Positions 1 through 64,000 of a stretch of 64,000 bases of DNA are shown here, piece by piece. The stretch is from a virus (Duplodnaviria > Caudoviricetes). The notes beneath the pieces are model-generated. The model was not told the DNA's origin. It did not search any database and worked only from the letters and a program-made list of their open reading frames with translations. A program made the translations under genes and the position numbers. Numbering within the stretch: the first letter of the stretch is position 1; the number at the start of each line of letters is the position of its first letter. Location of the stretch: IMG/VR virus record IMGVR_UViG_2887663082_000001, positions 1 to 64,000 of that record. One strand, given 5' to 3'.

Positions 1-300
1 TTAAACAATCCGAAGATTTGCAGAAAAAGTATGGCATCGGCAGTCAGCTACTTAAACAATCTGAAGATTTGCAGAGAAAATATGGCATCGGCAATCAGCT
101 ACTTAAACAATCTGAAGATTTGCAGAAAAAGTATGGCATCGGCAGTCAGCTACTTAAACAATCTGAAAATTTGCAGAAAAAGTATGGCATCGGCAGTCAG
201 CTGCTTAAGCAATCGATGGATTTGCAGAGAAAATATGGCATTGGCAGTCAGTTACTGAAACAAGCGGAAGAATTCCAAAGAAAACTTGGCATTGGCAGAA
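1..300 (+). repeat. 51-bp coding tandem repeat, about 5 good copies plus a degenerate one
   Basis: Unit ttaaacaatctgaagatttgcagaaaaagtatggcatcggcagtcagctac starts at 1, 52, 103, 154 and 205. Confidence 0.95.
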
Positions 301-1043
301 CATTGCAAAAAGAATTCGATTTAATGCATAACTTGGCTGGTATAAATAGTATTCAGTCAATGCTTCAAGATTTACAAAATCATTCGTTGACGCGAAGTAA
401 TAAGGACATACTAAACACATTTGATAATACTTTTCTACACTTCGCTGAAGAAAATTTGCCATCAGTTTCTGAAGCTATCGAAACAGGCTTAGCATCTGTT
501 GCTAAGGCATATACTGATGGTGTCGCGCAAAGCACTAATCAAACGAATGTCCAATCTGGACAAGCCACTTCTACAGATATAAATTATTCTCCAGCTACTA
601 ACGCCCCAAGATCCTTAATAGATCTATTGCAAGGACTCCCACCATCTATACAAGCTTTAATTCTTTTTTTATTATACCAAGTTTTAATCGGGGCTGTAGC
701 TGATTACGGAAAAGGGAAAGTGTTAGTAGAAATAAACAAAGCAGAATCCTATATCGTCTCTCTATTTGAGAGTAAACCTGTTACCAAGTCTAACATTGTT
801 AAACACAATAAAAATATCGCTTGGGATTCTCTTAATCAATTTAGAGTTATAACGGGTGAAAACGTGCGTCTGCGAACAAAGCCATCCTTAAATAGCGATA
901 TCATTGAGACGATAGGGAAAAATACAATTGTTGCTATATTAGAAAAAAAAGAGCGACAGTGGTTGTATGTACAAGTTCAATCTGGAGATGAGCTTGTCAC
1001 TGGCTGGATTACTCGTACTTATACCAAGCCATTAAAAGGTTAA
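1..1043 (+). CDS. Repeat-containing protein with C-terminal bacterial SH3 domain (5' end probably outside the window)
   Basis: Frame open from the window edge. N-terminal 17-aa repeats (LQKKYGIGSQLLKQSED), a hydrophobic stretch (IQALILFLLYQVLIGAVA) and an SH3b-like C-terminus (VRLRTKPSLNSDII...WLYVQV...TGWI). AT-rich. Confidence 0.75.
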   Translation, partial: KQSEDLQKKYGIGSQLLKQSEDLQRKYGIGNQLLKQSEDLQKKYGIGSQLLKQSENLQKKYGIGSQLLKQSMDLQRKYGIGSQLLKQAEEFQRKLGIGRTLQKEFDLMHNLAGINSIQSMLQDLQNHSLTRSNKDILNTFDNTFLHFAEENLPSVSEAIETGLASVAKAYTDGVAQSTNQTNVQSGQATSTDINYSPATNAPRSLIDLLQGLPPSIQALILFLLYQVLIGAVADYGKGKVLVEINKAESYIVSLFESKPVTKSNIVKHNKNIAWDSLNQFRVITGENVRLRTKPSLNSDIIETIGKNTIVAILEKKERQWLYVQVQSGDELVTGWITRTYTKPLKG

Positions 1044-1099
1044 AGAAAGATTTAATTGCAATACGAGCCCCGTATCTTTACTACAGGGCTCATGTATGA

Positions 1100-1915
1100 T
1101 TATCCGAACAACTCTTCCAGATTTACGCCGTATACCTTTAACCATGCTCCGCGCGGCCAGGCACAGCCGTATTTTTTGAGGTAGACGGGTTCCTCATGAT
1201 GAACCAGGCACCATTTACGCAACGGATGCCAGCTAAATTCCCGCTCGATCACTCGCTCAACAGCACTAATTGTCGCGTAATCCTTACTACGCCCCAGCAT
1301 GGCCGCAAGTTGATCACGTTCGCGTTCCAACGCCAATTCACCGGCGGTGCTGGTGGGTTGAGACTGGGGGAGTGAATGGAGAACGGTATCCGTCGGTTTG
1401 ACTTTTAGTTGCGCCAGCTCCGTTCTAAGAGCGTTTATTTCACGCTGTTGGGCATACAATTCTCGCGTCAGTTCGAGTTCTCGCCGTAGAAACTGGACTT
1501 CGGTTGTGGACGCATCTCGTGAATCAAAGGCTGCTGGTGGAACAAGCTTGCCGGTACGATAGTCCAAGAAGGTCTGATTCACCTGTAGGCGGAAAGCTGG
1601 TGAAATCCAGCCAGCGTACTCGATGGCGAGAAGTTCGTGGGCGAAGGTTCCTGGTGATGTACCGCCATGTATAGAATTGACCACCTTTTGAGTAAGCCCC
1701 GAATTTGGGGCTTGGATATTTTTCAATAGGTTACCCTCAAGTTCGGTTATCAATTCTTTGACTTGTTTATTTCCCAGCCACTTGTTGGGAGCTTTTTCTT
1801 TTCCTTTACCACTTGCCCTATGTAGTGCGTTCAGATTAAAACGCCCCTCGGCATCTGTTGTGATCTCAACGCCTGCGATCACTGGTGCGGTCATTTCATT
1901 TTTTATTGTGTTCAT
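1100..1915 (-). CDS. ant: KilA-N domain antirepressor (P1 Ant2-like), copy 1
   Basis: KilA-N motifs (ITTDAEGRFNLNALHRASG, GTFAHELLAIEYAGWISPAFRLQVNQTF); downstream of c4-icd; paralog of 18323..19321. Confidence 0.85.
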   Translation of the reverse strand: MNTIKNEMTAPVIAGVEITTDAEGRFNLNALHRASGKGKEKAPNKWLGNKQVKELITELEGNLLKNIQAPNSGLTQKVVNSIHGGTSPGTFAHELLAIEYAGWISPAFRLQVNQTFLDYRTGKLVPPAAFDSRDASTTEVQFLRRELELTRELYAQQREINALRTELAQLKVKPTDTVLHSLPQSQPTSTAGELALERERDQLAAMLGRSKDYATISAVERVIEREFSWHPLRKWCLVHHEEPVYLKKYGCAWPRGAWLKVYGVNLEELFG

Positions 1916-2124
1916 TTCGCTACCTGCATGTTCTGTGCTTGCCCCAAAAATTGTTCAATCTCACCTGCCAACCGGTGTTTCAACGACGCCTTGTTACTGA
2001 GTAGATACAATCCATCTACGATCATAAAATGAAAGGCCAGCGTCTCTACTGCCTTGATATCAGTAATATCGATATGAAGTTTTTGAACGGCAGCGGCGAT
2101 CTCCGCCTCTTCAAGAAAAATCAT
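1912..2124 (-). CDS. Ant1 N-terminal segment as a separate 70-aa ORF
   Basis: MIFLEEAEIAAAVQKLHI...LAFHFMI aligns with the N-terminus of 18323..19321; ATGA overlaps with icd and with ant2. Confidence 0.7.
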   Translation of the reverse strand: MIFLEEAEIAAAVQKLHIDITDIKAVETLAFHFMIVDGLYLLSNKASLKHRLAGEIEQFLGQAQNMQVAK

Positions 2125-2315
2125 GGATGAGCCCTCCAGTAGGAAAGCGACAGGCAATTCGAAGGAAAACGGGCGGCAAACAGGCAAGGGGCATCGGGAA
2201 GCTGAGAACGGGCATCAGATTCAGTACAGGCGATAACGATGTGGTAGCGACGTTTCTGACAAGAGTAAAAACGCCAGATGAACTGAGGGTGATGCAGGGT
2301 AGGGGTAGTAGCCAT
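2121..2315 (-). CDS. icd: Icd-like host cell division inhibitor, copy 1
   Basis: MATTPTLHHPQFIWRF...ESDARSQLPDAPCLFAARFP is the typical Icd pattern; GAGG RBS; follows c4. Confidence 0.85.
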   Translation of the reverse strand: MATTPTLHHPQFIWRFYSCQKRRYHIVIACTESDARSQLPDAPCLFAARFPSNCLSLSYWRAHP

Positions 2316-2372
2316 AGTGGCATCCTCAAAGTTGATTTTGAAAATCACCACCTTGAGGTTCCAATCTCGCTG

Positions 2373-2457
2373 GTGGTGAGCTGGACAGGGTTGGAACTAC
2401 CGGTCAACTTTGAGCATAACCCGGCGAGCCTTTCGGCTCCCCCGCCCAGCCCACCAT
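2373..2457 (-). ncRNA. c4: C4 antisense RNA, copy 1
   Basis: Closing stem ATGGTGGGCTGGGC...GTCCAGCTCACCAC; loops TCAAAGTT and GTTCCAA are complementary to flanking boxes at 2515-2540 and 2325-2365. Confidence 0.85.
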
Positions 2458-2568
2458 AATTCAGATATGACAAAGCATAGGCACAAAAAAACACGCTGGC
2501 GCGTGCTGTGCGCTTCAAAGTTGGTTCGGGGTTCCAATCCCGGTTACAGATTTTGCTGCAACAACGAA

Positions 2569-2598
2569 ACCTTACTCTGAACCACCAACGAACGTCAA
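2569..2598 (-). promoter_or_regulatory. Sigma70 promoter of the c4-icd-ant operon, copy 1
   Basis: TTGACG-18 nt-TAAGGT, nearly identical to 17855-17884. Confidence 0.65.
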
Positions 2599-2753
2599 CA
2601 CATCATCTGTGCTACCGTACTAAAAACGAGGGTTTTCTTAAATAAATAATTAGTATTTTATGTAAAACAGGTGTGCTTTGTATAATTTACATTCTATTCT
2701 GGACTCTGCGGGTGCCACAAAAAGCGCTCGTTGAGCGCTATTCTGTTTGAAGA

Positions 2754-3023
2754 TCACTCTTCTTTACTCTGAAACTCTTCATACTCGTTCGACATAAGGT
2801 ATTCAGCTCCCTTAGCTATCGCCCCCTTCCACTCAGTAATCCCAATCTCGCGAATGCGCTCAATTGGCTCGTTTGTTGCCGGGTTTCGGAGATATGTCCA
2901 GCGGTCACCCTTCTTCAGGGTGTATATGCGCCACACCGGATGGTGCTCAACAAATTCGCATCCGTGTGAGGCGGCCTCGTCTTGCAGACGTCGCAGGTTC
3001 ATATAAAGCGGGGTGTAACTCAT
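2754..3023 (-). CDS. lxc: Lxc-like C1 corepressor
   Basis: 89 aa; follows ulx/darB as in P1; LRRLQDEAASHG and EW motifs resemble recalled P1 Lxc. Confidence 0.55.
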   Translation of the reverse strand: MSYTPLYMNLRRLQDEAASHGCEFVEHHPVWRIYTLKKGDRWTYLRNPATNEPIERIREIGITEWKGAIAKGAEYLMSNEYEEFQSKEE

Positions 3024-3039
3024 GCATCCTCCTTACTGA

Positions 3040-3486
3040 CTATGGCCTGTCTGATTCCTGCTCCAGGTCATATGAGTAATATTCATATGGCTCATCATCA
3101 TCGGTTACCGGCAGCTGGTGGTATGCAGAATAAAACAAGCCATCTTCCAGACGCATGTTCTGATAAAGAGATGCGGCCACAACGGTTAGCGAATCATCGT
3201 CATAACTGTAGATGCTGAGCACATCCTCATCGATTTCGCCGGTTGCGTTGTACAGATTATTCTCGACCAGCAGCGACTTGATTGCAGGCCAGTAAGGGCC
3301 GTAGCTGCGATAATAACCGGGGCGCGCCCCGATGAACTTACCGATCCCATCCAAATAGTCGCTCACAAATTGCGACTCTGTTCTACCCGCCAGGGCACTA
3401 TCTCGAATAGCGGCAAGATAATCAGCGGTTGGTTTTTGGGTTTGCTCTAATGAAGCCATAATTTTATTGCCGGTGTTACCCGGCAA
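3040..3486 (-). CDS. ulx: Ulx-like protein (DarB incorporation factor)
   Basis: About 140-148 aa, directly downstream of darB, P1 synteny; start may be the ATG at 3459. Confidence 0.65.
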   Translation of the reverse strand: MPGNTGNKIMASLEQTQKPTADYLAAIRDSALAGRTESQFVSDYLDGIGKFIGARPGYYRSYGPYWPAIKSLLVENNLYNATGEIDEDVLSIYSYDDDSLTVVAASLYQNMRLEDGLFYSAYHQLPVTDDDEPYEYYSYDLEQESDRP

Positions 3487-3498
3487 TCTCCTGTTAGA

Positions 3499-6400
3499 TT
3501 AGTATTTTGCCACAACTTTGAGAATTTCGGCCTGGTCATATTTGCTGGGGATCAGCCACCAGCTACCGGCAAACTCTTCACCGGCGTCACGTCCGTTGTA
3601 ATAACGGGCACCATAAACAGACTTCAGGGTTTCCTTCGCGCGGAAAAGCGCGCCCGCTTTACCTTTCGGATCTTGCAGGCCATAACAACCGCCCGGAGCG
3701 AAGTTGAGACCATACTTCCCACGTAGATGTGTACTGTTCACCCGGATACGCAAACCAAGATCATCAGCCTCGTTCTCAACCACTTCTTTCGCGGCTTTGC
3801 GCGCATCTTCGCGCTTCTGGTATTCCTCAGTAGAAACGCCGAGACGCTTGGCCTCATAGGTATCTTTTACCCGCTTTTTATCGCCCTCCGGCATGTAGAA
3901 ATAAAGTTTATCGGCGTCACGGATCAGCTGGCGCGCATCGTCTTCATTCACCAGCAGTTCAGGCGTTACCAATGAAGCATCGAGGAGGCCCAGAATAACT
4001 ACGGCAGCGCAGGCTTCGACAACACGGAAATAATCCTGCCCGGTCCCGCCGTAGATGTTTAAGAATGTACCGGAGGAGCCATCCAGCACGCGCTGTATCT
4101 CACGGTCGCCAGGGGCATACCCGCTTTTAATAGCGTTACTGAATTCCTCGTAACGTTCCTGAGCTACACCGGCAACGCCAGCCTGCAATGCCTGCTGCGC
4201 ACGTTTCCTCAGCTGTGGCTTCTCTGCATTCAATGCATCGATGAAGTCCTGCACGTTGGTGTAATCCGGTGGGATTTCCCCAACGATCCACGCCAGGCGG
4301 TCGAGCTCTACGGAACGAACCAGGCCGTTGCGGATATACTCATTAACCGAGATATTGAAGTCCCGCGTGCTACTCCAGAGAGGGTAATTCTCGATTTTCT
4401 TAGCAACCAGAGACGCGATCTCATCGGCGCTGGCCACTTCGCCAAGACCTTCCATGACAGTTTTATAGTCCTGGCCGAAAAGCGCGGCCAAAAACGTTGG
4501 GCAGGCGTAGGTAATAAGCTCGCTCTGACGCTCCTGGATGGCTATCGCGCGCTTCAACTGCTCATCACTTCGGTCCGGATATACAAGCTTATGGCCGTTA
4601 TCCTGATACCACGAGACAGATTTAATATCAGACGATCCGTAGCCGTAACCGGCGCTGCGGATGTTCAGCGTCTGTTTGGCATACTTACCATTCTCATACA
4701 CTACGGCATAGTTATCGTTCAGCATTAACTGACCGGTTTTCAGGAAGGAATAGAACTGGTCCTTACTCAGCAGGGCCGCCGCATCTTTGATGTTTAGCCC
4801 ACCCTGCATTTTCGACAGTAATTCCAGCTCACTTTCAGTCACGTCGCATGGGTCACCCAGTAACTGCACCGGCACATCTTTAACGTGGCCTGGGTTTTTA
4901 TCTCCGTTCGCCGCGAATATGCCCCGCAAAGTTGCAGTATGAGCGTCAAAGTCGAGAGCCGTGATTTTGGCATACGAGATGGAATCGAACTTCCCGCCAC
5001 GACCGGCTACGTTGTAATGGAAATACTGGCCAACCTTATAGGTTTTACCCTCCACCAACAGGATATCTTTACCATGGTCGATCACGTCAGGATCGACGTC
5101 TAACAGACCTTCTTTGATGGCCTTCAGGACAACCGGGCGCAACTGTTTGATGTTCTTTTCAGCTTTCGCGAGGCGGGCAATCTTGCGCTGCTGCTTCATC
5201 AACGCGGAACGTGATGCCACATCGCCTTTGCTGGCAACATTCAATTCCTCGCGCTTGGAGCGCAGTTCGCTCTCTATGGCACGTGGGCGCCAGCTATCAC
5301 TCCTTTCAGACTTACCAGCAGTTGCACGCGCTTTGATTGCTTCACGTTCGGCCAGCAGTTCGTCCATTTCAGAGCGAACTGCCTCGAGGGTTTTTGTTGT
5401 CCGTTCAACCTCACCTTGCAGGTAGGCAACTTTTTTCTGCTCCTTGTCTAAGTCGCTGCCGCTGGCGTGCTGCGCCTTCAGGTAGTTCTGCAGATCAAGG
5501 TTGGCGCGCTTGGTTGCTTTGGCTTTAACAGCGGCTTTCGCTTTGGCCATTTGCTCGGCAACACGGCGCTCACGTTCTTCCGGGTTGGCCGCCAGCAGCA
5601 ACTGCATTTCGACCATGTTCCCGGCGTCGGCGTTCTCCATCTCAGCTTTATCAGAGGTGAGGATTTCGCGTATCCAGTCTTTCTTACGCTTCAGCGTCTG
5701 CAGGCGGAACTCATCAAACGATCCTCGACCGCAATAGTAATGAACCTTCACGGAATCTTGAGTTGAGCCCACGCGCGCGCCGCGACCGTTGCGCTGGTCG
5801 ATTGAGGCCGGAGTCCACGGCAACGTTAAGTGGTGAATATCGGTCGTGCCAATGTGCAGGTTTATCCCGACCTCGGCCTTTTTGTTACAGATGAGGATGC
5901 GTGAGCGGCCTTCATTGTAATCTGCGGCGATCTGTTCAAGCCCGCCAAGACTGACCTCATTAACGGCAGCGATATACTCATCGTATGCGGCTTTCTGCTG
6001 ATAATAGGCCTTCACCTGCTCTTTAGTCGGTTCGTCCGGGAGCTCTTTAGGTGGCTTAACTTTTTTCGGTTTCCGACCTTTTTTACCGGCTTCGGCAACC
6101 GTTGTGGCATTCAGGATGCCAACGGCACTATCATCCAGTCCCAGATGTGAACAGATGATGCGCTTAAGCTTACCGTGCTGGCTTTTCTCATCAGTAAAGA
6201 TGATTTGTTTGCCGTGCTTCAGGCCTTCTTTCAGTCCCTCAATCAGCGCGCTGTATTTCGGCGTCAGAGGGTGAGTAACGTCCTTAGGATCGATATCGAA
6301 CGTAGAGAGACGCTTCAGCACCTCTTGCTCGTACATTTCCGGGACGATCAGCGTGCAGGCGTTGCCATCAACATCGACGGTGAAACGCCCTTCAGCGTCA

Positions 6401-9400
6401 TAATCCTCGTCGTTTTCGTCTTTAGTGCCCAGGGAATCTGGCAGGTCGGCCACCAGCTGCTGTACCTTATCAGCATACGACGCTGGCAGGATAAAGGTGA
6501 TTTGGTGCCGGTACAGGTCCATGTCGGTACAAACACGATCCATGTCGCGGATAATGCCGAAAATGGTGTCCTTCTCTTCCTCTACGTCTTCCGGCTCAGA
6601 GTCAAAATCCCCCATTTTGTCGTTCTGCGACAGCTTCTCTGCGCGCTGGCGCAGGTTCTCGTATTCAGCTTCCTGCTCTTCGGACATTGGCGCTTCAACG
6701 GTGCGCTCATCGAGCTCCGGAATTTTTACCTGTTCAGAGACATCCTGCGCCGTCTTCAGAGATACCCAGCGATGGAAGATACCGCGCAGACCAGGGAGGT
6801 TACGGAAACCGACCAGGCCAAGTTTGCTTTCCACTTCGCCAGACAGTTTCTGGACCAGGCACATCTCTTTCTTACCGAATACTTTAACGAAATCATCCGG
6901 CGTGAAGATCCCCATGCGCTGCCAGTCGGACATGCTCAGGCAGTGAGAGAGCATATTGAAAGCGTCGATCGGGGAGTTGACCACCGGCGTAGCGGTAAGT
7001 AGCACCGGCCCACGGCCATTGTTCTTAGCCATCAGATAGGCGTTTTTAACAGCCATATCGCGCGCAGACTGGGAAACAGAAGGGACCGGGAGATATGCCA
7101 ACTGAGAGGCCTCACGACCGGCGCTGTAGCTGTTACGGTAGTTATGCCCCTCATCGACTACGACGCTATCAAACTGCATATCTTCGAAGTAAGGGAAATC
7201 CTGCTGTTTTTCGGTGCCGGTGTCGGAGTGTTCGGACAGAACGCGGTTCTTTTTCTGCTGCTCTTTGTAGGTTTCAGCGGCAACCTTAACGCGGCCCGCT
7301 TCAGCCTGAGCAAACAGGACATCGTGCGCATGATCGCGAATGGTTTCTTCGCGCATAGGGATGGCCGCGTATTGCTCTTTCGTCATGACCACAATCGGGT
7401 AGTTCGATTGAGGGATCATGTTCATACGGGCTTTAATGGTGGCGCTGTCTGAAATTTTCAGCGCATCGCGCATCAGCGGGTTGCCACTCTCATCAAATTT
7501 AGGCTCACCGTTTTCGCCGCGTTCCTGAACCTGGCGAATGCCGCCTGACTCATCAAGAATAGGCTCAAGCCCAACGAACAAGATCTTATTGAACATCTCC
7601 TCGCTGTAAAACGATTTGGACTCGTAATACCAGTTCTCATAAACGGCTTTCGGCACCACATACGCCATACGCGTGCTGCGCCCGTTCTCGATGTTATACA
7701 GGCCCAGCGCCAGCGCTGTTGTCGTCTTACCAAGACCGGTACCAAAGCCCATAATGCCGCGCCCATCTTCAGACAGACGGCGTATTTCCTGATTCTGGTA
7801 TCCAAACGGCGCGCGACGACCGCTAATGCCATTCAGGCCCAGCGGAGCATCAGACTGCTCAAATGGTATGAAGGAGTTAAACGCGGCATTGTACTGATCG
7901 ACCAGCTTGTCGATTTCATCATGCTGGCGAATCCAGTCATTGAAGCGACTTTCGAGGTCCTCGATGCGCGAGCGATAAGCTTCTGAGTTAACGCCGGTGG
8001 CGCGCCCACCGTTGAGGTATTTCTCCAGCTGAGAGGCAAAAGGATCACTGCCGGTCCGACGCGCATAAGTCGGGACCATTTCATTGGTCTCTTTGTCTTT
8101 CTTCAGCACCGTGCCGTAACGATAACCGGCGAACACGCCATTACTGCCGCGATAACCCAGATCAGAAGTTAATGCGCCGTTCTCGACTTTGATTGACTCA
8201 ACATAGGTCAGTTCGTCGTAACCATTCTCGCGCAAGAATTCCAGCACCAGGCTACGGTCGAACCAACGAGCATCGAGGGTAAACGCGATATCATCAACAC
8301 CGGTCCACTTACGTTTTGCTTTTATCTGTTCCAGCTGGCGCAGGTAGTTATTTTTCTGCGGCCCTTCCTGGATAACTGCCAGCACCCCCTGAATCTGCCC
8401 GGTGATTAAACCGACATCGCCGCTGGTAGCGCGGTCCATTGGCATCAGGTCACCGGTCGGCGTTAACGCAATGCCGTCAGTGTTCGCCAGCAGGTTAAGC
8501 AATTCCTCGTCGCTTTCTGGTAGTTCGGCGGTGGACGTCGAGCGGAACTCTTCCAGGGTGATCGGGATCAGGTCAATCTGGTTAAACAGGCTTCGAACTA
8601 CCTGCTCATGATTGGTAGTGTCATATTCCCCGGAGATCTGCGCATCGATCCCGCCCTGCAACAGATCAGAAAGTTCACCATTGCTGGTGATAGCCGCGCG
8701 GTATTTAAGCCAGTCACCGCTGTTATTACCTGAAATTTTGCTGATTTTGCCGGTATTGGGATCAGCGAAGCGCTGATACTCCTTATCCACCAGCTGCGCG
8801 GCGCTGGTGCGCAGGCTGTCTATGTAGTCGCCAGGCATCTTGTTCGCGATAGCGTCCTGCAGCACACCGATTTGTGCGCCGATAAGAGCCCCACGGAATA
8901 AGCGCTCCTGCAAATCGCCACGCTGTGTCAACGCATAGGAGTAGGCTTTACGAGTTGATTCACTCATGCTCTCCCAATAATTACCGGCAAGCGCTTGTAC
9001 CTGTTTCCAGTCACGCGCCAGCAGGGCGCTGGGGTTATCGAGGACCACCTTGATTTCATCGAGCGAGGAAACGCCGTAAATCGCCGGGTCCACCGTCAGA
9101 GTGCTCGATGGTGTGCTGATAATCCACTGGCCATCAACGAACTCATACCACTGGCCGTTCATCAGGCGCTTATCACCTTCTTTGGCAATCAGGCTCACCG
9201 GCTCCGCAACATTGAGTAAATCCCAGTTGATACGGCTATCGAATTTACGGGCCAACTTCTCTTTCAGCGCGCCAGGGGTGATCTGGTCATTCTTAATGAC
9301 GATACGCCCCTGGAAACCGGCGCTGACCTCGCCATAAACGAAACGCTTTCCATCATGCTCAAACCATTTGCCGGTAATGAACACCGGCCAAAGCACATTT

Positions 9401-10296
9401 GCCTCAGTCAGCAGTTCTTCTTTGGCCTGGAGGATCATGTTGGAAAGAGATTCCGGATGTTTGCGCAGCACCCATACATCGACCGCTGTCGGCGTACCGT
9501 TTTCTTTGAACGTGCCCGATGGCAAACGGTGGGCACCGAGGAACTCAGCTTTACGCGAGACCTGTTCACGCAGTTTTTTCATCCGTGTCCCGCTGGTCAT
9601 GCCATAGGGAACGATGATGCAGGCCAGGCCACCAGGTTTTATTTTGTCGAGCAGCCGCAAAATGAAGTAGCGACCAATATCCTTCTCTTTGGCGTAAGCC
9701 TTATCCAAATTGACGGTATCGCCGCGCGAGGAGCCAAACGGCACGTTGCCAACGCAGTGGTCAAAAATGGCATCATCCGTGCTGCTGGCCAACTTCTCAA
9801 ACGGCATAACGTGAACAGCATCTTCCGGGTGCAGGAGCTGGTTAATGCGTCCGGAGACAGGGCTTATCTCCGAAGCTGTCATGACGGTACCGCGCGGTTT
9901 CGTTTCGTTAAAAACACCAGCGCCAGAAGACGGTTCCAGTGTATTACCCGCATCAGCGCCGTAGAGCTTCATAATTTCCCAAATGCCCTCTGCGACAAAT
10001 TGAGGCGTGTAATATTCATCTGTCGAACCGCCAATACCGCCCTCGCCGGTATAGCGAGCCAGAATCTGCCGCTGCTCCGGCGTTAGCTCCGCGCCGTCCG
10101 GAAGGGAGTCGAGAAGCTCAATGGCTTTGCGGTTCGCCTCTTTACGTTCACGATCGACAGATACCCCGTCCTTCTTAGTGATCCCGTAGACAACCGGCTC
10201 GCGGGTAAGCCCCAGCGATTTGATCAGCCTTATGATTTCCCCAACTGTCCGAAACGAGTCGAGAATTTCCCCATATTTGCCATCCGGCATCGTCAC
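3499..10296 (-). CDS. darB: DarB antirestriction protein (methyltransferase plus SNF2-like helicase)
   Basis: 2265 aa; MTase motifs LEPSSGAG and VGNVPFG; helicase motifs GTGLGKT, VDEGHNY and QRNGRGARVG; divergent from the portal gene. Confidence 0.92.
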   Translation of the reverse strand: MTMPDGKYGEILDSFRTVGEIIRLIKSLGLTREPVVYGITKKDGVSVDRERKEANRKAIELLDSLPDGAELTPEQRQILARYTGEGGIGGSTDEYYTPQFVAEGIWEIMKLYGADAGNTLEPSSGAGVFNETKPRGTVMTASEISPVSGRINQLLHPEDAVHVMPFEKLASSTDDAIFDHCVGNVPFGSSRGDTVNLDKAYAKEKDIGRYFILRLLDKIKPGGLACIIVPYGMTSGTRMKKLREQVSRKAEFLGAHRLPSGTFKENGTPTAVDVWVLRKHPESLSNMILQAKEELLTEANVLWPVFITGKWFEHDGKRFVYGEVSAGFQGRIVIKNDQITPGALKEKLARKFDSRINWDLLNVAEPVSLIAKEGDKRLMNGQWYEFVDGQWIISTPSSTLTVDPAIYGVSSLDEIKVVLDNPSALLARDWKQVQALAGNYWESMSESTRKAYSYALTQRGDLQERLFRGALIGAQIGVLQDAIANKMPGDYIDSLRTSAAQLVDKEYQRFADPNTGKISKISGNNSGDWLKYRAAITSNGELSDLLQGGIDAQISGEYDTTNHEQVVRSLFNQIDLIPITLEEFRSTSTAELPESDEELLNLLANTDGIALTPTGDLMPMDRATSGDVGLITGQIQGVLAVIQEGPQKNNYLRQLEQIKAKRKWTGVDDIAFTLDARWFDRSLVLEFLRENGYDELTYVESIKVENGALTSDLGYRGSNGVFAGYRYGTVLKKDKETNEMVPTYARRTGSDPFASQLEKYLNGGRATGVNSEAYRSRIEDLESRFNDWIRQHDEIDKLVDQYNAAFNSFIPFEQSDAPLGLNGISGRRAPFGYQNQEIRRLSEDGRGIMGFGTGLGKTTTALALGLYNIENGRSTRMAYVVPKAVYENWYYESKSFYSEEMFNKILFVGLEPILDESGGIRQVQERGENGEPKFDESGNPLMRDALKISDSATIKARMNMIPQSNYPIVVMTKEQYAAIPMREETIRDHAHDVLFAQAEAGRVKVAAETYKEQQKKNRVLSEHSDTGTEKQQDFPYFEDMQFDSVVVDEGHNYRNSYSAGREASQLAYLPVPSVSQSARDMAVKNAYLMAKNNGRGPVLLTATPVVNSPIDAFNMLSHCLSMSDWQRMGIFTPDDFVKVFGKKEMCLVQKLSGEVESKLGLVGFRNLPGLRGIFHRWVSLKTAQDVSEQVKIPELDERTVEAPMSEEQEAEYENLRQRAEKLSQNDKMGDFDSEPEDVEEEKDTIFGIIRDMDRVCTDMDLYRHQITFILPASYADKVQQLVADLPDSLGTKDENDEDYDAEGRFTVDVDGNACTLIVPEMYEQEVLKRLSTFDIDPKDVTHPLTPKYSALIEGLKEGLKHGKQIIFTDEKSQHGKLKRIICSHLGLDDSAVGILNATTVAEAGKKGRKPKKVKPPKELPDEPTKEQVKAYYQQKAAYDEYIAAVNEVSLGGLEQIAADYNEGRSRILICNKKAEVGINLHIGTTDIHHLTLPWTPASIDQRNGRGARVGSTQDSVKVHYYCGRGSFDEFRLQTLKRKKDWIREILTSDKAEMENADAGNMVEMQLLLAANPEERERRVAEQMAKAKAAVKAKATKRANLDLQNYLKAQHASGSDLDKEQKKVAYLQGEVERTTKTLEAVRSEMDELLAEREAIKARATAGKSERSDSWRPRAIESELRSKREELNVASKGDVASRSALMKQQRKIARLAKAEKNIKQLRPVVLKAIKEGLLDVDPDVIDHGKDILLVEGKTYKVGQYFHYNVAGRGGKFDSISYAKITALDFDAHTATLRGIFAANGDKNPGHVKDVPVQLLGDPCDVTESELELLSKMQGGLNIKDAAALLSKDQFYSFLKTGQLMLNDNYAVVYENGKYAKQTLNIRSAGYGYGSSDIKSVSWYQDNGHKLVYPDRSDEQLKRAIAIQERQSELITYACPTFLAALFGQDYKTVMEGLGEVASADEIASLVAKKIENYPLWSSTRDFNISVNEYIRNGLVRSVELDRLAWIVGEIPPDYTNVQDFIDALNAEKPQLRKRAQQALQAGVAGVAQERYEEFSNAIKSGYAPGDREIQRVLDGSSGTFLNIYGGTGQDYFRVVEACAAVVILGLLDASLVTPELLVNEDDARQLIRDADKLYFYMPEGDKKRVKDTYEAKRLGVSTEEYQKREDARKAAKEVVENEADDLGLRIRVNSTHLRGKYGLNFAPGGCYGLQDPKGKAGALFRAKETLKSVYGARYYNGRDAGEEFAGSWWLIPSKYDQAEILKVVAKY

Positions 10297-10303
10297 CTCC
10301 GAG

Positions 10304-10366
10304 AGTGAACTTTTGATAAATTAACGAAACATACTAATTGATTACTTAGTTTATCAAAGGTCACTT
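10304..10366. promoter_or_regulatory. Face-to-face late promoters for prt (+) and darB (-) with an operator-like site between them
   Basis: + AGTGAACTTT-tga-TAAATT (10304-10322); - AAGTGACCTT-tga-TAAACT (10366-10348); ATACTAATTG at 10331. Confidence 0.55.
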
Positions 10367-10371
10367 TTCGA

Positions 10372-12108
10372 ATGCCCAAGTTCCGGCAAGACAACATTTT
10401 GAAAGCGTTAGGTCAGCTACTACCCGGCGTGAAGTCGAACCACGGCAATGTCATGTCGCTGGGAGCCACCAGCAGCGGCGGCGGCGGCTTCATGAGCGTG
10501 TTTTCGCGCTCCTGCCTGTTGGGCAAGGATGAAACCGAAAATTCTGCTGATGGTTCGATGGTGAGCTCTGGCCGTGATCTGCTAAATGACGCGACACTTC
10601 CATTCGAGCGCCTGCAAAAGTATCCGTTTCTGGAAGAAATGGCCGCCTATCCGACGATCAGCCAGGCGCTCTATATCCACGTGTCCTATGCGTTCTCAAT
10701 CAATAAGCGCACCAATCTTTCCTTCGAATTTCAGCCGGTAACGGATGAAGACGACGCAGGGAATAAGGCAGCTCAAGAGATATGCCAGGAGTTAACGAGT
10801 GATATCGGTCTGAAGGTTAATGCTGAGCTCCCCAGCTGGGGGCTAATCATGGCCATCTTCGGTGTCTGCTACATCCGCCCGCATATCGAGCAGAAAGTCG
10901 GCATCACATCGATGGAGTGCAACTACTACACCCTCCCCTACTTCATTAAGGAGTATTACGTGGGCGGGGACCTGGCAGGCTTCACCGGTGATTACCTGAA
11001 AGATGAGACCGGCGCGCTCACATTCGCTAAACCGTGGGATATGGTTTCGATGAAAATCCCGCTTTGGCATCCAAGCCGCCAGAACATGCCGATCTATACC
11101 GGTTCGGAGCAGTTCAGTCTGCTTTCTGAGCCGTCTAAACGTATGCCGGTGGAGACACAGAACTACGGGACCAGTCTTCTCCAGAATGCATACGAGCCGT
11201 ACCTGAATCTGCGCGGCGCTATCCGGGCCCTGAAAGCGTCACGCTACAACGCCAGCAAAATAGACAGGCTGATTGGCCTGAACATGGATAATCTCGATCC
11301 GGCGCGCGCAGCACTCTATGGTCGCACGGTATCCGAGCAGTTGAAAAAATCCTCCATTCAGATGGAGAAACGCGCTCGCGGTAACAATACCGCGCCGGTG
11401 GTTACCAACACCGTATTGCCAATACTGGCGAACGGTAAAGGGCAAATGACCATCGATACCCAGTCGATGCCCGCCGATATCTCTGGCATTGAAGACATCA
11501 TGTTTCACATCAAGCAGCTGGCGTCTGCACTTAACCTCGATTACACAATGCTCGGCTTTGCCGACCAGATGGCCGGAGGCCTTGGCGAGGGCGGCTTCCT
11601 CCGCACCAGCATACAGGCCGGGATGGTCGCGGGCTGGCTGCGCGGCGGGGCCGCTGAGACTATCTATCGGCTTTGCGATATCCACCTGGCGAGTAAATAC
11701 GGAAAGGTTTACCCATCCGGAGATCGACCATACAAAATCGTTTTCAACTCTATGGCCACCAGCATCGAGCTGGAGGAAAGCGCCGCCATGGACAGCCATG
11801 CGAACTATGCGAGCGTGTTCGTCACCATCGCCGACGCTATATGCCAAAACCCGTCCCTGGCGAAATCCAATACCTTCAAACAGATCGTCCTTGGCGACGT
11901 CCTGAAAATCCCATCCACGAAGCTTGAGGCTCTGCTGACAGAACTTAAGACCTCGCAGGATGAGGAGGAAGGCAACTTCGGCAACGGCGGTAAGAAAGGC
12001 ATGTTTGAAAGTGTCACCCACCGGCCAGATGCCGAAATGTGCGAGTTCATCAGATCGATGGACCAGCGCGACCTGCAAAACATCATTATCGAAGCGTTTA
12101 AAGAATGA
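10372..12108 (+). CDS. prt: Portal protein
   Basis: 578 aa; divergent from darB; GGLGEGGFLRTS and IEDIMFH motifs of P1-type portals. Confidence 0.8.
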   Translation: MPKFRQDNILKALGQLLPGVKSNHGNVMSLGATSSGGGGFMSVFSRSCLLGKDETENSADGSMVSSGRDLLNDATLPFERLQKYPFLEEMAAYPTISQALYIHVSYAFSINKRTNLSFEFQPVTDEDDAGNKAAQEICQELTSDIGLKVNAELPSWGLIMAIFGVCYIRPHIEQKVGITSMECNYYTLPYFIKEYYVGGDLAGFTGDYLKDETGALTFAKPWDMVSMKIPLWHPSRQNMPIYTGSEQFSLLSEPSKRMPVETQNYGTSLLQNAYEPYLNLRGAIRALKASRYNASKIDRLIGLNMDNLDPARAALYGRTVSEQLKKSSIQMEKRARGNNTAPVVTNTVLPILANGKGQMTIDTQSMPADISGIEDIMFHIKQLASALNLDYTMLGFADQMAGGLGEGGFLRTSIQAGMVAGWLRGGAAETIYRLCDIHLASKYGKVYPSGDRPYKIVFNSMATSIELEESAAMDSHANYASVFVTIADAICQNPSLAKSNTFKQIVLGDVLKIPSTKLEALLTELKTSQDEEEGNFGNGGKKGMFESVTHRPDAEMCEFIRSMDQRDLQNIIIEAFKE

Positions 12109-13163
12109 GGACCAATATGGCACCTGAATTTAAAACCCTGTTAACCCACACGGACCGCTTCTCGCTGTTCAATAAAGTGCGTATAGGTAAGCAGAACAAC
12201 CGTAACTACATCCTGGAAGCTGTTAAGCGAATGATTAACAGCCCGGAAACCAGAGAAGGCCTGCGCCTGGGTGAGCTCTATGGTTACTATGGCCATAGCC
12301 GCCGCGAGCTGGCTAAAAACGTGGAACTTCCGGAAACCGCTGTCGTGATGGTAGAGGGTAAGCCGGTCGTATTGGATAACGTTCCCGGCAGCCGCACTAT
12401 CTCAATCTCAGTCGATGATGATGGCGTGGTGACTCATACCGAGGAGATCCTTGATACTCCAACCGGGCGCATTATCGCCAGTATGCTCGAATCGCGCGCC
12501 GGTGGCTGGTCGTGGGTTACCACTGGCCGCGACTCTCCGGCTGCATCAATCCCTACCGGCTTTTTCGGCTTTGATTACGTGACAATGCCGAACTTCATCA
12601 GCATGGATCATCCAGCGGCTATGCGCGAGAGCGCAGACGACCGTGATACGGCCATTACTGAGGCCCTTATCAAGCAAAAATTCACTGAGGACGACGCGAC
12701 CAACATCGTTAAGCATTACGCTGACCTCAGCCATCGAGAAGTTATGTTCGAGAGCATCCAGCGCATCGAAGAACTCGAAACTGCTCAGCTGGTGGCCGCT
12801 GGCGAATTGCTTGATAAGGATCGTCAGTTAGAAGAGCAGAAAACCATGCTCGAATCGTTGAAAAATATCGAATCCGAACAGGCAACGAAAACCCGCGAGC
12901 GTATGGCCATGTTTGAGCGGGTTCTCGATAAGCTGCCGATATTCACCAATCAGCGCCAGCGGGATGCCATCGCAAACATGAATACGGAAGAAGACTTCGC
13001 CATCGTCGATAAGCTTTTCGAATCGCTGGCCAGCCCCGCCATGCGCACGCTGCCGGTGGAACAGATCACCACCAGCGCGCAACAGCCTAAACCTCGCAAT
13101 GCTGAGCCAGTCGATAAATCCAGCATCATCAACTTTGAAAGCACCACGCGCCACTTTGGCTAA
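12105..13163 (+). CDS. pro: Head processing protease
   Basis: Follows prt; GYYGH, GGWSW and GFDYV..PNF motifs; coiled-coil C-terminus; likely start 12117. Confidence 0.8.
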   Translation: MRTNMAPEFKTLLTHTDRFSLFNKVRIGKQNNRNYILEAVKRMINSPETREGLRLGELYGYYGHSRRELAKNVELPETAVVMVEGKPVVLDNVPGSRTISISVDDDGVVTHTEEILDTPTGRIIASMLESRAGGWSWVTTGRDSPAASIPTGFFGFDYVTMPNFISMDHPAAMRESADDRDTAITEALIKQKFTEDDATNIVKHYADLSHREVMFESIQRIEELETAQLVAAGELLDKDRQLEEQKTMLESLKNIESEQATKTRERMAMFERVLDKLPIFTNQRQRDAIANMNTEEDFAIVDKLFESLASPAMRTLPVEQITTSAQQPKPRNAEPVDKSSIINFESTTRHFG

Positions 13164-13172
13164 GGGATAACC

Positions 13173-13361
13173 ATGAAGAACCCGATCATGAAGTATTTTA
13201 CGTATGAGCACTTACCGCCCATCTTGCAGGAGGTAAGTAAACCCATAGGCGAATTGGCCCAGCTTATGGATAGCACGCTCCCGGATAGCCCTGAAAAATC
13301 CGCAGGGCTGCGTAAGCTGCTCGAAGCAAAGGATGCCCTGGTCCGAGCTAAGTTAGGCTAA
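13173..13361 (+). CDS. 62-aa helical hairpin protein, possibly Acb2/Tad1-hairpin-like
   Basis: Good RBS and a terminator downstream; pattern FTY-H-P...ELA...PDSPEKSAGLRKLLEAKDALVRA. Confidence 0.6.
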   Translation: MKNPIMKYFTYEHLPPILQEVSKPIGELAQLMDSTLPDSPEKSAGLRKLLEAKDALVRAKLG

Positions 13362-13370
13362 CAGAGAGCT

Positions 13371-13394
13371 AAAGCCCCGCCAGGGGCTTTTTTT
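13371..13394 (+). terminator. Rho-independent terminator
   Basis: aaagcccc-gcca-ggggcttt followed by a T tract. Confidence 0.85.
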
Positions 13395-13466
13395 ATGACG
13401 TTTGATAGCGACACAACCGCAACAATAAATTAGTATTTTCTGTAAAGCCAAATACAAGGGGAAAAC

Positions 13467-13904
13467 GTGAATACCCAAAGCTCTACGATAAAACACGCCA
13501 GTAAGGCGACAATACGAAAAAACCGGGCGCAACGCCTACTGATTAAAGAACTCTTCCCTGCTCTTTTTCAGGGTAACCACCCGCTGCCGATGAAGAACGG
13601 CATCAAAGACGATATGCTCACGCAAATCGTCAGACGTGGCCTGGATATTTCTGAGGAAAAATTACAGCAGTCGTTGCGCGCATGCTGCTGCTCGCAGGTT
13701 TATCAGATGCGGATAGTTAACGCCCGCACCCGGCGCGACATCGATGGAAAACCGGTTGAGCTGATCAGCCGAGAAGACAAGAAGCATGCATGGAACCGGA
13801 TCTGCAAGTACCGAAAAGAGAACGGGTTGAAACCCTTGCCGTACCCATTGAAAGGCAAGAAAGACCCACGAAAAACGAAAGATGGTAACAGGACCTTAAG
13901 ATAG
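13467..13904 (+). CDS. ProQ/FinO family RNA chaperone
   Basis: LFPALF...PLPMKNGIKDDM...Y...RRDIDGKPVELISREDKKHA fits the FinO domain. Confidence 0.85.
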   Translation: MNTQSSTIKHASKATIRKNRAQRLLIKELFPALFQGNHPLPMKNGIKDDMLTQIVRRGLDISEEKLQQSLRACCCSQVYQMRIVNARTRRDIDGKPVELISREDKKHAWNRICKYRKENGLKPLPYPLKGKKDPRKTKDGNRTLR

Positions 13905-14081
13905 CAATTTGGCATATCGGCTGCGACAGCCGCAATCAACAGATCTGACTGCAAAGCTTAAGATTGTAGTCAGATCTGTTACCCCCCCTTAAAAATTGCT
14001 CGATACATATGCAGAGCACTTATCGACAACGATAAAACATAGGCATAAAATGAATTAACAGAAAATTTAGGGTTATTGATA

Positions 14082-14612
14082 ATGGAAAAAAACAAAGGAG
14101 TGCTTAAGTACCCTGCCCTCTTTTACTTAGCAGGCATAGTACCAATAGCATTAATTTTTTTGATTAACGCTACACTTCCCAACTCAGCCTTAATTCAATC
14201 TCTTTATTCTATCTCGATAGGACATGTACGGTCTTACTCAGAACAATTTCTTCAAGTAAGTTCTATCGCCTCGGCCTATACCAAAACAGCGCCGCTTTTT
14301 GTGTTCATATTGTATGTTCTATGCTGGCGAAAGATACGTTTATCGCCTGTCGATTTAGACGTTGCTAAATGGTGGAAACTACTGCCTTTACTCATACTGC
14401 TGATTATTGCTATTTTTGCCTTAACATATATTGGCGAGCAGAACATGACAACAACCAGTAAAAAAATAATTCGACTAGCATCAGGAAACCAAACTTTCCT
14501 ATTCGTATATTACATTGGTATGTTTGGTGTTAATTACTTCTTCACTTGGCTTATGGCGTTCTATATTCAAGTGTACGCAGAGTTTAAGAATAAAACTGGC
14601 AGCATCAAATAA
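14082..14612 (+). CDS. Immunity protein for a pore-forming colicin (A-type, multi-TM)
   Basis: About 176 aa with several hydrophobic segments; convergent with the colicin gene; SSIASAYTKTAP motif. Confidence 0.85.
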   Translation: MEKNKGVLKYPALFYLAGIVPIALIFLINATLPNSALIQSLYSISIGHVRSYSEQFLQVSSIASAYTKTAPLFVFILYVLCWRKIRLSPVDLDVAKWWKLLPLLILLIIAIFALTYIGEQNMTTTSKKIIRLASGNQTFLFVYYIGMFGVNYFFTWLMAFYIQVYAEFKNKTGSIK

Positions 14613-14613
14613 T

Positions 14614-14634
14614 AAAGCGGGCTAAGCCCGCTTT
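14614..14634. terminator. Bidirectional terminator between colicin and immunity genes
   Basis: aaagcgggc-taa-gcccgcttt. Confidence 0.8.
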
Positions 14635-14637
14635 CAA

Positions 14638-15756
14638 TTAATGTTTGAAGAGATTTATAACCTCTTTGTTCAAACGATCAGCCGCTGCTGCATCTATGAA
14701 TGAAGTAGCGTACGCTATAAATACTATAGCAAAATAGGAGACAACAACTGTCAGAGTCGCAGGTAGTGCGGCTGTTAGCAACCCAAGAATCGCAGTAACT
14801 ATTGCAATGGAGATGCTACCTGCAATCCCACTTAATACCATTGATTCAACTTCTAAACCAAGTGGTTTCCAGTTACCGGTTTGCACTCCCACTATAGCGG
14901 CTTCACGCACAGATTCTATTTTCAAAGCACGGTCTGCAACAGCAAATCCTTTGGATAGATTTTTCAGCTTATTAGAAATATCTGTCAGATTTAAGTTCCG
15001 CAAAGCGTTCGCAACTGCTGTTTTATCAGCAGCGCTAAGTTTGAGATTTGGATTCGCCATGAGACTGTTTAATGTCTTCATCGCATCATCAAAGCTTCTG
15101 ACCTTCTTGCCTTGGAAGTTTTTTATATCATTAGCGACTATTGCTGCAATATTTTTATACTGTGCAGAAAGTTTGGTTGTAACTTGCCCGCCTACATCAG
15201 CGATAATTGCACTCGCCCCAAGCAAAAGGCTTTTTTCATCCTTACTCATTTGATAACGTTTTACAATAGCCAATGCTTGATCATTCATCATCTGATCAGG
15301 ACGACTCGCGCCACCATCAACGTATACGGACTTATATGTGCCAGATTTGATATTGTAAATAACGCGATATTGTTCTTTGCCAAACCCGACAAAGTAGCCA
15401 ATCTCATTCGAATCTTTAGACCACGATTCACCTACAACAGGTTTACTTAGTGAACCTTTAGTTCCACTTGCCGAAGTCCAACCAGCGATGTTAGCAGTGA
15501 ATTTGGGAGAGCGACCGTTACCATTATTCACACCGCCAGTGGTCCCTGACGAAGTTACAGAGCTGCCTGAACCACTAAAAGTTATCCCCATCCCCCCAGA
15601 TATAGGATCATGAAAACCCGTAGCGGTCATGCCATCTGCGCCATTGCCTCCTGTACCGCCACCACTTCCAGATGTTCCATTAATATTGCCACTGGGCTGA
15701 CCACCACTATGCCCTAAACCTGTATTGCCCGGACCATTACCATCACCGCCACTCAT
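14638..15756 (-). CDS. Short pore-forming colicin-like bacteriocin (colicin N/A-type architecture)
   Basis: MSGGDGNGPG Gly-rich translocation region; AAGGAG RBS; pore domain IKNFQGKKVRSFDDAM...TGNWKPLGLEVES plus a hydrophobic hairpin; 372 aa. Confidence 0.92.
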   Translation of the reverse strand: MSGGDGNGPGNTGLGHSGGQPSGNINGTSGSGGGTGGNGADGMTATGFHDPISGGMGITFSGSGSSVTSSGTTGGVNNGNGRSPKFTANIAGWTSASGTKGSLSKPVVGESWSKDSNEIGYFVGFGKEQYRVIYNIKSGTYKSVYVDGGASRPDQMMNDQALAIVKRYQMSKDEKSLLLGASAIIADVGGQVTTKLSAQYKNIAAIVANDIKNFQGKKVRSFDDAMKTLNSLMANPNLKLSAADKTAVANALRNLNLTDISNKLKNLSKGFAVADRALKIESVREAAIVGVQTGNWKPLGLEVESMVLSGIAGSISIAIVTAILGLLTAALPATLTVVVSYFAIVFIAYATSFIDAAAADRLNKEVINLFKH

Positions 15757-16016
15757 GACTATCTCCTTGTTTGTGAATAAATGCATAAGCCTTATGAATT
15801 ACTCCTGAAAAACCACTCGGTCAAGACAACAAAACATACTAATTATTAAAAGTAGTGATTTATCACAAAGAAACTCAAAAATTTGTGGGGATGATGCGGG
15901 ATGGATACCTGACTGAAAAGAAGCAAATCTATCAAGAATTACGCAAAAAAATTGGTCATGAGCAACATAAAGAGTATTGTATCTACACGTTTTTGATACC
16001 TTTTTAACGGATAAAC

Positions 16017-16463
16017 ATGACAAAAATAATATTGATTGGAGTATTAACTTCTGCACTAACATCAACAGGTGCGCACGCAGCGATCACAAGCCATTGGACA
16101 TCAGGCGAATCAAAAGGAGTTCAGGCGTTCAATGTCAATGCAAAAAATGGCGTTGAATTAAGCGTTAATTGTGATTCATCAGGCAACAGAGATTTATTCA
16201 TTACTATTCCAGGCAAGCATGAATGGGTAACCCCTGATAAAAATAAAATCCAACTTCATTTAGGTGAAGACTCCTATCCCATCGAAGCATTAGGGACAAA
16301 CTACGGGGATTCATGGTGGTTCAACCTTTGGAAAGACGCAGCTGAATCTGATGAAAAAGTAATGACTATATTTGTCGACTCGAAGGAAACAGCAAGTGTC
16401 ACCTTGAAAGGTTTTAAACAACTTTATTCCTCTCAAGATGCTATGGATTGCTTGCGTCGTTAA
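16017..16463 (+). CDS. Hypothetical exported protein
   Basis: Signal peptide ending AHA; 148 aa; terminator-like hairpin at about 16466-16491. Confidence 0.7.
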   Translation: MTKIILIGVLTSALTSTGAHAAITSHWTSGESKGVQAFNVNAKNGVELSVNCDSSGNRDLFITIPGKHEWVTPDKNKIQLHLGEDSYPIEALGTNYGDSWWFNLWKDAAESDEKVMTIFVDSKETASVTLKGFKQLYSSQDAMDCLRR

Positions 16464-16491
16464 TTAAAAAGCCCCGGTTGGGGCTTATTTT

Positions 16492-16845
16492 TTAATCACT
16501 GCCGATATCCTTCATCCACTGAAGTCCAGCCATATGAACTCCAACCCCGCAAAGGAATGCAAAAATACCTATTACCCAGCTCGCGCCTGATGATTCGAAC
16601 AATGTCCCAATGCCATAGCCGATAGCCCCCCAAACAAGGCTCAGCAAGAACAGCAATGGCACGGCAATCACCTTAAACTGTAGGCCGATCATCAGTGCTG
16701 CAAACGTGCCACCACCTACCCACCAAGATTGCTTCATAAAACCGGCTGCAATGGCAATGATGAAAATCTCAGCAATCAATATTCCTGAATGTTCTTCGTT
16801 AAATTTGGCATTTGTCATGCCCTTTCTTACATCATCTGATGACAT
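16492..16845 (-). CDS. Hypothetical multi-pass membrane protein
   Basis: Three to four hydrophobic helices; likely start MSSDD at 16845 (GAGG upstream). Confidence 0.7.
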   Translation of the reverse strand: MSSDDVRKGMTNAKFNEEHSGILIAEIFIIAIAAGFMKQSWWVGGGTFAALMIGLQFKVIAVPLLFLLSLVWGAIGYGIGTLFESSGASWVIGIFAFLCGVGVHMAGLQWMKDIGSD

Positions 16846-16855
16846 ACATCCCTCG

Positions 16856-17701
16856 TTAATAAGCATTAAAATCAATCAAATCGTATTGAACAAGCCCTTC
16901 CCAAGACGGTATAGAGTTTGCTGGTTGCATGACGCAGGCTAAAACCATCATGTCATATTGATCTTTGTAGTATTGCTGAGTCGAGTCCAATGAACTCATT
17001 TTTGAATATTTTTGCCCACTAAAGATTGAAGAGGCATTTGCGGCGTCTTTTCTATTAGTCGAAACCGCCTTTAATATGTATTCAACATAGTCAGTCGAAA
17101 GACCTATGTTTTTGGCATGCTGGAGAGCAGATACAAGGTATTTTTCATCTTTAGTTGAAAGGTATCCATATGTATCTCCAGTAACGCCCATGTACTGCTC
17201 GCATGCCGTTTGGACCGACATTTTTCCTTTAGCTGGCTTACGATGTGCTGGTTTAGTTTCCTTTTCTGGAGGTGCAGCTGGTGGAGGAGCATTAGGATCT
17301 TCTGTGGTTATATTTTTTACGTCGAGTAGAAGTGGCGTATGTTCTTCTGCCTTTGTGGAGTAAAACAGATGCCCTATTGCAAACACCTCTTTGCCTTCGA
17401 ATGCTTTGGCTTGGTCATTTTCAACCGCTAACTGAATCTTGGTTTTATCACCATCTGGGGCGTTCTTTGCGCAGACTTCTTCGTTTTTGGCTTCAGTAAA
17501 GAGAACCCACTTTGGACCTGGCGCGGCTCCCGTATACGTCACTTGCCTTAAGACTCCGTGAATTGCCAAATAATCACCTGGAGACATACACTCAGCTTGC
17601 GCAGCGGCGGACAAACAAATCCCTAACACCCCAGCAATGAGAGGAGTTTTCAAATTGAAATCCTGTTTTGTAAATTTTCGTAATATGAAGGTATCAGACA
17701 C
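16856..17701 (-). CDS. Exported two-domain protein at the P1 sim position
   Basis: Signal peptide ending AQA; Pro-rich linker; divergent from c4 copy 2. Confidence 0.65.
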   Translation of the reverse strand: MSDTFILRKFTKQDFNLKTPLIAGVLGICLSAAAQAECMSPGDYLAIHGVLRQVTYTGAAPGPKWVLFTEAKNEEVCAKNAPDGDKTKIQLAVENDQAKAFEGKEVFAIGHLFYSTKAEEHTPLLLDVKNITTEDPNAPPPAAPPEKETKPAHRKPAKGKMSVQTACEQYMGVTGDTYGYLSTKDEKYLVSALQHAKNIGLSTDYVEYILKAVSTNRKDAANASSIFSGQKYSKMSSLDSTQQYYKDQYDMMVLACVMQPANSIPSWEGLVQYDLIDFNAY

Positions 17702-17854
17702 AAGATAGCGAAATTTTGATCTAACTCACTGAAATTACATTACCATTTTTAGAAAACAGCCTATATATTCACCAAAATACCACTAAAAACAGATAATACT
17801 AAATAATTTCTTTGTTTATCCCCGCATTTAATGTACTGTTTTTAGGCTGATGTG

Positions 17855-17884
17855 TTGACGCCTGCTGGTGGTTCAGAGTAAGGT
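17855..17884 (+). promoter_or_regulatory. Sigma70 promoter of the c4-icd-ant operon, copy 2
   Basis: TTGACG-18 nt-TAAGGT; operator-like ATACTAAAT at about 17795. Confidence 0.65.
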
Positions 17885-17996
17885 TTCGTTGTTGCAGCAA
17901 AATCTGTGACCGGGTGTGGAAACCCGAATCGTTTACTAGAGGGCACAACACGCGCCTGCGTGTTTTTTTGTGCCTATGCCTAACCGCATCAATATT

Positions 17997-18075
17997 ATGG
18001 TGGGGCGTATAGGGCCGACTTCGGTCGGGCCGGGTTCTCTAGTGACCGGTTTTCCACCCCTGTACGTCTCACCAC
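17997..18075 (+). ncRNA. c4: C4 antisense RNA, copy 2
   Basis: Stem ATGGTGGGGCGTATAGGG...CCCTGTACGTCTCACCA; loops CTCTAGTG and TTTTCCAC are complementary to flanking boxes. Confidence 0.85.
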
Positions 18076-18131
18076 CAGCGGTTGTGGAAAACCCAGTGGT
18101 GATTACTTTCATCACTAGAGAGGTTGCCACT

Positions 18132-18326
18132 ATGGCTACGATCCCTACCCCGTCTCACCCTCAGTTCATCTGGCGATTCTATTCCTGCCAGAAACGCTAC
18201 TGCTACATCGTCATTGCACCTAACGAACCTGAAGCTCGTTCCAAGCTTCCTGACGCTCCGTGTGTGTTTGTTGCCCGGTTCCCTTCTGACTGCGCCACTA
18301 TCTCCTACTGGAGGGCGCGCTCATGA
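18132..18326 (+). CDS. icd: Icd-like protein, copy 2
   Basis: MATIPTPSHPQFIWRFYSCQKR; paralog of 2121..2315. Confidence 0.85.
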   Translation: MATIPTPSHPQFIWRFYSCQKRYCYIVIAPNEPEARSKLPDAPCVFVARFPSDCATISYWRARS

Positions 18327-19321
18327 ACCAGTCTCTATTAACAAACTCGGAAATCCGGTCAGCAGTTGCAAAGCTCCACATCAGCGAACCTGGTGGCACC
18401 ACAGTTCTGGCCAACCACTTCATGATAACGAAAAGCCTTTATGCACGTCCTAACAAACAGGCCTTACATCGCCAACTGGAAAACGAGATCGTTGCATTTA
18501 TGGCATATGAAGAGCACAAGAAAAATCAGGGGAAAGAGATGGTACGCATGACAACAGAAATTGCAGCACCGGTAATTTGCGAGGTAGAGATCACTACGGA
18601 TAGTGAGGGACGTTTTAACCTTAATGCTTTGCACAAAGCTAGCGGCTTAGGTAATCACAAAAAGCCCAGTGAGTGGTTGCGTTCAAAACAAGCAAGAGAA
18701 TTGGTCAAGGAACTTGAATCTAATTTATCAAAAAATAGCCAGAGCGGGAATTCCCGCCCTGCTCAAAAAACAATCATGATTATTAATGGAGGCACTGCGC
18801 CAGGCACCTTCGCCCATGAACTCCTCGCCATCGAGTACGCCGGTTGGATCTCACCGGCTTTCCGGCTGCAGGTGAATCAGACGTTCCTGGACTACCGCAC
18901 CGGCAAGCTGATGCGACCGGCTGCCGAACGTGCCGATTCAACCACACAGGACTTACTGGCTATGCGCGTTCTCGATCTTTCTCAGGAGCTGCTCAATGAA
19001 GTTCGGGAGAATCGCCGCTTACGTGCTGAACAAACTCACCCCACATATCAGCAGTCGACTAATTATTCCTTGTCAGATCATGAACTGCTGCGCGAACGTG
19101 ATGAGCTGGCCGAACGTCTGGGCCAAAGCCGTAACTACGCTACTATCGAGGCTGTTGAGCGCCGGTTAGAGCGTGAATTCGGATGGCACCGGCTGCGCAA
19201 CTGGTGCCTCAGGAATAACGTAGAGCCTCTGGTGCTGCCTAAATTTCAGTGTGTGAACGCATGGCCGCGCGGCGCGTGGATGGCGATGTATGGGGTAGAT
19301 CTGGAACAACTCTTTGGGTAA
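18323..19321 (+). CDS. ant: Ant1/Ant2 antirepressor (KilA-N), copy 2
   Basis: 332 aa; internal Met before the KilA-N domain could give an in-frame Ant2 product as in P1. Confidence 0.85.
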   Translation: MNQSLLTNSEIRSAVAKLHISEPGGTTVLANHFMITKSLYARPNKQALHRQLENEIVAFMAYEEHKKNQGKEMVRMTTEIAAPVICEVEITTDSEGRFNLNALHKASGLGNHKKPSEWLRSKQARELVKELESNLSKNSQSGNSRPAQKTIMIINGGTAPGTFAHELLAIEYAGWISPAFRLQVNQTFLDYRTGKLMRPAAERADSTTQDLLAMRVLDLSQELLNEVRENRRLRAEQTHPTYQQSTNYSLSDHELLRERDELAERLGQSRNYATIEAVERRLEREFGWHRLRNWCLRNNVEPLVLPKFQCVNAWPRGAWMAMYGVDLEQLFG

Positions 19322-19403
19322 GAAATTTAGCAGAGTGCAAAGATGCACTCTGCTTCTTTAACGCCTGCTATCACAAGGTTTCAGGTGAACACACCAGAAA
19401 TTT

Positions 19404-19798
19404 AAGGTGGGCAGTTTCATAAAAGGTGTACAGTTTCATAAATCTTCAAATCCTTTTCGTGAAAAGGTGGGTATCTTCATAAACAGAGCCATACCTCTGA
19501 GAAAAGGTGACCACTTTCATAAAGAAGTGACCTTGTAACTTACATATATTGAGCTGTTTTCAACCAAGGTGACCACGTAACAACCAAAAAGGTGCGTGGT
19601 TTCATAAGTGGATATAAACACAGTTATGAAAGTGGTCACCTTTGTCGTGTTTTTTATGAAAGTACCCACCAGCCACCAGAAAACCCCCCCATATTTTTAT
19701 GAAACTGGTCACCTTTTTATGATTCTGCACACCCTAAACAAAAAAGGTGAGCACCCGTTATGAAAGTGCCCACCTTTTTTATGAATGTGACTACCTTT
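19404..19798. repeat. incA-like copy-control iteron array
   Basis: About 11 copies of TTATGAAAGTGGTCACCTT-like units, about 5 on - then about 6 on +, downstream of repA. Confidence 0.9.
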
Positions 19799-19833
19799 TC
19801 AGCCCAAAGAATGAATCAGCTATCCCTTTCTTT

Positions 19834-20745
19834 TTACTCGCCTTTTCCTTTCGGTGAATCCAATTTTAGGTTCGGCTTACGGGCAAGTATAGTGAACTGA
19901 ATTTCGCGCCCCTTTTTCACTTCCTTGTACTCCAGATATCCGATCTTCTCCAAATCGGCCAAGGCCTTTCTGATGGTCTGGTTCTGTGTCTTCACCGGAG
20001 AATCCAACAATAAGCGCTCACGGAAGCGTTTCATCGTCATAAACAAAGGGCCGGTATTCGATGGCAGACTTTCCAGATAGATGTACAGCGCCTGGGCGGC
20101 TTCTTTACGGGAGAGGTTAGACAGGGGTTTAAGGCTAAGCAGAATTTTATGGTCCCAGCGATATAGCTCCCAGAGATCCTTATCACCCACCAGCTCTACA
20201 ACATCCTCATTTTCATCAAGCTTTGCCTTCTGGACCAAGTGGCTAACCATATTTTTTGTGCCATCTTTACTGGTAAAGCCAAGTGTGACGCTCGCGATAT
20301 TAAAAAGTGATTCCTTCAGCCTGGTGCGGGCGCGCCCATTAAGGTCGGTCGGACGCAGGCCGCACATGCGACCGAACTCTGAAAATGAAAGGGTAATCTT
20401 CTCGCTTTCGAAGCCGTATTTAGAGAAAGCTGATACTATGCCTATCCAGGCTTTAAAATCAGTGGACATATTGAGCTTCGCGCCCTGTATGCGGATCTTC
20501 GTGTAGCCCTCGCGGCGGGCGATTTCCAGCGTCGATAGCTCTTCTGAAGCATCAATCATGAAGTCCCGCTTACCGCGTTCCTTGGGCGCGACCGGCGTGA
20601 ACACGCTCAGGCGCAATAATGCCCTTGGTTGAACGCTTTTATCATCGCTTGGCACCAGCATGTAGTCTTTACCAGTTTCACGGTGAACCACGAACGGATG
20701 TTCAGGGTTTAAGCTATCATCTGTCTGATTTTCAGTCGGTTCCAT
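19834..20745 (-). CDS. repA: Plasmid replication initiator RepA (P1/RepFIB-like)
   Basis: SVQPRALLRLSVFTP, EGYTKIRIQGAKLNMSTDFKAWIGI and KEAAQALYIYLESLP motifs; flanked by iterons. Confidence 0.92.
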   Translation of the reverse strand: MEPTENQTDDSLNPEHPFVVHRETGKDYMLVPSDDKSVQPRALLRLSVFTPVAPKERGKRDFMIDASEELSTLEIARREGYTKIRIQGAKLNMSTDFKAWIGIVSAFSKYGFESEKITLSFSEFGRMCGLRPTDLNGRARTRLKESLFNIASVTLGFTSKDGTKNMVSHLVQKAKLDENEDVVELVGDKDLWELYRWDHKILLSLKPLSNLSRKEAAQALYIYLESLPSNTGPLFMTMKRFRERLLLDSPVKTQNQTIRKALADLEKIGYLEYKEVKKGREIQFTILARKPNLKLDSPKGKGE

Positions 20746-20883
20746 CGTCTACACTCAGATTTTCCCGCTTACACACCTGTTGATAACAATGTGCATAAAC
20801 GGTGATTAAAATTTTCATCATTCGCAAACAAAAGCAAAGGATGTTTTTGATTTTTAATGAGTATTCTAAGTTACTCACAAGTC

Positions 20884-21120
20884 TGTGGATAAAATCACAA
20901 AAAATTATGAAAGTGTCCACCCTTGAGTTATGAAAGTGTCCACCAAAATTATGAAACTGTCCACTATTTTTATGAAAGTACCCACTTTTTTTATGAAAGT
21001 AGTCACCCGAAGTGCTGTTTTCGTTTTTTAAATCATGGGTTTACAGGCGCGGTGATCTTTATTGATCTGTATATTGATCTATATATTGATCTAAAAGACT
21101 ATGATCTACGGTGTGGATAA
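20884..21120. promoter_or_regulatory. Iteron replication origin (oriR-like)
   Basis: DnaA boxes TGTGGATAA at 20884 and 21112; five iterons at 20905, 20928, 20949, 20970 and 20991; five GATC sites at 21054, 21064, 21076, 21088 and 21103. Confidence 0.92.
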
Positions 21121-21154
21121 TAATAAAAGGGCACCCCGAAGAGTGCCGTATGTT

Positions 21155-21646
21155 TTAGGCTACCTGAGCCAGCTTACCGCCAAAGCGTTCAAAAGCCGAA
21201 AGTAAAACCTCAATCTTATGCTCACACTGCCCGTAACCCGCGCCTGGGAAGCTTGCCCAGATGTTAGAACATTTCTCAATGGCACGGCTAATGTAACCGT
21301 CCTCGATGTCCTGTACGGCGCGACGCTCCTTCAGCAGTTGCATACAAAGCTTGTCCTGGCTCTCCGGACTGAAATCTTTCAGGCCCAATTGTTCTTTGTA
21401 AGTCGGCCAGAATTTATAGAGCACCTGATAACCGCCGGAAGCAGTCGATCTCTGCCCTGCCTTGTTAAACACCTTGCCCGGACGCCCGTTGGCAAATGGA
21501 TGATCGCTATAGTCAGTAAAGACCTCAGGTTTGCCATCGCTGCCGGTAACAATCACGTCATAGCCTTCGTTCGTTGTAAGTGGATGCTCCAGCGTACCTT
21601 CAGAGAAACGGATTGTTTTCATAAAAGCTTGGATGTTCGGATTCAT
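21155..21646 (-). CDS. Endolysin, lambda R-type transglycosylase
   Basis: IRFSEGT, GYDVIVTG, STASGGYQ, DFSPESQD and WASFPGAGYGQ motifs. Confidence 0.92.
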   Translation of the reverse strand: MNPNIQAFMKTIRFSEGTLEHPLTTNEGYDVIVTGSDGKPEVFTDYSDHPFANGRPGKVFNKAGQRSTASGGYQVLYKFWPTYKEQLGLKDFSPESQDKLCMQLLKERRAVQDIEDGYISRAIEKCSNIWASFPGAGYGQCEHKIEVLLSAFERFGGKLAQVA

Positions 21647-21740
21647 GTCTACTCCAGATGTAACTTATGGAAAAATGGAAGCAGACAAGTCAGTAGTAAT
21701 CTCACAAGGACGCCGAGAGGTGTCCTTTTTCTTTTGATGG

Positions 21741-21760
21741 ATGCTACAGAAAGTTACATC
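21741..21760 (-). promoter_or_regulatory. Late promoter of the endolysin gene
   Basis: ATGTAACTTT-ctg-TAGCAT on the - strand. Confidence 0.65.
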
Positions 21761-21809
21761 CTGGCGGGGAGAAAAAAACAGGCGATCAAACGCCGCCTGC
21801 CATCAATCA

Positions 21810-22139
21810 TCAAGATACAGCGTCGCTCTGAAATTCTTCACGGCTCTGTTGAAGCTCCGCTTCCATTTCTTCATACCAAGTATCTGGCACGCCAGTGGCT
21901 GTTACAGCTGTCAGTGCGAAAACGCGTAGCATCTCGTAAGGGGCGCATAACGCACCATCGATCGGGTAAATCCCCTGAGCGCTTCCCTCTGCAGTAGCTG
22001 TGATGATCCAAAACAGGTTGATAATGCTTCGAACATTAAAATCCCCGGAAACCTCGAAGTTACAAGGTTCAAGCGCTTCGTCACCTAAGAACGTGACAAC
22101 CCCGCTGCGGCTGCCATCGGAAATCTGAATAGTAATCAT
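21810..22139 (-). CDS. hxr: Hxr-like protein
   Basis: 109 aa; last gene of the dar operon by P1 synteny. Confidence 0.5.
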   Translation of the reverse strand: MITIQISDGSRSGVVTFLGDEALEPCNFEVSGDFNVRSIINLFWIITATAEGSAQGIYPIDGALCAPYEMLRVFALTAVTATGVPDTWYEEMEAELQQSREEFQSDAVS

Positions 22140-23833
22140 CAGTGAGCCTCCTTCAGCACACCGGCCACAAACTCGATCAGACCGTCGTTATTGACCAGAG
22201 ATATAGCCCCTGAATGCGGTTGAGCGAGATACTCAAAGCCTGAGGAAAAAACTTCGGTGAAGGTGGCTGAATTGATCGTCGTGCCCCCGTAAATTTTCCC
22301 GATGTAGGGAGAGGATAAATTATCGGCTATAGCGATCTCTTGGTCACCGTAAACACTGTTTTCATAGAATCCATTCAGTTTAGCTATTGCGTTGTTGTTA
22401 CCCTGGGTGCGTTCGGCAAGGTAGACGCGAGCCATCATCAGATAGTCAGGATTCGAATACTCAAAATGATGCCCCACTTCATGCCAAAGCGTTTTCTTCC
22501 CGCCACGAGGGTTAAGCGAAATGGATTTATCACCTCTGTTGGCAAAAGAGCGGCCACGCAGAATGTTGATGGTTTTCAGTGTGCGAATGCGACCACGTGC
22601 GAGCTTAAAGACCTCTTTGAGATCTCGTTTGAAACTACCTTCAGCACCGCTATACACATCATATTCGTTGATTAATGCGCTGCTGATTTTGATACCGGCG
22701 AACCATTCCTCTGACTGTGCATCATCCACCTCAGAGGCATCCAAGAGCTCTTGACCGAGGAGTTCAACTTGCGGGATTACTTTCTTGATCGACGACTGGA
22801 TCACATCTTTAAGCCATTCGGCACTATGGCTTGGCCCAGTGTTTATGAAATTGGCACAACCATCTTTCGCACCAGGGCTCCCGAAACCGAACTTGCCATT
22901 CAGTAACGCGGTACGAACTGCATCAGCTCGTTCACCGTAGAGGTTACGAACATTAACCCATTCCAGCGATGCCCCGTTTTTGCTATCAAGCATGCTTGCT
23001 ACATCGGCCTTCGCCTCCTCAATTCGATCAGGCAACGACATAGATTGCAACAGTTCAGTCCCTGCAACTTTAGTCCGTTGGTACGCTTCAGGAGCCTCAT
23101 CTGAGGTAAGCGTGAGCTTATTAGGTTCCTCGGTGCTAACGGCCATCATTCTGAAGATATTCATCATGCTGCCGTCCAACAAATCTTCGACGCGGGAATT
23201 AACCGCAGAGATCGCTGGGAACTTAAATTTAACGTTGTCGATCATGATTGGGTACAGAATGTCCCTCAGTATCTGTGCTGCAGCATCTTTTTCGCCGGAA
23301 TCACTGGCATGTTTCCAGCCCAAGACTGCACTTCGAAGGCGGAAGAAATCCCCTGATACGAAAATAAATCGCCATATTTTCTGATTCTCGATCGCCAGTG
23401 GATGCACTTTTGCCGCTTCCCCTATTGCCTTCAGGAAATCGTACTTATCAATGCCGAGCACCTTTTTAGCGGCGGCATACGTTTTACCCAATACGGCGCT
23501 GGCGAGCGTTGTGAACGTGTTAATGTCGCTATCGCTTGCGTTGGTTTTGGTACACAGGTCAGAGAAACGGTTAACGATGAAGCGGAAGTCGCTGCCACTT
23601 ACGGCTTCACGATCCCAAAAGCTGAGGATCGCTTCTGACAGGTCATCGACGTTGCTGCATGTGCCAATGATGGCTTTGGTTTTCTTGTCTGTTTTCGGGG
23701 CTTTAAGCGTGGTTTTTAACATAGATCCAGATCCAGCCGCCCGGATCGTTGGATCTTCCGGGCGGGTGTTGTCGTCAGGCGGCCTGTAAAGCGCTCTCGT
23801 TAATCCAAGTAAGTGCGCCTGCCTTGATATCAT
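22139..23833 (-). CDS. ddrB: DdrB-like protein with HExxH motif (start uncertain, perhaps 23722)
   Basis: Follows ddrA; TLWHEVGHHFE and TEVFS zincin-like motifs. Confidence 0.6.
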   Translation of the reverse strand: MISRQAHLLGLTRALYRPPDDNTRPEDPTIRAAGSGSMLKTTLKAPKTDKKTKAIIGTCSNVDDLSEAILSFWDREAVSGSDFRFIVNRFSDLCTKTNASDSDINTFTTLASAVLGKTYAAAKKVLGIDKYDFLKAIGEAAKVHPLAIENQKIWRFIFVSGDFFRLRSAVLGWKHASDSGEKDAAAQILRDILYPIMIDNVKFKFPAISAVNSRVEDLLDGSMMNIFRMMAVSTEEPNKLTLTSDEAPEAYQRTKVAGTELLQSMSLPDRIEEAKADVASMLDSKNGASLEWVNVRNLYGERADAVRTALLNGKFGFGSPGAKDGCANFINTGPSHSAEWLKDVIQSSIKKVIPQVELLGQELLDASEVDDAQSEEWFAGIKISSALINEYDVYSGAEGSFKRDLKEVFKLARGRIRTLKTINILRGRSFANRGDKSISLNPRGGKKTLWHEVGHHFEYSNPDYLMMARVYLAERTQGNNNAIAKLNGFYENSVYGDQEIAIADNLSSPYIGKIYGGTTINSATFTEVFSSGFEYLAQPHSGAISLVNNDGLIEFVAGVLKEAH

Positions 23834-24119
23834 CGAAAGTCAGATAAACGCTCTGGAAGGGCTCCAGCGCTCTCAGAGTGGCAACAAAGTCCGTAGCGCT
23901 TTGTTTGTTGTATTCACCGGCGAGAAAATCAGTAACGATTTTTGGAACTCCGGGCTCCTCTTCTGGCTTGCCCGAAGTGCCATACCCCAGTTTGACTAAC
24001 ACATCGTCAATCTGATCACTGAGGTCCAGCAAAGCAATGCCGGTTGCCGATTTAGCTTTTCCCAACAACTCATCTAACTGGTCTGAAAGATCTAAACGTT
24101 CGAGAGCACTCAGTTTCAT
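23775..24119 (-). CDS. ddrA: DdrA
   Basis: MKLSALERLDLSDQLDELL...LLDLSDQID..L..LGYG matches recalled P1 DdrA. Confidence 0.75.
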   Translation of the reverse strand: MKLSALERLDLSDQLDELLGKAKSATGIALLDLSDQIDDVLVKLGYGTSGKPEEEPGVPKIVTDFLAGEYNKQSATDFVATLRALEPFQSVYLTFDDIKAGALTWINESALQAA

Positions 24120-25477
24120 GCTGCCGCCCCTCCCTGAGCCACACGAGCCAGCAGATCAGATAGGTGTTGGACAGCCGTGTTAACCAGCTCTTCGTTTTCG
24201 TCGTAAATACCCGCAGCAGTGAGCGCGGCAATAGCTTCACGAACAGCACCGCGAGCATTACGGATCTCCACCAGATCCACGCTATCCAGTTCCGTGATGC
24301 CCTTCAGATAGTCAATGGCCTTTTGCGCTTGTGCATCAGCTTCTGGAGGGGTTTTATCTGGTTCTGGCTCAGTTTCGGTTAAAGCCGGTATCCCTTCACC
24401 GAAATCGATAGCTGTCTTCAGGCGTTCGACGTTGCGCTCCGTCGGATGAGCAGAAAGCTTCTCAGAGAGCTCTGAAAGCTCGTCAGAGCTAATATTCTTT
24501 GTATCTGCCCAATGAGCTACCTGATCTTCTGTATGGCCGGTACGGGCCGCTACTGCGGCAGCTGCAATCATGAACGGCGAAGGTTCATTCTCAACAGGAG
24601 GAACTGGCTTCTGCTTTCTTGCTTCAGCTTCACTTTTCGCTATCTCGATCTGTTTCTGCAGATCCTCGTTCAAATCCTCCTGCTTAGTGGCTTGGGAATT
24701 CAACGTATTGAGCTGTTGGGACAGACTAGTGACGCTTGCTTTGAGCTCATCACCACTATCGACCAGCGCGAGCTGCTGCTCCAGCTTATCGCCCTGCTCC
24801 TGAAGCACTGCGATCTCATTTTTGACAGCGGCCTGGCGCGCCTGCGCCTTCTGAAATTTTGCGGTATTTCGCTCAATCAGGTTGGACAGCGCCATCGTTA
24901 CCTGTTTCAGCGAAATATCACGACCGTTCGCCGGTGACACAACATTGGTTACATCACGCTTATTAAGCAGAAAACGAAATGCTACAAGCGTATCAGTGGC
25001 GGTTATCGTTCCAACGTTCCCGCTTGGGCTGTGGAAAATTAGTGTGATGCTCTGGCCGTCGGATAAAGGGATTTGAGCTGGCATAACAGCAACTCCCTGA
25101 ACCTTACGAGCGCGACCGATATTAGCGCCACCAATCGACTTGGTGCCGTCCTCCACTTCTCCTGCCGTGTCATTACCAGCGGTAATCCCGGTACCGTTAA
25201 GAGACTGATTTAAAGCTCTTACGAATGCTCGCATTGTGGCTGCCAGGCGCGAACGCGTGGACGTTATGGCTTCGAGCATCAAATCTTCTTCCGGAAGCGC
25301 CGGAACATCGTAAAAATAGGTGCTGGTAAATTCTTCGAGCGATAGCGATTCCAGCATAAAGTGTTCGCCTTCATCGGAATGCAAGTCCTGGAATATCTGG
25401 TCCGTGATTTGAATGGCGGGCAAGTCCTGGCGGCTGGAAAGAATAAATCCTGAGTTGCGGTTTATGGTCTTAAGCAT
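24116..25477 (-). CDS. darA: DarA antirestriction/head protein
   Basis: MLESL and MLEAI processing-like motifs; LSDGQSITLIFHSP, FRFLLNKRDVT..VSP; coiled coil; 453 aa. Confidence 0.85.
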   Translation of the reverse strand: MLKTINRNSGFILSSRQDLPAIQITDQIFQDLHSDEGEHFMLESLSLEEFTSTYFYDVPALPEEDLMLEAITSTRSRLAATMRAFVRALNQSLNGTGITAGNDTAGEVEDGTKSIGGANIGRARKVQGVAVMPAQIPLSDGQSITLIFHSPSGNVGTITATDTLVAFRFLLNKRDVTNVVSPANGRDISLKQVTMALSNLIERNTAKFQKAQARQAAVKNEIAVLQEQGDKLEQQLALVDSGDELKASVTSLSQQLNTLNSQATKQEDLNEDLQKQIEIAKSEAEARKQKPVPPVENEPSPFMIAAAAVAARTGHTEDQVAHWADTKNISSDELSELSEKLSAHPTERNVERLKTAIDFGEGIPALTETEPEPDKTPPEADAQAQKAIDYLKGITELDSVDLVEIRNARGAVREAIAALTAAGIYDENEELVNTAVQHLSDLLARVAQGGAAA

Positions 25478-26102
25478 CTGGGGCTCCCAGTTTATTGAGC
25501 TGATCCTGAAGTTGGACGGTAACTGCCTTAGCCGTCGCCAGGCGTGTCTGTGCGTCCTCGACGCGCCGGGAGAGGTCTGATTTTTGCTTCGTAACGGTAT
25601 CTACTGTTTGCTGAAGGCTGTTTACGTTCTTAGTGAGTTCATCCCGGCGGTCTTTTGCTTCTTTGAGCCGCTGAACATTGGACTTTACTGCTGGCCGAGT
25701 GCTGGATGTATCAATGACGCGCTTTGCTTTTTTTGCGAGGCTGTCACTAAATTTTTTCGCGTTCTGCTTAACCGTTGTAGCGAGGCTATCGGCAATTTTA
25801 GAGAACGTATCTGCATGCACAGCAGGAATTGGTTTGCCGTTTAATTTAAAGCCAGAAAAGTCCCCGGAGTCGTTGATCTCGGCCTGCAGCTCTTGCCCGT
25901 CAACGAAACGTAGTGATGCGGTTTTCACACTGAGGCCATTTTTTTTGGATGCTCTGTTACTGGCCGTAACGTTCTCAACGGTAAGACCTGATTTTTTAAG
26001 GGCGTCGATAAATGGCTTCAGGCCTTTCTCAGTTACCTGGTCAAAATTAACCTGAGCATAATTTTTGCCATTCTTGGAACTCAAACTGTTAGAGGCTGGC
26101 AT
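25470..26102 (-). CDS. hdf: Hdf
   Basis: YAQVNFDQVTEKGLK and KSNVQRLKEAK; between lydB and darA. Confidence 0.8.
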   Translation of the reverse strand: MPASNSLSSKNGKNYAQVNFDQVTEKGLKPFIDALKKSGLTVENVTASNRASKKNGLSVKTASLRFVDGQELQAEINDSGDFSGFKLNGKPIPAVHADTFSKIADSLATTVKQNAKKFSDSLAKKAKRVIDTSSTRPAVKSNVQRLKEAKDRRDELTKNVNSLQQTVDTVTKQKSDLSRRVEDAQTRLATAKAVTVQLQDQLNKLGAPDA

Positions 26103-26536
26103 TAGTTCGCACTCCCAAGGTTAATTTCAAACACTTTCTGAGCATCAAGTTGCAGGGGAAATATTCGGTAAAGTGGGTTGTAGAATGAATCACCATGTAG
26201 AATTTTCACATTGATTATCCACTGCCCCGACGGAAGGATAAGACGATCGAGAGGGATATCGAGATACTCGCAGTTCTCTCCCTTAGAGGCGTGTTCAAGA
26301 GTACGCCGGTTGAAGGCGACAACAGTTGTCGGGCATCGCTTATCTCTGAGGGTAAACTCGATAGTCGCACCAACCAGTCGAGATGATTTAACGTTAAAGT
26401 AAACAGGAACGCGCAGATGCCCTTGCTCTACTTTGTGATCGCCGACGCAGAGGTTTTTTACCGTCGCGCGTTGTAATGCCCAGCGGTCGGCAGCCATCGT
26501 GATGCTGGCTCCCGCGACCAAAATCCAAGCAAACAT
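26102..26536 (-). CDS. lydB: LydB-like lysis regulator
   Basis: N-terminal TM, DRW motif and NPLYRIFP; synteny. Confidence 0.75.
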   Translation of the reverse strand: MFAWILVAGASITMAADRWALQRATVKNLCVGDHKVEQGHLRVPVYFNVKSSRLVGATIEFTLRDKRCPTTVVAFNRRTLEHASKGENCEYLDIPLDRLILPSGQWIINVKILHGDSFYNPLYRIFPLQLDAQKVFEINLGSAN

Positions 26537-26862
26537 TATTTGCCTCCCTTGGTGAAGATTTGAGTGATTATTCTTGCAACAGATTCGGTGTTTATCTTTC
26601 TGGCCATGTGGACGACCTCATAACCATTGTTGCTGGAGAGCAGAACGGAAAAGTAGATAATTGGCTCATCGAATTTCTGGTGCCGCCCAACGTAATAGGC
26701 CATTAGCCCTGCTGTTACCGCATATGAGATCGTCGTCAGAAAATCTAAGACTGTTCCCTTAACCTTCCCCTCTCTCAGTTCCATCAGGAAAACTCCTGTC
26801 CCGCTGAGGATGGAAAGGCCGACGGCGATGGCTATCGGCAAGATGTTGTTGCTGATCAGCAC
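26536..26862 (-). CDS. lydA: LydA-like holin
   Basis: 108 aa; two to three TM segments; SNNG motif; GTG start; first gene after a late promoter. Confidence 0.78.
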   Translation of the reverse strand: MLISNNILPIAIAVGLSILSGTGVFLMELREGKVKGTVLDFLTTISYAVTAGLMAYYVGRHQKFDEPIIYFSVLLSSNNGYEVVHMARKINTESVARIITQIFTKGGK

Positions 26863-26895
26863 CTCGGACCTCGTTTCAAGTTTTTACGGGGTCCG

Positions 26896-26914
26896 AGTGT
26901 ATTGAAAGTTACAT
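26896..26914 (-). promoter_or_regulatory. Late promoter of the lyd-dar operon
   Basis: ATGTAACTTT-caa-TACACT. Confidence 0.7.
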
Positions 26915-26950
26915 TTGGAGGGAGGGGGGAATCTTCACTTGGGTGCCTTC

Positions 26951-27595
26951 TTACTCCAGAGCCTTCTCCCAGAAGGTCTTTTCGTTGTGATAATGCTCAT
27001 CCGCCAATTCAGTGAGTTGCTCACTGAATTCTTCCATTCGTGCGGCCGGAAATTTTCTATATAGGGTTGATATGCCGACATCAAAAATGATGGCCACCTG
27101 GTTGCGGGACATACCGTCGAGGATGAGTCTGCCCATTTGAGCCCATTGCGCCTCAGAGTATTTGGGGCGACGCCCTCCAATCCGTCCCTGCTTACGTGCA
27201 ATCGCCAAGCCTGCTCTTGTCCTCTCAACGATCAAATCACGTTCCATTTCAGCAAGGGCTGACATTATGTGGAAAGTAAAACGGCCCATTGATGTGGATG
27301 TATTAATGCCTTCAGTCAGTGACAAAAACTGGATATTGTCTCTCTTGAATCTTTGCAGCAGGTCAGCGAGATTTATTAGCGAGCGCCCTAACCTGTCCAA
27401 TTTCCAGACAACGACGGTATCTCCGTGTCGTATTTTTTTAAGTAGTTTATTTAGGCCAGGCCTTTTCGCCTTAGTTCCGGTCATTTTATCTTCAAAAATT
27501 AGCTCACAATTTGCTCGTTCAATTGCTTCACGTTTTAACTCCGGGTTTTGCTCAATTGTTGACACCCTGACATAGCCAATTCGCATAAATTTCAA
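26951..27595 (-). CDS. cin: Cin-like DNA invertase (serine recombinase)
   Basis: IGYVRVST..QN, VVVWKLDRLGRS and C-terminal HTH; adjacent to a cix site. Confidence 0.93.
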   Translation of the reverse strand: MKFMRIGYVRVSTIEQNPELKREAIERANCELIFEDKMTGTKAKRPGLNKLLKKIRHGDTVVVWKLDRLGRSLINLADLLQRFKRDNIQFLSLTEGINTSTSMGRFTFHIMSALAEMERDLIVERTRAGLAIARKQGRIGGRRPKYSEAQWAQMGRLILDGMSRNQVAIIFDVGISTLYRKFPAARMEEFSEQLTELADEHYHNEKTFWEKALE

Positions 27596-27649
27596 CCTAT
27601 TTTTGGTCTCTGAAAAGTAGGCAAATTGTAACGCGTAGTTTTGATCGAA

Positions 27650-27675
27650 TTATTAAAAATGTTCGTTTAGGAGAA
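27650..27675 (+). other. cix-like crossover site (left)
   Basis: ttattaaaaatg-TT-cgtttaggagaa, inverted relative to 29058-29083. Confidence 0.8.
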
Positions 27676-28056
27676 GCCGCGAAAAGGAATGTCGGTTCTG
27701 GCACTAATCAAATCCCTGATATGTCTTTTTTTGCCTCATCAAGAGGAGGTAATGGATACTTTTCTTTACCTGATGGCACTATCGTACAATATGGAAGTGC
27801 TACAACAGTCAGAAATAATGAAGTTGGAGTCGTAACTTTGCCATTCTCATTCCCTGTAAGGTTTTCTCAGGTTTTGATAACCCACGACGATGCTTCAACT
27901 ACAGGTGCAATTGCTTTTGGATCTGCCACTCCGAAAACTGTTTCAACGTTTCAGGTGGTTGTACAGAAGCTTAATTTTAATACCTCCACAGGTGCAGTCA
28001 CCTTAAGAACCGAAGCTTCACCGTGTTACGTTCGTTATATCGCAATTGGGAGTTAA
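27664..28056 (+). CDS. Silent alternative tail-fibre tip (Sv')
   Basis: The frame from the crossover reads RLGEAAKRNVGSGTNQIPDM, versus RLGEAAKRNVGTGTNQIPDM in the expressed fibre. Confidence 0.85.
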   Translation, partial: RLGEAAKRNVGSGTNQIPDMSFFASSRGGNGYFSLPDGTIVQYGSATTVRNNEVGVVTLPFSFPVRFSQVLITHDDASTTGAIAFGSATPKTVSTFQVVVQKLNFNTSTGAVTLRTEASPCYVRYIAIGS

Positions 28057-28060
28057 TTTC

Positions 28061-28269
28061 ATGCAAAACAAATATAGCCCATCGTTAAATAATTTTTTCT
28101 AGCTTGTTTTATGCGTCGTTATAAACAAGCTGGCACATTACCTAGTGACTCAATAGATATTCCTGATGAAATGTTTAATAAATACGCGGGAGATCCGCCT
28201 GAAGGGATGATGAGAGTGGCGGGTAAAGATGGATTACCCACCTGGACGGAAATTATTTACTCGTCATAA
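28061..28269 (+). pseudogene. Frameshifted, short tail-fibre assembly gene (U')
   Basis: MQNKYSPSLNNFF* then another frame ...YKQAGTLPSDSIDI...PPEGMMRVAGKDGLPTW; one extra T in the T6 run (28093-28098) would restore the frame. Confidence 0.75.
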
Positions 28270-28303
28270 TATTTTCTGGGTTGAACGCATCGCTATAATT
28301 AGC

Positions 28304-28702
28304 TTATATCGATGGCGTTGAGGGCCACTCCGGGTCTGTTGTATCAACGCGCATCAGCAGAACCCGGTATTTTTTCCATTCAGTAAGCGCGGCGGTTTCT
28401 TCTTCCGTCGAAATACCTGCATCAACTGAATCTTGTCGCCATGCTATTTCTGAATCTGCAATAGCGCGTAGTGCTGATCTTTTATCTTCGTTTGCAGCAA
28501 TAATTTCATCTTGAGTTGGGGCTGGTATGTCTATCCATAAAGGAAAACCATCATCACCAGCCACACGGCACTTACCAGGGGGCGGGGTCTCAGAATATTC
28601 GTTAAAAATAGCCTGTTCAATTTCGACAACATCAGACGGCATGCCAGAATCATTGAAGCCAGAAATATAAAATCCATTATTGCTAGGACTATAAAAATAC
28701 AT
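28304..28702 (-). CDS. Tail-fibre assembly chaperone (U/Tfa)
   Basis: YFYSPSNNGFY, PPPGKCRVAGDDGFPLW and WKKYRVLLMRVDT motifs. Confidence 0.9.
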   Translation of the reverse strand: MYFYSPSNNGFYISGFNDSGMPSDVVEIEQAIFNEYSETPPPGKCRVAGDDGFPLWIDIPAPTQDEIIAANEDKRSALRAIADSEIAWRQDSVDAGISTEEETAALTEWKKYRVLLMRVDTTDPEWPSTPSI

Positions 28703-28703
28703 A

Positions 28704-29738
28704 TTAATACCCCACTACATAAACAATGCAAGATTCTCTTGTTGGTGTGCCATTTCTAATCTTTGTTGAAGTTAGCGTTCGAACATCGTAGCACTCGCCC
28801 CACCATGTCACCCCTGAACTTCCTCCTATTGTTGAAGCTGTCAGCTCTCCACAAAATACACCAATAACCTTGTTGGGAAATGCCAATGGATAGTTAGCGA
28901 CAGCCACCCCTGTAGCGTCAGCCTCAGCCGAGTTGAACCACTGTTCAATTAACCCTGAAGGATTTTTTTGAACAAGATATGAGCCAGTTTTAATCGAATA
29001 GAAGGAGCCCATATCTGGAATCTGGTTTGTGCCAGTCCCGACATTCCTTTTGGCGGCTTCTCCCAAACGAAGGTATTCGAGAAGCTCTGCAACAGTCTTT
29101 CCAGAGAGTTCAGAGAGAGTTGTATCAAGTGGTTGTTTCTTCGCCAACCCTTCTTTTACGCCTTTTGGTGTGATGGCAACGTCCTCTGCATCACTCTCGT
29201 AATCGTTCGACAAATTGATGCCCAACGTGACCAATTTTCGATTGGTCACATCGATCATATCGTCAGTGATCTCGGTCGCCCCCGCAGGTATTTTGACGGT
29301 GCAAAGTTCCAGCTGGTTCTCGTTGAGTAAAGCGCCCTCCTCCAGGAGTTTGATTTCAGCAGCTTGGATCGCGGAATTAGCGTTAACTTGATACGTCTCC
29401 TGGCCTACAACATAAGTTGCTTCCAGAACGACAATAGAGGTTTTCCCGGCGGTCAGTGACAGTGATACACCGGCTTGTTGGCGGACAGTGAGTTGGTAAT
29501 ATTTATCGATATTAATCGACGCGGTACCGCCCTCTGAATCCGACGTGATTTGCAGAGTAAGCCCACCAGCTGGCGATGGTGTGAAGCCACCGTAAATGCC
29601 AGGGTTGACGATCCCTCTGAATTTCCTGTTAAGCGCCCCGGAGCTGTATGGCTCACGGAACTGTACATCGCTCACCAGAGCCAAAGTTGTTGGATCAGGG
29701 AACGATTTAGCAGCAGAAACTACAACGTCAGCAACCAT
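28704..29738 (-). CDS. Tail fibre S (constant part plus variable tip)
   Basis: P1 Sc-like N-terminus (LALVSDVQFREPYSSGALNRKFRGI); cix site inside the gene. Confidence 0.88.
   Translation of the reverse strand: MVADVVVSAAKSFPDPTTLALVSDVQFREPYSSGALNRKFRGIVNPGIYGGFTPSPAGGLTLQITSDSEGGTASINIDKYYQLTVRQQAGVSLSLTAGKTSIVVLEATYVVGQETYQVNANSAIQAAEIKLLEEGALLNENQLELCTVKIPAGATEITDDMIDVTNRKLVTLGINLSNDYESDAEDVAITPKGVKEGLAKKQPLDTTLSELSGKTVAELLEYLRLGEAAKRNVGTGTNQIPDMGSFYSIKTGSYLVQKNPSGLIEQWFNSAEADATGVAVANYPLAFPNKVIGVFCGELTASTIGGSSGVTWWGECYDVRTLTSTKIRNGTPTRESCIVYVVGY
29058..29083 (-). other. cix-like crossover site (right)
   Basis: + ttctcccaaacg-AA-ggtattcgagaa fits the hix/gix/cix consensus. Confidence 0.85.
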
Positions 29739-30205
29739 TAGCCCACCATCGTGTTGATATCGGTGACAGTGACATAGGATTTACCGAGGTAAAGGCTGTC
29801 CTGTTGGCAACACATAACAAGACATGCTTTACCCAGGTTGTCGCAGACCACCAGAGTGTTAAAAGGATAGCTGACGTTCTCTTCCAGCTTTGAGGAGTCC
29901 AGTTCGGCACGCAGCGTGATTATTCCCGAATCGTAAGACGGGGTGAATTTTTTGTTCGAGTTGCCGCTTGGATCGTCTTCACTGGTCGATGTTGCTACCT
30001 GAGAAGTGAGATCGGACAGCTCAAAGTCTGCCGGGATATCGGCGATGTCATATATCCCTGTCGGATTATTCGTGACGAGATTTGACGTGCCAAAGACGGC
30101 AGATGTCAGCTCGAAACGTTCTCCAATGCCTATGGACGATTCCGCACGGCGTTGGTAGTAATAATCCAGCAGTTTGACCTTGGATAATTGGTCAGAAACA
30201 TTCAT
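29738..30205 (-). CDS. Tail fibre protein R
   Basis: LLDYYYQRRAESSIG; upstream of S; own late promoter at 30279-30297 (ATGTAACTTT-cag-TAGACT). Confidence 0.75.
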   Translation of the reverse strand: MNVSDQLSKVKLLDYYYQRRAESSIGIGERFELTSAVFGTSNLVTNNPTGIYDIADIPADFELSDLTSQVATSTSEDDPSGNSNKKFTPSYDSGIITLRAELDSSKLEENVSYPFNTLVVCDNLGKACLVMCCQQDSLYLGKSYVTVTDINTMVG

Positions 30206-30315
30206 TCAGAGCAGCTTCCTCATAGATAGCCCCGGCGTTAGGTTGGGCCAACGCCGGGGGATTTTGATTCCTGCCATGAGTCTACTGAAAGTTACATTTG
30301 GCCTGGGTGCGGTTT

Positions 30316-31428
30316 TTAATCCTCCTCGGTTAATTCGTCAGGAGTCGTATCGAGCACGTGGCCATCGTGAGTGGTTCGGTCATATACCGGCGTGATATCT
30401 GCCCAGTCCGGGTCTATCGCCTTGCCTTCAGCAACACCACTCAGTTGAATTTGTTGCTCAATGGCTACGCCATCCCCACCCTCTTCGGCAGTCCATTTCT
30501 CCGGAACGACATCGATGCTGACGTGATGGCCAGAATCCTCAATATCGCGGATTTTGCTTCGAACATTGGTATCTGGAACTTCAAAGTCGAGACCATAATG
30601 CTCATCGAGGATGGCGCCATCATGCCCGGTGCGATCAAAGCGTCTAATGCCACCAGGAACCGAAGATGTTGATTCGGCCAGCAGCGGTGTCATTTCTGAA
30701 CCTATGCTGGTCAGCACCGGCACGTCGACATGTTCACTACCAGCGTAAGTTGCTTCTGAAGTTGCGTAAGCGTGCCATGCGATCTCTCTTGCTTCATCGA
30801 CCTGAAGCTTAAGCATCAGCTGCATGTCATCAAAAACAATGTGTAACGGCAGCAGCGGCTGAACAACCTGCTTGAATTTTGCCAGAGCTATCTCGGTTAG
30901 CTCTTCAGTGGTCTTTGCCTCGCCGTAAATCAGGATCAACTTCTGGAGGTCAATGATCGAGACGCTTATCACGCCTCTACTGGTGAGAAAGAGCTCGCCA
31001 AAGGCCGCCCCAATCGATTCCAGGTTATTCTCAGCAATTAGCTGCGTGCAATAGGGATATTTTTCGAGGTCCACCGGCGCATATAACGGCTGCCAGGTAA
31101 TAGGGATGCCGTTAAACTCGCGATAGAACGTCTGGGTTATAGGCTGCGACGTGCCTTTAAAGTGAATTTCGTCCAGACGCTGCTGCAGCAACATAGGTTT
31201 GCTGGAGGCATCCGATACACGGATGGTGAAGAATTTCCCCATCTCCGCTATGCGGGTATCAAGATCCTCATCAGCCATGGTGAAAAATGATTTTCTGGCT
31301 GAAATACGCGAGAGAATGGGCTCTACTGCCACCTCAAAAATATCTTGAATGATGTCGGCGAGGCTACTGTACATTTCCGACAAACGCTTAGAGGGCGTGA
31401 GCTGGTTTCTGAACCAACCGCTTTGCAT
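30316..31428 (-). CDS. Baseplate protein (P1 gp16-like)
   Basis: WFRNQLTP and LQQRLDEIHFKGT; synteny; acidic C-terminal tail. Confidence 0.7.
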   Translation of the reverse strand: MQSGWFRNQLTPSKRLSEMYSSLADIIQDIFEVAVEPILSRISARKSFFTMADEDLDTRIAEMGKFFTIRVSDASSKPMLLQQRLDEIHFKGTSQPITQTFYREFNGIPITWQPLYAPVDLEKYPYCTQLIAENNLESIGAAFGELFLTSRGVISVSIIDLQKLILIYGEAKTTEELTEIALAKFKQVVQPLLPLHIVFDDMQLMLKLQVDEAREIAWHAYATSEATYAGSEHVDVPVLTSIGSEMTPLLAESTSSVPGGIRRFDRTGHDGAILDEHYGLDFEVPDTNVRSKIRDIEDSGHHVSIDVVPEKWTAEEGGDGVAIEQQIQLSGVAEGKAIDPDWADITPVYDRTTHDGHVLDTTPDELTEED

Positions 31429-32852
31429 TAGTTATCCTCCGGAGCCGGGAAAGTCGAGCCTTCGACATCCAGGTAAACGAAATCATTGAACCCGTTGGAG
31501 TCCTGCATATCGTTTACCTCGATCTCGAATTTAGTGAAGTAGCCCTGCTGGTCGATGAAGGACCAAAGATCCTTAACCTTAATGAGCTCGTAGCTGCCGA
31601 GATCGTCAGGGTCGAAGTATTTTGAATCCTTGCCAAAACGCTCCTCCAGAGCAGTTTTTAGCTCGCAGAGAACGACGGAAAGCGTCAGGCTTTTGGGTAT
31701 CGTACCGGTAAGCGTGATGGTAAATGGTTTCTCGGCGGCATCGACGTAGACATAGCGCTTATTTAGAGGGTTAGGAACGTTTTGCAGCGTCGTCATTATC
31801 AGCTCTTTGAGCTCGGCCTGTGTTTTCCCAGGGAACCAGCCGGAGATAAAGATCCGATTAATGAAACTTACGTCTGAATGACCGGCGAGCTTTTCCTGTT
31901 GCTCTTCACCCCATGCGGCCAGCCAGGTTGTCGCTGGAAGGTTACGCTTCAGATAATACGTATAGTCTTCTGACCAGCACACCTGGTTATCGTAAGACAG
32001 GTAGTACATGGCGCGGTTTCGGGTTGCTTCGATCGATTCGATATCGGTCCCGCCGGTGATCGAGGTGTCTGTCTTCGCAGTGATGTAATCAGCTAAATAC
32101 GCATAATCATTGGATGGCGTTAAGTCCTGGTTCGCCAGCAGCGTCGTATCGCCATTACTGCACCAGACACGTAGTTTTATCGTTGCACCAGACGGAGGGA
32201 TCATCCCGATAGTCCCGTCGCCAAATCGTATGCCTAATTGGTCAGTTGGCTTATAGAACTCCACGTAGACTTTGCTGGTCGAGGTGGCCATGCGGAACTG
32301 AGTGCTTTTGGTCCACTGAGTTTCAATGTCATTGATGGTCATCAGAACATCAACCTTGTAGCAGACCTCTGTCAGCGCACGGCTGAGGAGCACGGAATAG
32401 AACGGCTGCTCGCCGGTGACGGTCGTAGTGATTTCGACAATCTCCATTTGAGTTAGTCCAACCGTCGCAGTTCCCTCTACCGGTACCGTCACAACATCAT
32501 CGGTAAGGTATGGATACTGGTCGTCTGATAAGAATGTCGTGTACTGTGGCAAGGACATCGTTTGAGTTGACGTATTGGTAAGGATCGCCCTTCCCTTGCT
32601 GGGTGTTACGCGAGAACCAACATAACTTCGGTCCTCTGATGCGGCCAGGATGCTGCCTCGTTTGGTCGCGGTAGAGATAAACCCTTCCATGAGTGCAGCA
32701 GATGCGAATTGCTGACAGCGGTAAACCATTTGAGAGATAAACGTGGCCAGCATCGTGACGAACTGTGAACCAGCAAACTGGGACCACCAGCTGTTGCCCT
32801 CGATGAGCTTGGTCAGCTTATCTTTGATTGCGGTAAGGTCGAGTACTGCCAT
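31428..32852 (-). CDS. bplA: Baseplate wedge protein
   Basis: 474 aa; EGFISTAT, IRFGDGTIG and GGTDIESIE motifs (T4 gp6/J-like). Confidence 0.82.
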   Translation of the reverse strand: MAVLDLTAIKDKLTKLIEGNSWWSQFAGSQFVTMLATFISQMVYRCQQFASAALMEGFISTATKRGSILAASEDRSYVGSRVTPSKGRAILTNTSTQTMSLPQYTTFLSDDQYPYLTDDVVTVPVEGTATVGLTQMEIVEITTTVTGEQPFYSVLLSRALTEVCYKVDVLMTINDIETQWTKSTQFRMATSTSKVYVEFYKPTDQLGIRFGDGTIGMIPPSGATIKLRVWCSNGDTTLLANQDLTPSNDYAYLADYITAKTDTSITGGTDIESIEATRNRAMYYLSYDNQVCWSEDYTYYLKRNLPATTWLAAWGEEQQEKLAGHSDVSFINRIFISGWFPGKTQAELKELIMTTLQNVPNPLNKRYVYVDAAEKPFTITLTGTIPKSLTLSVVLCELKTALEERFGKDSKYFDPDDLGSYELIKVKDLWSFIDQQGYFTKFEIEVNDMQDSNGFNDFVYLDVEGSTFPAPEDN

Positions 32853-33199
32853 TAATTTGATACTCCTGATGTTATCGTGCCTTCGGGAATGCGGATGGTG
32901 ATAACTCCGAGGTCAAACTCTTGACCGGCGAAAGATACCCCTTTGATTTTGAGTGAGGGAACATCTTCAGAGAGCTTCTGCAATAGCCGACTTTCTATAG
33001 CCACCTGAACGCGATCAGAACCGATGGGATCGTGTTTAAACTCGGAAAGAATATTTCCCCATGCAGGAAGTCCATAGACCGAGCCCACCGGCGTATCTAT
33101 CCACTCTTTTAAAGCTGCTGCCTTTGCTTCGAGCTCGGTGTTGTATGTGCGCAATCCGGTTGACGTGAGCGACATTAAGTAGTCGATTTCGTTATTCAT
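32852..33199 (-). CDS. pmgA: PmgA (gp25-like baseplate protein)
   Basis: EWIDTPVGSVYGLPAWGN; late promoter at 33263-33281. Confidence 0.72.
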   Translation of the reverse strand: MNNEIDYLMSLTSTGLRTYNTELEAKAAALKEWIDTPVGSVYGLPAWGNILSEFKHDPIGSDRVQVAIESRLLQKLSEDVPSLKIKGVSFAGQEFDLGVITIRIPEGTITSGVSN

Positions 33200-33472
33200 T
33201 GTTTACCCTGAACGGTAATGTGAAGCGCCAGTTCTGGCGCGGGCCAGCTAAGTTCTTGAGTGATTGTATGGATAGTTACTTTTGAGCGTGGAAATTAAAT
33301 GAATGGTTGCAGCGGAAACGGTAAAGAAGTTGAGGAAGTTGCATTGCTTGGTTACTTCGCCCTCGATCCGCCAGAGTGGGTGGAAATCACTTCCCTTTCG
33401 TCTGCTGTCGGGCTAAACATTTTTGAATAACTGCATAGGTAAAAAAGGGCCTCAAAGAAGCCCATATGACTA

Positions 33473-33730
33473 TTACCCAGTTTTGAATCCCGGCTTGCCG
33501 TTAGCAGCGCGCCAGACCTTGATTGTTTCGATAATCCCTTTTGTAGAATTATCTGCTCCAGGTTTTGGACGATAAATTAGGTCCCATTTATCTGGGTGCT
33601 CAATCAGCTGACCAAATTCATACATAGCAGAGCTATGATCTGCCTCCGATGGAAAGTCAACATTCCTTATCCTATTGATAAAGTCTATGAACTCACTTTC
33701 AGTATAATATTCTAGCTTTTTATCAGCCAT
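33473..33730 (-). CDS. Orphan DNase-colicin immunity protein
   Basis: YTESEF...EHPDKWDLIYRP...WRAANGKPGFK; 85 aa. Confidence 0.92.
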   Translation of the reverse strand: MADKKLEYYTESEFIDFINRIRNVDFPSEADHSSAMYEFGQLIEHPDKWDLIYRPKPGADNSTKGIIETIKVWRAANGKPGFKTG

Positions 33731-33731
33731 A

Positions 33732-34120
33732 TTACTTACCTTTATGAATTTCAATATGTCGTTTCGAAGTAACAGCATTCAGATTATCTTGGTCATAAAT
33801 CTCGCTATTTTCTGAAATAGGTTGTTTATGATGTAACTCAACTTTTACTCTTTTTCCGACTGATACTTGAATACTTACAGTCGGTAAATATCCTTTCTTC
33901 ATTAGTTAATTTCATCTGGATGAAACTGCTTGCTCAAAGTTGGGTTTGCAGCCACTGCTTTCCATAACGCCCGGCGGAACGAATCAAACCTACTGAATGA
34001 TATACCACGTAGCTTGTCAGCGATCTTGCTTGGGATAGGTGCACTCTGCCCAATACTCGCACTGCCAAACCGACTAACAATGCTGAACAAATCGGCAAAT
34101 CCAGCATCATCAGCGTTGAA
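33732..34120 (-). pseudogene. Orphan, frameshifted HNH toxin C-terminal fragment
   Basis: APIPSKIADKLRG...FHPDEIN* then a shifted frame MKKGYLPTV...VELHHKQPISE...NLNAVTSKRHIEIHKGK*; paralog of the toxin tip at 34522-34850. Confidence 0.88.
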
Positions 34121-34262
34121 AGCACCACTCGTCAATTTAGCTAAGAATTAAAATGACTTACTCCCCATCCTAAAGGGTGGGGAGCTTAAGGGTTATAACC
34201 CGACTAAACTTATATTTTCCACTAATTAAATTCCTCGTTAGAGGATAGAAATTAGCGCTTAA

Positions 34263-34520
34263 CTAGTTAGTCTTAAAACCAGGTTTACCATTTGCAGTTC
34301 GCCACGCTTTTACCGTTTTAGTAACACCAATGGGAGAGTTATCAGCACCAGGTTCTGGGTGATAGATTAGATCCCATCCATCTGGGTGTTCAGTTAACCT
34401 TCCGAATTCATAAATTGCATTATCATGCTCTTCTTCTGTTGGAAAATCAGCTTTCTTAATCTTATCGACGAAAGCGATGAATTCGGCTTCTGTAAAGTCT
34501 TCGAATTTTTTCTGGTCCAT
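34263..34520 (-). CDS. Cognate DNase-colicin immunity protein
   Basis: Starts 1 nt after the toxin stop; FTEAEF...EHPDGWDLIYHP...NGKPGFK. Confidence 0.93.
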   Translation of the reverse strand: MDQKKFEDFTEAEFIAFVDKIKKADFPTEEEHDNAIYEFGRLTEHPDGWDLIYHPEPGADNSPIGVTKTVKAWRTANGKPGFKTN

Positions 34521-34521
34521 T

Positions 34522-36969
34522 TTATTTTCCCTTATGAATTTCGATGTGACGTTTTGGAGTCAATGCATTGAGATTATCCATATTATATACATCTCCACCT
34601 TCCGAAATGGCCTTATTATGATGTAGCTCTACTTTTACACGTTTACCAACAGAATCCCTAAATTTAACTGTCGGTGCACGACCTAATTTCATGCGAACTA
34701 AATCATCGGCACTAAACTGCTTACTCAAAGTAGGATCATCAGCCACTGCTTTCCATAACGCCCGACGGAAGGAATCAAAGCTACTGAATGATTTACCTCG
34801 TAGCTTGTCAGCGATCTGACTTGGGATAGGGGCACCGTTATTAACACCAGCGCTACCTAGCCAGTTATCCCCTACCTGTTGACCTTTCCCCGTTGCTTGT
34901 CCCGGTAAATTACGTGGACTACGAAACATAATATACAGGGGTTTTAATCCCGATCCATCCGGGAACACCAGAATGATATCCCGGAAATCTGGATCATCTG
35001 CCGCCGGGGATACTGTTGTTTTTAACGTCTCAGGTGCCGAAGATTGATCGCCGGTGTGGAGAATAACTTCTGGAAGGGGTACCGGACCTTCTAGAACAAG
35101 CTGACCGTTAACACCCGGAGCATTTGCTGGACTGATTAAAATGGTCTGAGCTGGGGCTCCTGGCATTGCTGGCAGAGCGTAGCTATAGTATCCGGTTGAT
35201 TTGTCTACAACAGCCCGCACGACAGGAACCTTACCTGGCACCGGTGTACGGACTAGCTGTGCTTCAAGTGTACCGTTATCTTGCAATACCAACTGGCCAC
35301 GGATAGGCATATCCACGGTTGCATGAGTGTCAGCAGCTTTATTCAGTTGTGAAATCGCCGGAAGAGAAAGTGCGTCCGTTGGTATCAACGCACTAATATC
35401 GCGGCCGGGCACTTGGTCACTACCTTTACCAACATCAGGAGAATATAGAAGGCCACCAATTGTGGCAGCGACAGGTCCGGCAAGGCTTGCTGTTGCGATA
35501 CCACGCAGTTCAGCCAGCGCCGCACTCATAGCAGACCAGACTGATGCCGCCAGCTTACTATCAAGTGCAATCCCACCAACAGAAGCTACAGACCAGTTGA
35601 GTGGTGCACTTCCTACAGGGGTACCTGTTGCCACGCCTCGAACGGACTGAATGCCTGATGTTTTCAGCCTGTCAGCAACTGCCTGACGGTCCTGAAGAGC
35701 TTTAGCTTTTGCAGCAGCAGCACGCGCATCATCTGCTGCTTTTTTCGCTGCCGCAGCGGCAGCTTCTGCTTCCTGTCGTTTTTTCGTCGCAGCAGCTAGA
35801 GCCGCATCGGCTGCTGTTTTCTGTTTTTTAGCATTTTGCAGCGCAGTATTTGCCTGAACGAGTTGCTTATTCAGACTGTCACGACTTGTGGTCGCTGTGC
35901 TGATTTCTGTCTGCTTGGTCTTAATACTGTTCTTGGTAGTTGTCAGAAAACCTTGTGCGTTAAAAAACAGGCGATCCTGACCTGGCACATTTGCATACTG
36001 AAGAGTTGCTTTAACCTGATCTTCTGCTTTCTTCAACTGGATGTTCAGTGCTGCCAGTTCTGACTGTTTTGTCTTTAAGGACTGATTTGCTGTGTTAACT
36101 TTGGCGGTCAGGGTATTCACATTTCCCTGAGCAGCCACAACTGCCGCTTGTGCAGTCTCAATGCTTTTCTTTGCATCAAATTCTGCCTTAGTCATACCAG
36201 AAGCCAGTGCTTTCGCTTCTTCCTCTTTCAGTGCCCGTGCGGCCGCTTCCGCTTTAGCTTTCGCAGCAGCATCTTGGCGTTGTTTAACTCCTTGGTTCCA
36301 GGCTTGTGTCAACTCTGGCACTTCCCGATCTTGGGAATATTTAACTGTACGGGTACCGTGACCGTAGGTTCCATCCGTTGTGGTGTCGTACCAGGTATAA
36401 TTTTTCATGACCTTCCCGCCACTCAACCAGTACCCTTCGGGCATACTGCCCTGAAGAGTGCTCAGCACCAGGCCAAGAGAAGTTGTACTTAAGTAAGTAG
36501 CATTCTGTCCGAGGGTCGCAGAATTGCCAACATTTGGGATATTTTTATCGGTACGTTTAATACCTGTTTCAATATCGCCGACAGCAACTGGACCAACTGC
36601 TGTATTTACCCCCAAAACCAGCCCGCCAAGTCCTACCCGTTTAGCCTGATCGGCATTCAATCCACTAATGGAAATGCTTAGCGTACCGGAAGCTGAAACA
36701 CTATTAATCTGTAATTTGGCCGCAGGATTGATGGCGATTGCAGCCAGTATCAGGTTATTGAGTTTTTGGCGAACATTCTTATCACTATTAATTTTATTAA
36801 GTTGCTCCTGTACAGGCGTGAGAGCTGCCGTTGAACCGGTGCTACTACCGCCAGAACTTGCGCCACCCCCGTTGCCTTGCATACCGCCACCAGGAGCTGG
36901 TTCAGAGCCTCTTTCTGAACTCCAACTAGTCCCGTCTCCGGAGCTACCACCATAGTTAAAACCAGGCAT
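34522..36969 (-). CDS. HNH nuclease bacteriocin (colicin/klebicin/S-pyocin type)
   Basis: MPGFNYGG...WSSERG Gly-rich N-terminus; Ala/Lys coiled coil; S-pyocin-like domain; HNH tip VELHH...VYNMDNLNALTPKRHIEIH. Confidence 0.93.
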   Translation of the reverse strand: MPGFNYGGSSGDGTSWSSERGSEPAPGGGMQGNGGGASSGGSSTGSTAALTPVQEQLNKINSDKNVRQKLNNLILAAIAINPAAKLQINSVSASGTLSISISGLNADQAKRVGLGGLVLGVNTAVGPVAVGDIETGIKRTDKNIPNVGNSATLGQNATYLSTTSLGLVLSTLQGSMPEGYWLSGGKVMKNYTWYDTTTDGTYGHGTRTVKYSQDREVPELTQAWNQGVKQRQDAAAKAKAEAAARALKEEEAKALASGMTKAEFDAKKSIETAQAAVVAAQGNVNTLTAKVNTANQSLKTKQSELAALNIQLKKAEDQVKATLQYANVPGQDRLFFNAQGFLTTTKNSIKTKQTEISTATTSRDSLNKQLVQANTALQNAKKQKTAADAALAAATKKRQEAEAAAAAAKKAADDARAAAAKAKALQDRQAVADRLKTSGIQSVRGVATGTPVGSAPLNWSVASVGGIALDSKLAASVWSAMSAALAELRGIATASLAGPVAATIGGLLYSPDVGKGSDQVPGRDISALIPTDALSLPAISQLNKAADTHATVDMPIRGQLVLQDNGTLEAQLVRTPVPGKVPVVRAVVDKSTGYYSYALPAMPGAPAQTILISPANAPGVNGQLVLEGPVPLPEVILHTGDQSSAPETLKTTVSPAADDPDFRDIILVFPDGSGLKPLYIMFRSPRNLPGQATGKGQQVGDNWLGSAGVNNGAPIPSQIADKLRGKSFSSFDSFRRALWKAVADDPTLSKQFSADDLVRMKLGRAPTVKFRDSVGKRVKVELHHNKAISEGGDVYNMDNLNALTPKRHIEIHKGK

Positions 36970-37086
36970 TTTTTTCTCCTTATTTTTGTTCTCTATTACA
37001 AATTCTCATGAGAAAACTGGTGTGCGGTTCATCGCTTCATGAACATCTGTTCGATGGTTATAAGAGGTGTTCCGTTACACCAACAA

Positions 37087-37102
37087 CTGTATGCATATAC
37101 AG
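37087..37102. promoter_or_regulatory. LexA (SOS) box upstream of the nuclease bacteriocin
   Basis: CTGTATGCATATACAG, near-consensus CTG-N10-CAG. Confidence 0.9.
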
Positions 37103-37270
37103 TAAATTAATACTACGACTGAGATAACCTTATTGTCAATAATGTTTTTATTAATATAAAATGCATATTAATCAATAAATTAAGATCTATTCTAATCTTC
37201 ATTACTGTGCAAAACTGCAAGGCGCAAGGCCTGCAAGAAGTGTGTAATTGAATATTTCAAACTCAGCATG

Positions 37271-37308
37271 AACAATCAAAAAGACTCCGTAGGGTCTTTT
37301 TGATTGTT
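37271..37308 (-). terminator. Terminator after sit
   Basis: aacaatcaaaaagac...gtctttttgattgtt inverted repeat. Confidence 0.75.
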
Positions 37309-37314
37309 GTCTTG

Positions 37315-40300
37315 TTAGTTTCGAGCTACCTCACTCATAGAGGCATCGTCAATGGTTAGCGGCACACTGGTTCGCGGCGCCGGTTGCGGGGTATTTGCCT
37401 TCGGTGTGTTATCCCCAGTTTTTTCTGCGGTGTCTTTGGTATGGCCAGCGATTTCATCAAGTCGTTTGAGGATCGACTCCCAGGTTTTGGTCAGGCTTTT
37501 TGGCAGCGTCATTTCGTTAGCAACGTTAACCGTTGATTTCATTTGGCTGGCGCTCATATCCTTAACTGCCAGTATTTTTGCCGGAATGGCCATGTTTGCA
37601 GGCTGTACTTTTTGCTTAGCCGGTTTGACTGATGTTGTAGCGACCGGCGGCGCGCCAGTTTGCATGGCATCTATTTCAGCTGCTGAGGCTTGATGGCGTA
37701 GCCCCTCGGCATTGGCGATCTTATCCCCGCCCCACTCATTGATTTTCTGGCTTATAAGCTCACCGCCAGGCACATCTTTGAGCCAGCTGTTATCTGTTGG
37801 AAGCTGAGCGCGGGAGTACATTGAACCTGACGCTGCAACGTGCGCCTGAGCTGCGGACTCTTTAGCTTCCTGAACTTTTTGTTGGCTCTGTGGTGATTTT
37901 CCTCGTTGTAAAGCATCCAACTCGGCTGTGGATACCTGGTGACGTTCTCCTTCGGCATTAGCAAGTTTATCGCCGCCGTTGTCATTGATTACCTTGCTTA
38001 GATATTCTCCACCTGGGATATCTTTAAATGCCTGGCTATCGGTCGGCAGTTTTGCTGATGTAAATCGCGCGTCATTACTGGCTTGAGCTGTTTGTTGTTG
38101 CTGTTGAGCCGTTGGTGTCTGTGCCTGCGAGGTTGCAGCTGGCGTCCCGGCTGTTGGCGTTTGTGTTGCTGGCAAAGCATCGTTACTTGCTCCCTTCGCA
38201 TTGGTGTAGTTTATGGCGGTTGTCGGTGCTGCTGCACCTGCCGCCTGCATGGCAGCAATTACTTTAGGTGCGTATTCGCGGGTTTCTTTCGGGGCGGCTC
38301 CCATCCCTTTTTTCTGGATGTTGCCCTCTCCCCAGTTGTATGCAGAAAGCGCCAGGCCTACATCGCCGTTATAGCGTTTTACTAATCCGCCTAATTTCTT
38401 GGCCGCCGCTGCCGCCGATTTATCCGGATCGTAAACATCGTTTCCGATCAATCCATATTCAGTAGCTGTTTTAGGCATAAACTGAAACATGCCTTTTGCT
38501 CCAGCACCAGATACGGCCCCATTATTGCCTCCTGATTCTGTTGTCGCTACACCTCTCAGTAGTCCAGGTGGAAGCCCATATTGCTGTTCCAGAGACGCAA
38601 ACTTACCCGCCATCGAGTCGAGTTGCATTCTTCCTGTTTCAGTAGGAACCGGAGTTTTGAAATCACCGACTTTTACGGGCCCATTATTCGGCTTACCCGT
38701 AATTGCTGTTGCTGCGGCAGATACACCTCCTGCCACGAGATTATTGATAGCCTCAATGGTATCTGAGGCTCCTTTTTTCACTGCCTCAATGAGGGTTTGA
38801 TTTCGTTCGTCAGCCTTCTTATCGTTCCCTGTTATGCCGATCGCGTCGGTAACTGATTTTACGGAAGAGATTGAATCCCCTACCCCTTTGTCGATCAGCT
38901 TTGCGATGTCCGCCGTATTGAAGTCCAGCGCTTTGGCTACGCCATCCATGCCAAGCGCATTTGCGCCGGAAGATAACAGACCGGCTGCGCCTGATACCAA
39001 GCCCCCCATATCGAGTACGTTCGCCGTGGTATATTCTGCCTTTTGGCGAGCTGACACTTTGTCTGTGGATTTTAGACCGAACGCCTGCTGCTGCCCTTCG
39101 GTATCCATGTACCCAGTAACCGCATCGATGCCAGCACCGGCTATCTGACCAATTACCGGAATTGAACGAAGGGCTGTTTTACCTAGTGTTTTAGCTGTGA
39201 GTTTTGCGCCGCCTTCCAGAGCAATTTTTTCGCCTCCCTCCTCAGCTACTTTTAAAGCACCTTTCTCTACAGCCGTTGTTGCTTCTTTCTTCGCAACGGT
39301 TGAGGCTTCTTTACCTGCTACTTTCTCTGTTTTTGCTGCTGCCGTTGGTTTGTTAGCAGGTTTGGCCTTTGGCGTTTCTTCCGTAGGCTTAGCGGCTGGC
39401 TTTTCCTCAGGAGCTACTCTCTTTTCTTGTTCGCTCGGTTTGTTCTCTTTAGCAGCATCGCTTTCTTCTCCATCGAGGAGATCAGATGCCTGATACGCGC
39501 CATATCCAGCAGCAGCGACGCCAGCAGTGATCTTCGCCCCTTTCGATTTAAAAAGGCGTTTGAGAAAGTTTCCCTTAGTGGGTTTTTTCGGCCCTTTTGG
39601 TTTCTTGGGTTTTTTCTTCTTATTTTTCCCCTTGCCGCTGTCTGGCAGGCTATCATCACCCATACCATCTAGAGCATCTTTCGCCCTCGATCCACCAGCT
39701 GTTGCAATCGCTTTAAGGAGAATAGCCTTCCCGAGTTTAAATGCCGTCGTCATGAGGGCACTGGCGATCGTTAATGGCAGTAGAAGAACCTTCCCTAAAA
39801 GTTTCCCTACAGCTTGAATAGGTTTTCTGAGGGCTTTGCCGAACATTGAGCCAATAGAACCCCAGAAGCCTTTACCGCCCCCTCCCCCACCTTGCTTATT
39901 AAGCAACTCATCGAGGCGATCGGTAATCTCCTTATTCCCCTCTTTAATCTGCTCGGTCTGGTGCTCAGTTGCATTGACCTGCTGTTTTTGGACCTGGCGC
40001 TCAATGACGTTCTTACTACCGTCTTTAGGTTTACGGGAAAAGGCGCGGCGAAGCATACCTGGTTTTTTGGTGCCGTCTTCGCCCTCCTCTCCTCCGAGAA
40101 AGTCCTTCATTTTATTTTTGGCATCGAGCGCGCCACTACCCATGCCTTTTGACATTGAGTAGACCTCATGGCCAGCCTTCCAGAACGAGCCACCAGCAGC
40201 GGTACCAGCTGCATTAGTAGAATCCGCTTCCATAGGATCGCCCAGCTCGGACATCATCTTCCCAACGCGGGTTAAAAGAGCGTTCTCCTTGCGAGAGTTT

Positions 40301-40875
40301 TCCTCCTGCTCTTTATCGTGGCGGCTCCGGTTGCGAGACTCTTTATCGTCATTAACCTTATCTTTTGATGTGAATCGTCCATTCTTATCGCGTGTTGCCT
40401 CCGGGCGGTTCGGTGTACGCAAAATTTTCAACGCATTTTCACTATCTTGTTTTAAATCTGTTTTATGGTTGTCCTTTGGTTGGTGTTGAATTACTTTGGT
40501 GAAATTCTGCGAATCATCAGGTTTCTGATTGTCGCTTGATTCGCTTATGGTTGTTTTATCGTTGATGTTATCGGGTTTAGTGCCCTCCGTTGATGTTGAT
40601 TGCTCTTTGGTTGCTATATGTTTGTTGTTTGATTGTTTAGCGGCGTTTTTCCGGCGTTTCTTGTCCTGTTGGGCTTTTCTCTGCTTATTCAGAGCTACGC
40701 TGCGGGAAGTGTTGTCGTCTGACGGCTGCACATTGATTGCTGAACCGGCAGACGGTAACCCTTCAGTGAGGCCTTTTTCGATTCGTGACAGTACTGCGAG
40801 CTCTTTATTGCTTGCTACGTCGACGGAATCAATCACCTCTTTAAAGCCGGGCTTCTCTGGCTTATCACCGTTCAT
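37315..40875 (-). CDS. sit: Sit: tape measure / structural lytic transglycosylase
   Basis: 1186 aa; SLT motifs TESGG..AVSGAGAKGMFQFMP and AYNWGEG; synteny. Confidence 0.85.
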   Translation of the reverse strand: MNGDKPEKPGFKEVIDSVDVASNKELAVLSRIEKGLTEGLPSAGSAINVQPSDDNTSRSVALNKQRKAQQDKKRRKNAAKQSNNKHIATKEQSTSTEGTKPDNINDKTTISESSDNQKPDDSQNFTKVIQHQPKDNHKTDLKQDSENALKILRTPNRPEATRDKNGRFTSKDKVNDDKESRNRSRHDKEQEENSRKENALLTRVGKMMSELGDPMEADSTNAAGTAAGGSFWKAGHEVYSMSKGMGSGALDAKNKMKDFLGGEEGEDGTKKPGMLRRAFSRKPKDGSKNVIERQVQKQQVNATEHQTEQIKEGNKEITDRLDELLNKQGGGGGGKGFWGSIGSMFGKALRKPIQAVGKLLGKVLLLPLTIASALMTTAFKLGKAILLKAIATAGGSRAKDALDGMGDDSLPDSGKGKNKKKKPKKPKGPKKPTKGNFLKRLFKSKGAKITAGVAAAGYGAYQASDLLDGEESDAAKENKPSEQEKRVAPEEKPAAKPTEETPKAKPANKPTAAAKTEKVAGKEASTVAKKEATTAVEKGALKVAEEGGEKIALEGGAKLTAKTLGKTALRSIPVIGQIAGAGIDAVTGYMDTEGQQQAFGLKSTDKVSARQKAEYTTANVLDMGGLVSGAAGLLSSGANALGMDGVAKALDFNTADIAKLIDKGVGDSISSVKSVTDAIGITGNDKKADERNQTLIEAVKKGASDTIEAINNLVAGGVSAAATAITGKPNNGPVKVGDFKTPVPTETGRMQLDSMAGKFASLEQQYGLPPGLLRGVATTESGGNNGAVSGAGAKGMFQFMPKTATEYGLIGNDVYDPDKSAAAAAKKLGGLVKRYNGDVGLALSAYNWGEGNIQKKGMGAAPKETREYAPKVIAAMQAAGAAAPTTAINYTNAKGASNDALPATQTPTAGTPAATSQAQTPTAQQQQQTAQASNDARFTSAKLPTDSQAFKDIPGGEYLSKVINDNGGDKLANAEGERHQVSTAELDALQRGKSPQSQQKVQEAKESAAQAHVAASGSMYSRAQLPTDNSWLKDVPGGELISQKINEWGGDKIANAEGLRHQASAAEIDAMQTGAPPVATTSVKPAKQKVQPANMAIPAKILAVKDMSASQMKSTVNVANEMTLPKSLTKTWESILKRLDEIAGHTKDTAEKTGDNTPKANTPQPAPRTSVPLTIDDASMSEVARN

Positions 40876-40960
40876 GGTGTCTCCTGGTGGTGTTTTTCGT
40901 ACCAGAATCTTAAGGAATGTTCTCTTTCCCGTGTTAGATGAAAAAAACGCCTTGTTAAAT

Positions 40961-41125
40961 TATTATTTTCACAAAATCGTAAAATCATAAATTGTTTAAA
41001 TGATAATTTATGATGTTGTTATTGCCATTGAACGCCGCTATCATTGGTGAAAACGGGTTGATTTACATTGTTAATTCGATGGTTTGTGAGATTGCGAATT
41101 TGCGATTTTCACAAAATCGTAAAAG
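40961..41125. repeat. Centromere-like repeats upstream of parA
   Basis: ATTTTCACAAAATCGTAAAA occurs twice, plus ATCATAAATT-type short units. Confidence 0.65.
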
Positions 41126-41134
41126 AGGGGCGTT

Positions 41135-41761
41135 ATGATTATCCTTATAGGCTCACAGAAAGGTGGCGTTGGTAAATCCACGCTGGCAGTTAATATTGCA
41201 GGCTATCTCATCTCTCTGGGTAAGCGGGCAATCGTCATTGATGCTGACGACCAGCAGTCTGTGATGACGTGGTACAACAGTCGCGATGAATCACATGTAT
41301 TCATTCCTGTTATATCCGCTGCCGGGAACGTCAAACAGACTTTGATTGAGCAAAACAAAAATTATGATTACGTAATTTGTGACAGCGCCGGACGTGATAG
41401 CAAAGAGTTGCGTACAGGCCTCACTGCGGCAGATATCTTCATTACCCCCATGCGCCCCTCTCAGATGGATCTTGATACCATCGCCCATCTGGCCGAAGTT
41501 TTTACTGAAGCCAAAGATTGGAATGAAAATGTTCGTGGCTACGTGATGTTAAACATGTGCCCAACGAATATGTTTATCAATGAAGCAAACGAAACAGCAA
41601 ACGCACTTGCTGATTACCCAGAATTTAAGCTCATGGAGAGCCGCGTGTGTGACCGAAAGGTTTACCGTGATGCATGGGGTGACTCGATAACAATTCATGA
41701 AGCATCAAACGATAAAGCCAAAGGCGAAATCGAGGCTGTTGTGAAGGAGATACTACTGTGA
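41135..41761 (+). CDS. parA: Type Ib ParA ATPase
   Basis: KGGVGKST deviant Walker A; 208 aa; no N-terminal HTH. Confidence 0.92.
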   Translation: MIILIGSQKGGVGKSTLAVNIAGYLISLGKRAIVIDADDQQSVMTWYNSRDESHVFIPVISAAGNVKQTLIEQNKNYDYVICDSAGRDSKELRTGLTAADIFITPMRPSQMDLDTIAHLAEVFTEAKDWNENVRGYVMLNMCPTNMFINEANETANALADYPEFKLMESRVCDRKVYRDAWGDSITIHEASNDKAKGEIEAVVKEILL

Positions 41762-42105
41762 GCATTAAACCACGAGTTGTACGTCCGAGAACTGAGGAAG
41801 AGTTCATTAATGGTGCTAACCCTGATTCACCAGCAGCATCTAAACCAGCAGAGGTTTCATCATCAGGGACCGAAGAAAATAAGGCTCCATTAGAGGCTAA
41901 AAGTAAACCTCAAGGTAGTCGCGCGCTTTCCATCAGTGTTACCGACCACCATTTATCATTGCTGGATAGATCCATAGCCGAAGGCCTGATGAATGGGATT
42001 TCTGGGGTTAAACGCTCTGATATCGCAAAGGCGGCTTTCCTCGTCTGGGAACGTATGAGCCAAGCCGAGCGAGTGAAGGTCCTTTCAGAACTGTTAGCAA
42101 AATAG
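41758..42105 (+). CDS. Small centromere-binding partner (RHH-like)
   Basis: Overlaps the parA stop; EEFINGA N-terminus, disordered linker, beta-alpha-alpha C-terminus with KRSDI. Confidence 0.7.
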   Translation: MSIKPRVVRPRTEEEFINGANPDSPAASKPAEVSSSGTEENKAPLEAKSKPQGSRALSISVTDHHLSLLDRSIAEGLMNGISGVKRSDIAKAAFLVWERMSQAERVKVLSELLAK

Positions 42106-42113
42106 TTAACTAT

Positions 42114-42440
42114 TAAATTGTGATTTTCACAAATTGTGATAATCACAATCACCCGCCTTCAGAAGCCGCTCTTTAGCGGCTTTTTTATACTCGTAAACTC
42201 ATAAATTGTGAAAATCGCAAATTAAGAAAGTATGAAAATCATGTTTTCGCATTTGGCGATATTGTCACTTTAACACAAGTGTAGAGGTGTTGAGGTGTAC
42301 CTTACGTGGTTCCTACTGAGGGGCATAGGATTGCTGGGTGGCGGCACTTAAATGGAGGTACAATACTAAAATCACAAATTGGCAAAATGATATTTTCATA
42401 AATTATGATTTTACCATTTTGCCATTTTCACATGATTACA
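42114..42440. repeat. Centromere-like repeats downstream of the par operon
   Basis: Many TCACAAA, TCATAAA and TCGCAAA units in both orientations. Confidence 0.65.
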
Positions 42441-42442
42441 AA

Positions 42443-42589
42443 CTATCTCCGGTTCGGGTTGTTCTTCTGATACACCGCATCGACAAATCTTAGCGCATCA
42501 TCAACCGACATTTGCAGTATGTCTCGGCGCGGTTGCGGGCCATATAACGCCAGGTTGGAGACTAACGTCTGCAAGGAGTCCAGTGCCAA
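42443..42589 (-). CDS. 48-aa ORF overlapping the pmgB 3' end (possible tail-chaperone extension)
   Basis: LALDSLQTLVSNLALYGPQPRRDILQMSVDDALRFVDAVYQKNNPNRR; below the ORF-track cutoff. Confidence 0.5.
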   Translation of the reverse strand: MALDSLQTLVSNLALYGPQPRRDILQMSVDDALRFVDAVYQKNNPNRR

Positions 42590-43397
42590 TGTTTGGAATG
42601 AACAGTGAATTCCGAAATCGGGTCAGCAGGCGCGTAGTAGGGCGCTCTGCTGCCTCCTTATATTTATCCGAGTAGCATTCATGAGGTGGTAGCACCAAAT
42701 CCGATTCGCCCTTATCGAAGCGAATATTGAGGCCGTGCTGGAGCTCGTACTGCATGCTCTTAACCTCTTTGGCCAGCGCCAGCAATTCGGTGCCGACGGC
42801 CATTTTACCGATGAGCTCAAAACGGTTTTGGGCAGACTTGTCGTAATCAGGCTCCAGGTCATAAACCAGTTTTGCCTGATATACCAGCTCCCATTTACGC
42901 AACAGCGTGAGCGCCTCTTTGTAATCATCTTGCTTGCTGGTGGGGGGAAGGGCGGCGCGCATGATTTCGAGGCGTTCCATCGCGTAACCGTCAAGTGGAG
43001 ACAGTGACCAGTCATAAGGCTGGCCATCCACTGGAATAGTGGCTTCAACAAACGGTTGTGTCGTCAGTACGTTCAGCTCACGTGACAGGTGGTACACGTC
43101 ACAATTGTACCAGTGCTCTTCACCGCAATGCTGGCATGTGTAGCTGAAGTCGATAATGGTATCGGCGCGTGAGTTTATGAAAATCCACCACAGCGCCGTT
43201 CTGCGATCGCTGGCGGTCCAGCTGCGCGAATCGGAAAGCTTATCCTTCTCCTGAAGCTGGTTCAGATACTCAGTTGTGTCGCGTTCTTCAGTTGCCTCTG
43301 TCGATTTGCAGAAATAAATTGCATCATCGACCGTCGGCATCCGGAACAAAATGCGCTGTTTGGGTCGGGAGGGCAGGGGGAATACAGGGATTAACAA
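42501..43397 (-). CDS. pmgB: PmgB-like tail/baseplate assembly protein
   Basis: IPVFPLPSRP, DRRTALWWIF and CQHCG motifs; synteny. Confidence 0.65.
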   Translation of the reverse strand: MLIPVFPLPSRPKQRILFRMPTVDDAIYFCKSTEATEERDTTEYLNQLQEKDKLSDSRSWTASDRRTALWWIFINSRADTIIDFSYTCQHCGEEHWYNCDVYHLSRELNVLTTQPFVEATIPVDGQPYDWSLSPLDGYAMERLEIMRAALPPTSKQDDYKEALTLLRKWELVYQAKLVYDLEPDYDKSAQNRFELIGKMAVGTELLALAKEVKSMQYELQHGLNIRFDKGESDLVLPPHECYSDKYKEAAERPTTRLLTRFRNSLFIPNIGTGLLADVSLQPGVIWPATAPRHTANVG

Positions 43398-43406
43398 AAC
43401 TTACTC

Positions 43407-44012
43407 CTACACAGCTGGAAGGAACGTAGCGGCAAAGTCGCCGAAGGTTTTCCGTTGAACAAATGAGAGAGGAAACGAAATAAATTCACTTATCTGATCC
43501 TTTGAAAAGGTCATTTCGCCGCATTGGGTCGGAATTACGCTCAATGTTTCCATGAGCGTTGGAACGCCGGTTGCCTGCAGCCGATAAATGCGAATATTCA
43601 TCAGGTATTCATTCTGAAGGTTAATCGTCCCGTCGTCGTTTATAACTCTGCCAAGGCAGACCTTAAATGCGTTATAGATAAGACCGGCATTGGTATCTCT
43701 GACGACCATCGATATGGGTTGCGCGGTTCGGGAAACAGGCTGGTTGTACTCATTCGCACCGATCCGTTTGGGCTCGGTTTCTATGGTGTAAGTTCCCCAG
43801 GTTATATCCTTCATAAAGAAATCGATACCCATGCCACCAATACCCTCCACCTCCACGGCAAACATCCAGCCCTGTGCAAAGAGTATTTTGTTAAGGGCCA
43901 TTGCCGTTAGTTTGTTTATCTGTTGCTCGCCGAGACCAGCCGCAAACATAAAGGACGGCAGTGCGCCAACCAGACCTTTAGCCGCGCTCGTGAGTAAATC
44001 AGTAACGGCCAT
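43407..44012 (-). CDS. tub: Tub (tube-like tail protein)
   Basis: FAQGWMFAVEVEG and FFMKDITW; 201 aa; synteny. Confidence 0.7.
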   Translation of the reverse strand: MAVTDLLTSAAKGLVGALPSFMFAAGLGEQQINKLTAMALNKILFAQGWMFAVEVEGIGGMGIDFFMKDITWGTYTIETEPKRIGANEYNQPVSRTAQPISMVVRDTNAGLIYNAFKVCLGRVINDDGTINLQNEYLMNIRIYRLQATGVPTLMETLSVIPTQCGEMTFSKDQISEFISFPLSFVQRKTFGDFAATFLPAV

Positions 44013-44015
44013 CGG

Positions 44016-44579
44016 TTACCCCCAGCTTGAGAAAACAGACATCGCTTGCGGTATCGCGCCCCGCGTAGACATCTCTGCTTCAAGGTCGGTTCTACGCTGA
44101 ACTAAAGCGGCTTCATCTGGGATGTTGGATGCGTCAAGCTTACCGGCGATGGACACGCGGCGATCCAGTTCAGAGTTAGGGATAGCGATCAGGATTTCGA
44201 GGTAGTCTTTGATTATGCCAACGGCAACCGGCGGAACGGTCCCTTTGTCGAGGTCCAATTGGGAGAGATGTACGAGATAGTCCATGCGCAGCGGGTACGA
44301 TACTCGCTGGTCAGAACTGATCTCGATGTTGCCACCAAAGATATCGCAGGACACGTAATTGCCAGTGGCATCGGTAACGGCCACCAGCTCAAGGTAATCA
44401 TCAGGGCAGGGGATAGATGAACCTTCTTTAACACGGATGCTTTGAATGCAACCGGCGCGGTCCTGATATTCGGTTAATGCCTTCCTGAGGAGGGCATCAA
44501 GCATGTCTTTCTGGTTCTCAACCAGCAGGGTGAGGAAGCGTTTTTTCACTTCCTCCAGTAGTTCGCGAGGTGTGGCCAT
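44016..44579 (-). CDS. pmgC: PmgC-like head-tail protein
   Basis: TPRELLEEVKKRF...LLRKALTEYQDRAG; late promoter at 44603-44621. Confidence 0.7.
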   Translation of the reverse strand: MATPRELLEEVKKRFLTLLVENQKDMLDALLRKALTEYQDRAGCIQSIRVKEGSSIPCPDDYLELVAVTDATGNYVSCDIFGGNIEISSDQRVSYPLRMDYLVHLSQLDLDKGTVPPVAVGIIKDYLEILIAIPNSELDRRVSIAGKLDASNIPDEAALVQRRTDLEAEMSTRGAIPQAMSVFSSWG

Positions 44580-44637
44580 AGTGCCTCCTGTTTAAAGGCA
44601 CCATGGTATGCAAAGTTACATTTGGGGAGGGATGTAA

Positions 44638-45345
44638 TCAGTTCGTGTTGGCTTGGTTTTGTTTCGATTTATCCAATGCTTGTTTTATCCAATCTGAATC
44701 TTTCGATAACAGAAATCTGGGGTAGTCGTCGAAAATGCCATCCTCATAGGCCTTTTCGAAAAAGACCTTAAAGTCATTAATATTTTTAATTTCAGGGGAA
44801 TGTCTATAAACCTCATTTAATCTTTCAAAGAACTCACTAAACGAGGCACGACGTGTTTCACTTATGCTAATATTTTGAGCCAGTTGTTTTAGTTTTTTTG
44901 ATTCTTTTGCTATCTCTTCTTGTATTCTTTTTATCTCATTATTTTTTTCAAGTGTTTCCAATTCAATTTTTTTGATTTCCGCTTCGATCTGTGCTGCCCT
45001 TTTTTTATCTGCTGCATGTTGTGCTGCTGACATGCGGCTCCTTGCTATTGCTAGTTTTTCCACATAATAAGCCAGAACCCACGGTACGACAAAAGCAGCA
45101 ATGGTGCCATATAACATCGGAAGCCAGAACGCGTACAGCTTAAAGTGTGGTTGTGATACAAGAGAATGTAATACCAGCTCTATAGGTTTTTTGGATTTTA
45201 TGACAATGATTATCTGCTGCCAGTTATGAATAATAAAAGATACAATTAGGTATCCAAAGAACCCATCTTTCATTTTTTCAGAAATTAGATTGGAAAGCCT
45301 GCTTGCCCATGTAATTTCTTCATTTTTATCTTGTTCTGCGCTCAC
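44638..45345 (-). CDS. AT-rich hypothetical membrane protein with coiled coil
   Basis: Two TM segments (FFGYLIVSFIIHNW; FWLPMLYGTIAAFVVPW) followed by heptads. Confidence 0.7.
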   Translation of the reverse strand: MSAEQDKNEEITWASRLSNLISEKMKDGFFGYLIVSFIIHNWQQIIIVIKSKKPIELVLHSLVSQPHFKLYAFWLPMLYGTIAAFVVPWVLAYYVEKLAIARSRMSAAQHAADKKRAAQIEAEIKKIELETLEKNNEIKRIQEEIAKESKKLKQLAQNISISETRRASFSEFFERLNEVYRHSPEIKNINDFKVFFEKAYEDGIFDDYPRFLLSKDSDWIKQALDKSKQNQANTN

Positions 45346-45400
45346 GTAAAATCCCTTAATATGTTAAGAGTCTCAATATCGAGACTCTTCTAATACGACA

Positions 45401-45817
45401 TCAATCCACAAATGAACTAACCGGCAGATCAAAGCGTTTAGCCAAAGCGCGCATATGATCCAGAGTCAGAGAGCGTTGACCGTTCAGAATGCGGCTAACG
45501 AGTGCTTTTTTGCCAATCTCATTCTCGAAATCACTTTGATTGAGCTGGTATTGGTCCATCAGTGTACGCAGTAGCGCTATGCCTGTAGGAATAGCGTCTA
45601 CTTCTTCGTTGAACTCAGCGAATTCCGGTGCCTCATCTTCATATTTAGTTATTTTTGCGCACAGCATATCGACCAGGGGGCTATCTGGTTCGCGCTCGAT
45701 GAGATATTCCACCAGCTTGAGCGCCTCTTCATAATCTTGGCGTGAGGAACTGCCCCCCAGAATGGGGAGCATTGTTGCCAGGCTGTTTGCTGCGTTAATC
45801 GCGTCTTGGTACATCAT
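45401..45817 (-). CDS. higA: HigA antitoxin
   Basis: DYEEALKLVEYL and an HTH (LNQSDFENEIGKKALVSRILNGQRSLT). Confidence 0.92.
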   Translation of the reverse strand: MMYQDAINAANSLATMLPILGGSSSRQDYEEALKLVEYLIEREPDSPLVDMLCAKITKYEDEAPEFAEFNEEVDAIPTGIALLRTLMDQYQLNQSDFENEIGKKALVSRILNGQRSLTLDHMRALAKRFDLPVSSFVD

Positions 45818-46125
45818 TCTTTGTTTCTCCGGTAAAAATCGGTCAGCTTGTCGTACTCAGCGTGGGTGGATATGTGCTTGATGAAGATTTTTTTTGTTAC
45901 GAAATCAGCAAAAAGCATCACTCTAAGATTTCCACCGCCAACATCTACAACCCACCATTTCTCCCTGTACTTCATTCTGTCGAGGCTTGGAAGCCTCTTC
46001 TTCATATCTTCCGGGGAGTTGAAGTTTTCACGCTTCAGTACCCGGTATAAATCTTTAAGCGCCGCCGCTTGGTTAGGAAACTGCATTGAGGCAGTATCGA
46101 ACGGCGCTCTTGATATAACGTGCAT
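45814..46125 (-). CDS. higB: HigB toxin
   Basis: MHVISRAPF...VVDVGGGNLR...HISTHAEYDK. Confidence 0.92.
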   Translation of the reverse strand: MHVISRAPFDTASMQFPNQAAALKDLYRVLKRENFNSPEDMKKRLPSLDRMKYREKWWVVDVGGGNLRVMLFADFVTKKIFIKHISTHAEYDKLTDFYRRNKE

Positions 46126-46140
46126 CCTGTATCCCTTGGA

Positions 46141-46196
46141 GTTTCCTTGTTGGAAACATTATAGGGCAGACGTGAAGAGTTTACAATATGGAAACT
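46141..46196. promoter_or_regulatory. Probable HigA operators
   Basis: GTTTCC-N5-GGAAAC (46141) and GTTTAC-N5-GGAAAC (46180). Confidence 0.65.
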
Positions 46197-46214
46197 GTCG
46201 AATTTGGCAGGAAT

Positions 46215-46238
46215 AAAAAAACCCGCCGAAGCGGGTTT
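46215..46238 (-). terminator. Terminator after bplB
   Basis: aaaaaacccgc-cgaa-gcgggttt. Confidence 0.8.
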
Positions 46239-46271
46239 ATCTGTACATCGTCGATAGCGTTATCGAGGTTA

Positions 46272-46766
46272 TTACTCAATAAAGTTATAGACGATACGCA
46301 GGTTAGGGCGCACCAGGGCGGTCACATCTTCAGTAGAGAGGTCTGTGCCGTCCATGTAGATCTTACAGTCGTACAGATTGGTTTTGAGCGAGTCCGGGGA
46401 TTTGCCCCCAAAGGATTCCGGAGTTGCCTCGATGCGAACATCGAAATAGCTCTTGTTGTTCACCGCATCTTTGATGAACTTCAGCATTGGGCCCTGAATG
46501 GTTTCGACAACCTGCGCAGGCATCTCACCAGAGTTACGAACTGGACCGTGTTGGTTGAACTTCATGCCGTTAGGTCCGAAGTCCTCCACATCTTCACGGG
46601 TACGCTCAGGGAACTGAGCAGTACGGAACAATACAGAAAGATGCTCCTGGCCGATAACGGTGAGTTTAAACTCAGCGCCATTGAGTTTTTCACCCATTGA
46701 GCGGTTGGCAACATATTGCTCCTTCAGGAATGCAACGTTGCCAACGGCATTAGAATGTCCGGGCAT
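46272..46766 (-). CDS. bplB: BplB tail tube protein
   Basis: TREDVEDFGPNGMKFNQHGPVRNSGE matches recalled P1 BplB. Confidence 0.85.
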   Translation of the reverse strand: MPGHSNAVGNVAFLKEQYVANRSMGEKLNGAEFKLTVIGQEHLSVLFRTAQFPERTREDVEDFGPNGMKFNQHGPVRNSGEMPAQVVETIQGPMLKFIKDAVNNKSYFDVRIEATPESFGGKSPDSLKTNLYDCKIYMDGTDLSTEDVTALVRPNLRIVYNFIE

Positions 46767-46781
46767 AAGGTATTTTCCTCA

Positions 46782-47396
46782 TTAGATAAATAATTTTTCG
46801 ATCTCTGAACGGTTCTGGACCGCCATACCAGAGAGTTGAAGGTTCACTACATTGGAGATGAAATAACCGTCTGATGTTTTCGGCGCATCGAGGTTATACG
46901 ACACGTCCTGAATCACGACGTCGGCCAGAATGAAACGCCGACCAATGTTCACGGTGACAGAGTTTGGGCGACGGCCACCAGGCGTTGTGTCATTGAGCTC
47001 CGGGGAGATCATCTGGCATAAACGAGTGATGGCACCGTCAACTTCAACTGCTGCGTTACTGATAGCGAGCAATTCAAGCGGCAGAGTAAGGGCTGGTGGC
47101 TGTGAACCTTGCCACACCATCAGGCTGTTCCAGCGCGATACAGAGGTTGTCGTCGTCACGGACTGCGCCATGTTAGAGAGCGTCTCAATACCAGCGATAG
47201 AACCGGCGTTATCCCCCTCAAACGGGCTTGTCCAGGCTGACGCTATTTGCATAGATGCGCCCTGGCCGATATAGCCGATCACGCAGTATTCAGCCGACGT
47301 AATGTAGGCCTTCAGATAAGGGCTAACACCATCAGCACCGATCGCACCGTAATACTCCATTGATACCTCAAACAGGCCACCATCGCTGGTGGCCAT
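46782..47396 (-). CDS. pmgG: PmgG-like tail protein
   Basis: ADGVSPYLK, WTSPF and MISPEL motifs; synteny. Confidence 0.7.
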   Translation of the reverse strand: MATSDGGLFEVSMEYYGAIGADGVSPYLKAYITSAEYCVIGYIGQGASMQIASAWTSPFEGDNAGSIAGIETLSNMAQSVTTTTSVSRWNSLMVWQGSQPPALTLPLELLAISNAAVEVDGAITRLCQMISPELNDTTPGGRRPNSVTVNIGRRFILADVVIQDVSYNLDAPKTSDGYFISNVVNLQLSGMAVQNRSEIEKLFI

Positions 47397-47401
47397 ATCC
47401 G

Positions 47402-48136
47402 TTAGCCGATACGCTTAGCGCGCAGTTTCATGGATTTTTTACGGTGCAACTTGCCCTGAGCCGAACCGGCTTTACGCTGTGCTTTTTTCAGCGCCATGCG
47501 TTGAGCTGCGGTGCGACGATGCTTTTTGAAAGGCTTGCGGATTAACTTCACTTTGCCGTTGCGCACAACTTTTTTCAGCGCTTCGGTCATGGTGTCGTCA
47601 CCGCTGACAGAGTAGGTGGCCACCAGCTCATCTTTTTCATCGTCGTCGATGTCATTGAGCTGAGATGCAATGCTTGCGCCCATCTCATCATCTGCGTCGT
47701 CGAAGAAAGATGTAACGGCATCATCATCGATGCCAACACTGATCATGAAGTTCGCCATCTCAGCCAGGACGTTGTAGTAGTCGTCCAGTTCATCATCGGT
47801 TGGTTCGTCGGTGTCGCCATCGATGCCCGCGAGGGACTGAGCATACGCGTCCAGGCTGTCGTAAGACGTGTCGTCGCTGCTGGCCCAGTCAAAGACCGCA
47901 TCAGCAGAATCGCCGAGGCTTGCGCTGGCCATCTGTGCGGATACGGCTTCCAGAATCATCTGGTGAGCTTTATCCGGAGTGATTTCGACGTCAGGCTTTT
48001 TACCGTCCTTGTCAGGATCGCCAGGGTCTTTATTACCGCGACTCTCCATCATGAAAGAAGTATGGGTTTTGCCACCCATCGCGATGGTTGCCAGCTCATC
48101 AGTCTGGCTACCGCCGTTTTGAAAGAATTTAGCCAT
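47402..48136 (-). CDS. P1 gp21-like protein (acidic core, basic C-terminus)
   Basis: Start MAKFF at 48136; KKVVRNGKVKLIRK...TAAQRMALKKA resembles prohead core proteins. Confidence 0.65.
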   Translation of the reverse strand: MAKFFQNGGSQTDELATIAMGGKTHTSFMMESRGNKDPGDPDKDGKKPDVEITPDKAHQMILEAVSAQMASASLGDSADAVFDWASSDDTSYDSLDAYAQSLAGIDGDTDEPTDDELDDYYNVLAEMANFMISVGIDDDAVTSFFDDADDEMGASIASQLNDIDDDEKDELVATYSVSGDDTMTEALKKVVRNGKVKLIRKPFKKHRRTAAQRMALKKAQRKAGSAQGKLHRKKSMKLRAKRIG

Positions 48137-48144
48137 AATTTGCC

Positions 48145-49746
48145 TTATCGAATAACAACAGGTTTGCCGAGCAGACGACGAGCCGAGCCGGTAGGGCAGG
48201 CCCACCAGGTGACAGCCCAGTAATCGATCTCAACCTGCTTAACTACGAGGATGAAAGGTTCAGTGCCGTCGGAATCAGGATCACGCGGAGTGACCAAAGC
48301 ACCAGCTGCGTGGAAGCGCTCTAATACTTTCGTCATTTCGCGCGTCAGGCTTTCTTCAGTCACGCCGTCCGGCTGGTGTTTCAGCGTGCGGCCCAGCTGG
48401 AAGAAGAAGCGGCTGATTGCGTCAAAAGTGGAGGACACGTGCTGGAAGCGCAGGTAGTTCTCTTCGCTGTAGGTAGTTAGCGCATCATCAATAATCATCT
48501 GGCCAGAAGAGCTGGTGGCCACTTTGTTGATGCGCGCCGTGTACATTTCGTCGAAATCTGGCGTACCAATACCGTCGATCGGTTCGAGCTGAGCGCGGTT
48601 GATGAGTGCACGAGTTTCGCCCGCCGGTGAGTAGTGCCAGCCACCAACATCGGTGTTAAGAGCAATACCACGAGCTTTCGCCGCGTAGGCAGCACCGGAC
48701 AGACCAAATGCCACGCGGGCCTGCGTCCATTTGTCTTTGCAGGTGAACGGGAAGTGATACATCGAGCAGGAAACGTAATCGACGCCCACCAGCCCGGTAG
48801 ATTCCTGTTCCGTTATCGCCTCTGCATAGGTCAGCGTCGGTTTGAGGTCAAAGTAGCCATCGATACGACGGTCCTGGCAGATATCACCCAACAGGGTATA
48901 GGACGGCGTGCTGTAGCAGCCAAGCCCCAGAACAGCGGTGTAATTCACATTGGCGTTACTGAGGATCTCAATAGCCTTTTTATACTGCTCATCGGAGATA
49001 TTGGACTGATCGCCGTTGGTGCCGCCAACAAACGTGACATCGGTAATGTTGCCAAGGTTTACACCGGCAGCTGCGGTAAGGTCGCAGGTCGCGCCCAGAT
49101 AAGCAGAACGAGATTCAAGCGCCGTAGTAATGAAGCAAGGGCGGCCCATCGCATCGGTCTCTTCGGAATCAAGAGATACAACGGTGCTTTCCAGAACGGT
49201 GACGGTACCGAGTTTGCTGGTTTCCTTCAGCGTCAGGGTAAAGCGATTGGCGTTGAGCTTGTCCGGGGTGAAAGAGATGCTACGGTTAGTCGACGGGTCA
49301 CCATCGATAGGGTAGATAGTCAGGAACTGCTTGTCCTTCAGCTCTACACTCTGCCCATATGCCAGCGCATCGGTCGCAGTTACCGCGTTAACGTCGCCGG
49401 TAGACGCGGATTCTTTGCTGAAGCTGATAGTCGGGAACTTTGCATCTTCCGGAACAACACGCACTACATAACCGTCGGTCTGTTGAACGGCTTCGAAGAC
49501 GTGGCGCATTGGTTCAAAATGACTACCTTCCTGCGGGCGAATTGGGTCGCCGAGGACATCCATATAATTGGATTTGGTGATCTTTAACGCCTTAAACGGT
49601 TTCCCACGTGCGAACACACCTACGCCAGCCCACAGGGACTGATTAAGGTTAGAACCCACGGTCGCTGTTTTGCTTGCATCAATGGCGGCAACCGCAACTG
49701 CGGAAACGTTAGTCAACGTAAAAGGGATACTGAAATTAGAACTCAT
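48145..49746 (-). CDS. Tail sheath protein (gp22)
   Basis: 533 aa; GVFARGKP, GWHYSPAG..R and CPTGSARR motifs. Confidence 0.85.
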   Translation of the reverse strand: MSSNFSIPFTLTNVSAVAVAAIDASKTATVGSNLNQSLWAGVGVFARGKPFKALKITKSNYMDVLGDPIRPQEGSHFEPMRHVFEAVQQTDGYVVRVVPEDAKFPTISFSKESASTGDVNAVTATDALAYGQSVELKDKQFLTIYPIDGDPSTNRSISFTPDKLNANRFTLTLKETSKLGTVTVLESTVVSLDSEETDAMGRPCFITTALESRSAYLGATCDLTAAAGVNLGNITDVTFVGGTNGDQSNISDEQYKKAIEILSNANVNYTAVLGLGCYSTPSYTLLGDICQDRRIDGYFDLKPTLTYAEAITEQESTGLVGVDYVSCSMYHFPFTCKDKWTQARVAFGLSGAAYAAKARGIALNTDVGGWHYSPAGETRALINRAQLEPIDGIGTPDFDEMYTARINKVATSSSGQMIIDDALTTYSEENYLRFQHVSSTFDAISRFFFQLGRTLKHQPDGVTEESLTREMTKVLERFHAAGALVTPRDPDSDGTEPFILVVKQVEIDYWAVTWWACPTGSARRLLGKPVVIR

Positions 49747-49801
49747 TCAGAACTGTCCTGTTTAGCGCCCCAGCGGGGCGCGTTTGGTTGAAATCGTTTG
49801 A

Positions 49802-51529
49802 TTAGTTGCTGGAGGAGCTCTCGATCACGCCGCCGGTGCGGAAGTTCAGGCCGCCAACTTTGAGGTTGGTGAGGGTGAACAGCGTGAAGTAGTCCTGGCC
49901 GTTTCGTGGGTGAATACGGTTAATGGAGGAACCCCACAGAGTGGTGCGGTCCACCAGCGCCGGAGTGGTCGGGTGTTTGAACGGAATAACCGGAACAGCA
50001 TCACCGGTGATGAAGCCTGCTTTGCCAGGGTTTTCATCGCGGCAATAGCACAGGATGTCGTAGGAGTGGAACTCGATGCCGCTATTGGTGAATGCAGTGC
50101 AAACGCCAGAAGGGATCTCGAACACTTTGATGCCGTTGAACAGCGTACCGATGAAGTGAACGTATGGAACCTGAGTGTAGTTCTCTGCTGCGGTGAACAG
50201 GTTCGGCGGCAACATCTTGATGAAACCAGCCGCGTCAGCGCCCGCGAACATACCGACAGAGCCGGTGGTACGGGTACGCTCTGCGATGTCGCGGAATACC
50301 TGCTGCACCTTACCTTTGAACATCATGGTCCAGACATCCAGATTGGTATCCTGCGGGATAGCCACATCGTAGGTATCGGTGTATTTACAGCGGCGGATCA
50401 TGGTGCGCAGACGCAGCATGTCCTGCTCATGAGACAGGTAATCTTTCAGGGTACGGTACTGCAGGGAATCCAGATCGATACCGAATTCGCGCTGCGCATC
50501 GTAGGCTGCCATTACGCTATGTTCTGCGGCCAGAGCATACTGTGATGGGTACACAGTCCATTCACGCATTTCCTGGTTAATAACCGGGATGTATTCAGGA
50601 GCCTGCTCGATGTTGATCTCAACTTCAGCTTCCAGCTCAACGCCAGAGTCCAGCGGCTGCGAGAAGGTGAGGTCGATCTGACCTTTCGCATAGTCAATGA
50701 CACCGGTAAGAACGTTCTGCTGCCCATCGGCATTAGCAAAGTCATAAATGATTTTGCCGGTATTACCGCTGGTGGACGTATCAACATCTGTCGCTTCATT
50801 GTTGATGTAAAGGACCGAGCGGCCTTTACGGATCGGAATTTCTTTACCGTGTTCAAAGTCGGAGGTTTTGAAGCTGAAAGAGGTGGTCGCGCCATCGCCT
50901 TTAGCCGCCAGCACGTAGTTGCGGCGCATTTGAGCGTATTGGCCAACGGACTGCATGTCCAGCTGATCGCCCTGGGTAAAATCGCCGAAGGTGGTACCGG
51001 CTACGTTGATGATTTCGTAGATTTTGGACTTGTCACGCGGTACCGGGATGAAGGTACACGCATCACCAGTTTGCGCACCCAGCGCAACCGGCAGGATCAT
51101 CGCCAGGAAGATCGGCTGACGGATGATACCGTCCTGGCTGGACATCACTTCAGTGTTGATGGATTCCAGCATGAAATCGGTGGTCGATTTTTTGCCGCCA
51201 GCCTGGTTATTTTCCAGAATGAGACAGTTTTCGAGGGTTTGGTGGGCTGCTGCCAGTACTTCCGGACGCGGAGCGCGTTTATGCGTGTTGGAGTAATCCG
51301 CGATTGCAGCACCCCAGGCAGACAGAACCGAACGCTGAACGTCGGGGGAAACGCCTTCGAAGATAGGATCTTGCTTCGCCGCTTCCATCATCGATGCAAC
51401 GCGCAGCTCAGGGTCCTGGATGAAGCCATTCTGATCGAACTGCGCATCGGAGCAGTAGCGGGTCACGAGACGCGCACTGTTCGAAATTTCGGCAATGCGT
51501 TTACGAAACTCTTTGTTGTTGTCGGACAT
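49802..51529 (-). CDS. Major capsid protein (gp23)
   Basis: MLES processing motif; AMILPVALGA and EHSVMAAYDAQREFG; late promoter at 51561-51579. Confidence 0.85.
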   Translation of the reverse strand: MSDNNKEFRKRIAEISNSARLVTRYCSDAQFDQNGFIQDPELRVASMMEAAKQDPIFEGVSPDVQRSVLSAWGAAIADYSNTHKRAPRPEVLAAAHQTLENCLILENNQAGGKKSTTDFMLESINTEVMSSQDGIIRQPIFLAMILPVALGAQTGDACTFIPVPRDKSKIYEIINVAGTTFGDFTQGDQLDMQSVGQYAQMRRNYVLAAKGDGATTSFSFKTSDFEHGKEIPIRKGRSVLYINNEATDVDTSTSGNTGKIIYDFANADGQQNVLTGVIDYAKGQIDLTFSQPLDSGVELEAEVEINIEQAPEYIPVINQEMREWTVYPSQYALAAEHSVMAAYDAQREFGIDLDSLQYRTLKDYLSHEQDMLRLRTMIRRCKYTDTYDVAIPQDTNLDVWTMMFKGKVQQVFRDIAERTRTTGSVGMFAGADAAGFIKMLPPNLFTAAENYTQVPYVHFIGTLFNGIKVFEIPSGVCTAFTNSGIEFHSYDILCYCRDENPGKAGFITGDAVPVIPFKHPTTPALVDRTTLWGSSINRIHPRNGQDYFTLFTLTNLKVGGLNFRTGGVIESSSSN

Positions 51530-51758
51530 AATCAAGCCTTTTTGGTTTTCAGACGGCTTGATTATGCTGAAAGTTACATCTCGATTTATTTTTGATTAGT
51601 ACTTTAGGTAAGAAAAAGGCGCTTGCGCGCCTTTGGGATTTCCATGTACCGATTTGCAAAAGGACTGTCAAGATAAAGGCGTCAAAAAGACGCCTTGAAA
51701 TAACTTTCTAAAAGTAAACGACATGAAAAACTCATGCTTAACTAACATAAATTAGTAT

Positions 51759-52097
51759 TTACTGTTTGTCTATCCCTACGGCTCCATTTATGCGGTTCAC
51801 TGTGATGTTGTGATCGTTAACCACCGCCAGCCCGACACGTGTAGCCTCTATGTACGCGGGATAATCGCCGTAAACTTTTACATCATAAGCGGGCATCGGA
51901 CACATCCAGGCACTAACGCCAGCCGGTGCAGCCTCAACGCGAATACTTGGCGTTGAAGGAGTCAATTGACTCCCGCTGCATGCTGATAACACTATCGGCA
52001 ACAGGAGCAACAGCGCACCCTTTCTCACCCTGTAGAGTTCGGAGCTTGCTCTGCAGCTCGTTACTTTTTTTCTGATATTCTTGAGCGTGTTTTTCAT
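51759..52097 (-). CDS. o-spanin-like lipoprotein (P1 mlp position)
   Basis: Lipobox VLSAC; overlaps the upstream TM coiled-coil gene. Confidence 0.7.
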   Translation of the reverse strand: MKNTLKNIRKKVTSCRASSELYRVRKGALLLLLPIVLSACSGSQLTPSTPSIRVEAAPAGVSAWMCPMPAYDVKVYGDYPAYIEATRVGLAVVNDHNITVNRINGAVGIDKQ

Positions 52098-52383
52098 TGG
52101 TCTGACTCTCTTTGTTTAGCTGCTCTGCTTTTGCCGCATAGAACCCGGATTTTTCTTCTGCTACCCGCTTGGCGATATCCAGCGTGGTGATCTGCTGGTC
52201 TTTACTGCCAATAGTTTTGTTGAGCGTATTGATTGCCGTAGCCTGCGTATCTACCGTCGTAAGCACGCCATCCAGCCAGCACCACCCCAGGTAGCCAGCA
52301 ATGCCAACTATCGTGATAAGCGCCACCAGCGAGATGGTTTTCAGGTTCGGTAGCGATAACCATCCTTTAATCAGATCAAACAT
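51934..52383 (-). CDS. i-spanin-like protein (P1 ppfA position)
   Basis: N-terminal TM, coiled coil and C-terminal Cys (CAVAPV). Confidence 0.72.
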   Translation of the reverse strand: MFDLIKGWLSLPNLKTISLVALITIVGIAGYLGWCWLDGVLTTVDTQATAINTLNKTIGSKDQQITTLDIAKRVAEEKSGFYAAKAEQLNKESQTNEKHAQEYQKKSNELQSKLRTLQGEKGCAVAPVADSVISMQRESIDSFNAKYSR

Positions 52384-53123
52384 TATTCGTCCCCCTTCAG
52401 GGCGCTAAGTACCGCTGCAGGTGTAATGGCGGTAATGGCACTGCCTACCGTGCTGTCATTCACTGACGAGTTAACCAATGCCACTGATATCGCGTTGCTA
52501 TAGGCGGTTTGAGCAGAGTTGCAGCTGGTGACCGCATCTTGATAGATGGTATTCAGTGAGTCACCGGCAGCGGTGACAGCAGTCATTGCAGTTTTGAATC
52601 CGGCTACGGCATCTGCCAGCGCTTTTATCTGCGCGTCTGTGAGTGATACGCCAGCACCGACGGCCAGAGATGTGTTTATGGCGTCCATTGCAGCTTTAAG
52701 GGCTGATGCATCGAGGGTGGCCAGCGCATCTCGCAGCGCCCCAGGATGTGTATCGTCAGTGATTGCTTTTGACACCGGCAACTCGGTTGCTTCCTGCTCG
52801 TTCGCTCGACAGTAGACATCCCAACCGATGGAAAGCTGGATCAATGCTGACGGTGATGTGTAACCACGAAGCAGTTGCGCGTGGTTGTCTGCAGACTTGG
52901 ACAAGTCGGACAGACTGGCAGACCAAGTTGTTATCTGCGTGGTGTTGGCGCTGATCGTCGCCGGGTATTGGACCGTTGAAAGGATAAGCCCTTTCAGCAG
53001 CGTGCTGGTTGCCGCCGAGCTGGTGGCTGCTTCCGTACAGATGTTTACGGCTGGCGGTGTAATCATGCCACCGGCGGATACGAGCTCTTTGTACGCGTTT
53101 AGCTGATTTGTTGTTGAGAGCAT
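52383..53123 (-). CDS. upfB: UpfB-like Ala-rich virion protein
   Basis: 246 aa; QLNAYKEL and IGWDVYC; synteny. Confidence 0.55.
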   Translation of the reverse strand: MLSTTNQLNAYKELVSAGGMITPPAVNICTEAATSSAATSTLLKGLILSTVQYPATISANTTQITTWSASLSDLSKSADNHAQLLRGYTSPSALIQLSIGWDVYCRANEQEATELPVSKAITDDTHPGALRDALATLDASALKAAMDAINTSLAVGAGVSLTDAQIKALADAVAGFKTAMTAVTAAGDSLNTIYQDAVTSCNSAQTAYSNAISVALVNSSVNDSTVGSAITAITPAAVLSALKGDE

Positions 53124-53125
53124 GA

Positions 53126-53410
53126 TTATCCAACCTTAACGAGGGGATCGCCGCTGGTAACGGTCGAGCCGCAAGATACCGGGTCGCCTTCGCACACCAC
53201 GGCTTTCCCGCCGATAGTGAACCAGGGGCGGGTTGATAAGGCGTTACCCGGATGAGAAGAGTTGCCGTCAGAGTGTTCGGGGTAGGCGTTGCCCTCCACC
53301 AGCACGCCAATACCGTTTACCTTTACGAATTCAACGGCCTCAGCTGGCGGCCTGGAGGGGAAACCTCCGTGCCCGGAACAAATTGAGGTTTTTACAGCGA
53401 TGTTCGACAT
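53126..53410 (-). CDS. upfC: PAAR-like spike tip (UpfC)
   Basis: CSGHGGFPSRP...GDPVSCGS; 94 aa from the ATG at 53410. Confidence 0.85.
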   Translation of the reverse strand: MSNIAVKTSICSGHGGFPSRPPAEAVEFVKVNGIGVLVEGNAYPEHSDGNSSHPGNALSTRPWFTIGGKAVVCEGDPVSCGSTVTSGDPLVKVG

Positions 53411-53640
53411 AAAAAAGCCCACAGTTGTTGAGACTGTGGGCAGTGTATGGATAGTTACATTTAAAGGGGATGCTTCGAAGTAACAATTGAGGTTAGTAGG
53501 TAAAAAATGGGTGTGTATCAATATAAAGTGCTTGTGTTATGCACTAAAACACTAGATGTAGTAGAGAAAGTCAGATGAAAAATTAAACATGTGTTTTGGT
53601 TAATACATGATATTATTACATTATTAAGAGAGGGGGGATT

Positions 53641-54240
53641 ATGTCTCAAGAAATGAAAATTGAGTCTATTCAAAAATTCAATATGCCACGTGTACCGCAG
53701 TCGGTGTACACCCAGGCCATTGCTGCAGCTAAGCTAGCTAACCTTCCCTGTGAATCAATTAAGGCCATTGAGGCGATCAAAGCTGCCCAAGAGATGAACG
53801 TTGTGAAAATGACAAAACATCCCTCTATACAGCAGATTATGGCTGCAGCGAAGGCTGCGAGCGGATTGTCATCAACTGGCCCTCTGCCGGACGTTAACGC
53901 CATAAACATAGTTATATCGAATTTAATGGCGCACTCTAAGGTCGAAGATTTAGCGGTAGGACCGTTGTCTAAAGCCGATATGGACAACGCTCGCTCTTTG
54001 CTAAATGCAAGAAACAATATCGAAGTCTTGCTTCAGGAAACCCGCTATGAAACGGAATTACTACGAGCTCATATCAATGAGTACGTAACTCCGGCTAAGT
54101 CGGTTTGGGAGACCATTATAAATTGGTTCTCACCTAAAAAAGATAACAATGATTATTACCATAAATCACTTAACGCAGCACTGGCCAACTCCATGGACTC
54201 GGTTAATGTCGCTCTTAAAAAAAGTGGGCTGTTTAAATAA
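53641..54240 (+). CDS. Hypothetical protein (accessory cassette gene 1)
   Basis: 199 aa; strong RBS; opposite to the flanking operons. Confidence 0.7.
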   Translation: MSQEMKIESIQKFNMPRVPQSVYTQAIAAAKLANLPCESIKAIEAIKAAQEMNVVKMTKHPSIQQIMAAAKAASGLSSTGPLPDVNAINIVISNLMAHSKVEDLAVGPLSKADMDNARSLLNARNNIEVLLQETRYETELLRAHINEYVTPAKSVWETIINWFSPKKDNNDYYHKSLNAALANSMDSVNVALKKSGLFK

Positions 54241-54272
54241 TTAAGTGGCTTGGATGCCATTTTTTCTTTGGA

Positions 54273-54869
54273 TTGTTTATGGCAAGTACCGATACAGAAC
54301 CTAAGTATGTGTTCGACAAACTGGTTAGGAACAAAAACGACGCTCTCCAGTTACTCTCCTATGCGCTTTACTGTGCAGCCAAAAATGGCATGGCGCACAA
54401 ATGGCACAAGGAAGGTAGAACTCAGCTGGAAATTGATGCCAATTTAAAGGCTTACCATCAGACCATTGCACAGGACTCTGACGTCCAACTTTTATTTCAT
54501 GAAAGTGCAAAGAAGCTTCATGCTGAATATACCCAAAGTGTGAGAGCCAAAGCTATAAGCGAATTTGTAGAAAAGATACAAGTTAATCAGGTTTCCAAGG
54601 AATCAACTTGGCAATGGGCAAAAACTAAACTCTGGGATGCAGTAGCTGGCGTTGCTGCTTCGGTAGTCGTCATTGTCTTATGTGTCGGGCTGGCATCATT
54701 GTTCGCGGGAAAAGAAAAGCGAGACGCTATACTTGAAGCTGGTGCTGAAGAAGCAAAAGATATGGTCAATGGTAACCTTCCTGTTATAGATAAATACCGT
54801 GACATTATGGCTAAAAAGCATTCTTCGAAGGAGCATCAAGCTAACGTAGAACAAACCACATTGAAATAA
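54273..54869 (+). CDS. Hypothetical single-TM protein (accessory cassette gene 2)
   Basis: About 196-198 aa; TM AVAGVAASVVVIVLCVGLASLF; hairpin at 54868-54885. Confidence 0.7.
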   Translation: MFMASTDTEPKYVFDKLVRNKNDALQLLSYALYCAAKNGMAHKWHKEGRTQLEIDANLKAYHQTIAQDSDVQLLFHESAKKLHAEYTQSVRAKAISEFVEKIQVNQVSKESTWQWAKTKLWDAVAGVAASVVVIVLCVGLASLFAGKEKRDAILEAGAEEAKDMVNGNLPVIDKYRDIMAKKHSSKEHQANVEQTTLK

Positions 54870-54923
54870 AGCCCTTACGGGCTTTATTTGATTCAGAATT
54901 AAACTCAACCCTTTTTAAAGGCC

Positions 54924-55619
54924 TCATACTTCCGCTTTAAACTCGCGGAGTTTCGCCATGGCCTTATCCAGATCTGACATCCCATCAACCATCGAGTCGA
55001 AAGCTTTTGTCACTTTCTGATACGCCTGAAGCACTTCGCGGCGTATAGGTTCCAGCTGCTTAGTGATAGCGTCACGAGCTGTCAGCGATTCTTTTACTTC
55101 TTTGGCGCGAGTGCTGGCCATCTCGGAAATTTTCATCAGCTGCTCTGGGCTGAATCCGGCCAGTGGATCGGATGAATGTGATTGATTAAGTTGTTTTGAA
55201 ATCATGGTTTCTTCTCTAAGACGATTAAGGCATTTGCGGCAAGTTTCCAGCGGCTTGCCGTAGTTATCAGGAAATTCAGAAAGAGGTTTGCTTATGCCGC
55301 ATGACATGCATTGGTGCTCTGTAGGGGCGGCTTTACTCCACGAACGCACAACCTCATCCAATTCAACTTCAACGGAATCGACAAACTTCATGTGCTGAAA
55401 CCAGATTTTTTCTTTTCCCGGCTTGCCAGTTCGCTTGACCTTCAGCGCGTTGGTAGATTCGATAATCTCTACCAGCTGCTTACGCTCTTTTTTGCTTAAA
55501 ACCGTGTATGCATCCACCTTATACAGATCGGACTCTTCCACACCGTTGGGATAGCGTAATACGTATGCTTTCACCCGGCTAAGAGCCCGCTCTAAATTAG
55601 GCGGGGTCGTTCTGCCCAT
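54924..55619 (-). CDS. Hypothetical protein with Cys4 zinc ribbon and coiled coil
   Basis: CMSC...CRKC; translationally coupled to dam. Confidence 0.7.
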   Translation of the reverse strand: MGRTTPPNLERALSRVKAYVLRYPNGVEESDLYKVDAYTVLSKKERKQLVEIIESTNALKVKRTGKPGKEKIWFQHMKFVDSVEVELDEVVRSWSKAAPTEHQCMSCGISKPLSEFPDNYGKPLETCRKCLNRLREETMISKQLNQSHSSDPLAGFSPEQLMKISEMASTRAKEVKESLTARDAITKQLEPIRREVLQAYQKVTKAFDSMVDGMSDLDKAMAKLREFKAEV

Positions 55620-56479
55620 TATTGAAGTACCCCCAAAATATCAGTTGTGGTTTCGCGTGAGCCGCCGTTACACGAAATCGACTGGCGGCGCGGTATGTGA
55701 TGAATAGTGAAGCCTGCGTGGCGATAAAGCTCATCGATGGCGGGGGCGCAGGAATTGGATATGACAATTTTCGCTCCACGCCGGTGGGCGGTGGTGCATG
55801 CGTTTACGAGGTCTGTCTGATCCTGCCAGTTGAATCCGCCGGGAGTGTACTCTCCGAACATTGGTTGTCCGGGCAGTGGTTCATAAGGGGGATCGCAGTA
55901 AACCACGTCGCCCTCACCGGCGAGGCTGATGGTCTTGCGGAAATCGCTATGCATGAACACGAAATTGTGGGCGTTCTGCGCGAAAGCTATGATTTCATCT
56001 TCCGGGAAGTAGGGCGCTTTGTAGTGTCCAAAGCTGGTGTTGAATCCACCAGAAAGGTTGTATCGCATCAGGCCGTTGTAACTATGCCGGTTCAGAAATA
56101 GAAACGCTGCAGCGCGCTCAGGCCCGTTAAGCATTTGGAGATTGAACTCCTTACGGACATTTGAATAACCGCTTGGGGTGTTGTTATTTTCAAAATATCT
56201 GCGCGCCCTCCTGATAACGATATCCGGAACAACGGACAGCATTTGATACATCGCGATGAGGTCCGGATTGACGTCAGCCAGTAGGAACGAACCGTGTTTA
56301 TCTGAGTTGGTAAAGACCGAACCACCGCCCACAAACGGCTCAATTAGGCGCAGGCCCTCCGGAATAAGGGGCAAAATTTGTTGCAGCTGACGCTGCTTAC
56401 CACCAGCCCATTTCAAAACGGAATTAATTATTCGATTTGGTCCTGGAGGGCGGCTTTTAAGGTCCTCACGACTACTCAT
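55619..56479 (-). CDS. dam: Dam-family DNA adenine methylase
   Basis: LKWAGGK, EPFVGGGSV and DPPY motifs. Confidence 0.93.
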   Translation of the reverse strand: MSSREDLKSRPPGPNRIINSVLKWAGGKQRQLQQILPLIPEGLRLIEPFVGGGSVFTNSDKHGSFLLADVNPDLIAMYQMLSVVPDIVIRRARRYFENNNTPSGYSNVRKEFNLQMLNGPERAAAFLFLNRHSYNGLMRYNLSGGFNTSFGHYKAPYFPEDEIIAFAQNAHNFVFMHSDFRKTISLAGEGDVVYCDPPYEPLPGQPMFGEYTPGGFNWQDQTDLVNACTTAHRRGAKIVISNSCAPAIDELYRHAGFTIHHIPRRQSISCNGGSRETTTDILGVLQ

Positions 56480-57378
56480 CGTTTAGCCTCGCCTCCGAGG
56501 GCATCGACAATGTTAGAAACGATGCTATCAAGTTCACCGGCCAAAAGGATAATGTCGGCAGACTGCCGCTGAAGCACATCTTCTGACTCGATATCGGAAT
56601 TTTGGTCCACCAGCTCATCAGCGAATTTAACACCGCTGAACATGGCGGAATCGTCGATTGAGAAATTCACCCGGTCCGTACAAAGCGCGAGCTTTGTTAT
56701 CAGCTTACCGGCGGCGATCATTGTCTTAACCTCATCGCTGGAAAGGTCCTGCTTACTCAGCTTTGCGCAACCGCCATCTTCCAGGATTGCTTTCAAATCA
56801 GCCTTCTCGCCAAGCGTGTAACCTGCTGGTGGAGCATCGTTACGAACCCATTCAGTGAGTGTTAGCTCGATAGGTGATTCTATGGTTAGCGGGACAACTG
56901 GCAGCGATCCGAGTGCCTTACGCAGCAGGGCCAGCGCATCTTCTGATTTACGAGCACCGGTATTGATGAACAGCAGCTGGGATTTTGTGGAGTAGATAAT
57001 CTGGGTTTTTTCAGTTGCTGTGAATGCGCGCGGGAGAAGGGCATGCAACACTTCATCTCTGAGGGCATCCTTCTCGGTTTTTTTGAGCTTGCGCCCCTGG
57101 TCCGATTCCAGTTTCGAGATTTTTTCGTTTAAAGCTTTCTTCAGAACGTGTCCGGGAAGCAGCTTCTTCTCGCGCTGGAAAGTGAGGGATATGAACCCGC
57201 TAGCCTCGAAATACAGCATGTCGGTACCGAGAGGGCTGACAAAACCGGTTCCCGCCATATCCTGGCTGCCACATGGAGAGAACTTGAATTCGGGCAGAGC
57301 TGGCGCAAGGGTCTCAGCATCGATGTCCATATCACGAGATAGACGATAGACGGCGAAATTACGGAATTCTTTGAACAT
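56476..57378 (-). CDS. rdgC: RdgC recombination-associated protein (P1 hrdC)
   Basis: FSPCGSQD..GFVSP, LLPRAF and LLRKALGSLPVVP motifs. Confidence 0.93.
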   Translation of the reverse strand: MFKEFRNFAVYRLSRDMDIDAETLAPALPEFKFSPCGSQDMAGTGFVSPLGTDMLYFEASGFISLTFQREKKLLPGHVLKKALNEKISKLESDQGRKLKKTEKDALRDEVLHALLPRAFTATEKTQIIYSTKSQLLFINTGARKSEDALALLRKALGSLPVVPLTIESPIELTLTEWVRNDAPPAGYTLGEKADLKAILEDGGCAKLSKQDLSSDEVKTMIAAGKLITKLALCTDRVNFSIDDSAMFSGVKFADELVDQNSDIESEDVLQRQSADIILLAGELDSIVSNIVDALGGEAKR

Positions 57379-57629
57379 TATGAGGACGCCTTACTGTATT
57401 CAACGGTAAAGCTGGGCACTCCGAATTCCTTCAGAAACTCAACAGGAGGAACGATGTTGGACCAGATCCGGGGCTTGCTGCCGATTGTTCCCAGGATCAG
57501 CTCTGTACCATCGACGCAGCGGGCGATGATGCAATGCTCTTTTCCATTAACACTGATAACGTACTGATCGAACTTCCCGGCGGTCATTTCATGAATGAAG
57601 TTCGCCCGGTTTAATATGATTTGGGCCAT
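57378..57629 (-). CDS. Hypothetical 83-aa protein
   Basis: First gene of the rdgC-dam operon; operator-like site at 57661. Confidence 0.65.
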   Translation of the reverse strand: MAQIILNRANFIHEMTAGKFDQYVISVNGKEHCIIARCVDGTELILGTIGSKPRIWSNIVPPVEFLKEFGVPSFTVEYSKASS

Positions 57630-57939
57630 TTAGCATTACTCCGATAAACAGAATTTACAGAGTATACTAATTTTTAGCGTAAATGATATTGGTTGTTCCG
57701 ATTGAACTGGCATTTTTTAGCTTGGTTTCAAGGTGGAATCGGTCGTATTTTGCCTTTTTTTAATGCAGTTTTGTTACGGATGATACTAAATGACACGCTG
57801 ACGCGGCGGGAGCAAGGTGCGCAAACATGGCGCTTAACGTTATGATTTATGGATGCATGAAGAGTGTATGATGTATTCCTACAAGGTGTACTTAGTACAT
57901 CCTTTGTAAAATCAAAGGCTGTACTAAGTGTTTACTCGT

Positions 57940-58551
57940 TTATCCCTTGTCTATTTTCACCTGAGCGCCTTTCAGCGATATGGTCCCTGCTGCCGTCATA
58001 TCAATATTGGCATCAGACTTTATGGTCATATCAGCGGTCGAATGGATGAAGAGGGTGAGCTGGCTGCTAATGTATAGCTGCCCGGAGTCGTTCATACCTA
58101 AAGTTGAACCGGAGGCCTTATGGGTCACAGACCATGAACCACTTTGGTTACGGATCTCCAGCAAACCATTACGGTCAAGAACGTAGTCTTTACCCGGTGT
58201 TACGGTCGCTACATCAGGCGCGCCCTCTACAGCTGGTGGAACGTAAGGAGAGCCTTGCCCGGATGCTTCAGGAGCAGCGTCAGGAACTCCACCTGGTGAG
58301 TCAGTAGCCCGCCCTACTATGCGTGGCCGCGTACTATCCCCGTTGTAAGGGAAATCAACCCAGACACCATCTCCGGGGAGCAATGGAATAAACGCGCCGT
58401 TATCGGGCGGCATGCGCTCTGCCCATGGGAGGTCCCGATCCGGAATACTTTCCCAGACACCCACCAGCCGCACCGTTACACGCAACAAATTGCTGGGGTC
58501 GTCTACTGTCACAACTTTTGCCCGCTGCGGGCCGTTAATTAGTCCCGTCAT
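57940..58551 (-). CDS. Baseplate spike protein (gp5 / gpV-like)
   Basis: AKVVTVDDP..LLRV and LPWA...VWVDF..GD..RP OB-fold; beta-helix C-terminus. Confidence 0.85.
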   Translation of the reverse strand: MTGLINGPQRAKVVTVDDPSNLLRVTVRLVGVWESIPDRDLPWAERMPPDNGAFIPLLPGDGVWVDFPYNGDSTRPRIVGRATDSPGGVPDAAPEASGQGSPYVPPAVEGAPDVATVTPGKDYVLDRNGLLEIRNQSGSWSVTHKASGSTLGMNDSGQLYISSQLTLFIHSTADMTIKSDANIDMTAAGTISLKGAQVKIDKG

Positions 58552-59542
58552 AAATTACCCCCAGAACAGCGCGAGTCACATATCCGAAGCGATCTTCCTG
58601 ATGTGCAGCAACACGAACGATTAATTTGGTTGGGACCGACTCATCAAGCCCGCTTTCACTGTTGTAGTTGTGGATCAGCACCTTTACCGGTAACCCCGGC
58701 GTTATTGCAGAATTACCGGTCACCTCAACATCGATTTTCGGAAGCAGGAAGGTGGATAGATTGTTTAATGCCGTCTGGTCGTCAACGCTGACCATTTTAA
58801 CCGGCCAGGACTTGTCACCGGCTGTTAGGAGGCCTTTGGTTGGATGATATGCCATAAGCCGGTATTGCCGGGAGCGTATGTACTGGTCGTCGTTGTTGAG
58901 CTTAGCGAAGCGGTTGAGGCGCAGCGGCGCTTTTGGATTGTTGGCTTCATACGTCAGCGCCGGTGACGAACGCGAGAGCGTGGCCATGCTTTTGACATTA
59001 ATCGTGCCTCGGCATACCCAACAAAGGGCACCGGCCTCCTGTGCCATTTGCGCCAGCACGCCGCTGGGTTTTTGGCCCATGTTGAGGTGATACGTACCGA
59101 GTTTTTTAAAGTTGTCAGCGCTTACTGTCAGCGCGGTCGCCAGCGCGCTCACAATATTCGCCGGTTGCTTCTTAACGAAAAACTGTGGCTTCGGTGCCGG
59201 TTGCTTTAGAGCTTTCACCTTTTCGCTGAAGGCAATAATGGTAACCATGTCTGAAGATTGAGGCGCTTTAAGAACCTCGAACGTATCAACCCACGTCGTG
59301 TTACCTAATCCCTGGGGATCACCAAAGCTGCAGGTAAGGATAGTCCCTTTCTTCACACCCAGTTGGTCGACGACATAGCTGGAGCTGTCGTGTATCTCCA
59401 GTCTCAGCTGTGGGCCGGTCAAATCGGCTATCTCGATATAAAGGCAGCTCGCAATCATCGACCGAGGGATCTCAGTACTGCCTATTTTTACTGACTGCAA
59501 GAAGAGCTGAGAGCGCTTATCTGAACTGCCATTAGTCGCCAT
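58535..59542 (-). CDS. Baseplate hub (P1 gp6-like)
   Basis: 335 aa; YIE.ADL.GP.L motif; synteny. Confidence 0.7.
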   Translation of the reverse strand: MATNGSSDKRSQLFLQSVKIGSTEIPRSMIASCLYIEIADLTGPQLRLEIHDSSSYVVDQLGVKKGTILTCSFGDPQGLGNTTWVDTFEVLKAPQSSDMVTIIAFSEKVKALKQPAPKPQFFVKKQPANIVSALATALTVSADNFKKLGTYHLNMGQKPSGVLAQMAQEAGALCWVCRGTINVKSMATLSRSSPALTYEANNPKAPLRLNRFAKLNNDDQYIRSRQYRLMAYHPTKGLLTAGDKSWPVKMVSVDDQTALNNLSTFLLPKIDVEVTGNSAITPGLPVKVLIHNYNSESGLDESVPTKLIVRVAAHQEDRFGYVTRAVLGVIYDGTN

Positions 59543-60347
59543 ACGGGACCTTCCCTGATTCAGTCATTACGCCGGTACCGCCGCCAGCGAAAACATCAAT
59601 AGTCCCTGTTGCGGGAACCCCTTTCCACGCTGAGTACAGTGGCGCTAATACGGCGAAAGAGATAGCAGAGGCAAATACACGATTGGTTGCTAGCGGTAGA
59701 GAGAGGTTGTCGATGATCGCCGCCTTGGGATCACGAATCTGACATTTCATCTCTATTGACGCGCCAGCGAGCACCGTGAGCGCGCTGAAGCTCGTATTCC
59801 CATAGTTGGTGAATTGCCTGAACCACGATGCAAAAACGCCAGTAAGAGCGTTTAACACCTCTTTTTCGTTAGCCAGTATCATCAATGAGTAAGAGATCTC
59901 GATGGGCGTATTGCTCAGTAATGCACACGGCTTACCGTCTGCCCCACTAATATAGCCACCATCATAGTCATCACTAACGATCGTATTATCGTGCAGTTGG
60001 AAGCCTGGCGTGCGGCCAAGGTTCAGCACCGGCAGCGAGTTTGTATTCATTTCCGGCGCGTTCGCGCTGAGTCGTCGTCCCGCACCAGCTGCGCGGTAGG
60101 CTCTGAGAAATGCTTCAACGTCGTCGAATTCTCCAAACTTCAGCTGGTCACTCTTTTCGCGCGCCAAAAACTCTTTAAGCGGTTTGGCCCATGGCCTCGA
60201 GTCGGTCAGCTCAATGTCTTCCAGTGCAGCCAAAAGAGTATTGCCAAGACCAGCGTCGACGTCGCTGGTGGATGAGAGCTCGCGCTTCCCGGTAGGCTTC
60301 AGCAAAGCCTTTTTAAAGCGCATCAGTAAAATATCGTTAATCGCCAT
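59532..60347 (-). CDS. Tail completion/stability protein (P1 gp24-like)
   Basis: Start MAIND at 60347; AGAGRR and LPVLNLGR; synteny. Confidence 0.62.
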   Translation of the reverse strand: MAINDILLMRFKKALLKPTGKRELSSTSDVDAGLGNTLLAALEDIELTDSRPWAKPLKEFLAREKSDQLKFGEFDDVEAFLRAYRAAGAGRRLSANAPEMNTNSLPVLNLGRTPGFQLHDNTIVSDDYDGGYISGADGKPCALLSNTPIEISYSLMILANEKEVLNALTGVFASWFRQFTNYGNTSFSALTVLAGASIEMKCQIRDPKAAIIDNLSLPLATNRVFASAISFAVLAPLYSAWKGVPATGTIDVFAGGGTGVMTESGKVPYGD

Positions 60348-61095
60348 CAGATACAGACTCCTCGAATGTACGACACGGAATGCAGTAGAAAAGGGTGCCC
60401 ACAGCGGCGGTGCCATAGTTGAATTTACGGTGTACGTACCACCAGCGGCGCGTTACTTCGCCAGAAGCGAGCTCTTCATTCCACTCCAGGATTGAACCGA
60501 TCGAGATATCGAGGGCGGCCACACGGAGTATCAGTGAATCTTCTTGATAGCCTGTGTTGTCGTCCTCCTCGTTCATACTGAGATAGCTATCCATTTCGTC
60601 CGGACAGTCGAGGACCTTCACGATCTCCGGTTCGCCGTAGGATAGCGTTTCCTGATTGGGGTCCAGACGTTCTGCCTGCATAACTTCGAAGCCATCATCA
60701 TCAATCTGAGCATCGATAGAGTTAGCGCGATACAGCAGAGCATCGAAGGAAAGCGGGTCCTTTATGATCGCTAAAGCCCACGCTTCGCGGTATAGGTCGT
60801 TGAAACCTTTGTGGCCAAGAAATCGAGCGCGCAAATCACTGTTAGCAGGGCGGGAAAGCATTGCACCAGTGATTGCAACAGGCGCTTCAGTTGGTTCTCC
60901 CTGCGCGCTGGGAATGTCTTGTTTTGCTGATGGCTCATCTATATGGTCCGCAACTGGTTGCAAGGTTTCGAAGGCGGTTGCACCAGCGTTGGTGCCGGAG
61001 ACAGTATCAGCAGCAGTAGTGTCGCCATCAGGAACACCACCAGCCAGCGGGATATCGTCGTCGTTAGCGATAAGATCGTCATAGAAGCCTGCCAT
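60337..61095 (-). CDS. P1 gp7-like tail protein
   Basis: LDCPDE and GSILEW...WWYVH...YGTA.VG.L.YCIP motifs. Confidence 0.68.
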   Translation of the reverse strand: MAGFYDDLIANDDDIPLAGGVPDGDTTAADTVSGTNAGATAFETLQPVADHIDEPSAKQDIPSAQGEPTEAPVAITGAMLSRPANSDLRARFLGHKGFNDLYREAWALAIIKDPLSFDALLYRANSIDAQIDDDGFEVMQAERLDPNQETLSYGEPEIVKVLDCPDEMDSYLSMNEEDDNTGYQEDSLILRVAALDISIGSILEWNEELASGEVTRRWWYVHRKFNYGTAAVGTLFYCIPCRTFEESVSDGD

Positions 61096-62306
61096 TATTG
61101 TTTACCCTGTTGCGAGGCGAGCCATTTTTTGAAGGCTGTCTCTGCTTGTTGGTCGGTCATGCCGGTCATTTTCATAGCCTGAATGAATCCTTGTTTTTTC
61201 AGCTTGAGCTGTTCCTGAAGTTGAGCCTTCATCGCCTCCTGTTGTTTTTTCAGGAGTGCATTTTCAGCCCGCGTCGTTTTGAGTTCTGCCGCTTTTCGTT
61301 TGAGCGCGTTACGCGTGGTAGAAGCCTGTTTTCTCAGCCTCTCGATCTTGTCCTTTTCAGTTCGCTGGACCTTGGCGAATCCCCGCTGCGCAGCCTGGTA
61401 CTTTTCAAACTCGCGGCTTATCTTTGCCTGGTCAGTCTGGTCTGAGCGGTTACGGGCTAAAGCCTTCTGTTCCTTGTCAGTGAATACTTTGGTCGTACGC
61501 TTTTTGTCGTCCCCAAAAGCTACCTGTTCCGCTGCTTTCTTCATCTGAGTTCCCAGCTGGCGCTGCCAGGTTGACGACTGGAAACGGGTCATGACGTGGA
61601 GCACGTGCTTACAGGCCGCGCCCACCAGATCCGGGTTGCGGATCTTCGGGAAAGCGTATTCAGCTGGTGGCTTTAATGCGTAATTCCCTGCGGTGGCCAT
61701 ATAGCGGAACCAATACTGATGGCGGCCACAATCACAGTCGAAAGAAACACGGCCTTTCGCCAGATTCTTAGCCAGTGTGGCCAGACTCACTTTTTCATCG
61801 CCGACGTCCTCCACGTAGCGATCCCATTCTTCGAAGCGCACGCGCACCAGGTGGTTATCGTCTACAGAGGCGTCAGAGGCGTTAACTTTCACGTCAGCGA
61901 TATTGTGGCGGAGCCGGATGAAGATGGCCGACTTGATGCCGGTGCCATCGGACACTTTGTTGTTGGCGCGCTTCACGTCGATCTGAGTGGACATGGCCAC
62001 CAGCTGCGCGTAGGTAATCCCCGCCTGCTCACTGCTGAAGGCGGTACGGTGGCCCGCCCGCTTCTCAATAAAGTTCTTCAGGTCCTCAGGCGTGAAGAAA
62101 GTGCCGTCCTTCTTCTTACCGAGTTTGAGGATCTCATCGACGCTCTTATTACGCATACGCGCGGGCGTAAGCGTGCGGTGCGCGCCACGGCGATTGGCGC
62201 GCTGCCCCTTACGGATTTTGTTGAACACCTTCAGGAAGTCGGCTGCCGAAAGCCCATGCGTGGCATAGCGACCGTTATCCTTCTTCTCAAAGCTGGGGGA
62301 GGGCAT
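61095..62306 (-). CDS. P1 gp25-like protein with SWIM-type Zn finger
   Basis: FDCDCGRHQYW...ACKH; synteny. Confidence 0.68.
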   Translation of the reverse strand: MPSPSFEKKDNGRYATHGLSAADFLKVFNKIRKGQRANRRGAHRTLTPARMRNKSVDEILKLGKKKDGTFFTPEDLKNFIEKRAGHRTAFSSEQAGITYAQLVAMSTQIDVKRANNKVSDGTGIKSAIFIRLRHNIADVKVNASDASVDDNHLVRVRFEEWDRYVEDVGDEKVSLATLAKNLAKGRVSFDCDCGRHQYWFRYMATAGNYALKPPAEYAFPKIRNPDLVGAACKHVLHVMTRFQSSTWQRQLGTQMKKAAEQVAFGDDKKRTTKVFTDKEQKALARNRSDQTDQAKISREFEKYQAAQRGFAKVQRTEKDKIERLRKQASTTRNALKRKAAELKTTRAENALLKKQQEAMKAQLQEQLKLKKQGFIQAMKMTGMTDQQAETAFKKWLASQQGKQ

Positions 62307-62323
62307 CAGCTATTAATCCTGTT

Positions 62324-62665
62324 TCAGTTACTTTGAATGGTACTGTCTAATTCCGGCTTGCTGATTGAATAGGAGTTAATCAGTTCGCGTATCCACGCCA
62401 GCGTAGGGAGAAATAGCGCCTGCCCCACCGGCAGCGGTTCACTTTCATCTTCCTGACCGCAAACGAGGGTTATCACCCAGCGCAATTGGTCCGTTTCCCA
62501 TACGCGCTGGGATATGAGATCTGGGCGGTAGATTTCGTCCTGCGAGATATCGTGAGGAATGAGGTCCGAGTCAAAGCTATTGCACTTGGCCACGATGGCC
62601 TGGCGCATGTACGCGCGGATAATCGGATCGGATATGTTGCGCTCATCGAGGCGGGAAATAGTCAC
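62324..62665 (-). CDS. Baseplate protein (P1 gp26-like)
   Basis: EIYRPDLISQRVW...LRWV; LysM/gp53-like. Confidence 0.7.
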   Translation of the reverse strand: MTISRLDERNISDPIIRAYMRQAIVAKCNSFDSDLIPHDISQDEIYRPDLISQRVWETDQLRWVITLVCGQEDESEPLPVGQALFLPTLAWIRELINSYSISKPELDSTIQSN

Positions 62666-63309
62666 AGGTAGCGCCCCTTGCCGGTAAGCGAGCTCATGGT
62701 GACGGACTTGATGCCAGCCTCCTCAGTAGCGCGCACTATTTTCCGGAGTGGTTCGAGTGGATCAGGCGGTGTCTCTACCTTCAGGGATGCGTACATCTGT
62801 TCAAGGTATGAAACGCTGGTCACGTTTTGATAAACCGTGCCATAAACGCAAACGAGCAGCAGGATATGCTCGCTCTTAAGCCGCTCCCAGTCGATTCGGT
62901 ACACCGTGCGCCCGCTGGTGTCATGGTCCATATCAATGAGGTTCTCAGGGATTGTGTAGCGCTGGCCTGCACCGGATGTTTTAGGTTTGATGATCGCCTT
63001 CTGGATATTCAGCTCTCTATACAGATCCAGCGCTTCAACCAGTATCGGCTTTCCGCTTGTCCCTGGGTTGGCTAACTGGATATGAACGCCGCCGGTTGAA
63101 CTGAAGAAGCCGCTACGCTCATCCACCAGCACGTCATAACCATCCTTCTCCATCTTGCGGATTATCTCCGGTACGACGTTCTGAAGCCCTTTGCGGTCCG
63201 TTGGTAGCGTCTGTTCAGTAAGCAGGGAGAGGTTGCCCCTATGCCAGACAGCTTCTACCAGCATTGGTTTGGCGGTTGAGAGGGTGATGGCGCATATCGC
63301 CTTATCCAT
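62662..63309 (-). CDS. mat: Mat maturation control protein
   Basis: MDKAIC...GKPILVEAL..Y.EL..QKAI...LTGKGRYL matches recalled P1 Mat; next to ref. Confidence 0.75.
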   Translation of the reverse strand: MDKAICAITLSTAKPMLVEAVWHRGNLSLLTEQTLPTDRKGLQNVVPEIIRKMEKDGYDVLVDERSGFFSSTGGVHIQLANPGTSGKPILVEALDLYRELNIQKAIIKPKTSGAGQRYTIPENLIDMDHDTSGRTVYRIDWERLKSEHILLLVCVYGTVYQNVTSVSYLEQMYASLKVETPPDPLEPLRKIVRATEEAGIKSVTMSSLTGKGRYL

Positions 63310-63541
63310 AGTCGGACTCCACTGATGATGAAGTGACTATCTTATAATTAGTATTATCTGTAAGGAAGCGCGGAATTTAGACAAGAAAAAGGCTGGTGCT
63401 TAACCAGCCTTGTGGGTTTGAGTAAACCATTTCTAATGCAACTACTAGACTGCGTGGATTGTAGCGCTATGTTGGCGATAGAACCAGTAGCGCTTACGGT
63501 TGATGTTATGTTTACGTTTCAAATAAGCTCACAATTAGTAT

Positions 63542-64000
63542 TTATAATCTCTCGATATCGGCGCGTTTACAGGCCTCTGCCAGTAAATCTTGCTGGGTAC
63601 CGTTCGAATGCTCGAACTCAGCAGGACCGCCAACGTTACCGTCGGCATGAACCGGTATCAGCCATGGGTACTCACTTCTCAGTTCAGCCGGTGCTGCTTG
63701 CTGGTGGTGGTAAATGCATAATGGCAATACGCGTGAATGGGCTCCCGGCGCGGTGCGGCCATCGATATGATGCAGGCTGATTAACGGTGAGTTCTTCCCA
63801 TGCATCAGGCATGCAATACAGGGTAGGGAACCCAGCTTATCCATTACCCGGCGTTCGGCTGCGGTCGGGGTGCGTCCTTTACTGCCTCGTGGCTTTACAG
63901 CGGTTCGAGTTTTGCGGGACGGCTGAGGGGCGGCGTTACGTTTATGCTCGACGGATGCTCTGCGCTTCTCTTGGTATTCCGCCGAGCGCAGCCGCGCGAT
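63542..64000 (-). CDS. ref: Ref RecA-dependent HNH nuclease (5' end outside the window)
   Basis: Frame open to 64000; GRTPTAAERRVMDKLGSLPCIAC...LHHIDGRT...LPLC..HHQ. Confidence 0.88.
   Translation of the reverse strand: MARLRSAEYQEKRRASVEHKRNAAPQPSRKTRTAVKPRGSKGRTPTAAERRVMDKLGSLPCIACLMHGKNSPLISLHHIDGRTAPGAHSRVLPLCIYHHQQAAPAELRSEYPWLIPVHADGNVGGPAEFEHSNGTQQDLLAEACKRADIERL

Follow-up and report, generated by a model that had tools for sequence, protein, structure and literature searches.

A P1-like phage-plasmid probably carrying two independently keyed immI-type C4 antisense switches

The 96,760-bp record (96.8 kb) whose first 64,000 nucleotides form the window analysed here is that of a P1-like phage-plasmid, a circle of about 97 kb with two C4 cassettes, and these probably constitute two complete immI-type switches, each keyed independently of the other. 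Heteroimmunity based on the C4 antisense RNA is textbook knowledge for phages P1 and P7, each of which is credited with a single switch. The mechanism of the switch is already known, and no new mechanism is revealed here.

The elements of both cassettes are collected in Table 1 in the nomenclature of P1, in which b' denotes the C4 hairpin loop and a' the junction, while a1 and b1 lie in the leader and a2 and b2 before icd. A covariance search with Rfam, the check that the first-pass annotation had named for its claim of two C4 RNAs, bears that claim out: both copies match the C4 model over its full length (model positions 1-87) and above its gathering cut-off of 45 bits, and each lies 3' of an IsrK-type leader. 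A leader was assigned to the IsrK type on the basis of more than 50 bits against the Rfam model, two 5' hairpins and an intrinsic terminator, all of which were found in both cassettes, the terminators by a terminator scan. Across the whole record the Rfam scan returned exactly two C4 and two isrK matches, with none besides these cassettes. The C4 fold, a long closing stem around two hairpins, retains all 27 consensus pairs in both copies and is backed by compensatory changes, with double changes at 15 of the 27 pairs when 17 C4s are compared. The promoter and leader, previously described as nearly identical in the two copies, contain an identical run of 43 nt and are 92% identical (alignment columns 101-150), and every motif that the first-pass annotation had quoted lies where it was placed.

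Table 1. Coordinates of the elements of the two C4 cassettes in the window
Feature	Position	Strand	Sequence or basis
Candidate C1-type operator, cassette 1	2646..2665	(-)	TTACATAAAATACTAATTAT; overlaps -10 of predicted upstream promoter
Putative P51b-like promoter, cassette 1	2569..2598	(-)	-35 TTGACG, 18-nt spacer, -10 TAAGGT
IsrK-type leader, cassette 1	2486..2562	(-)	Rfam isrK RF01394, 68.5 bits
a1, leader 1	2531-2537	(-)	TTGGAAC
b1, leader 1	2515-2523	(-)	CAACTTTGA
Intrinsic terminator, leader 1	2490-2507 + T-run	(-)	Terminator scan
C4 antisense RNA, copy 1	2369..2461	(-)	Rfam RF01695, 74.9 bits
b' loop, C4 copy 1	2404-2415	(-)	GCTCAAAGTTGA
a' junction, C4 copy 1	2391-2397	(-)	GTTCCAA
a2, cassette 1	2358-2364	(-)	TTGGAAC (target region 2323..2364)
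b2, cassette 1	2325-2335	(-)	TCAACTTTGAG; overlaps icd SD GAGGA, 2323-2327
Icd-like protein, 64 aa, copy 1	2121..2315	(-)	NF033153 phage_ICD_like 4.8e-13; phrog_1426
orfX, 70 aa, cassette 1	1912..2124	(-)	Resembles P1 Ant1 N-terminus and N-terminus of the copy 2 fusion protein
KilA-N protein, 271 aa, cassette 1	1100..1915	(-)	Pfam KilA-N 1.7e-21
Candidate C1-type operator, cassette 2	17787..17807	(+)	AAACAGATAATACTAAATAAT; overlaps -10 of predicted upstream promoter
Putative P51b-like promoter, cassette 2	17855..17884	(+)	-35 TTGACG, 18-nt spacer, -10 TAAGGT
IsrK-type leader, cassette 2	17891..17968	(+)	Rfam isrK RF01394, 66.2 bits
a1, leader 2	17916-17922	(+)	GTGGAAA
b1, leader 2	17935-17941	(+)	ACTAGAG
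Intrinsic terminator, leader 2	17947-17964 + T-run	(+)	Terminator scan
C4 antisense RNA, copy 2	17993..18079	(+)	Rfam RF01695, 82.9 bits
b' loop, C4 copy 2	18036-18045	(+)	TCTCTAGTGA
a' junction, C4 copy 2	18049-18057	(+)	GTTTTCCAC
a2, cassette 2	18084-18092	(+)	GTGGAAAAC (target region 18084..18123)
b2, cassette 2	18112-18121	(+)	TCACTAGAGA; overlaps SD GAGAGG, 18118-18123
Icd-like protein, 64 aa, copy 2	18132..18326	(+)	NF033153; 71% identity to copy 1
Fusion protein, 332 aa, cassette 2	18323..19321	(+)	Ant1-N-like 1-60, KilA-N 85-193, shared C-terminal domain

The loops and their targets differ coordinately between the copies, as had been proposed. In copy 1, b' (CTCAAAGTTGA) pairs over 11 bp with b2, reaching into the SD, and over 9 bp with b1, and a' forms 7 bp with a2 and 7 bp with a1; in copy 2, b' forms 10 bp with b2 and 7 bp with b1, and a' (TTTTCCA(C)) forms 7 bp with a2 and 6 bp with a1. 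Cross-copy pairing amounts to only 5+5 bp, against 11+7 and 10+7 bp for the cognate combinations at the ribosome site. Summed duplex energies, calculated from C4 loop-only segments, are -26.3 and -21.8 kcal/mol for the cognate pairs versus -12.4 and -12.0 for the cross pairs; non-cognate combinations from 14 cassettes average -12.3. RNAduplex values for the entire C4 against the entire leader or target were set aside as uninformative, since this calculation ignores intramolecular structure; they ranged from -35 to -53 for all pairs. The codes of P1 and P7 are only 2+2 nt apart, and their cross pairs come to -9.3 and -14.3 where cognate pairs reach about -20; by this yardstick the two cassettes should not repress each other. 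Some residual cross-talk is possible, since both a' elements have the 5-nt core UUCCA in common. The full-length b targets have no other occurrence in the genome in cassette context, far beyond chance.

Upstream of each leader, a sequence that is also conserved in the cassettes of relatives suggests a P51b-like promoter; its -10 is weak, and the consensus promoter scan called it in neither cassette. About 55-60 nt further upstream lies an operator-like site, in the geometry that Op51/P51a has relative to P51b in P1. That these sites are candidate C1 operators is suggested by motif recurrence and position: the motif core ACAKANNATACTAA has 5 matches in the window where 0 are expected, and other operator-like sites, at 57663, 93061 and 95292, stand beside homologues of hrdC, pmgR and pmgM, the positions where P1 has Odmt, OpmgR and Oppp. 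A C1 homologue with 26% identity to P1 C1 is encoded at genome positions 69510-70196.

The sequence shows the anatomy of each cassette: a candidate C1 operator that overlies a predicted upstream promoter is followed by a putative constitutive promoter, the leader, C4, a2/b2 and the genes. The leader contains the decoy sites, a1 and b1, as well as a terminator, and would thereby yield an IsrK-type short RNA, which may titrate its own C4. The genes of each cassette comprise an icd-like frame, an Ant1-N-like piece and KilA-N, coupled by ATGA overlaps, and b2 covers the ribosome-binding site. In the model proposed here, extrapolated from P1/P7 and Gifsy-1, each processed C4 would use a' and b' to pair exclusively with the mRNA of its own cassette, which would shut off icd translation and, through coupling or polarity, also that of the downstream KilA-N protein. 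With two non-matching codes, a lysogen would make two C4 species and could silence incoming relatives of either code, and an infecting phage would be held back only if the resident supplied both codes. Dual-specificity immunity, comprising wider immunity and escape from single-code lysogens, is a plausible outcome of such an arrangement and a logical one in the light of P1/P7 genetics, on the assumption that the KilA-N proteins have antirepressor activity and act on their own C1.

The payload genes depart from the P1 pattern in part. In both cassettes icd is the first translated gene and is coupled to the next by an ATGA overlap (2121-2124 and 18323-18326); in cassette 1 the KilA-N start also overlaps the orfX stop, 4-nt overlaps thus coupling the frames. 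The Icd-like protein of copy 1 is 69% identical to P1 Icd (tblastn). The orfX product is 38% identical to residues 5-65 of the copy 2 fusion protein, and the stretch of the fusion that matches it is 36% identical to Ant1 residues 1-62. Over residues 1-205 the fusion matches phrog_63, 'anti-repressor Ant', at 1.4e-12, and its internal Met73 falls, in the alignment, on the first residue of the cassette 1 KilA-N protein, in a manner resembling the nested ant1/ant2 layout. As a lead only, the C-terminal 80 aa of the cassette 1 KilA-N protein resemble the C-termini of Rha, Bro-N, AntA and ORF6N proteins. Both payloads exceed the Pfam PF04383 (KilA-N) threshold of 23.8 bits, at 76.5 and 78.9 bits, and their KilA-N regions are 59-61% identical to the P1 KilA N-domain, the cassette 1 protein reaching 61% and sharing 57% identity with the copy 2 protein. 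Homology to Ant2/KilAC was found in neither payload, and likeness to Ant1 is limited to the first ~60 residues. The label 'ant', in the sense of P1 Ant1/Ant2, was therefore misplaced in the first-pass annotation, the payload being an Ant1-N-terminus-like piece together with KilA-N. Lacking the Ant1/Ant2 (ANT/KilAC) payload by which immI is recognised, the cassettes would work like immI but fall short of strict membership where the payload is concerned.

This likeness to KilA bears on a different reading, in which the switches are real and the payloads serve host killing or takeover, Icd blocking division and KilA-type proteins killing, such that each cassette would be an RNA-guarded toxic module for plasmid addiction, abortive infection or early lytic functions rather than a determinant of immunity specificity. 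We regard this as unlikely, although the N-domain is close to that of P1 KilA, whose record bears the note 'product can kill host', no Ant2/KilAC homology was found in the payloads, and a plasmid prophage would gain from addiction modules. The gene order and coupling copy immI and not the kilA-repL operon of P1; unlike in P1, no kilA-repL follows the cassettes, a repL homologue being absent downstream. The copy 2 protein, moreover, combines the Ant1-like N-terminus with the match to 'anti-repressor Ant', and elsewhere the same switch guards antirepressor-class proteins of the Rha, Bro-N or KilAC kind. From work on P1, C4 is a stable, tRNA-like processed RNA, and a stable RNA suits the role of a labile antitoxin poorly.

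The presence of two cassettes in one record could also reflect a misassembly of two replicons, the circumstance that the first-pass annotation had named as fatal to its proposal. Such an artefact, with two related replicons or phages fused in one contig, would be in keeping with the IMG/VR class of the record ('linear') and with a record end that falls inside a repeat. However, joining the record ends restores a single intact 574-aa ORF, so the break lies in a tandem repeat of a circular genome, and the genome has one P1-like structural gene set with a CheckV completeness of 96%. Backbone genes syntenic with a Citrobacter plasmid flank copy 1 on both sides, and the synteny runs on to copy 2 and rep. 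The conserved backbone on either side of copy 1 and the circular closure of the record make misassembly unlikely, and a fusion of two genomes is so improbable as to carry almost no weight. The nearest relatives are two Citrobacter freundii plasmids with ~81% nucleotide identity, and a megablast search of the first 20 kb against a phage collection gave no match. At 40-60% amino acid identity to P1, the lineage is remote from Punavirus.

The two genuine copies diverge outward and are 15.4 kb apart. The best explanation of their placement is that copy 2, which adjoins the plasmid rep gene, is at the ancestral position, and that copy 1 occupies a variable cargo slot, with the gene for an SH3-repeat protein on one side and the ulx/darB block on the other; in the Citrobacter relative this slot contains unrelated genes (HNH, HigA). 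Inversion of the 15-kb segment that separates the inverted leaders, with their 43-nt identity, is conceivable; the relatives, having a single cassette, offer no comparison on this point. Segment-wise identities point to mosaic exchange, and the a1-to-b2 specificity segment appears to behave as an exchangeable module between conserved flanks. Among plasmid and viral contigs, none exceeded ~75% nucleotide or 57% amino acid identity to either cassette as a close donor of copy 1.

A count of C4 loci and code diversity among other genomes, a further check that had been suggested, places this arrangement in context. There is one C4 in P1, one in P7 and 0-1 in the nearest relatives of the phage-plasmid, and 24 more viral contigs with KilA-N or portal relatives have 0-1 each. 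RCS47 has two differently keyed C4s, and two further P1-like plasmids (pTA13-2 and one from E. albertii) have three each, all with different b' loops. The Stx phages PA2, GER2 and Stx2a_EH0430 carry two each, with differing a'/b' codes and matching targets. The earlier statement of one immI per genome thus holds for P1, P7 and close relatives and fails where 2-3 differently keyed C4s are present: in RCS47, in the two P1-like plasmids and in several Stx phages. As differently keyed sets are found here and in these other phages and plasmids, the possession of several codes by one genome is a recurrent pattern. In N15-like elements (YDC107_1 and a K. pneumoniae linear plasmid) the paired C4s are identical in sequence, lie inverted on either side of the protelomerase gene and do not form orthogonal pairs; they were not counted, because a telomere-related duplication or an assembly effect may explain identical copies. 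Doubly and triply keyed genomes exist in other sequenced phages and are apparently undescribed: in the literature searched, no genome with several C4s of different key is described, which is weak evidence given that few subscription-journal papers were covered.

These counts also weigh on whether both cassettes matter. One of them could be a recombination-acquired passenger in a cargo slot, silent, decaying or redundant through cross-reaction of the C4s in vivo, as might be suspected from the HNH and HigA genes that fill the copy 1 slot in the Citrobacter relative, from the sufficiency of one C4 or none in close relatives, and from the 5 nt common to the a' elements. This is quite improbable, in that both copies keep intact ORFs, coupled starts, the C4 pairs, the a1/b1/a2/b2 sets, a terminator, a promoter and an operator-like site, whereas co-variation would be the first to go in a decaying copy. 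Cross-pairing is at the heteroimmune level of P1/P7, and sets of several cassettes with different keys appear again, independently, in RCS47, other P1-like plasmids and Stx phages.

Two independently keyed switches, as preferred here, may be part of something wider. Tentatively, and with the chances somewhat against it, stacked, mutually orthogonal C4 cassettes could serve temperate enterobacterial phages in general as a combinatorial 'immunity barcode', in which a module of ~220 nt from a1 to b2 would be swapped as a unit through recombination between conserved anchors (leader hairpin 1 and the SD/icd start), co-resident leaders would be homogenised by gene conversion, and n codes would give n-fold prophage protection together with an AND gate that residents must fully match if they are to stop the incoming phage. 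The genome described here would then be one instance, from a non-Punavirus P1-like lineage with a KilA-N-type antirepressor. The arrangement bears on mutual exclusion and displacement among phage-plasmids, many of which carry resistance genes, on the evolution of immunity specificities by co-variation versus module swapping, and on prophage cross-talk in polylysogens; it also makes natural sets of orthogonal antisense-RNA/target pairs available.

Compared with the known systems, the cassettes share with immI of P1 and P7 the element order (Oc4, P2c4/P1c4, a1, b1, c4, a2, b2, icd, ant), the C4 fold, a b2 element over the icd SD, coupled frames, an operator-like site ~55-60 nt upstream, and a specificity set by the bases of a' and b' as in P1/P7 heteroimmunity. 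They differ in being two rather than one, in a payload that is Ant1-N-like plus KilA-N rather than Ant1/Ant2 (KilAC), and in codes that diverge by many bases and in loop length rather than by 2+2 nt. Extra icd-ant modules have been reported in the P1-like elements RCS47, pSvP1 and pTZ20_1P, where they were treated at the gene level only and C4 codes were not mentioned (Venturini et al., 2019, PMC6906374). Those elements likewise have additional immI-like modules in variable regions of a P1-type backbone, but they are true Punavirus relatives with KilAC-type Ant payloads, and their insertions lie near c1/pacB or res-mod, whereas the extra copy here adjoins the ulx/darB block. In the isrK-orf45-anrP region of Gifsy-1, an isrK leader, a C4 and a match between c4 and a1/b1 likewise precede an antirepressor-like gene, although Gifsy-1 is a lambdoid prophage with a different payload. 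A short terminated IsrK RNA activates downstream translation there, according to the account of PMC4825925 summarised in PMC12197685, and the term 'C4 RNA' is absent from that paper (0 occurrences; Hershko-Shalev et al., 2016, PMC4825925). The Stx phages PA2, GER2 and Stx2a_EH0430 resemble the present genome in their two differently coded C4s with matching targets and depart from it in a lambdoid backbone, in payloads annotated as Rha or antirepressor, and in cassettes that lie 9-12 kb apart on the same strand. The CI RNA of satellite P4 belongs, like C4, to Rfam clan CL00128. P4 CI, too, is processed and works as an antisense RNA, its targets being complementary sites repeated within its own leader; it acts chiefly through transcription termination and guards replication genes.

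The genome (the full IMG/VR record of 96,760 bp, 96% complete by CheckV, of which the window is the first 64 kb) is a circular phage-plasmid that carries a real pair of complete P1-type antisense-RNA switches, predicted to be orthogonal, and one of the two occupies a cargo slot. The first-pass annotation, which had proposed two c4-icd-ant cassettes with orthogonal codes on one genome, was largely correct: two complete C4 switches are confirmed, and the codes are predicted to be orthogonal. The Rfam covariance models place a single C4 RNA in each cassette, immediately preceded by an isrK match, with no third C4 or isrK in the full record, and the motifs originally quoted were all found in place. 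Such a mechanism is already known; what makes this a variant is the doubled, differently keyed layout and a payload of KilA-N type.

Features of the two cassettes (copies 1 and 2), their predicted pairings and neighbouring elements
Feature	Position	Strand	Evidence or remark
C4 (RF01695), copy 1	2369-2461	minus	Rfam, 74.9 bits
C4 (RF01695), copy 2	17993-18079	plus	Rfam, 82.9 bits
isrK (RF01394), copy 1	2486-2562	minus	Rfam
isrK (RF01394), copy 2	17891-17968	plus	Rfam
b', copy 1: CTCAAAGTTGA			11 bp with b2 (into SD GAGGA), 9 bp with b1
a', copy 1: GTTCCAA			7 bp with a2, 7 bp with a1
b', copy 2: TCTCTAGTGA			10 bp with b2 (into SD GAGAGG), 7 bp with b1
a', copy 2: TTTTCCA(C)			7 bp with a2, 6 bp with a1
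TTACAGAnnATACTAATTAT motif	2657, 13437, 17795, 51759, 57663, 63355, 65149, 75467, 85664, 93061, 95292 (genome)		candidate C1 operator
DarB-like SNF2 protein	3499-10296	minus	between the two cassettes
ProQ/FinO-family protein	13467-13904		between head genes and cassette 2
Colicin immunity protein	14076-14612	plus	adjoins colicin-like gene
Colicin-like pore-forming-domain protein	14638-15786	minus	382 aa

Misassembly of two replicons, which could have brought two cassettes together in one record, is not borne out. The record begins and ends within a 51-bp tandem repeat (5.8 copies at window 1-298, the other end in genome ~94.0-96.76 kb), and since joining end to start restores a single intact 574-aa SH3-domain repeat protein with at least 7 repeats of 17 aa, the molecule is a circle that was opened by the assembler within the repeat. 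Among public records, two Citrobacter freundii plasmids (~97-99 kb) come closest (~81% nucleotide identity over 2776-19722), and P1 homologues in the genome include tail, sheath, capsid and baseplate proteins, Dmt, HrdC, PacA and RepA, mostly at 40-60% amino-acid identity (tblastn, P1 ORFs), together with a C1 repressor homologue outside the window (genome 69510-70196; 26% identity to P1 C1, tblastn). This kinship identifies the genome, as judged from homology, as a distant P1-like phage-plasmid. Portal and Pro genes also lie between the two cassettes. Neither of the two closest relatives has the colicin block (window 14076-15786); another colicin-like gene stands immediately upstream of the C4 cassette of the N15-like plasmid NZ_CP097706 (K. 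pneumoniae). The ProQ/FinO-family RNA-binding protein, 87-89% identical (amino acids) in relatives, may act as an RNA chaperone on the antisense RNAs of phage-plasmids.

When the cassettes were aligned in transcript orientation, the promoter and first leader hairpin proved nearly identical, as had been claimed, including a 43-nt identical run, and the terminator tails were identical. The differences cluster in the recognition elements and in the stems of C4, where changes are compensatory; both C4s retain 27/27 consensus pairs, 15 of which show double changes in a 17-sequence C4 alignment. In P1 nomenclature, b' denotes the second hairpin's loop and a' the junction that follows it. The coordinated difference of loops and targets held up, cognate pairing at a2/b2, the sites before icd, reaching 11+7 and 10+7 bp versus only 5+5 bp across copies. 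With loop segments alone counted, the added duplex energies reach -26.3 and -21.8 kcal/mol when a C4 meets its own targets, but -12.4 and -12.0 in cross pairing. As a yardstick, the identical calculation was applied to P1 and P7, which are experimentally heteroimmune and differ by only 2 nt in each of the elements b' and a', their targets being changed to match; it gave -19.6 and -20.5 for cognate and -9.3 and -14.3 for cross pairs. Cross pairing being as weak as in this yardstick, the two codes are predicted to be orthogonal by the P1/P7 standard. Two codes may plausibly broaden prophage immunity and make the phage an invader that is harder to block.

The order of elements in both cassettes is that of P1 immI, where the P1 record annotates Oc4 (Op51) over P51a, then P51b, a1, b1, c4, a2, b2, icd and ant1/ant2. 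A ~20-bp asymmetric motif, TTACAGAnnATACTAATTAT, is present about eleven times in the genome, its core occurring 5 times in the window versus 0 expected (100 shuffles). Each cassette has one copy ~55-60 nt upstream of a conserved TTGACG -35, overlapping the -10 of a predicted upstream promoter, a geometry that matches Op51/P51a-P51b, and the sites at 57663, 93061 and 95292 adjoin hrdC, pmgR and pmgM homologues, the positions of P1 operators Odmt, OpmgR and Oppp. From this spacing and placement we infer that TTACAGAnnATACTAATTAT is a candidate C1 operator and that one repressor circuit would control both cassettes. The isrK locus of Gifsy-1 (NC_010392.1 32674-35812), which has been studied by experiment, contains an isrK/c4-a1b1 match, a full C4 (69 bits) and an antirepressor-like gene, the C4 and c4-a1b1 match lying between isrK and that gene, which identifies IsrK as the a1/b1 leader of a C4 cassette. 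The short IsrK RNA has been reported to activate downstream translation (PMC4825925, as cited in PMC12197685), which fits a decoy role of the leader; each window leader bears decoy sites matching its own code. The term "C4 RNA" has 0 occurrences in the full text of PMC4825925.

Each cassette encodes a 64-aa Icd-like protein (NF033153; 71% identity between copies, 69% to P1 Icd by tblastn). In copy 1 the frames are chained by overlaps, first of the icd stop with the start of a 70-aa ORF and then of that ORF's stop with the start of a 271-aa KilA-N protein; the copy-2 counterparts of the latter two form a single fusion protein of 332 aa. In this fusion, the first ~60 residues are 36% identical to the P1 Ant1 N-terminus and 38% to the copy-1 70-aa ORF, residues 83-200 are 59% identical to the P1 KilA N-domain, and Met73, which aligns with the first residue of the copy-1 KilA-N protein, recalls the nested ant1/ant2 layout of P1. 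The label "ant" is not supported in its P1 sense: the start is Ant1-like, but sequence comparison found no Ant2 or KilAC similarity in the cassette proteins, which are of KilA-N type instead. The C-terminal ~80 residues resemble, at the level of a lead, the C-termini of Rha, Bro-N, AntA and ORF6N proteins. Elsewhere, the C4 switch precedes proteins annotated as Rha, Bro-N, KilAC or antirepressor, and "antirepressor-class" is on that ground a reasonable label. No repL homologue was found downstream of the cassettes (tblastn, P1 ORFs).

Only one cassette, at the copy-2 position beside rep, is present in the Citrobacter plasmid and in the nearest viral relative (portal 88% identical). Copy 1 is bordered by the SH3-repeat protein gene on one side and an 89-aa/Ulx-like/DarB block on the other, a slot filled by HNH, HigA and hypothetical genes in the Citrobacter plasmid. 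Segment-wise identities are mosaic and do not fit a simple recent duplication. Copy 2 is nearest to relatives in its upstream promoter region (84%), and copy 1 is nearer to relatives (62-72%) than to copy 2 (54-62%) in its C4 body and a'; the leader is most alike between the co-resident copies (92%), exceeding its likeness to relatives' leaders; the copy-2 C4 outer stem is identical to those of Stx phages PA2 and EH0430. This pattern fits modular swapping of the a1-to-b2 segment between flanks that are conserved, with the leaders perhaps homogenised by gene conversion. Searches of plasmids and viral contigs found no close donor. The 43-nt stretch (~2556-2598, minus; ~17863-17905, plus) is inverted across 15.3 kb and could serve as a substrate for inverting the darB-portal-pro segment.

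Scans with the Rfam C4 model gave one C4 in the nearest viral relative, one in the single Citrobacter plasmid that was scanned, none in two other P1-like contigs and 0-1 in each of 24 additional viral contigs; two C4s are unusual within this lineage. The expectation of one immI per genome holds for P1 and P7 but fails for RCS47 (two C4s), for the P1-like plasmid pTA13-2 and an E. albertii plasmid (three each), and for Stx phages PA2, GER2 and Stx2a_EH0430 (two, differently keyed). In RCS47 and the two three-C4 plasmids the b' loops are all different, and the C4s match their own targets over 8+7 bp. A doubled, differently keyed set is not unique in general, and because it recurs in public genomes the window is a further example rather than a singular discovery. 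By a rough blastn measure, the copy-1 RNA region matches 371 places in 316 phage records and 511 places in 449 plasmid records. Additional icd-ant modules have been described at the gene level in P1-like plasmids (Venturini et al., 2019; PMC6906374); no literature on several differently keyed C4s within one genome was found, which is weak evidence given that the searchable literature is incomplete. The N15-like linear plasmid prophages NZ_CP097706 and YDC107_1 hold two identical inverted C4 cassettes ~7 kb apart around the protelomerase gene, which may be a real inverted duplication or an artefact of assembling hairpin telomeres.

Follow-up and report, generated by a model that had tools for sequence, protein, structure and literature searches.

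Two bacteriocin-immunity cassettes on a P1/D6-type phage-plasmid, with phage lysis as their plausible route of release

Introduction

How would two large bacteriocins leave the producing cell when the temperate phage that encodes them carries no recognisable colicin release gene? The question is raised by a viral record of about 96.7-96.8 kb, whose first 64 kb (the whole stretch of DNA analysed here, hereafter the window) hold a pore-forming and an HNH nuclease bacteriocin. Salmonella colicin Ib, according to what Nedialkova reportedly found in 2015, is released by temperate-phage lysis. Bacteriocin-immunity cassettes on phage-plasmids are already known as telocins, which were described in 2025 on Klebsiella telomere phages and among which TelA was demonstrated to kill and ImmA to protect (PMC12042878). 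Here we describe two self-contained cassettes on a P1/D6-type phage-plasmid and argue, with moderate confidence, that their toxins are freed by the lysis genes of the same replicon.

An essentially complete phage-plasmid

The record encodes a C1 repressor homologue, a Cre-like recombinase, RepB, ParA, virion genes, a holin, a LydB-like protein, an endolysin and two spanins, and its backbone is syntenic with phage-plasmids of Citrobacter. The C1 homologue matches P1 C1 with an E-value of 4e-21 at only 26% identity, and its gene adjoins that of the Cre-like recombinase. One replicon thereby unites the features of the P1/D6 group, namely a C1-type repressor with dispersed operators, a Cre-type recombinase, replication and partition functions, a myovirus virion and lysis genes. 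Its gene content marks the element as a temperate phage of the P1/D6 type, which would be maintained as a plasmid; the C1, Cre-like, ParA and RepB homologues and the Citrobacter synteny all speak for the phage-plasmid that a first-pass annotation had proposed. In IMG/VR the record stands as a linear contig with no terminal repeats and a CheckV completeness of 96%, and its ends map 1.4 kb apart on a circular relative, so that little of the replicon can be missing.

The pore-former and its immunity gene

The first toxin lies in a cargo island of about 3.9 kb (13859-17786; 38-42% G+C), at which blastn homology to the genome L001 ends at 13858 and restarts at 17787, and in place of which the Citrobacter relative has 1.5 kb of unrelated genes. 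Its gene (14638-15786, minus strand) encodes a pore-forming bacteriocin that belongs to the TelA family and has 382 aa if translated from the ATG at 15786 and 372 aa if translated from that at 15756; the latter, behind an AAGGAG Shine-Dalgarno sequence, is probably the true start, and the source gene call is likewise 372 aa. The protein matches Pfam Colicin (PF01024, E 8e-15), and its pore domain matches the PDB structures of colicins A (E 7e-49), S4 (7e-48), N (3e-47) and B (4e-44). It is 45% identical to TelA across residues 95-381, its C-terminal hydrophobic segment aligns with that of TelA, and the hydrophobic-hairpin region is kept. The convergent plus-strand gene (14076-14612, probable start ATG 14082) encodes an immunity protein of the Cai/ImmA type (Pfam Colicin_im, E 4.5e-8), which shares 45% identity with ImmA from phage NAR688. 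Promoter-like sites precede it at 14023-14083, from which this inner-membrane protein would be expressed, and toxin and immunity gene converge on a common bidirectional terminator hairpin (14614-14634). A helical C-terminal pore domain paired with the convergent gene of a multi-pass immunity protein in the inner membrane (PF03857) is the arrangement of the colicin A/B/N/S4 class, and the first-pass placement of such a pair at 14082-15756 agrees with the Colicin and Colicin_im matches to within a few bases.

The remaining cargo of this island (16017-17701) consists of genes for a secreted 148-aa protein, a 127-aa membrane protein and a 281-aa DUF4431 protein, and we found no linkage of these three to the toxin in other genomes. 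The island runs from a FinO/ProQ-like gene on one side to the immI/RepB region on the other. The earlier claim that both toxins are inserted in the virion backbone thus fails for the pore-former, which sits outside the virion module, and holds for the nuclease, which lies at the boundary between a sit-like gene and the pmgA-like/baseplate genes.

A phage operator-like site in place of a LexA box

Like P1, the element combines a C1 homologue with about 18 dispersed, asymmetric, intergenic motifs of roughly 17-20 bp, the operator sequence being ACAGAnAATACTAATT here versus ATTGCTCTAATAAATTT in P1; the P1 form has no match in this DNA. At a threshold of at least 14 bits, the record holds 18 such operator-like sites, compared to 0.33 in shuffled sequence, nearly all of them intergenic, and sites are conserved at syntenic positions in the Citrobacter relative. 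One of the 18 copies, which the first-pass annotation had already noticed upstream of the pore-former, occupies positions 15825-15850 (plus strand) in the spacer between the toxin and the divergent gene starting at 16017, where it scores 27.9 bits and contains the invariant core ATACTAATT. That annotation had also denied the pore-former an intact LexA box, and indeed no LexA-like site with two or fewer core mismatches occurs in the spacer (15757-16020), in contrast to the LexA box found in promoters of pore-forming colicins. Because a near-perfect LexA box accompanies a plasmid-borne homologue of the toxin and a LexA-like box accompanies TelA, control of the pore-former may have been rewired here. 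Given the presence of a C1-type operator and the absence of a LexA box, the pore-former would probably be silent in the lysogen, and it would be switched on early upon prophage induction.

We tentatively propose, with rather less than even confidence, that the captured pore-former exchanged an ancestral SOS control for an operator of the phage master repressor, such that the toxin would be synthesised early in induction, the late lysis cassette would serve as its release device and the SOS-responsive nuclease would answer to a separate trigger. If so, bacteriocin delivery would be a built-in part of the phage-plasmid lytic programme instead of passive cargo. It is somewhat less likely, in our estimation, that the operator serves the divergent 148-aa gene, with the pore-former expressed constitutively or under some other control and only the general cargo reading left standing. 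The site does lie in a spacer common to both genes, a simple scan of it for sigma-70 promoters found none that would serve either gene, the toxin included, and the 148-aa protein has homologues in the P1-like phage JK004 and in another coliphage, which marks it as phage-type cargo. Constitutive expression is also possible by analogy with TelA, which is made without induction. However, 167 nt separate the site from the start of the divergent gene, versus 39-69 nt from the pore-former start (69 nt to the ATG at 15756), and the remaining operator-like sites lie mostly 15-55 nt from the start of the gene that they face; moreover, the island bears this operator even though it stands outside the conserved backbone.

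A chimeric nuclease bacteriocin with a LexA box

The second island, of about 4.0 kb (33285-37279), is bounded by breaks in homology to the genomes L001 and L006 at 33284 and 37280. A terminator hairpin after the sit-like gene (37271-37308) marks its upstream edge, and on its other side a late-promoter motif that belongs to the backbone (33263-33282, minus strand) restarts the pmgA-like/baseplate operon. In six relatives the genes flanking the island abut directly. Both islands would represent acquisitions at places where phage transcription stays uninterrupted.

Within the second island, an 815-aa toxin (34522-36969, minus strand) joins a colicin A-type import half to a killing half of the klebicin B/G type. 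Residues 1-436 match the translocation and receptor region of colicin A including its TolB-binding peptide (3iax_B, E 7e-9), and residues from about 440 to 815 comprise Pyocin_S (E 5e-32) and HNH DNase (Col-Pyo_DNase, E 5e-52) domains that are 65% identical to klebicin B. The toxin matches the klebicin G structure with an E-value of 4e-148 and the E7, E9 and S2 DNase structures at about 1e-42 to 1e-46, and its catalytic HNH residues (H783, H784, N799, H808 and H812) do not vary across the alignment. The cognate immunity gene Im1 (34263-34520, minus strand; Pfam Colicin_Pyocin, PF01320, E 2e-31) follows directly downstream on the same strand, its start codon ending 1 nt ahead of the toxin stop codon. 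An intact H-N-H motif with such a neighbour identifies an HNH DNase bacteriocin, as the first-pass annotation had read the interval 34263-36969, and the record therefore carries two mechanistically different, apparently intact bacteriocin-immunity modules. The import half would make uptake of the DNase Tol-dependent, and translation of toxin and Im1 is probably coupled.

The same annotation had assigned the nuclease gene a near-consensus LexA box, and this reading stands. The promoter (37085-37139, minus strand) consists of TTGACA-18-TAGTAT followed by a LexA 20-mer (37085-37104) that lies 5 nt after the -10 element and has three mismatches to the consensus. Its core, CTGT-N8-ACAG at 37087-37102, is the sole copy in the window and in the whole record. 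The bare core is expected about 0.8 times by chance, so it is the near-consensus 20-mer and its position that make the box meaningful and predict LexA repression. In P1, a LexA site at coi ties SOS to induction (PMC4713147), whereas no LexA box was found at the c1/coi region or elsewhere in this record beyond the nuclease promoter; no coupling is thus visible between phage lysis and SOS-driven expression of the nuclease. A putative SOS-made nuclease could stay trapped in the cell unless the phage senses damage in some other way or another prophage lyses the host.

Between Im1 and the terminator of the nuclease operon (33447-33463, minus strand) lies an orphan region (33473-34135) that the earlier reading overlooked, made up of a DNase remnant and a second immunity gene. 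The remnant (33732-34135, minus strand; partial Col-Pyo_DNase match, E 1e-16) is a displaced C-terminus with a frameshift near 33902, whose two reading frames correspond to residues 704-757 (72%) and 760-815 (68%) of the toxin. The immunity gene Im2 (33473-33778, minus strand; Colicin_Pyocin, E 6e-28) is intact and 62% identical to Im1, and beside the decayed DNase tip it probably protects the host from a second type of nuclease.

A complete lysis kit and no colicin lysis lipoprotein

Lysis functions are encoded at three places, all on the minus strand. The holin and LydB-like genes (26102-26915) comprise a late-promoter motif with no mismatches (26896-26915), the holin (26536-26862; PHROG holin, E 2e-28) and the LydB-like protein (26102-26536; PHROG lysis-determining protein, E 6e-35). 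The endolysin (21155-21646; PHROG endolysin, E 1e-55, annotated as GH104 in a relative) is preceded by a weaker late-promoter motif with three mismatches (21741-21760), and the spanin pair (51759-52383) consists of an i-spanin (51934-52383) and an overlapping lipoprotein o-spanin (51759-52028/52097). Neither toxin is preceded by a late-promoter motif. The lysis lipoprotein gene of group A colicin operons (PF02402) is missing, with no candidate at E<=10 anywhere in the whole record, and a lipobox scan yielded only the spanin lipoprotein, with neither toxin flanked by an ORF for a small lipoprotein. The absence of a colicin lysis gene noted in the first pass consequently extends to the whole record, and the lysis gene elsewhere on the replicon that it had named as a possible refutation did not turn up; such a gene may reside on another replicon of the host, which would count against release by phage lysis.

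Since neither the cassettes nor the rest of the replicon supply a release lipoprotein, the toxins are most likely freed by phage lysis: the late holin, endolysin and spanins would burst the cell and let both out, whereupon they would kill non-immune neighbours, including cells that the phage cannot infect, and the immunity genes would reward carriage of the phage-plasmid. Such release is plausible by analogy with precedents. The premise that some colicins without a release gene exit by temperate-phage lysis is published for Salmonella colicin Ib, which also lacks such a gene and is exported by phage holin/endolysin lysis (Spriewald 2020, PMC7374059), and whose release hinges on prophage lysis (PMC7374059, PMC5536347). 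Colicin Ib is borne by a conjugative plasmid and released by prophages that are separate from it, whereas in this element the lysis genes stand on the same replicon as the toxins, one of which seems to be linked to the phage repressor.

A different account, which we consider unlikely, is that ordinary lysogens produce small amounts of both toxins, which exit without the lysis genes of this phage, the phage-plasmid being a vehicle only; the route could be leakage, vesicles, other resident prophages that lyse the cell or the lysis protein of another plasmid. Mid-log lysogens contain TelA and ImmA even without induction (PMC12042878), colicin Ib is freed by unrelated prophages in the same cell, and the DNase has a LexA-type promoter on a phage with no further LexA site. 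Yet the operator beside the pore-former suggests that the gene is repressed in lysogens, and the replicon owns a complete lysis kit; besides, large colicin-type proteins are not known to be exported other than by lysis or quasi-lysis. That either cassette, or both, is an inactive relic, or that the assembly falsely joined a phage to a bacteriocin plasmid, is highly improbable, because, despite the frameshifted orphan DNase tip and a virus-catalogue record without terminal repeats, the full-length toxin genes are open and retain ribosome sites, promoters and terminators as well as the catalytic and hydrophobic-hairpin regions, P1-type backbone flanks each island on both sides with junctions in intergenic spacers, and the phage's own operator lies inside the first island.

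Relation to known bacteriocins and phages

The telocins are among the known systems closest to this element. The pore-former is a TelA relative, and its cassette resembles TelA/ImmA of the N15-like phage NAR688 in residing on a plasmid-living phage, in lacking a lysis gene and in its convergent layout. The likeness to telocins, which are defined by N15-type telomere phages, is confined to the cassette, since the backbone is of the P1/D6 type: the vehicle is a myovirus-like phage-plasmid here and a linear telomere phage for TelA. The pore-former also has an E-colicin-like N-terminus (MSGGDG...) where TelA starts with a TonB-box-like sequence, and a C1-type operator where TelA has its LexA-like box. 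Two toxins are present here, as on some telomere phages (PMC12042878), and the second, an HNH DNase, belongs to a class not among TelA-TelE. What is new is that bacteriocin carriage extends from Klebsiella telomere phages to a second, P1-type phage family.

Colicin A is a single pore-former carried on a small plasmid (pColA, of Citrobacter freundii and E. coli). In this element a DNase is joined to the colicin A-type import half, and the pore-former is a separate protein, with a killing domain of the colicin A class and an import region that differs from that of colicin A. The nuclease toxin shares an adjacent, overlapping Im gene and a LexA-controlled promoter with klebicins B and G and colicins E2, E7 and E9, and is unlike them in its colicin A-like import half (47-50%), its lack of a lysis gene and its setting in a phage tail operon.

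Both islands are absent at the syntenic site in six relatives, both toxin domains were found nowhere in the genomes of the four nearest relatives, and the DNase bacteriocin has no match among 50,697 deposited phage genomes. As further precedents for release by phage lysis, relatives of both toxins adjoin phage lysis genes elsewhere: a 47%-identical pore-former is found in a lambdoid prophage of C. freundii, beside Q, holin and lysozyme genes, and the closest full-length relative of the DNase lies directly after a repressor-lysozyme-Rz cassette on a Cedecea chromosome.

Replicon and backbone

The record (96,760 bp, CheckV completeness 96%), of which the window covers bases 1–64000, has a backbone whose DNA is ~77–80% identical to that of two Citrobacter freundii plasmids of 97–99 kb, both annotated with portal, head-processing, baseplate, tail-fibre and holin genes as well as ddrA, odaE, Icd-like, RepB and ParA genes. 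Because the termini of the linear record fall 1.4 kb apart when mapped onto the circular Citrobacter plasmid, the genome is essentially whole. It encodes a RepB-type initiator (19834–20745), ParA (41135–41761), a Cre-like recombinase (record 67647–68684) and, adjoining the recombinase gene, a 286-aa C1 homologue (record 69492–70352; 26% identity, E = 4e-21 to C1 of P1, P7, SJ46 and RCS47). Judging from its sequence, the replicon is a P1/D6-type phage-plasmid, and its relatives and colicin A-like parts point to a host in Citrobacter or a neighbouring enterobacterial genus. Phage-plasmids are frequent in enterobacterial pathogens, where they are mostly regarded as cryptic plasmids.

Two bacteriocin cassettes as cargo

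The first toxin is a pore-forming bacteriocin, encoded on the minus strand at 14638–15786. Its Pfam match is to the colicin pore domain (E = 8e-15), and against solved structures it hits the pore domains of colicins A, S4, N and B with E-values of 1e-44 to 1e-49. Its start is likely the ATG at 15756, which is preceded by AAGGAG and is consistent with the 372-aa source gene call. Convergent to it lies an ORF for a colicin A-type immunity protein (14076–14612, plus strand; E = 4.5e-8), and a bidirectional terminator is common to both genes. Of the named relatives among the matches listed, TelA and ImmA, the telocin and immunity protein of the Klebsiella telomere phage NAR688, come closest (45% identity each, identical layout); in experiments, TelA killed Klebsiella and ImmA conferred protection (PMC12042878). 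Homology to TelA runs from residue 95 onward, whereas the N-termini differ: TelA has a TonB-box-like EETLTVV, and the pore-former begins with MSGGDGNG, as in E colicins and three other family members. The matches listed among 50,697 deposited phage genomes came from five Klebsiella phages only, including NAR688.

The cassette lies on island 1 (13859–17786), which stands in place of 1.5 kb of unrelated genes and is flanked by a FinO/ProQ-like gene and the immI region. This site is not strictly a virion module, so the first-pass annotation, which had placed both toxins within the virion backbone, was right for the second toxin only. The remainder of island 1 (16017–17701) encodes a secreted 148-aa protein (PHROG 3429, with ~30% identical homologues in the P1-like Cronobacter phage JK004 and one E. 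coli phage), a glycine-rich 127-aa membrane protein and a 281-aa DUF4431 protein. Searches of Pfam, NCBIfam and PADLOC gave no function for these three genes and the pore-former occurs elsewhere without them, and they were dropped as a candidate release system for these reasons.

The second toxin, a nuclease bacteriocin (34522–36969, minus strand; Pyocin_S, E = 5e-32; Col-Pyo_DNase, E = 5e-52), aligns over residues 355–815 to the klebicin G structure (E = 4e-148) and is 65% identical to klebicin B over residues 432–815. Residues 1–436 are 47–50% identical to colicin A-type proteins, the colicin A TolB-binding peptide included; by these alignments, the toxin is a colicin A–klebicin chimera. When the toxin is aligned with ten relatives, its H-N-H residues do not vary. 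The cognate immunity gene, Im1 (34263–34520), starts 1 nt from the nuclease stop codon. Both genes had been recognised at first pass, but what lies downstream was overlooked: a displaced DNase tip (33732–34135; interrupted by a frameshift and sharing ~70% identity with the resident tip) and an intact second, orphan immunity gene, Im2 (33473–33778; 62% identical to Im1), followed by a terminator. An IMG/VR contig (L016 10001–12734) holds a larger counterpart of this orphan, in which three immunity genes, alternating with two orphan DNase tips, come after a DNase bacteriocin. Such arrays fit toxic-tip replacement through recombination. Island 2 (33285–37279), which carries the nuclease cassette, sits between the terminator of a sit-like gene and the late-promoter motif of a pmgA-like/baseplate operon, genes that abut in six relatives.

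Lysis genes and a late-promoter-like motif

Across the whole record, PF02402, the colicin lysis lipoprotein family, returned no candidate at E ≤ 10, and ORF lists down to 25 aa together with a lipobox scan revealed no small lipoprotein beside either cassette, in keeping with the earlier claim that the element has no colicin lysis gene. An ORF at 15799–16065 (minus strand) with a lipobox-like LSC was rejected as a lysis gene: it is Cys-rich, overlaps the promoter spacer and lacks a PF02402 signal. The phage lysis genes that had been proposed as the exit route were all found, namely a holin (26536–26862), an endolysin (21155–21646) and an i-spanin with an overlapping lipoprotein o-spanin (51759–52383), plus a LydB-like protein (26102–26536). 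A late-promoter-like motif, AAWGTAACTWTnnATACnnT (8 matches versus 1.4 expected), precedes the holin, tail and baseplate operons and, in weaker form, the endolysin; copies ahead of lysis and virion operons lie at 26896–26915, 30279–30298, 33263–33282, 44603–44622 and 53442–53461. It was not found before either toxin, which argues that the toxins are not late genes.

Regulation of the two toxins

The single LexA box of the record, a 20-mer at 37085–37104 with 3 differences from consensus, is positioned 5 nt past the –10 of a TTGACA-18-TAGTAT promoter and ~115 nt before the nuclease start, where a near-consensus box had been noted. No LexA-like site was found at the pore-former, but, as also noted, the spacer upstream of it carries one copy (15825–15850) of a phage-wide, asymmetric operator-like motif, ACAGAnAATACTAATT, with the core ATACTAATT. 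At ≥14 bits the motif has 18 sites, as opposed to 0.33 in shuffled sequence. Almost all are in intergenic DNA, including two that separate the Cre-like gene from the C1 gene, and the Citrobacter plasmid retains sites at syntenic spots. Such dispersal is the pattern of P1 C1 operators, although the sequence differs: the P1 operator consensus had zero matches in the window at ≤3 mismatches, so the phage uses a different operator. For the pore-former copy, the distance is 39–69 nt to the start of the toxin gene and 167 nt to the divergent gene; most of the remaining sites lie 15–55 nt from a gene start. A palindrome upstream of the pore-former, GTGATAAATCAC, occurs once in the window, so it is not a late-promoter or regulator box common to several genes.

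Among homologues, the LexA box is near-perfect in a family member on a small Rep3 plasmid from a metagenome (L021 8701–10944; 63 nt before the start codon) and LexA-like in TelA. Alignment of five homologue upstream regions did not convincingly place a decayed LexA box. Given the operator position and the boxes of the homologue and TelA, we can reasonably infer that SOS control of the pore-former was exchanged for phage-repressor control.

Two Ant/KilA-N-type antirepressor-like genes of the same PHROG families (1100–1915, minus strand; 18323–19321, plus strand) each have an operator site nearby, an arrangement compatible with a genome that carries two immI-type cassettes. A 2265-aa protein with methyltransferase and SNF2-helicase regions (3499–10296, minus strand) is encoded between two operator sites; it gave weak PADLOC matches to DrmD/DpdE-type helicases, and the Citrobacter relative annotates it as SNF2-related.

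Proposed release and its novelty

We propose that upon induction C1 repression would be lost and the pore-former switched on early, that cell lysis by the late holin, endolysin and spanins would release this toxin, and that lysogens would be shielded by the immunity genes. The argument is weaker for the nuclease, which appears to answer to LexA. In P1, SOS is coupled to induction via a LexA site at coi (PMC4713147); apart from the nuclease box, no LexA site was found in the record, c1/coi region included, so release of SOS-made nuclease would depend on an unseen link, spontaneous induction or other prophages.

N15-type phages have published bacteriocin-immunity cassettes, some with two toxins, and the 2025 telocin study reported that one phage-plasmid family equips its host with bacteriocins (PMC12042878); phage-associated klebicins date to a 2005 report, according to a citation in PMC5536347. 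We found no literature on bacteriocins in P1/D6-type elements, and the present case suggests that the arming strategy arose independently in that family. New here are the P1/D6 vehicle, an HNH nuclease bacteriocin within a phage genome, the colicin A–klebicin chimera and what appears to be repressor wiring, by which one toxin may be tied to the phage repressor. If so, prophage induction would kill neighbours that the phage cannot infect, and the element would be more stably carried thanks to its immunity genes. Since toxin, regulator and lysis genes share one small replicon, the element would also allow experiments on a long-standing question, the exit route of colicins that lack release genes.

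Toxin relatives in other elements

Both toxin domains are missing genome-wide from the four nearest relatives, and the cassettes are lineage-specific cargo. The nuclease had zero matches among the 50,697 deposited phage genomes. Single-protein queries of IMG/VR with each toxin found no close relatives, and a profile query gave, among the matches listed, four contigs with DNase relatives, none sharing P1-type backbone genes. A C. freundii lambdoid prophage (L018 5201–11656) carries a 47%-identical TelA-family pore-former and immunity gene as cargo between a RusA/Q region and a DinI gene, with holin and lysozyme genes ~4.5 kb from the toxin and no LexA box found upstream of it; temperate phages of at least three unrelated types thus carry this family. 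For the nuclease, the nearest full-length relative among the matches listed (49% identical) is encoded on a Cedecea neteri chromosome (L002 6290–12743), immediately after a row of genes (in order, CI/S24-type repressor, N-like protein, small ORF, phage lysozyme, Rz-type protein and lipase-like gene), with a LexA-like box at L002 6097. This locus resembles a phage lysis cassette that has been domesticated as a release device for the bacteriocin. By analogy, the prophage pore-former near Q, holin and lysozyme genes, the Cedecea nuclease relative and colicin Ib, whose release needs prophage lysis (PMC7374059; PMC5536347), lend comparative support to release by phage lysis. On the Rep3 plasmid, the stretch just beyond the immunity gene encodes a 124-aa TolA-domain protein, which could be a Tol decoy.

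Follow-up and report, generated by a model that had tools for sequence, protein, structure and literature searches.

In the insertion sequences IS10 and IS50, incoming transcripts carry a segment that pairs with the ribosome binding site (RBS) and blocks translation; this segment is absent from the element's own transcript, and the phenomenon is referred to as fold-back inhibition or "protection from outside activation". In phage T4, the late promoters of genes e, soc, 49 and I-TevI encode the 5' strand of a helix that holds the Shine-Dalgarno sequence and/or the start codon; longer transcripts form this helix and yield little protein (a reduction of about 100-fold for gene e), and late transcripts, which are devoid of the 5' strand, are well translated (PMC3014915). 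The Lpa-dependent late promoters of phage P1 have a conserved -22 box of 9 bp, followed after a 4-nt spacer by a -10 hexamer, and lack a -35 element. The P1 annotation (NC_005856) records these late promoters but no hairpins, and no published description of a hairpin mechanism for P1 was found in a search of literature other than the primary P1 genome and late-promoter papers.

The DNA analyzed here is a stretch of 64,000 nt (IMGVR_UViG_2887663082_000001:1-64000, "the window") from a genome of 96.8 kb. We give a probability of roughly 0.6 to the reading that several of its late promoters are nested in RBS-hiding hairpins, or in a terminator, which would silence read-through RNA and spare late RNA. 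By analogy, the mechanism would be the one already established for the four T4 genes: given the predicted start sites, the 5' strand here too contains or adjoins the late promoter, and the longer RNAs of the capsid, pmgC, holin and PAAR genes (not those of endolysin, R and sit) are modeled to pair the Shine-Dalgarno sequence or start codon. The two systems differ in promoter type, T4 using a gp55 TATAAATA promoter and the present element the host sigma-70 polymerase together with an Lpa-bound -22 box; the carrier is here a temperate phage-plasmid, and the device is predicted from sequence at several operon heads (capsid, tail assembly, holin, terminase). Unlike IS10 and IS50, with one transposase gene per element, it recurs at several operons and is linked to a class of developmental promoters.

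Late promoters and their activator

The source element is a distant relative of phage P1; the window is that of a P1-like phage-plasmid, with a capsid protein 56% identical to P1 gp23. The pattern AWGTAACTWT-N3-YANNNT has seven exact matches in the window, every one in the minus strand, against 0.02 expected from shuffles, so that the motif which the sequence-only reading had placed before minus-strand late operons is real. The sites lie upstream of the PAAR gene, the capsid gene (this promoter being the homologue of LP23 as annotated in P1), pmgC, a pmgA-like gene starting at 33199, gene R, and the holin and endolysin genes (Table 1). All seven fit the P1 layout when compared with 11 annotated P1 late promoters, the -22 box being ATGTAACTT in the present element versus AAGTGACTT and similar sequences in P1. 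An Lpa homologue is encoded outside the window at 74909-75223 (tblastn, 41% identity to P1 Lpa over 105 residues), upstream of pacA as in P1. From their sequence, the seven sites are probably Lpa-type late promoters, with a predicted dependence on Lpa. Start sites were assumed to lie 7 nt past the -10 hexamer. No Rfam family matched at or above its gathering score within positions 21000-54000.

Table 1. Late promoters and paired segments of the window. Start sites are predicted.
Feature	Position	Strand	Start site	Details
Endolysin late promoter	21741..21759	-		Motif match; no promoter-embedded lock
Supposed endolysin 3' arm, an inverted copy of the late-promoter box	21654..21666	-		Plus strand: box, N4, AAAAAT at 21658-21676
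Holin (lydA-like) late promoter	26896..26914	-	~26889	-10 hexamer TACACT at 26901-26896
Holin lock	26860..26901	-		26897-26886 pairs with 26874-26863
Gene R late promoter	30279..30297	-		Outer stem 30280-30219 weak
pmgA-like gene (start 33199) late promoter	33263..33281	-		No lock
sit 7-bp stem (proposed earlier)	40882..40907	-		No late-promoter box
pmgC late promoter	44603..44621	-	~44596	-10 hexamer TACCAT at 44608-44603; homologue of P1 LPsit
pmgC lock	44576..44606	-		5' arm 44606-44594 pairs with 3' arm 44588-44576
Capsid late promoter	51561..51579	-	~51554	-22-type box and -10 hexamer CATAAT (51566-51561); motif match
Capsid lock	51526..51567	-		5' arm 51567-51555 pairs with 3' arm 51538-51526
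PAAR-gene (upfC-like) late promoter	53442..53460	-	~53435, inside 5' arm	-10 hexamer TACACT at 53447-53442
PAAR terminator-like hairpin	53411..53441	-		53441-53433 pairs with 53425-53417, then T6 (53416-53411)

Pairing between late promoters and initiation regions

Each leader was folded as an RNA starting 60 nt upstream ("long") and as an RNA from the predicted late start site ("short"), and the energies needed to open the RBS were compared; additionally, the promoter segment (-16 to +3) was tested for duplex formation with the translation initiation region against 1000 shuffles. The arm coordinates given by the sequence-only reading were all correct, and complementarity between promoter and initiation region can be read directly from the DNA at four in-window promoters, at which predicted folds with and without the 5' arm leave the Shine-Dalgarno sequence and start codon buried and open, respectively. 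At the capsid gene, the 5' arm comprises the entire -10 hexamer and 6 nt more, and the 3' arm contains a weak Shine-Dalgarno sequence, TTG and the ATG at 51529-51527. The perfect 12-bp pairing claimed there stands, and extends to 13 bp in both the minimum-energy and the centroid folds (long RNA z = -3.9; opening +14.5 kcal/mol in long versus short RNA; duplex z = -7.1); the short RNA from 51554 is predicted to be unstructured. The 3' arm of pmgC contains the Shine-Dalgarno sequence GGAGG and the ATG at 44579-44577, and its proposed 11 bp, one G-U pair included, become 13 bp in the fold of the long RNA (z = -3.6; opening +11.2 kcal/mol; duplex z = -4.6), the short RNA being open. The holin arms were correctly placed but do not pair perfectly, as 12 positions include one C-A mismatch; in the predicted fold of the long RNA (z = -2.8) the start codon GTG (26862-26860) is additionally paired with the leading three bases of the -10 hexamer. 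The short RNA is open, and opening the RBS costs 13.2 kcal/mol more in the long one (duplex z = -3.3).

The fourth case, the PAAR gene, has a hairpin immediately before the ATG at 53410, present in the long RNA (z = -3.8) and missing from the short one (opening +10.6 kcal/mol; duplex z = -5.3). Its 9 pairs (6 of them G-C), 7-nt loop and run of six T are those of an intrinsic terminator, and the six U after the helix favor reading it as a terminator that has the late promoter nested in its 5' arm. It shares with ordinary intrinsic terminators the G+C-rich stem (here of 9 bp) and the U run, and differs from them in the nested promoter and in the start codon immediately downstream. With the promoter inside the 5' arm, the terminator should affect incoming RNA only. 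This hairpin raises the explanation that the structures act mainly on transcription or RNA processing, by terminating, pausing or marking for cleavage, with RBS hiding as a side effect; ordinary terminators upstream of the endolysin, capsid and 33199-gene promoters, which insulate them, would also suit it. Nevertheless, coding sequence and not a U run follows the capsid, pmgC and holin helices, the 3' arms fall precisely on the Shine-Dalgarno sequence and start codon in all lineages, irrespective of arm sequence, and helices of 7-14 bp are short as RNase III substrates, making this explanation unlikely.

At the four locks, the 5' arm contains or adjoins the -10 hexamer, its end being located at -1 to +4 relative to the predicted start. 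As the arm begins within the -10 hexamer or just past it and extends to about +1 to +4, the late transcript cannot contain it. The extra opening energy of 10.6-14.5 kcal/mol changes little when the start site is moved by 2-3 nt, and each native long RNA exceeds every control whose upstream part was taken from another late promoter. These folds also bear on the alternative that the hairpin works on the late mRNA itself, as 5'-end stabilization or a throttle on translation, for which starts further upstream than assumed, or a residual arm sufficient for pairing, would be required. The endolysin late RNA does retain an RBS-sequestering hairpin, and in some relatives (L126, L315, the D6 group) the capsid Shine-Dalgarno sequence is occluded by a local hairpin contained entirely in the leader; against this, the -10 hexamer belongs to the 5' arm at capsid, pmgC and P1 LPsit, RNA polymerase is unable to start upstream of its own -10 element, and RNAs begun 3 nt earlier gain little structure. 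We consider an effect on late mRNA very unlikely.

A lock at six or seven promoters had been proposed; in the window it occurs at only four of seven (capsid, pmgC, holin, PAAR), and in the whole genome at five of nine, the addition being pacA (outside the window), for which swapped-promoter controls score nearly as high as the native leader. The term "genome-wide" is thus too broad, with endolysin and sit failing and R weak, and about half of the late promoters are concerned. For endolysin, the long-range arms (14 versus 13 nt, with one bulge) are correctly located but not used in the folds: an internal leader segment is predicted to sequester the RBS in long and short RNA, with an identical opening energy of 10.9 kcal/mol, and the duplex z against 1000 shuffles is only -0.6. 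The outer stem of gene R is weak (duplex z = -1.6, p = 0.07; opening gain of only 1.2 kcal/mol), a strong inner 12-bp hairpin forming in long and short RNA alike. The supposed sit case has no late-promoter box here (duplex z = -1.0), although the Citrobacter sit homologue does have one, and the 33199 gene shows no lock against 1000 shuffles (duplex z = +0.9; opening +2.8 kcal/mol). Separately, the segment proposed as endolysin 3' arm was rejected as such, being a conserved antisense late-promoter box; it is kept in four relatives, constitutes a perfect late-promoter motif in a Pantoea plasmid, and is followed by a plus-strand terminator at 21706-21727.

The failure of R, sit and endolysin to surpass shuffles, together with the overlap of arms with elements conserved for other reasons, could suggest unselected pairing arising by chance or composition (e.g., CAT in -10 hexamers being complementary to ATG). 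Yet the duplex z reaches -7, and native pairings beat promoters cross-paired with the initiation regions of other genes, a control that keeps composition, both in this genome (p = 0.0006) and for the 11 annotated P1 late promoters (p = 0.006). Furthermore, z < -2.5 was reached by 8 of 19 automatically detected late-promoter leaders versus only 5.0% of control leaders (n = 1250, from 11 genomes; Fisher p = 2.7e-6), and pairing is kept through double and G-U substitutions; chance is accordingly assigned a very low probability. The design is real and probably functional, and concerns about half of the late promoters.

P1, other relatives and compensatory change

Promoter and hairpin overlap in the same way before the pmgC, capsid and holin genes of P1, whose homologous promoters LPsit, LP23 and LPdar share box, spacer and -10 layout with the present element and have unrelated arm sequences. 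At LPsit, the -10 hexamer is part of a helix with an 11-bp core, or 14 pairs when extended across one bulge (extra opening energy +13.5 kcal/mol, z = -4.7). The pairing is CCUCCU with AGGAGG at LPdar and CUCUUCC with GGAAGAG at LP23, the latter gaining only +0.4 kcal/mol in the thermodynamic model because an alternative pairing competes.

Since the arms are also constrained as -10 hexamer and Shine-Dalgarno sequence, conservation alone is weak evidence. Of 10 lineages, 7 have a significant pmgC lock, made up of no fewer than four unrelated arm sequences (permutation p <= 5e-5), and the homologous leaders of Pantoea and G005 are without it. For the capsid lock, p < 0.05 is attained in 10 of 14 lineages (permutation p <= 5e-5), the homologous leaders of G004, G005, G006 and L315 being without it; the holin lock is not retained in Pantoea-type relatives and JK004. 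In the P1-type pmgC helix, 88/88 cells are paired, versus 27-43% with partners slid, one G-C to A-U double change falling inside the -10 hexamer; in the capsid helix of the present lineage 94% of cells are paired, versus 18-61%, although the shuffle control of the capsid alignment was not significant. One capsid pair varies among A-U, G-U and G-C, the pmgC G-U pair becomes A-U in a Citrobacter relative via a substitution within the -10 hexamer, and the loop-proximal pair of the PAAR stem is T-A in the present element and A-T in Citrobacter relatives. Covariation had been suggested as a check; among relatives, pairing is maintained through compensatory and G-U changes at pmgC, capsid and PAAR.

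The G-U pairs of the capsid helix fit sense-strand RNA and not DNA or antisense RNA. They occupy 9/54 cells and would be mismatches in a DNA palindrome, such as a protein-binding site or cruciform modulating the late promoter. In P1, protein binds the -22 box, a 9-bp inverted repeat in its own right (P1 annotation), and the endolysin inverted repeat consists of two promoter boxes, which is what such an explanation would expect; but the arm sequences vary from promoter to promoter within a genome, which leaves no common site, and the loops range from 5 to 33 nt. An action at the DNA level is therefore regarded as extremely improbable.

Genomic context and proposed mechanism

In the proposed mechanism, the 5' arm of an RNA helix would be supplied by the -10 hexamer together with the sequence up to about +1 to +4, and its 3' arm by the first late gene's Shine-Dalgarno sequence and start codon. 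RNA initiated upstream would carry both arms, fold and hide the RBS, and should stay untranslated; at PAAR, the helix and six U should terminate incoming transcription. RNA from the late promoter would start within or past the 5' arm, form no helix and be open to ribosomes. The scheme builds on the observed complementarity and its placement relative to the -10 hexamer, on the modeled folds and on their upkeep among relatives; where late transcription starts, that read-through RNA exists and how translation responds are inferred. The device would insulate the capsid, tail-assembly, holin and terminase (outside the window) genes from transcription not driven by Lpa, such as that of the invertase gene before holin or of the non-structural genes before pmgC.

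The gene context is in line with this, and on its basis the RNA to be silenced is probably that of prophage (plasmid-state) or early transcription. Locks without an upstream terminator lie directly behind non-late co-directional genes: a DNA invertase gene at 26951-27595 stops 37 nt short of the holin promoter box, an unknown gene and a regulator-like gene precede the pmgC lock, and P1 behaves likewise, with sim before pmgC and par before gene 23. A co-directional sigma-70-like promoter (53649-53620) is located upstream of the PAAR late promoter. Where locks are lacking, the DNA upstream of the late promoter is divergent (four cases in P1), holds a late gene (a tail-tube gene before R in the present element; LPs in P1) or carries a terminator, as found for endolysin (minus strand, 21801-21777) and the 33199 gene (terminator-like hairpin and T run at ~33462-33440). 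The chances seem evenly divided that a general grammar of P1-like phage-plasmids is involved, in which every Lpa-type late promoter exposed to non-late transcription is nested in the 5' arm of an RBS-lock helix or terminator, its own RNA escaping while any RNA coming from upstream is silenced. If so, the -10 hexamer would carry two codes, as promoter element and as anti-RBS strand co-evolving with the RBS, which would explain why the helix has arisen repeatedly, from unrelated sequences, in different lineages. As a separate observation, the strongest lock, that of the capsid gene, comes after a late operon and a terminator, where the need for a lock seems least.

Genome identity and late-promoter motif

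As a classic model phage, P1 also serves in cloning and transduction, and phage-plasmids like it carry cargo genes and are widespread among enterobacteria. The window covers the initial 64 kb of an IMG/VR virus record 96.8 kb long; its capsid protein shares 56% identity with P1 gp23, PHROG matches in the genome include PmgC, holin, endolysin, Sit, tail sheath, tail tube and a PAAR protein, and a homologue of Lpa, the activator of P1 late promoters, is also encoded. In DNA sequence, two Citrobacter freundii plasmids (77.5% identity) and one Pantoea plasmid (72%) are closest; a megablast search of a phage collection with an 8 kb query gave no match, and known phages are too distant from the element in their DNA. 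For comparison, 13 additional P1-like genomes or contigs were assembled, and capsid and pmgC leaders were gathered from IMG/VR, GTDB genomes and metagenomes.

The motif AWGTAACTWT-N3-YANNNT occurs seven times in the window (0.02 expected), always on the minus strand and before operon heads, and two further sites outside the window precede pacA and a small gene at 95202. The promoter layout (9-bp box, 4-nt spacer, -10 hexamer) agrees with the 11 annotated late promoters of the P1 record NC_005856. An IMG/VR scan for a pattern specifying 14 bases gave single unrelated matches only.

Pairing between late promoters and translation initiation regions

The sequence-only reading had proposed that late promoters overlap the 5' arms of hairpins hiding the ribosome-binding site (RBS), as a genome-wide lock at six or seven operons. 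Its hairpin coordinates were all found correct in the sequence. The start site was set 7 nt past the -10 hexamer, and the RNA from 60 nt upstream (long RNA, as made by read-through) was compared with the RNA from the start site (short RNA). As anticipated, opening the Shine-Dalgarno/start-codon region was much dearer in the long RNA at capsid (+14.5 kcal/mol), holin (+13.2 kcal/mol) and pmgC (+11.2 kcal/mol); the PAAR gene, with +10.6 kcal/mol, behaved likewise. At these four genes the native opening energy exceeded that of all controls carrying the upstream part of another late promoter, and opening energies were little altered by start-site shifts of 2-3 nt. The predicted folds contain helices of 13 bp at capsid and at pmgC and of 11 bp, interrupted, at holin; the PAAR gene has a 9-bp hairpin followed by six U, best read as a terminator with a promoter nested inside. 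Fold z-scores of the four long RNAs ranged from -2.8 to -3.9, the short RNAs being similar to shuffles, and the duplex z of promoter segment against initiation region was -7.1 (capsid), -4.6 (pmgC), -3.3 (holin) and -5.3 (PAAR). Rfam families gave no match.

The remaining promoters narrow the proposal: the arrangement is real and recurrent, yet limited to about half of the late promoters. The pmgA-like gene gains just +2.8 kcal/mol and the lock suggested at gene R is marginal at most (+1.2 kcal/mol); sit, also listed as a lock, has no promoter box and a z of -1.0; and the long-range pairing proposed for the endolysin gene is unused in the predicted fold, the opening energies of both RNAs being equal (difference 0.0 kcal/mol).

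Regarding specificity, native pairings were stronger than those of promoters cross-paired with the initiation regions of other genes, both here (p = 0.0006) and in the P1 promoter set (p = 0.006), which was defined independently, by others, in 2004. Values of z < -2.5 appeared in 5.0% of 1250 control leaders from 11 genomes vs. 8 of 19 automatically found late-promoter leaders (Fisher p = 2.7e-6); the genome-wide detector was too strict, yielding just these 19, and the control set is still usable. Among the curated promoters, 5 of 9 here and 2 of 11 in P1 lay below this threshold, P1 LPdar having a z of -2.4.

Conservation among related phage-plasmids

Covariation across related phage-plasmids had been suggested as a check: pairing is kept at pmgC, capsid and PAAR, yet some of the lineages compared have no lock. 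In 7 of 10 lineages that bear the pmgC promoter, the bases from the -10 hexamer through +1 pair with the RBS, and the arms are of at least four unrelated sequences (those of this lineage, of L358, of the P1 type and of the JK004 type). In the P1-type helix 88 of 88 cells are paired, vs. 27-43% with partners slid; a G-to-A change at position three of the -10 hexamer is accompanied by C to U in its partner, and the loop is variable. At capsid, 10 of 14 lineages have a lock with p < 0.05. The capsid helix in this lineage is paired in 94% of cells (18-61% when slid), with one pair passing through A-U, G-U and G-C and nine G-U cells, which fit sense-strand RNA. P1 and JK004-type capsid leaders form other 7-bp helices, offset by one column; four compensatory changes at aligned positions are thus ruled out, and the case is counted as a helix made anew rather than as classical covariation. 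In the Citrobacter relatives, one PAAR stem pair is swapped from T-A to A-T.

The capsid Shine-Dalgarno of the D6 group lies in a small local hairpin instead of a lock. In the D6-like capsid leaders (L117-L125, L329-L347) and in L126 and L315, this short hairpin is wholly within the leader, with one G-U variant and no recognisable overlap with a late promoter, so it is a different solution at the capsid gene. Further leaders with strong promoter pairing, and a C run at the start of one pmgC gene, are given in the table; the C run reflects a sequencing error or else a genuine codon-3 frameshift.

Features observed beside the leader hairpins (window coordinates unless another record or "outside window" is indicated)
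Feature	Position	Strand	Remark
Stretch from late-promoter-like box (facing the endolysin promoter) to terminator	21658-21737	+	ATGTAACTT, N4, AAAAAT
Intrinsic terminator	21706-21727 plus T run	+	downstream of the inverted box
Endolysin RBS paired with internal leader segment	21650-21686	-	predicted fold, long and short RNA
Cin-like DNA invertase gene	26951-27595	-	directly upstream of holin, co-directional; P1 cin on opposite strand
Identical 20-mers	41103-41122; 40969-40988	-	about 134 bp apart, upstream of sit; no late-promoter box there
Sigma-70-like promoter	53620-53649	-	10/12 matches; co-directional, upstream of PAAR late promoter
pacA leader	73083-73131, own genome, outside window		promoter-RBS pairing, z = -3.9
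8-bp stem	95202-95285, own genome, outside window		before the small gene at 95202
JK004 late-promoter leader	MZ188976, near 3727	-	promoter-RBS pairing, z = -7.5
pmgC of L133 (IMGVR_UViG_2883489344_000002)	17980-18010		reads through only if a five-C run is counted as six

Proposed mechanism, genomic context and the endolysin promoter

The best reading of the hairpins, known here from predicted folds, is a design like that of T4, in which the long RNA folds and is untranslated, and late RNA starting inside the 5' strand is translated (PMC3014915). Read-through RNA would thus fold and escape translation, and late RNA, starting within the 5' strand, would be translated. The arrangement has probably been selected; the mechanism itself is not new, and no paper describing the hairpin arrangement for P1 was found, the key P1 papers lying outside the literature covered. 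If true, holin, capsid, tail and terminase genes would stay untranslated despite transcription leaking from plasmid-maintenance, immunity, invertase or cargo genes, which would help explain the tolerance of frequent cargo insertion beside late operons, and would also explain how a lethal holin gene can lie immediately behind a gene that is needed constitutively. The -10 hexamer would be under a second constraint, at the RNA level, which matters for annotation and engineering: a late promoter that is relocated or exchanged would take the lock off the gene behind it or make that lock permanent.

Locks without an upstream terminator stand, in this genome, behind co-directional non-late genes (holin after the DNA invertase gene, pmgC after an unknown and a regulator-like gene), a pattern with numbers too small for statistics and an imperfect fit. 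In P1, the sim genes lie ahead of LPsit and parA-parB-parS ahead of LP23, and no lock is present at LPlyz, LPpro, LP26 or LPpmgL, whose upstream DNA is divergent. Here, the pmgA-like promoter has an upstream terminator and no lock, and gene R, behind the late tail-tube gene, has neither. Against the pattern, a late spanin-like operon and a terminator stand before the capsid lock in this genome. The sigma-70-like promoter of the table could be the source of RNA stopped by the nested PAAR terminator, and the 20-mer pair upstream of sit could be two repressor operators.

The endolysin promoter, which also lacks a lock, is insulated from upstream by an ordinary terminator. With an opening cost of 10.9 kcal/mol for its RBS in both RNAs, the endolysin mRNA looks translationally restrained in the modeled fold, even in its late form. 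The 3' arm formerly taken as an RBS lock is instead an inverted late-promoter box followed by a plus-strand terminator, the inverted repeat thus arising from two facing promoter boxes. The box is kept in four relatives, and both box and terminator in the Citrobacter, Pantoea and G002 relatives, the box being a perfect late-promoter motif in Pantoea. The stretch from box to terminator is a candidate for a cis-antisense RNA, about 50 nt long, that would be complementary to the beginning of the leader in late endolysin mRNA.
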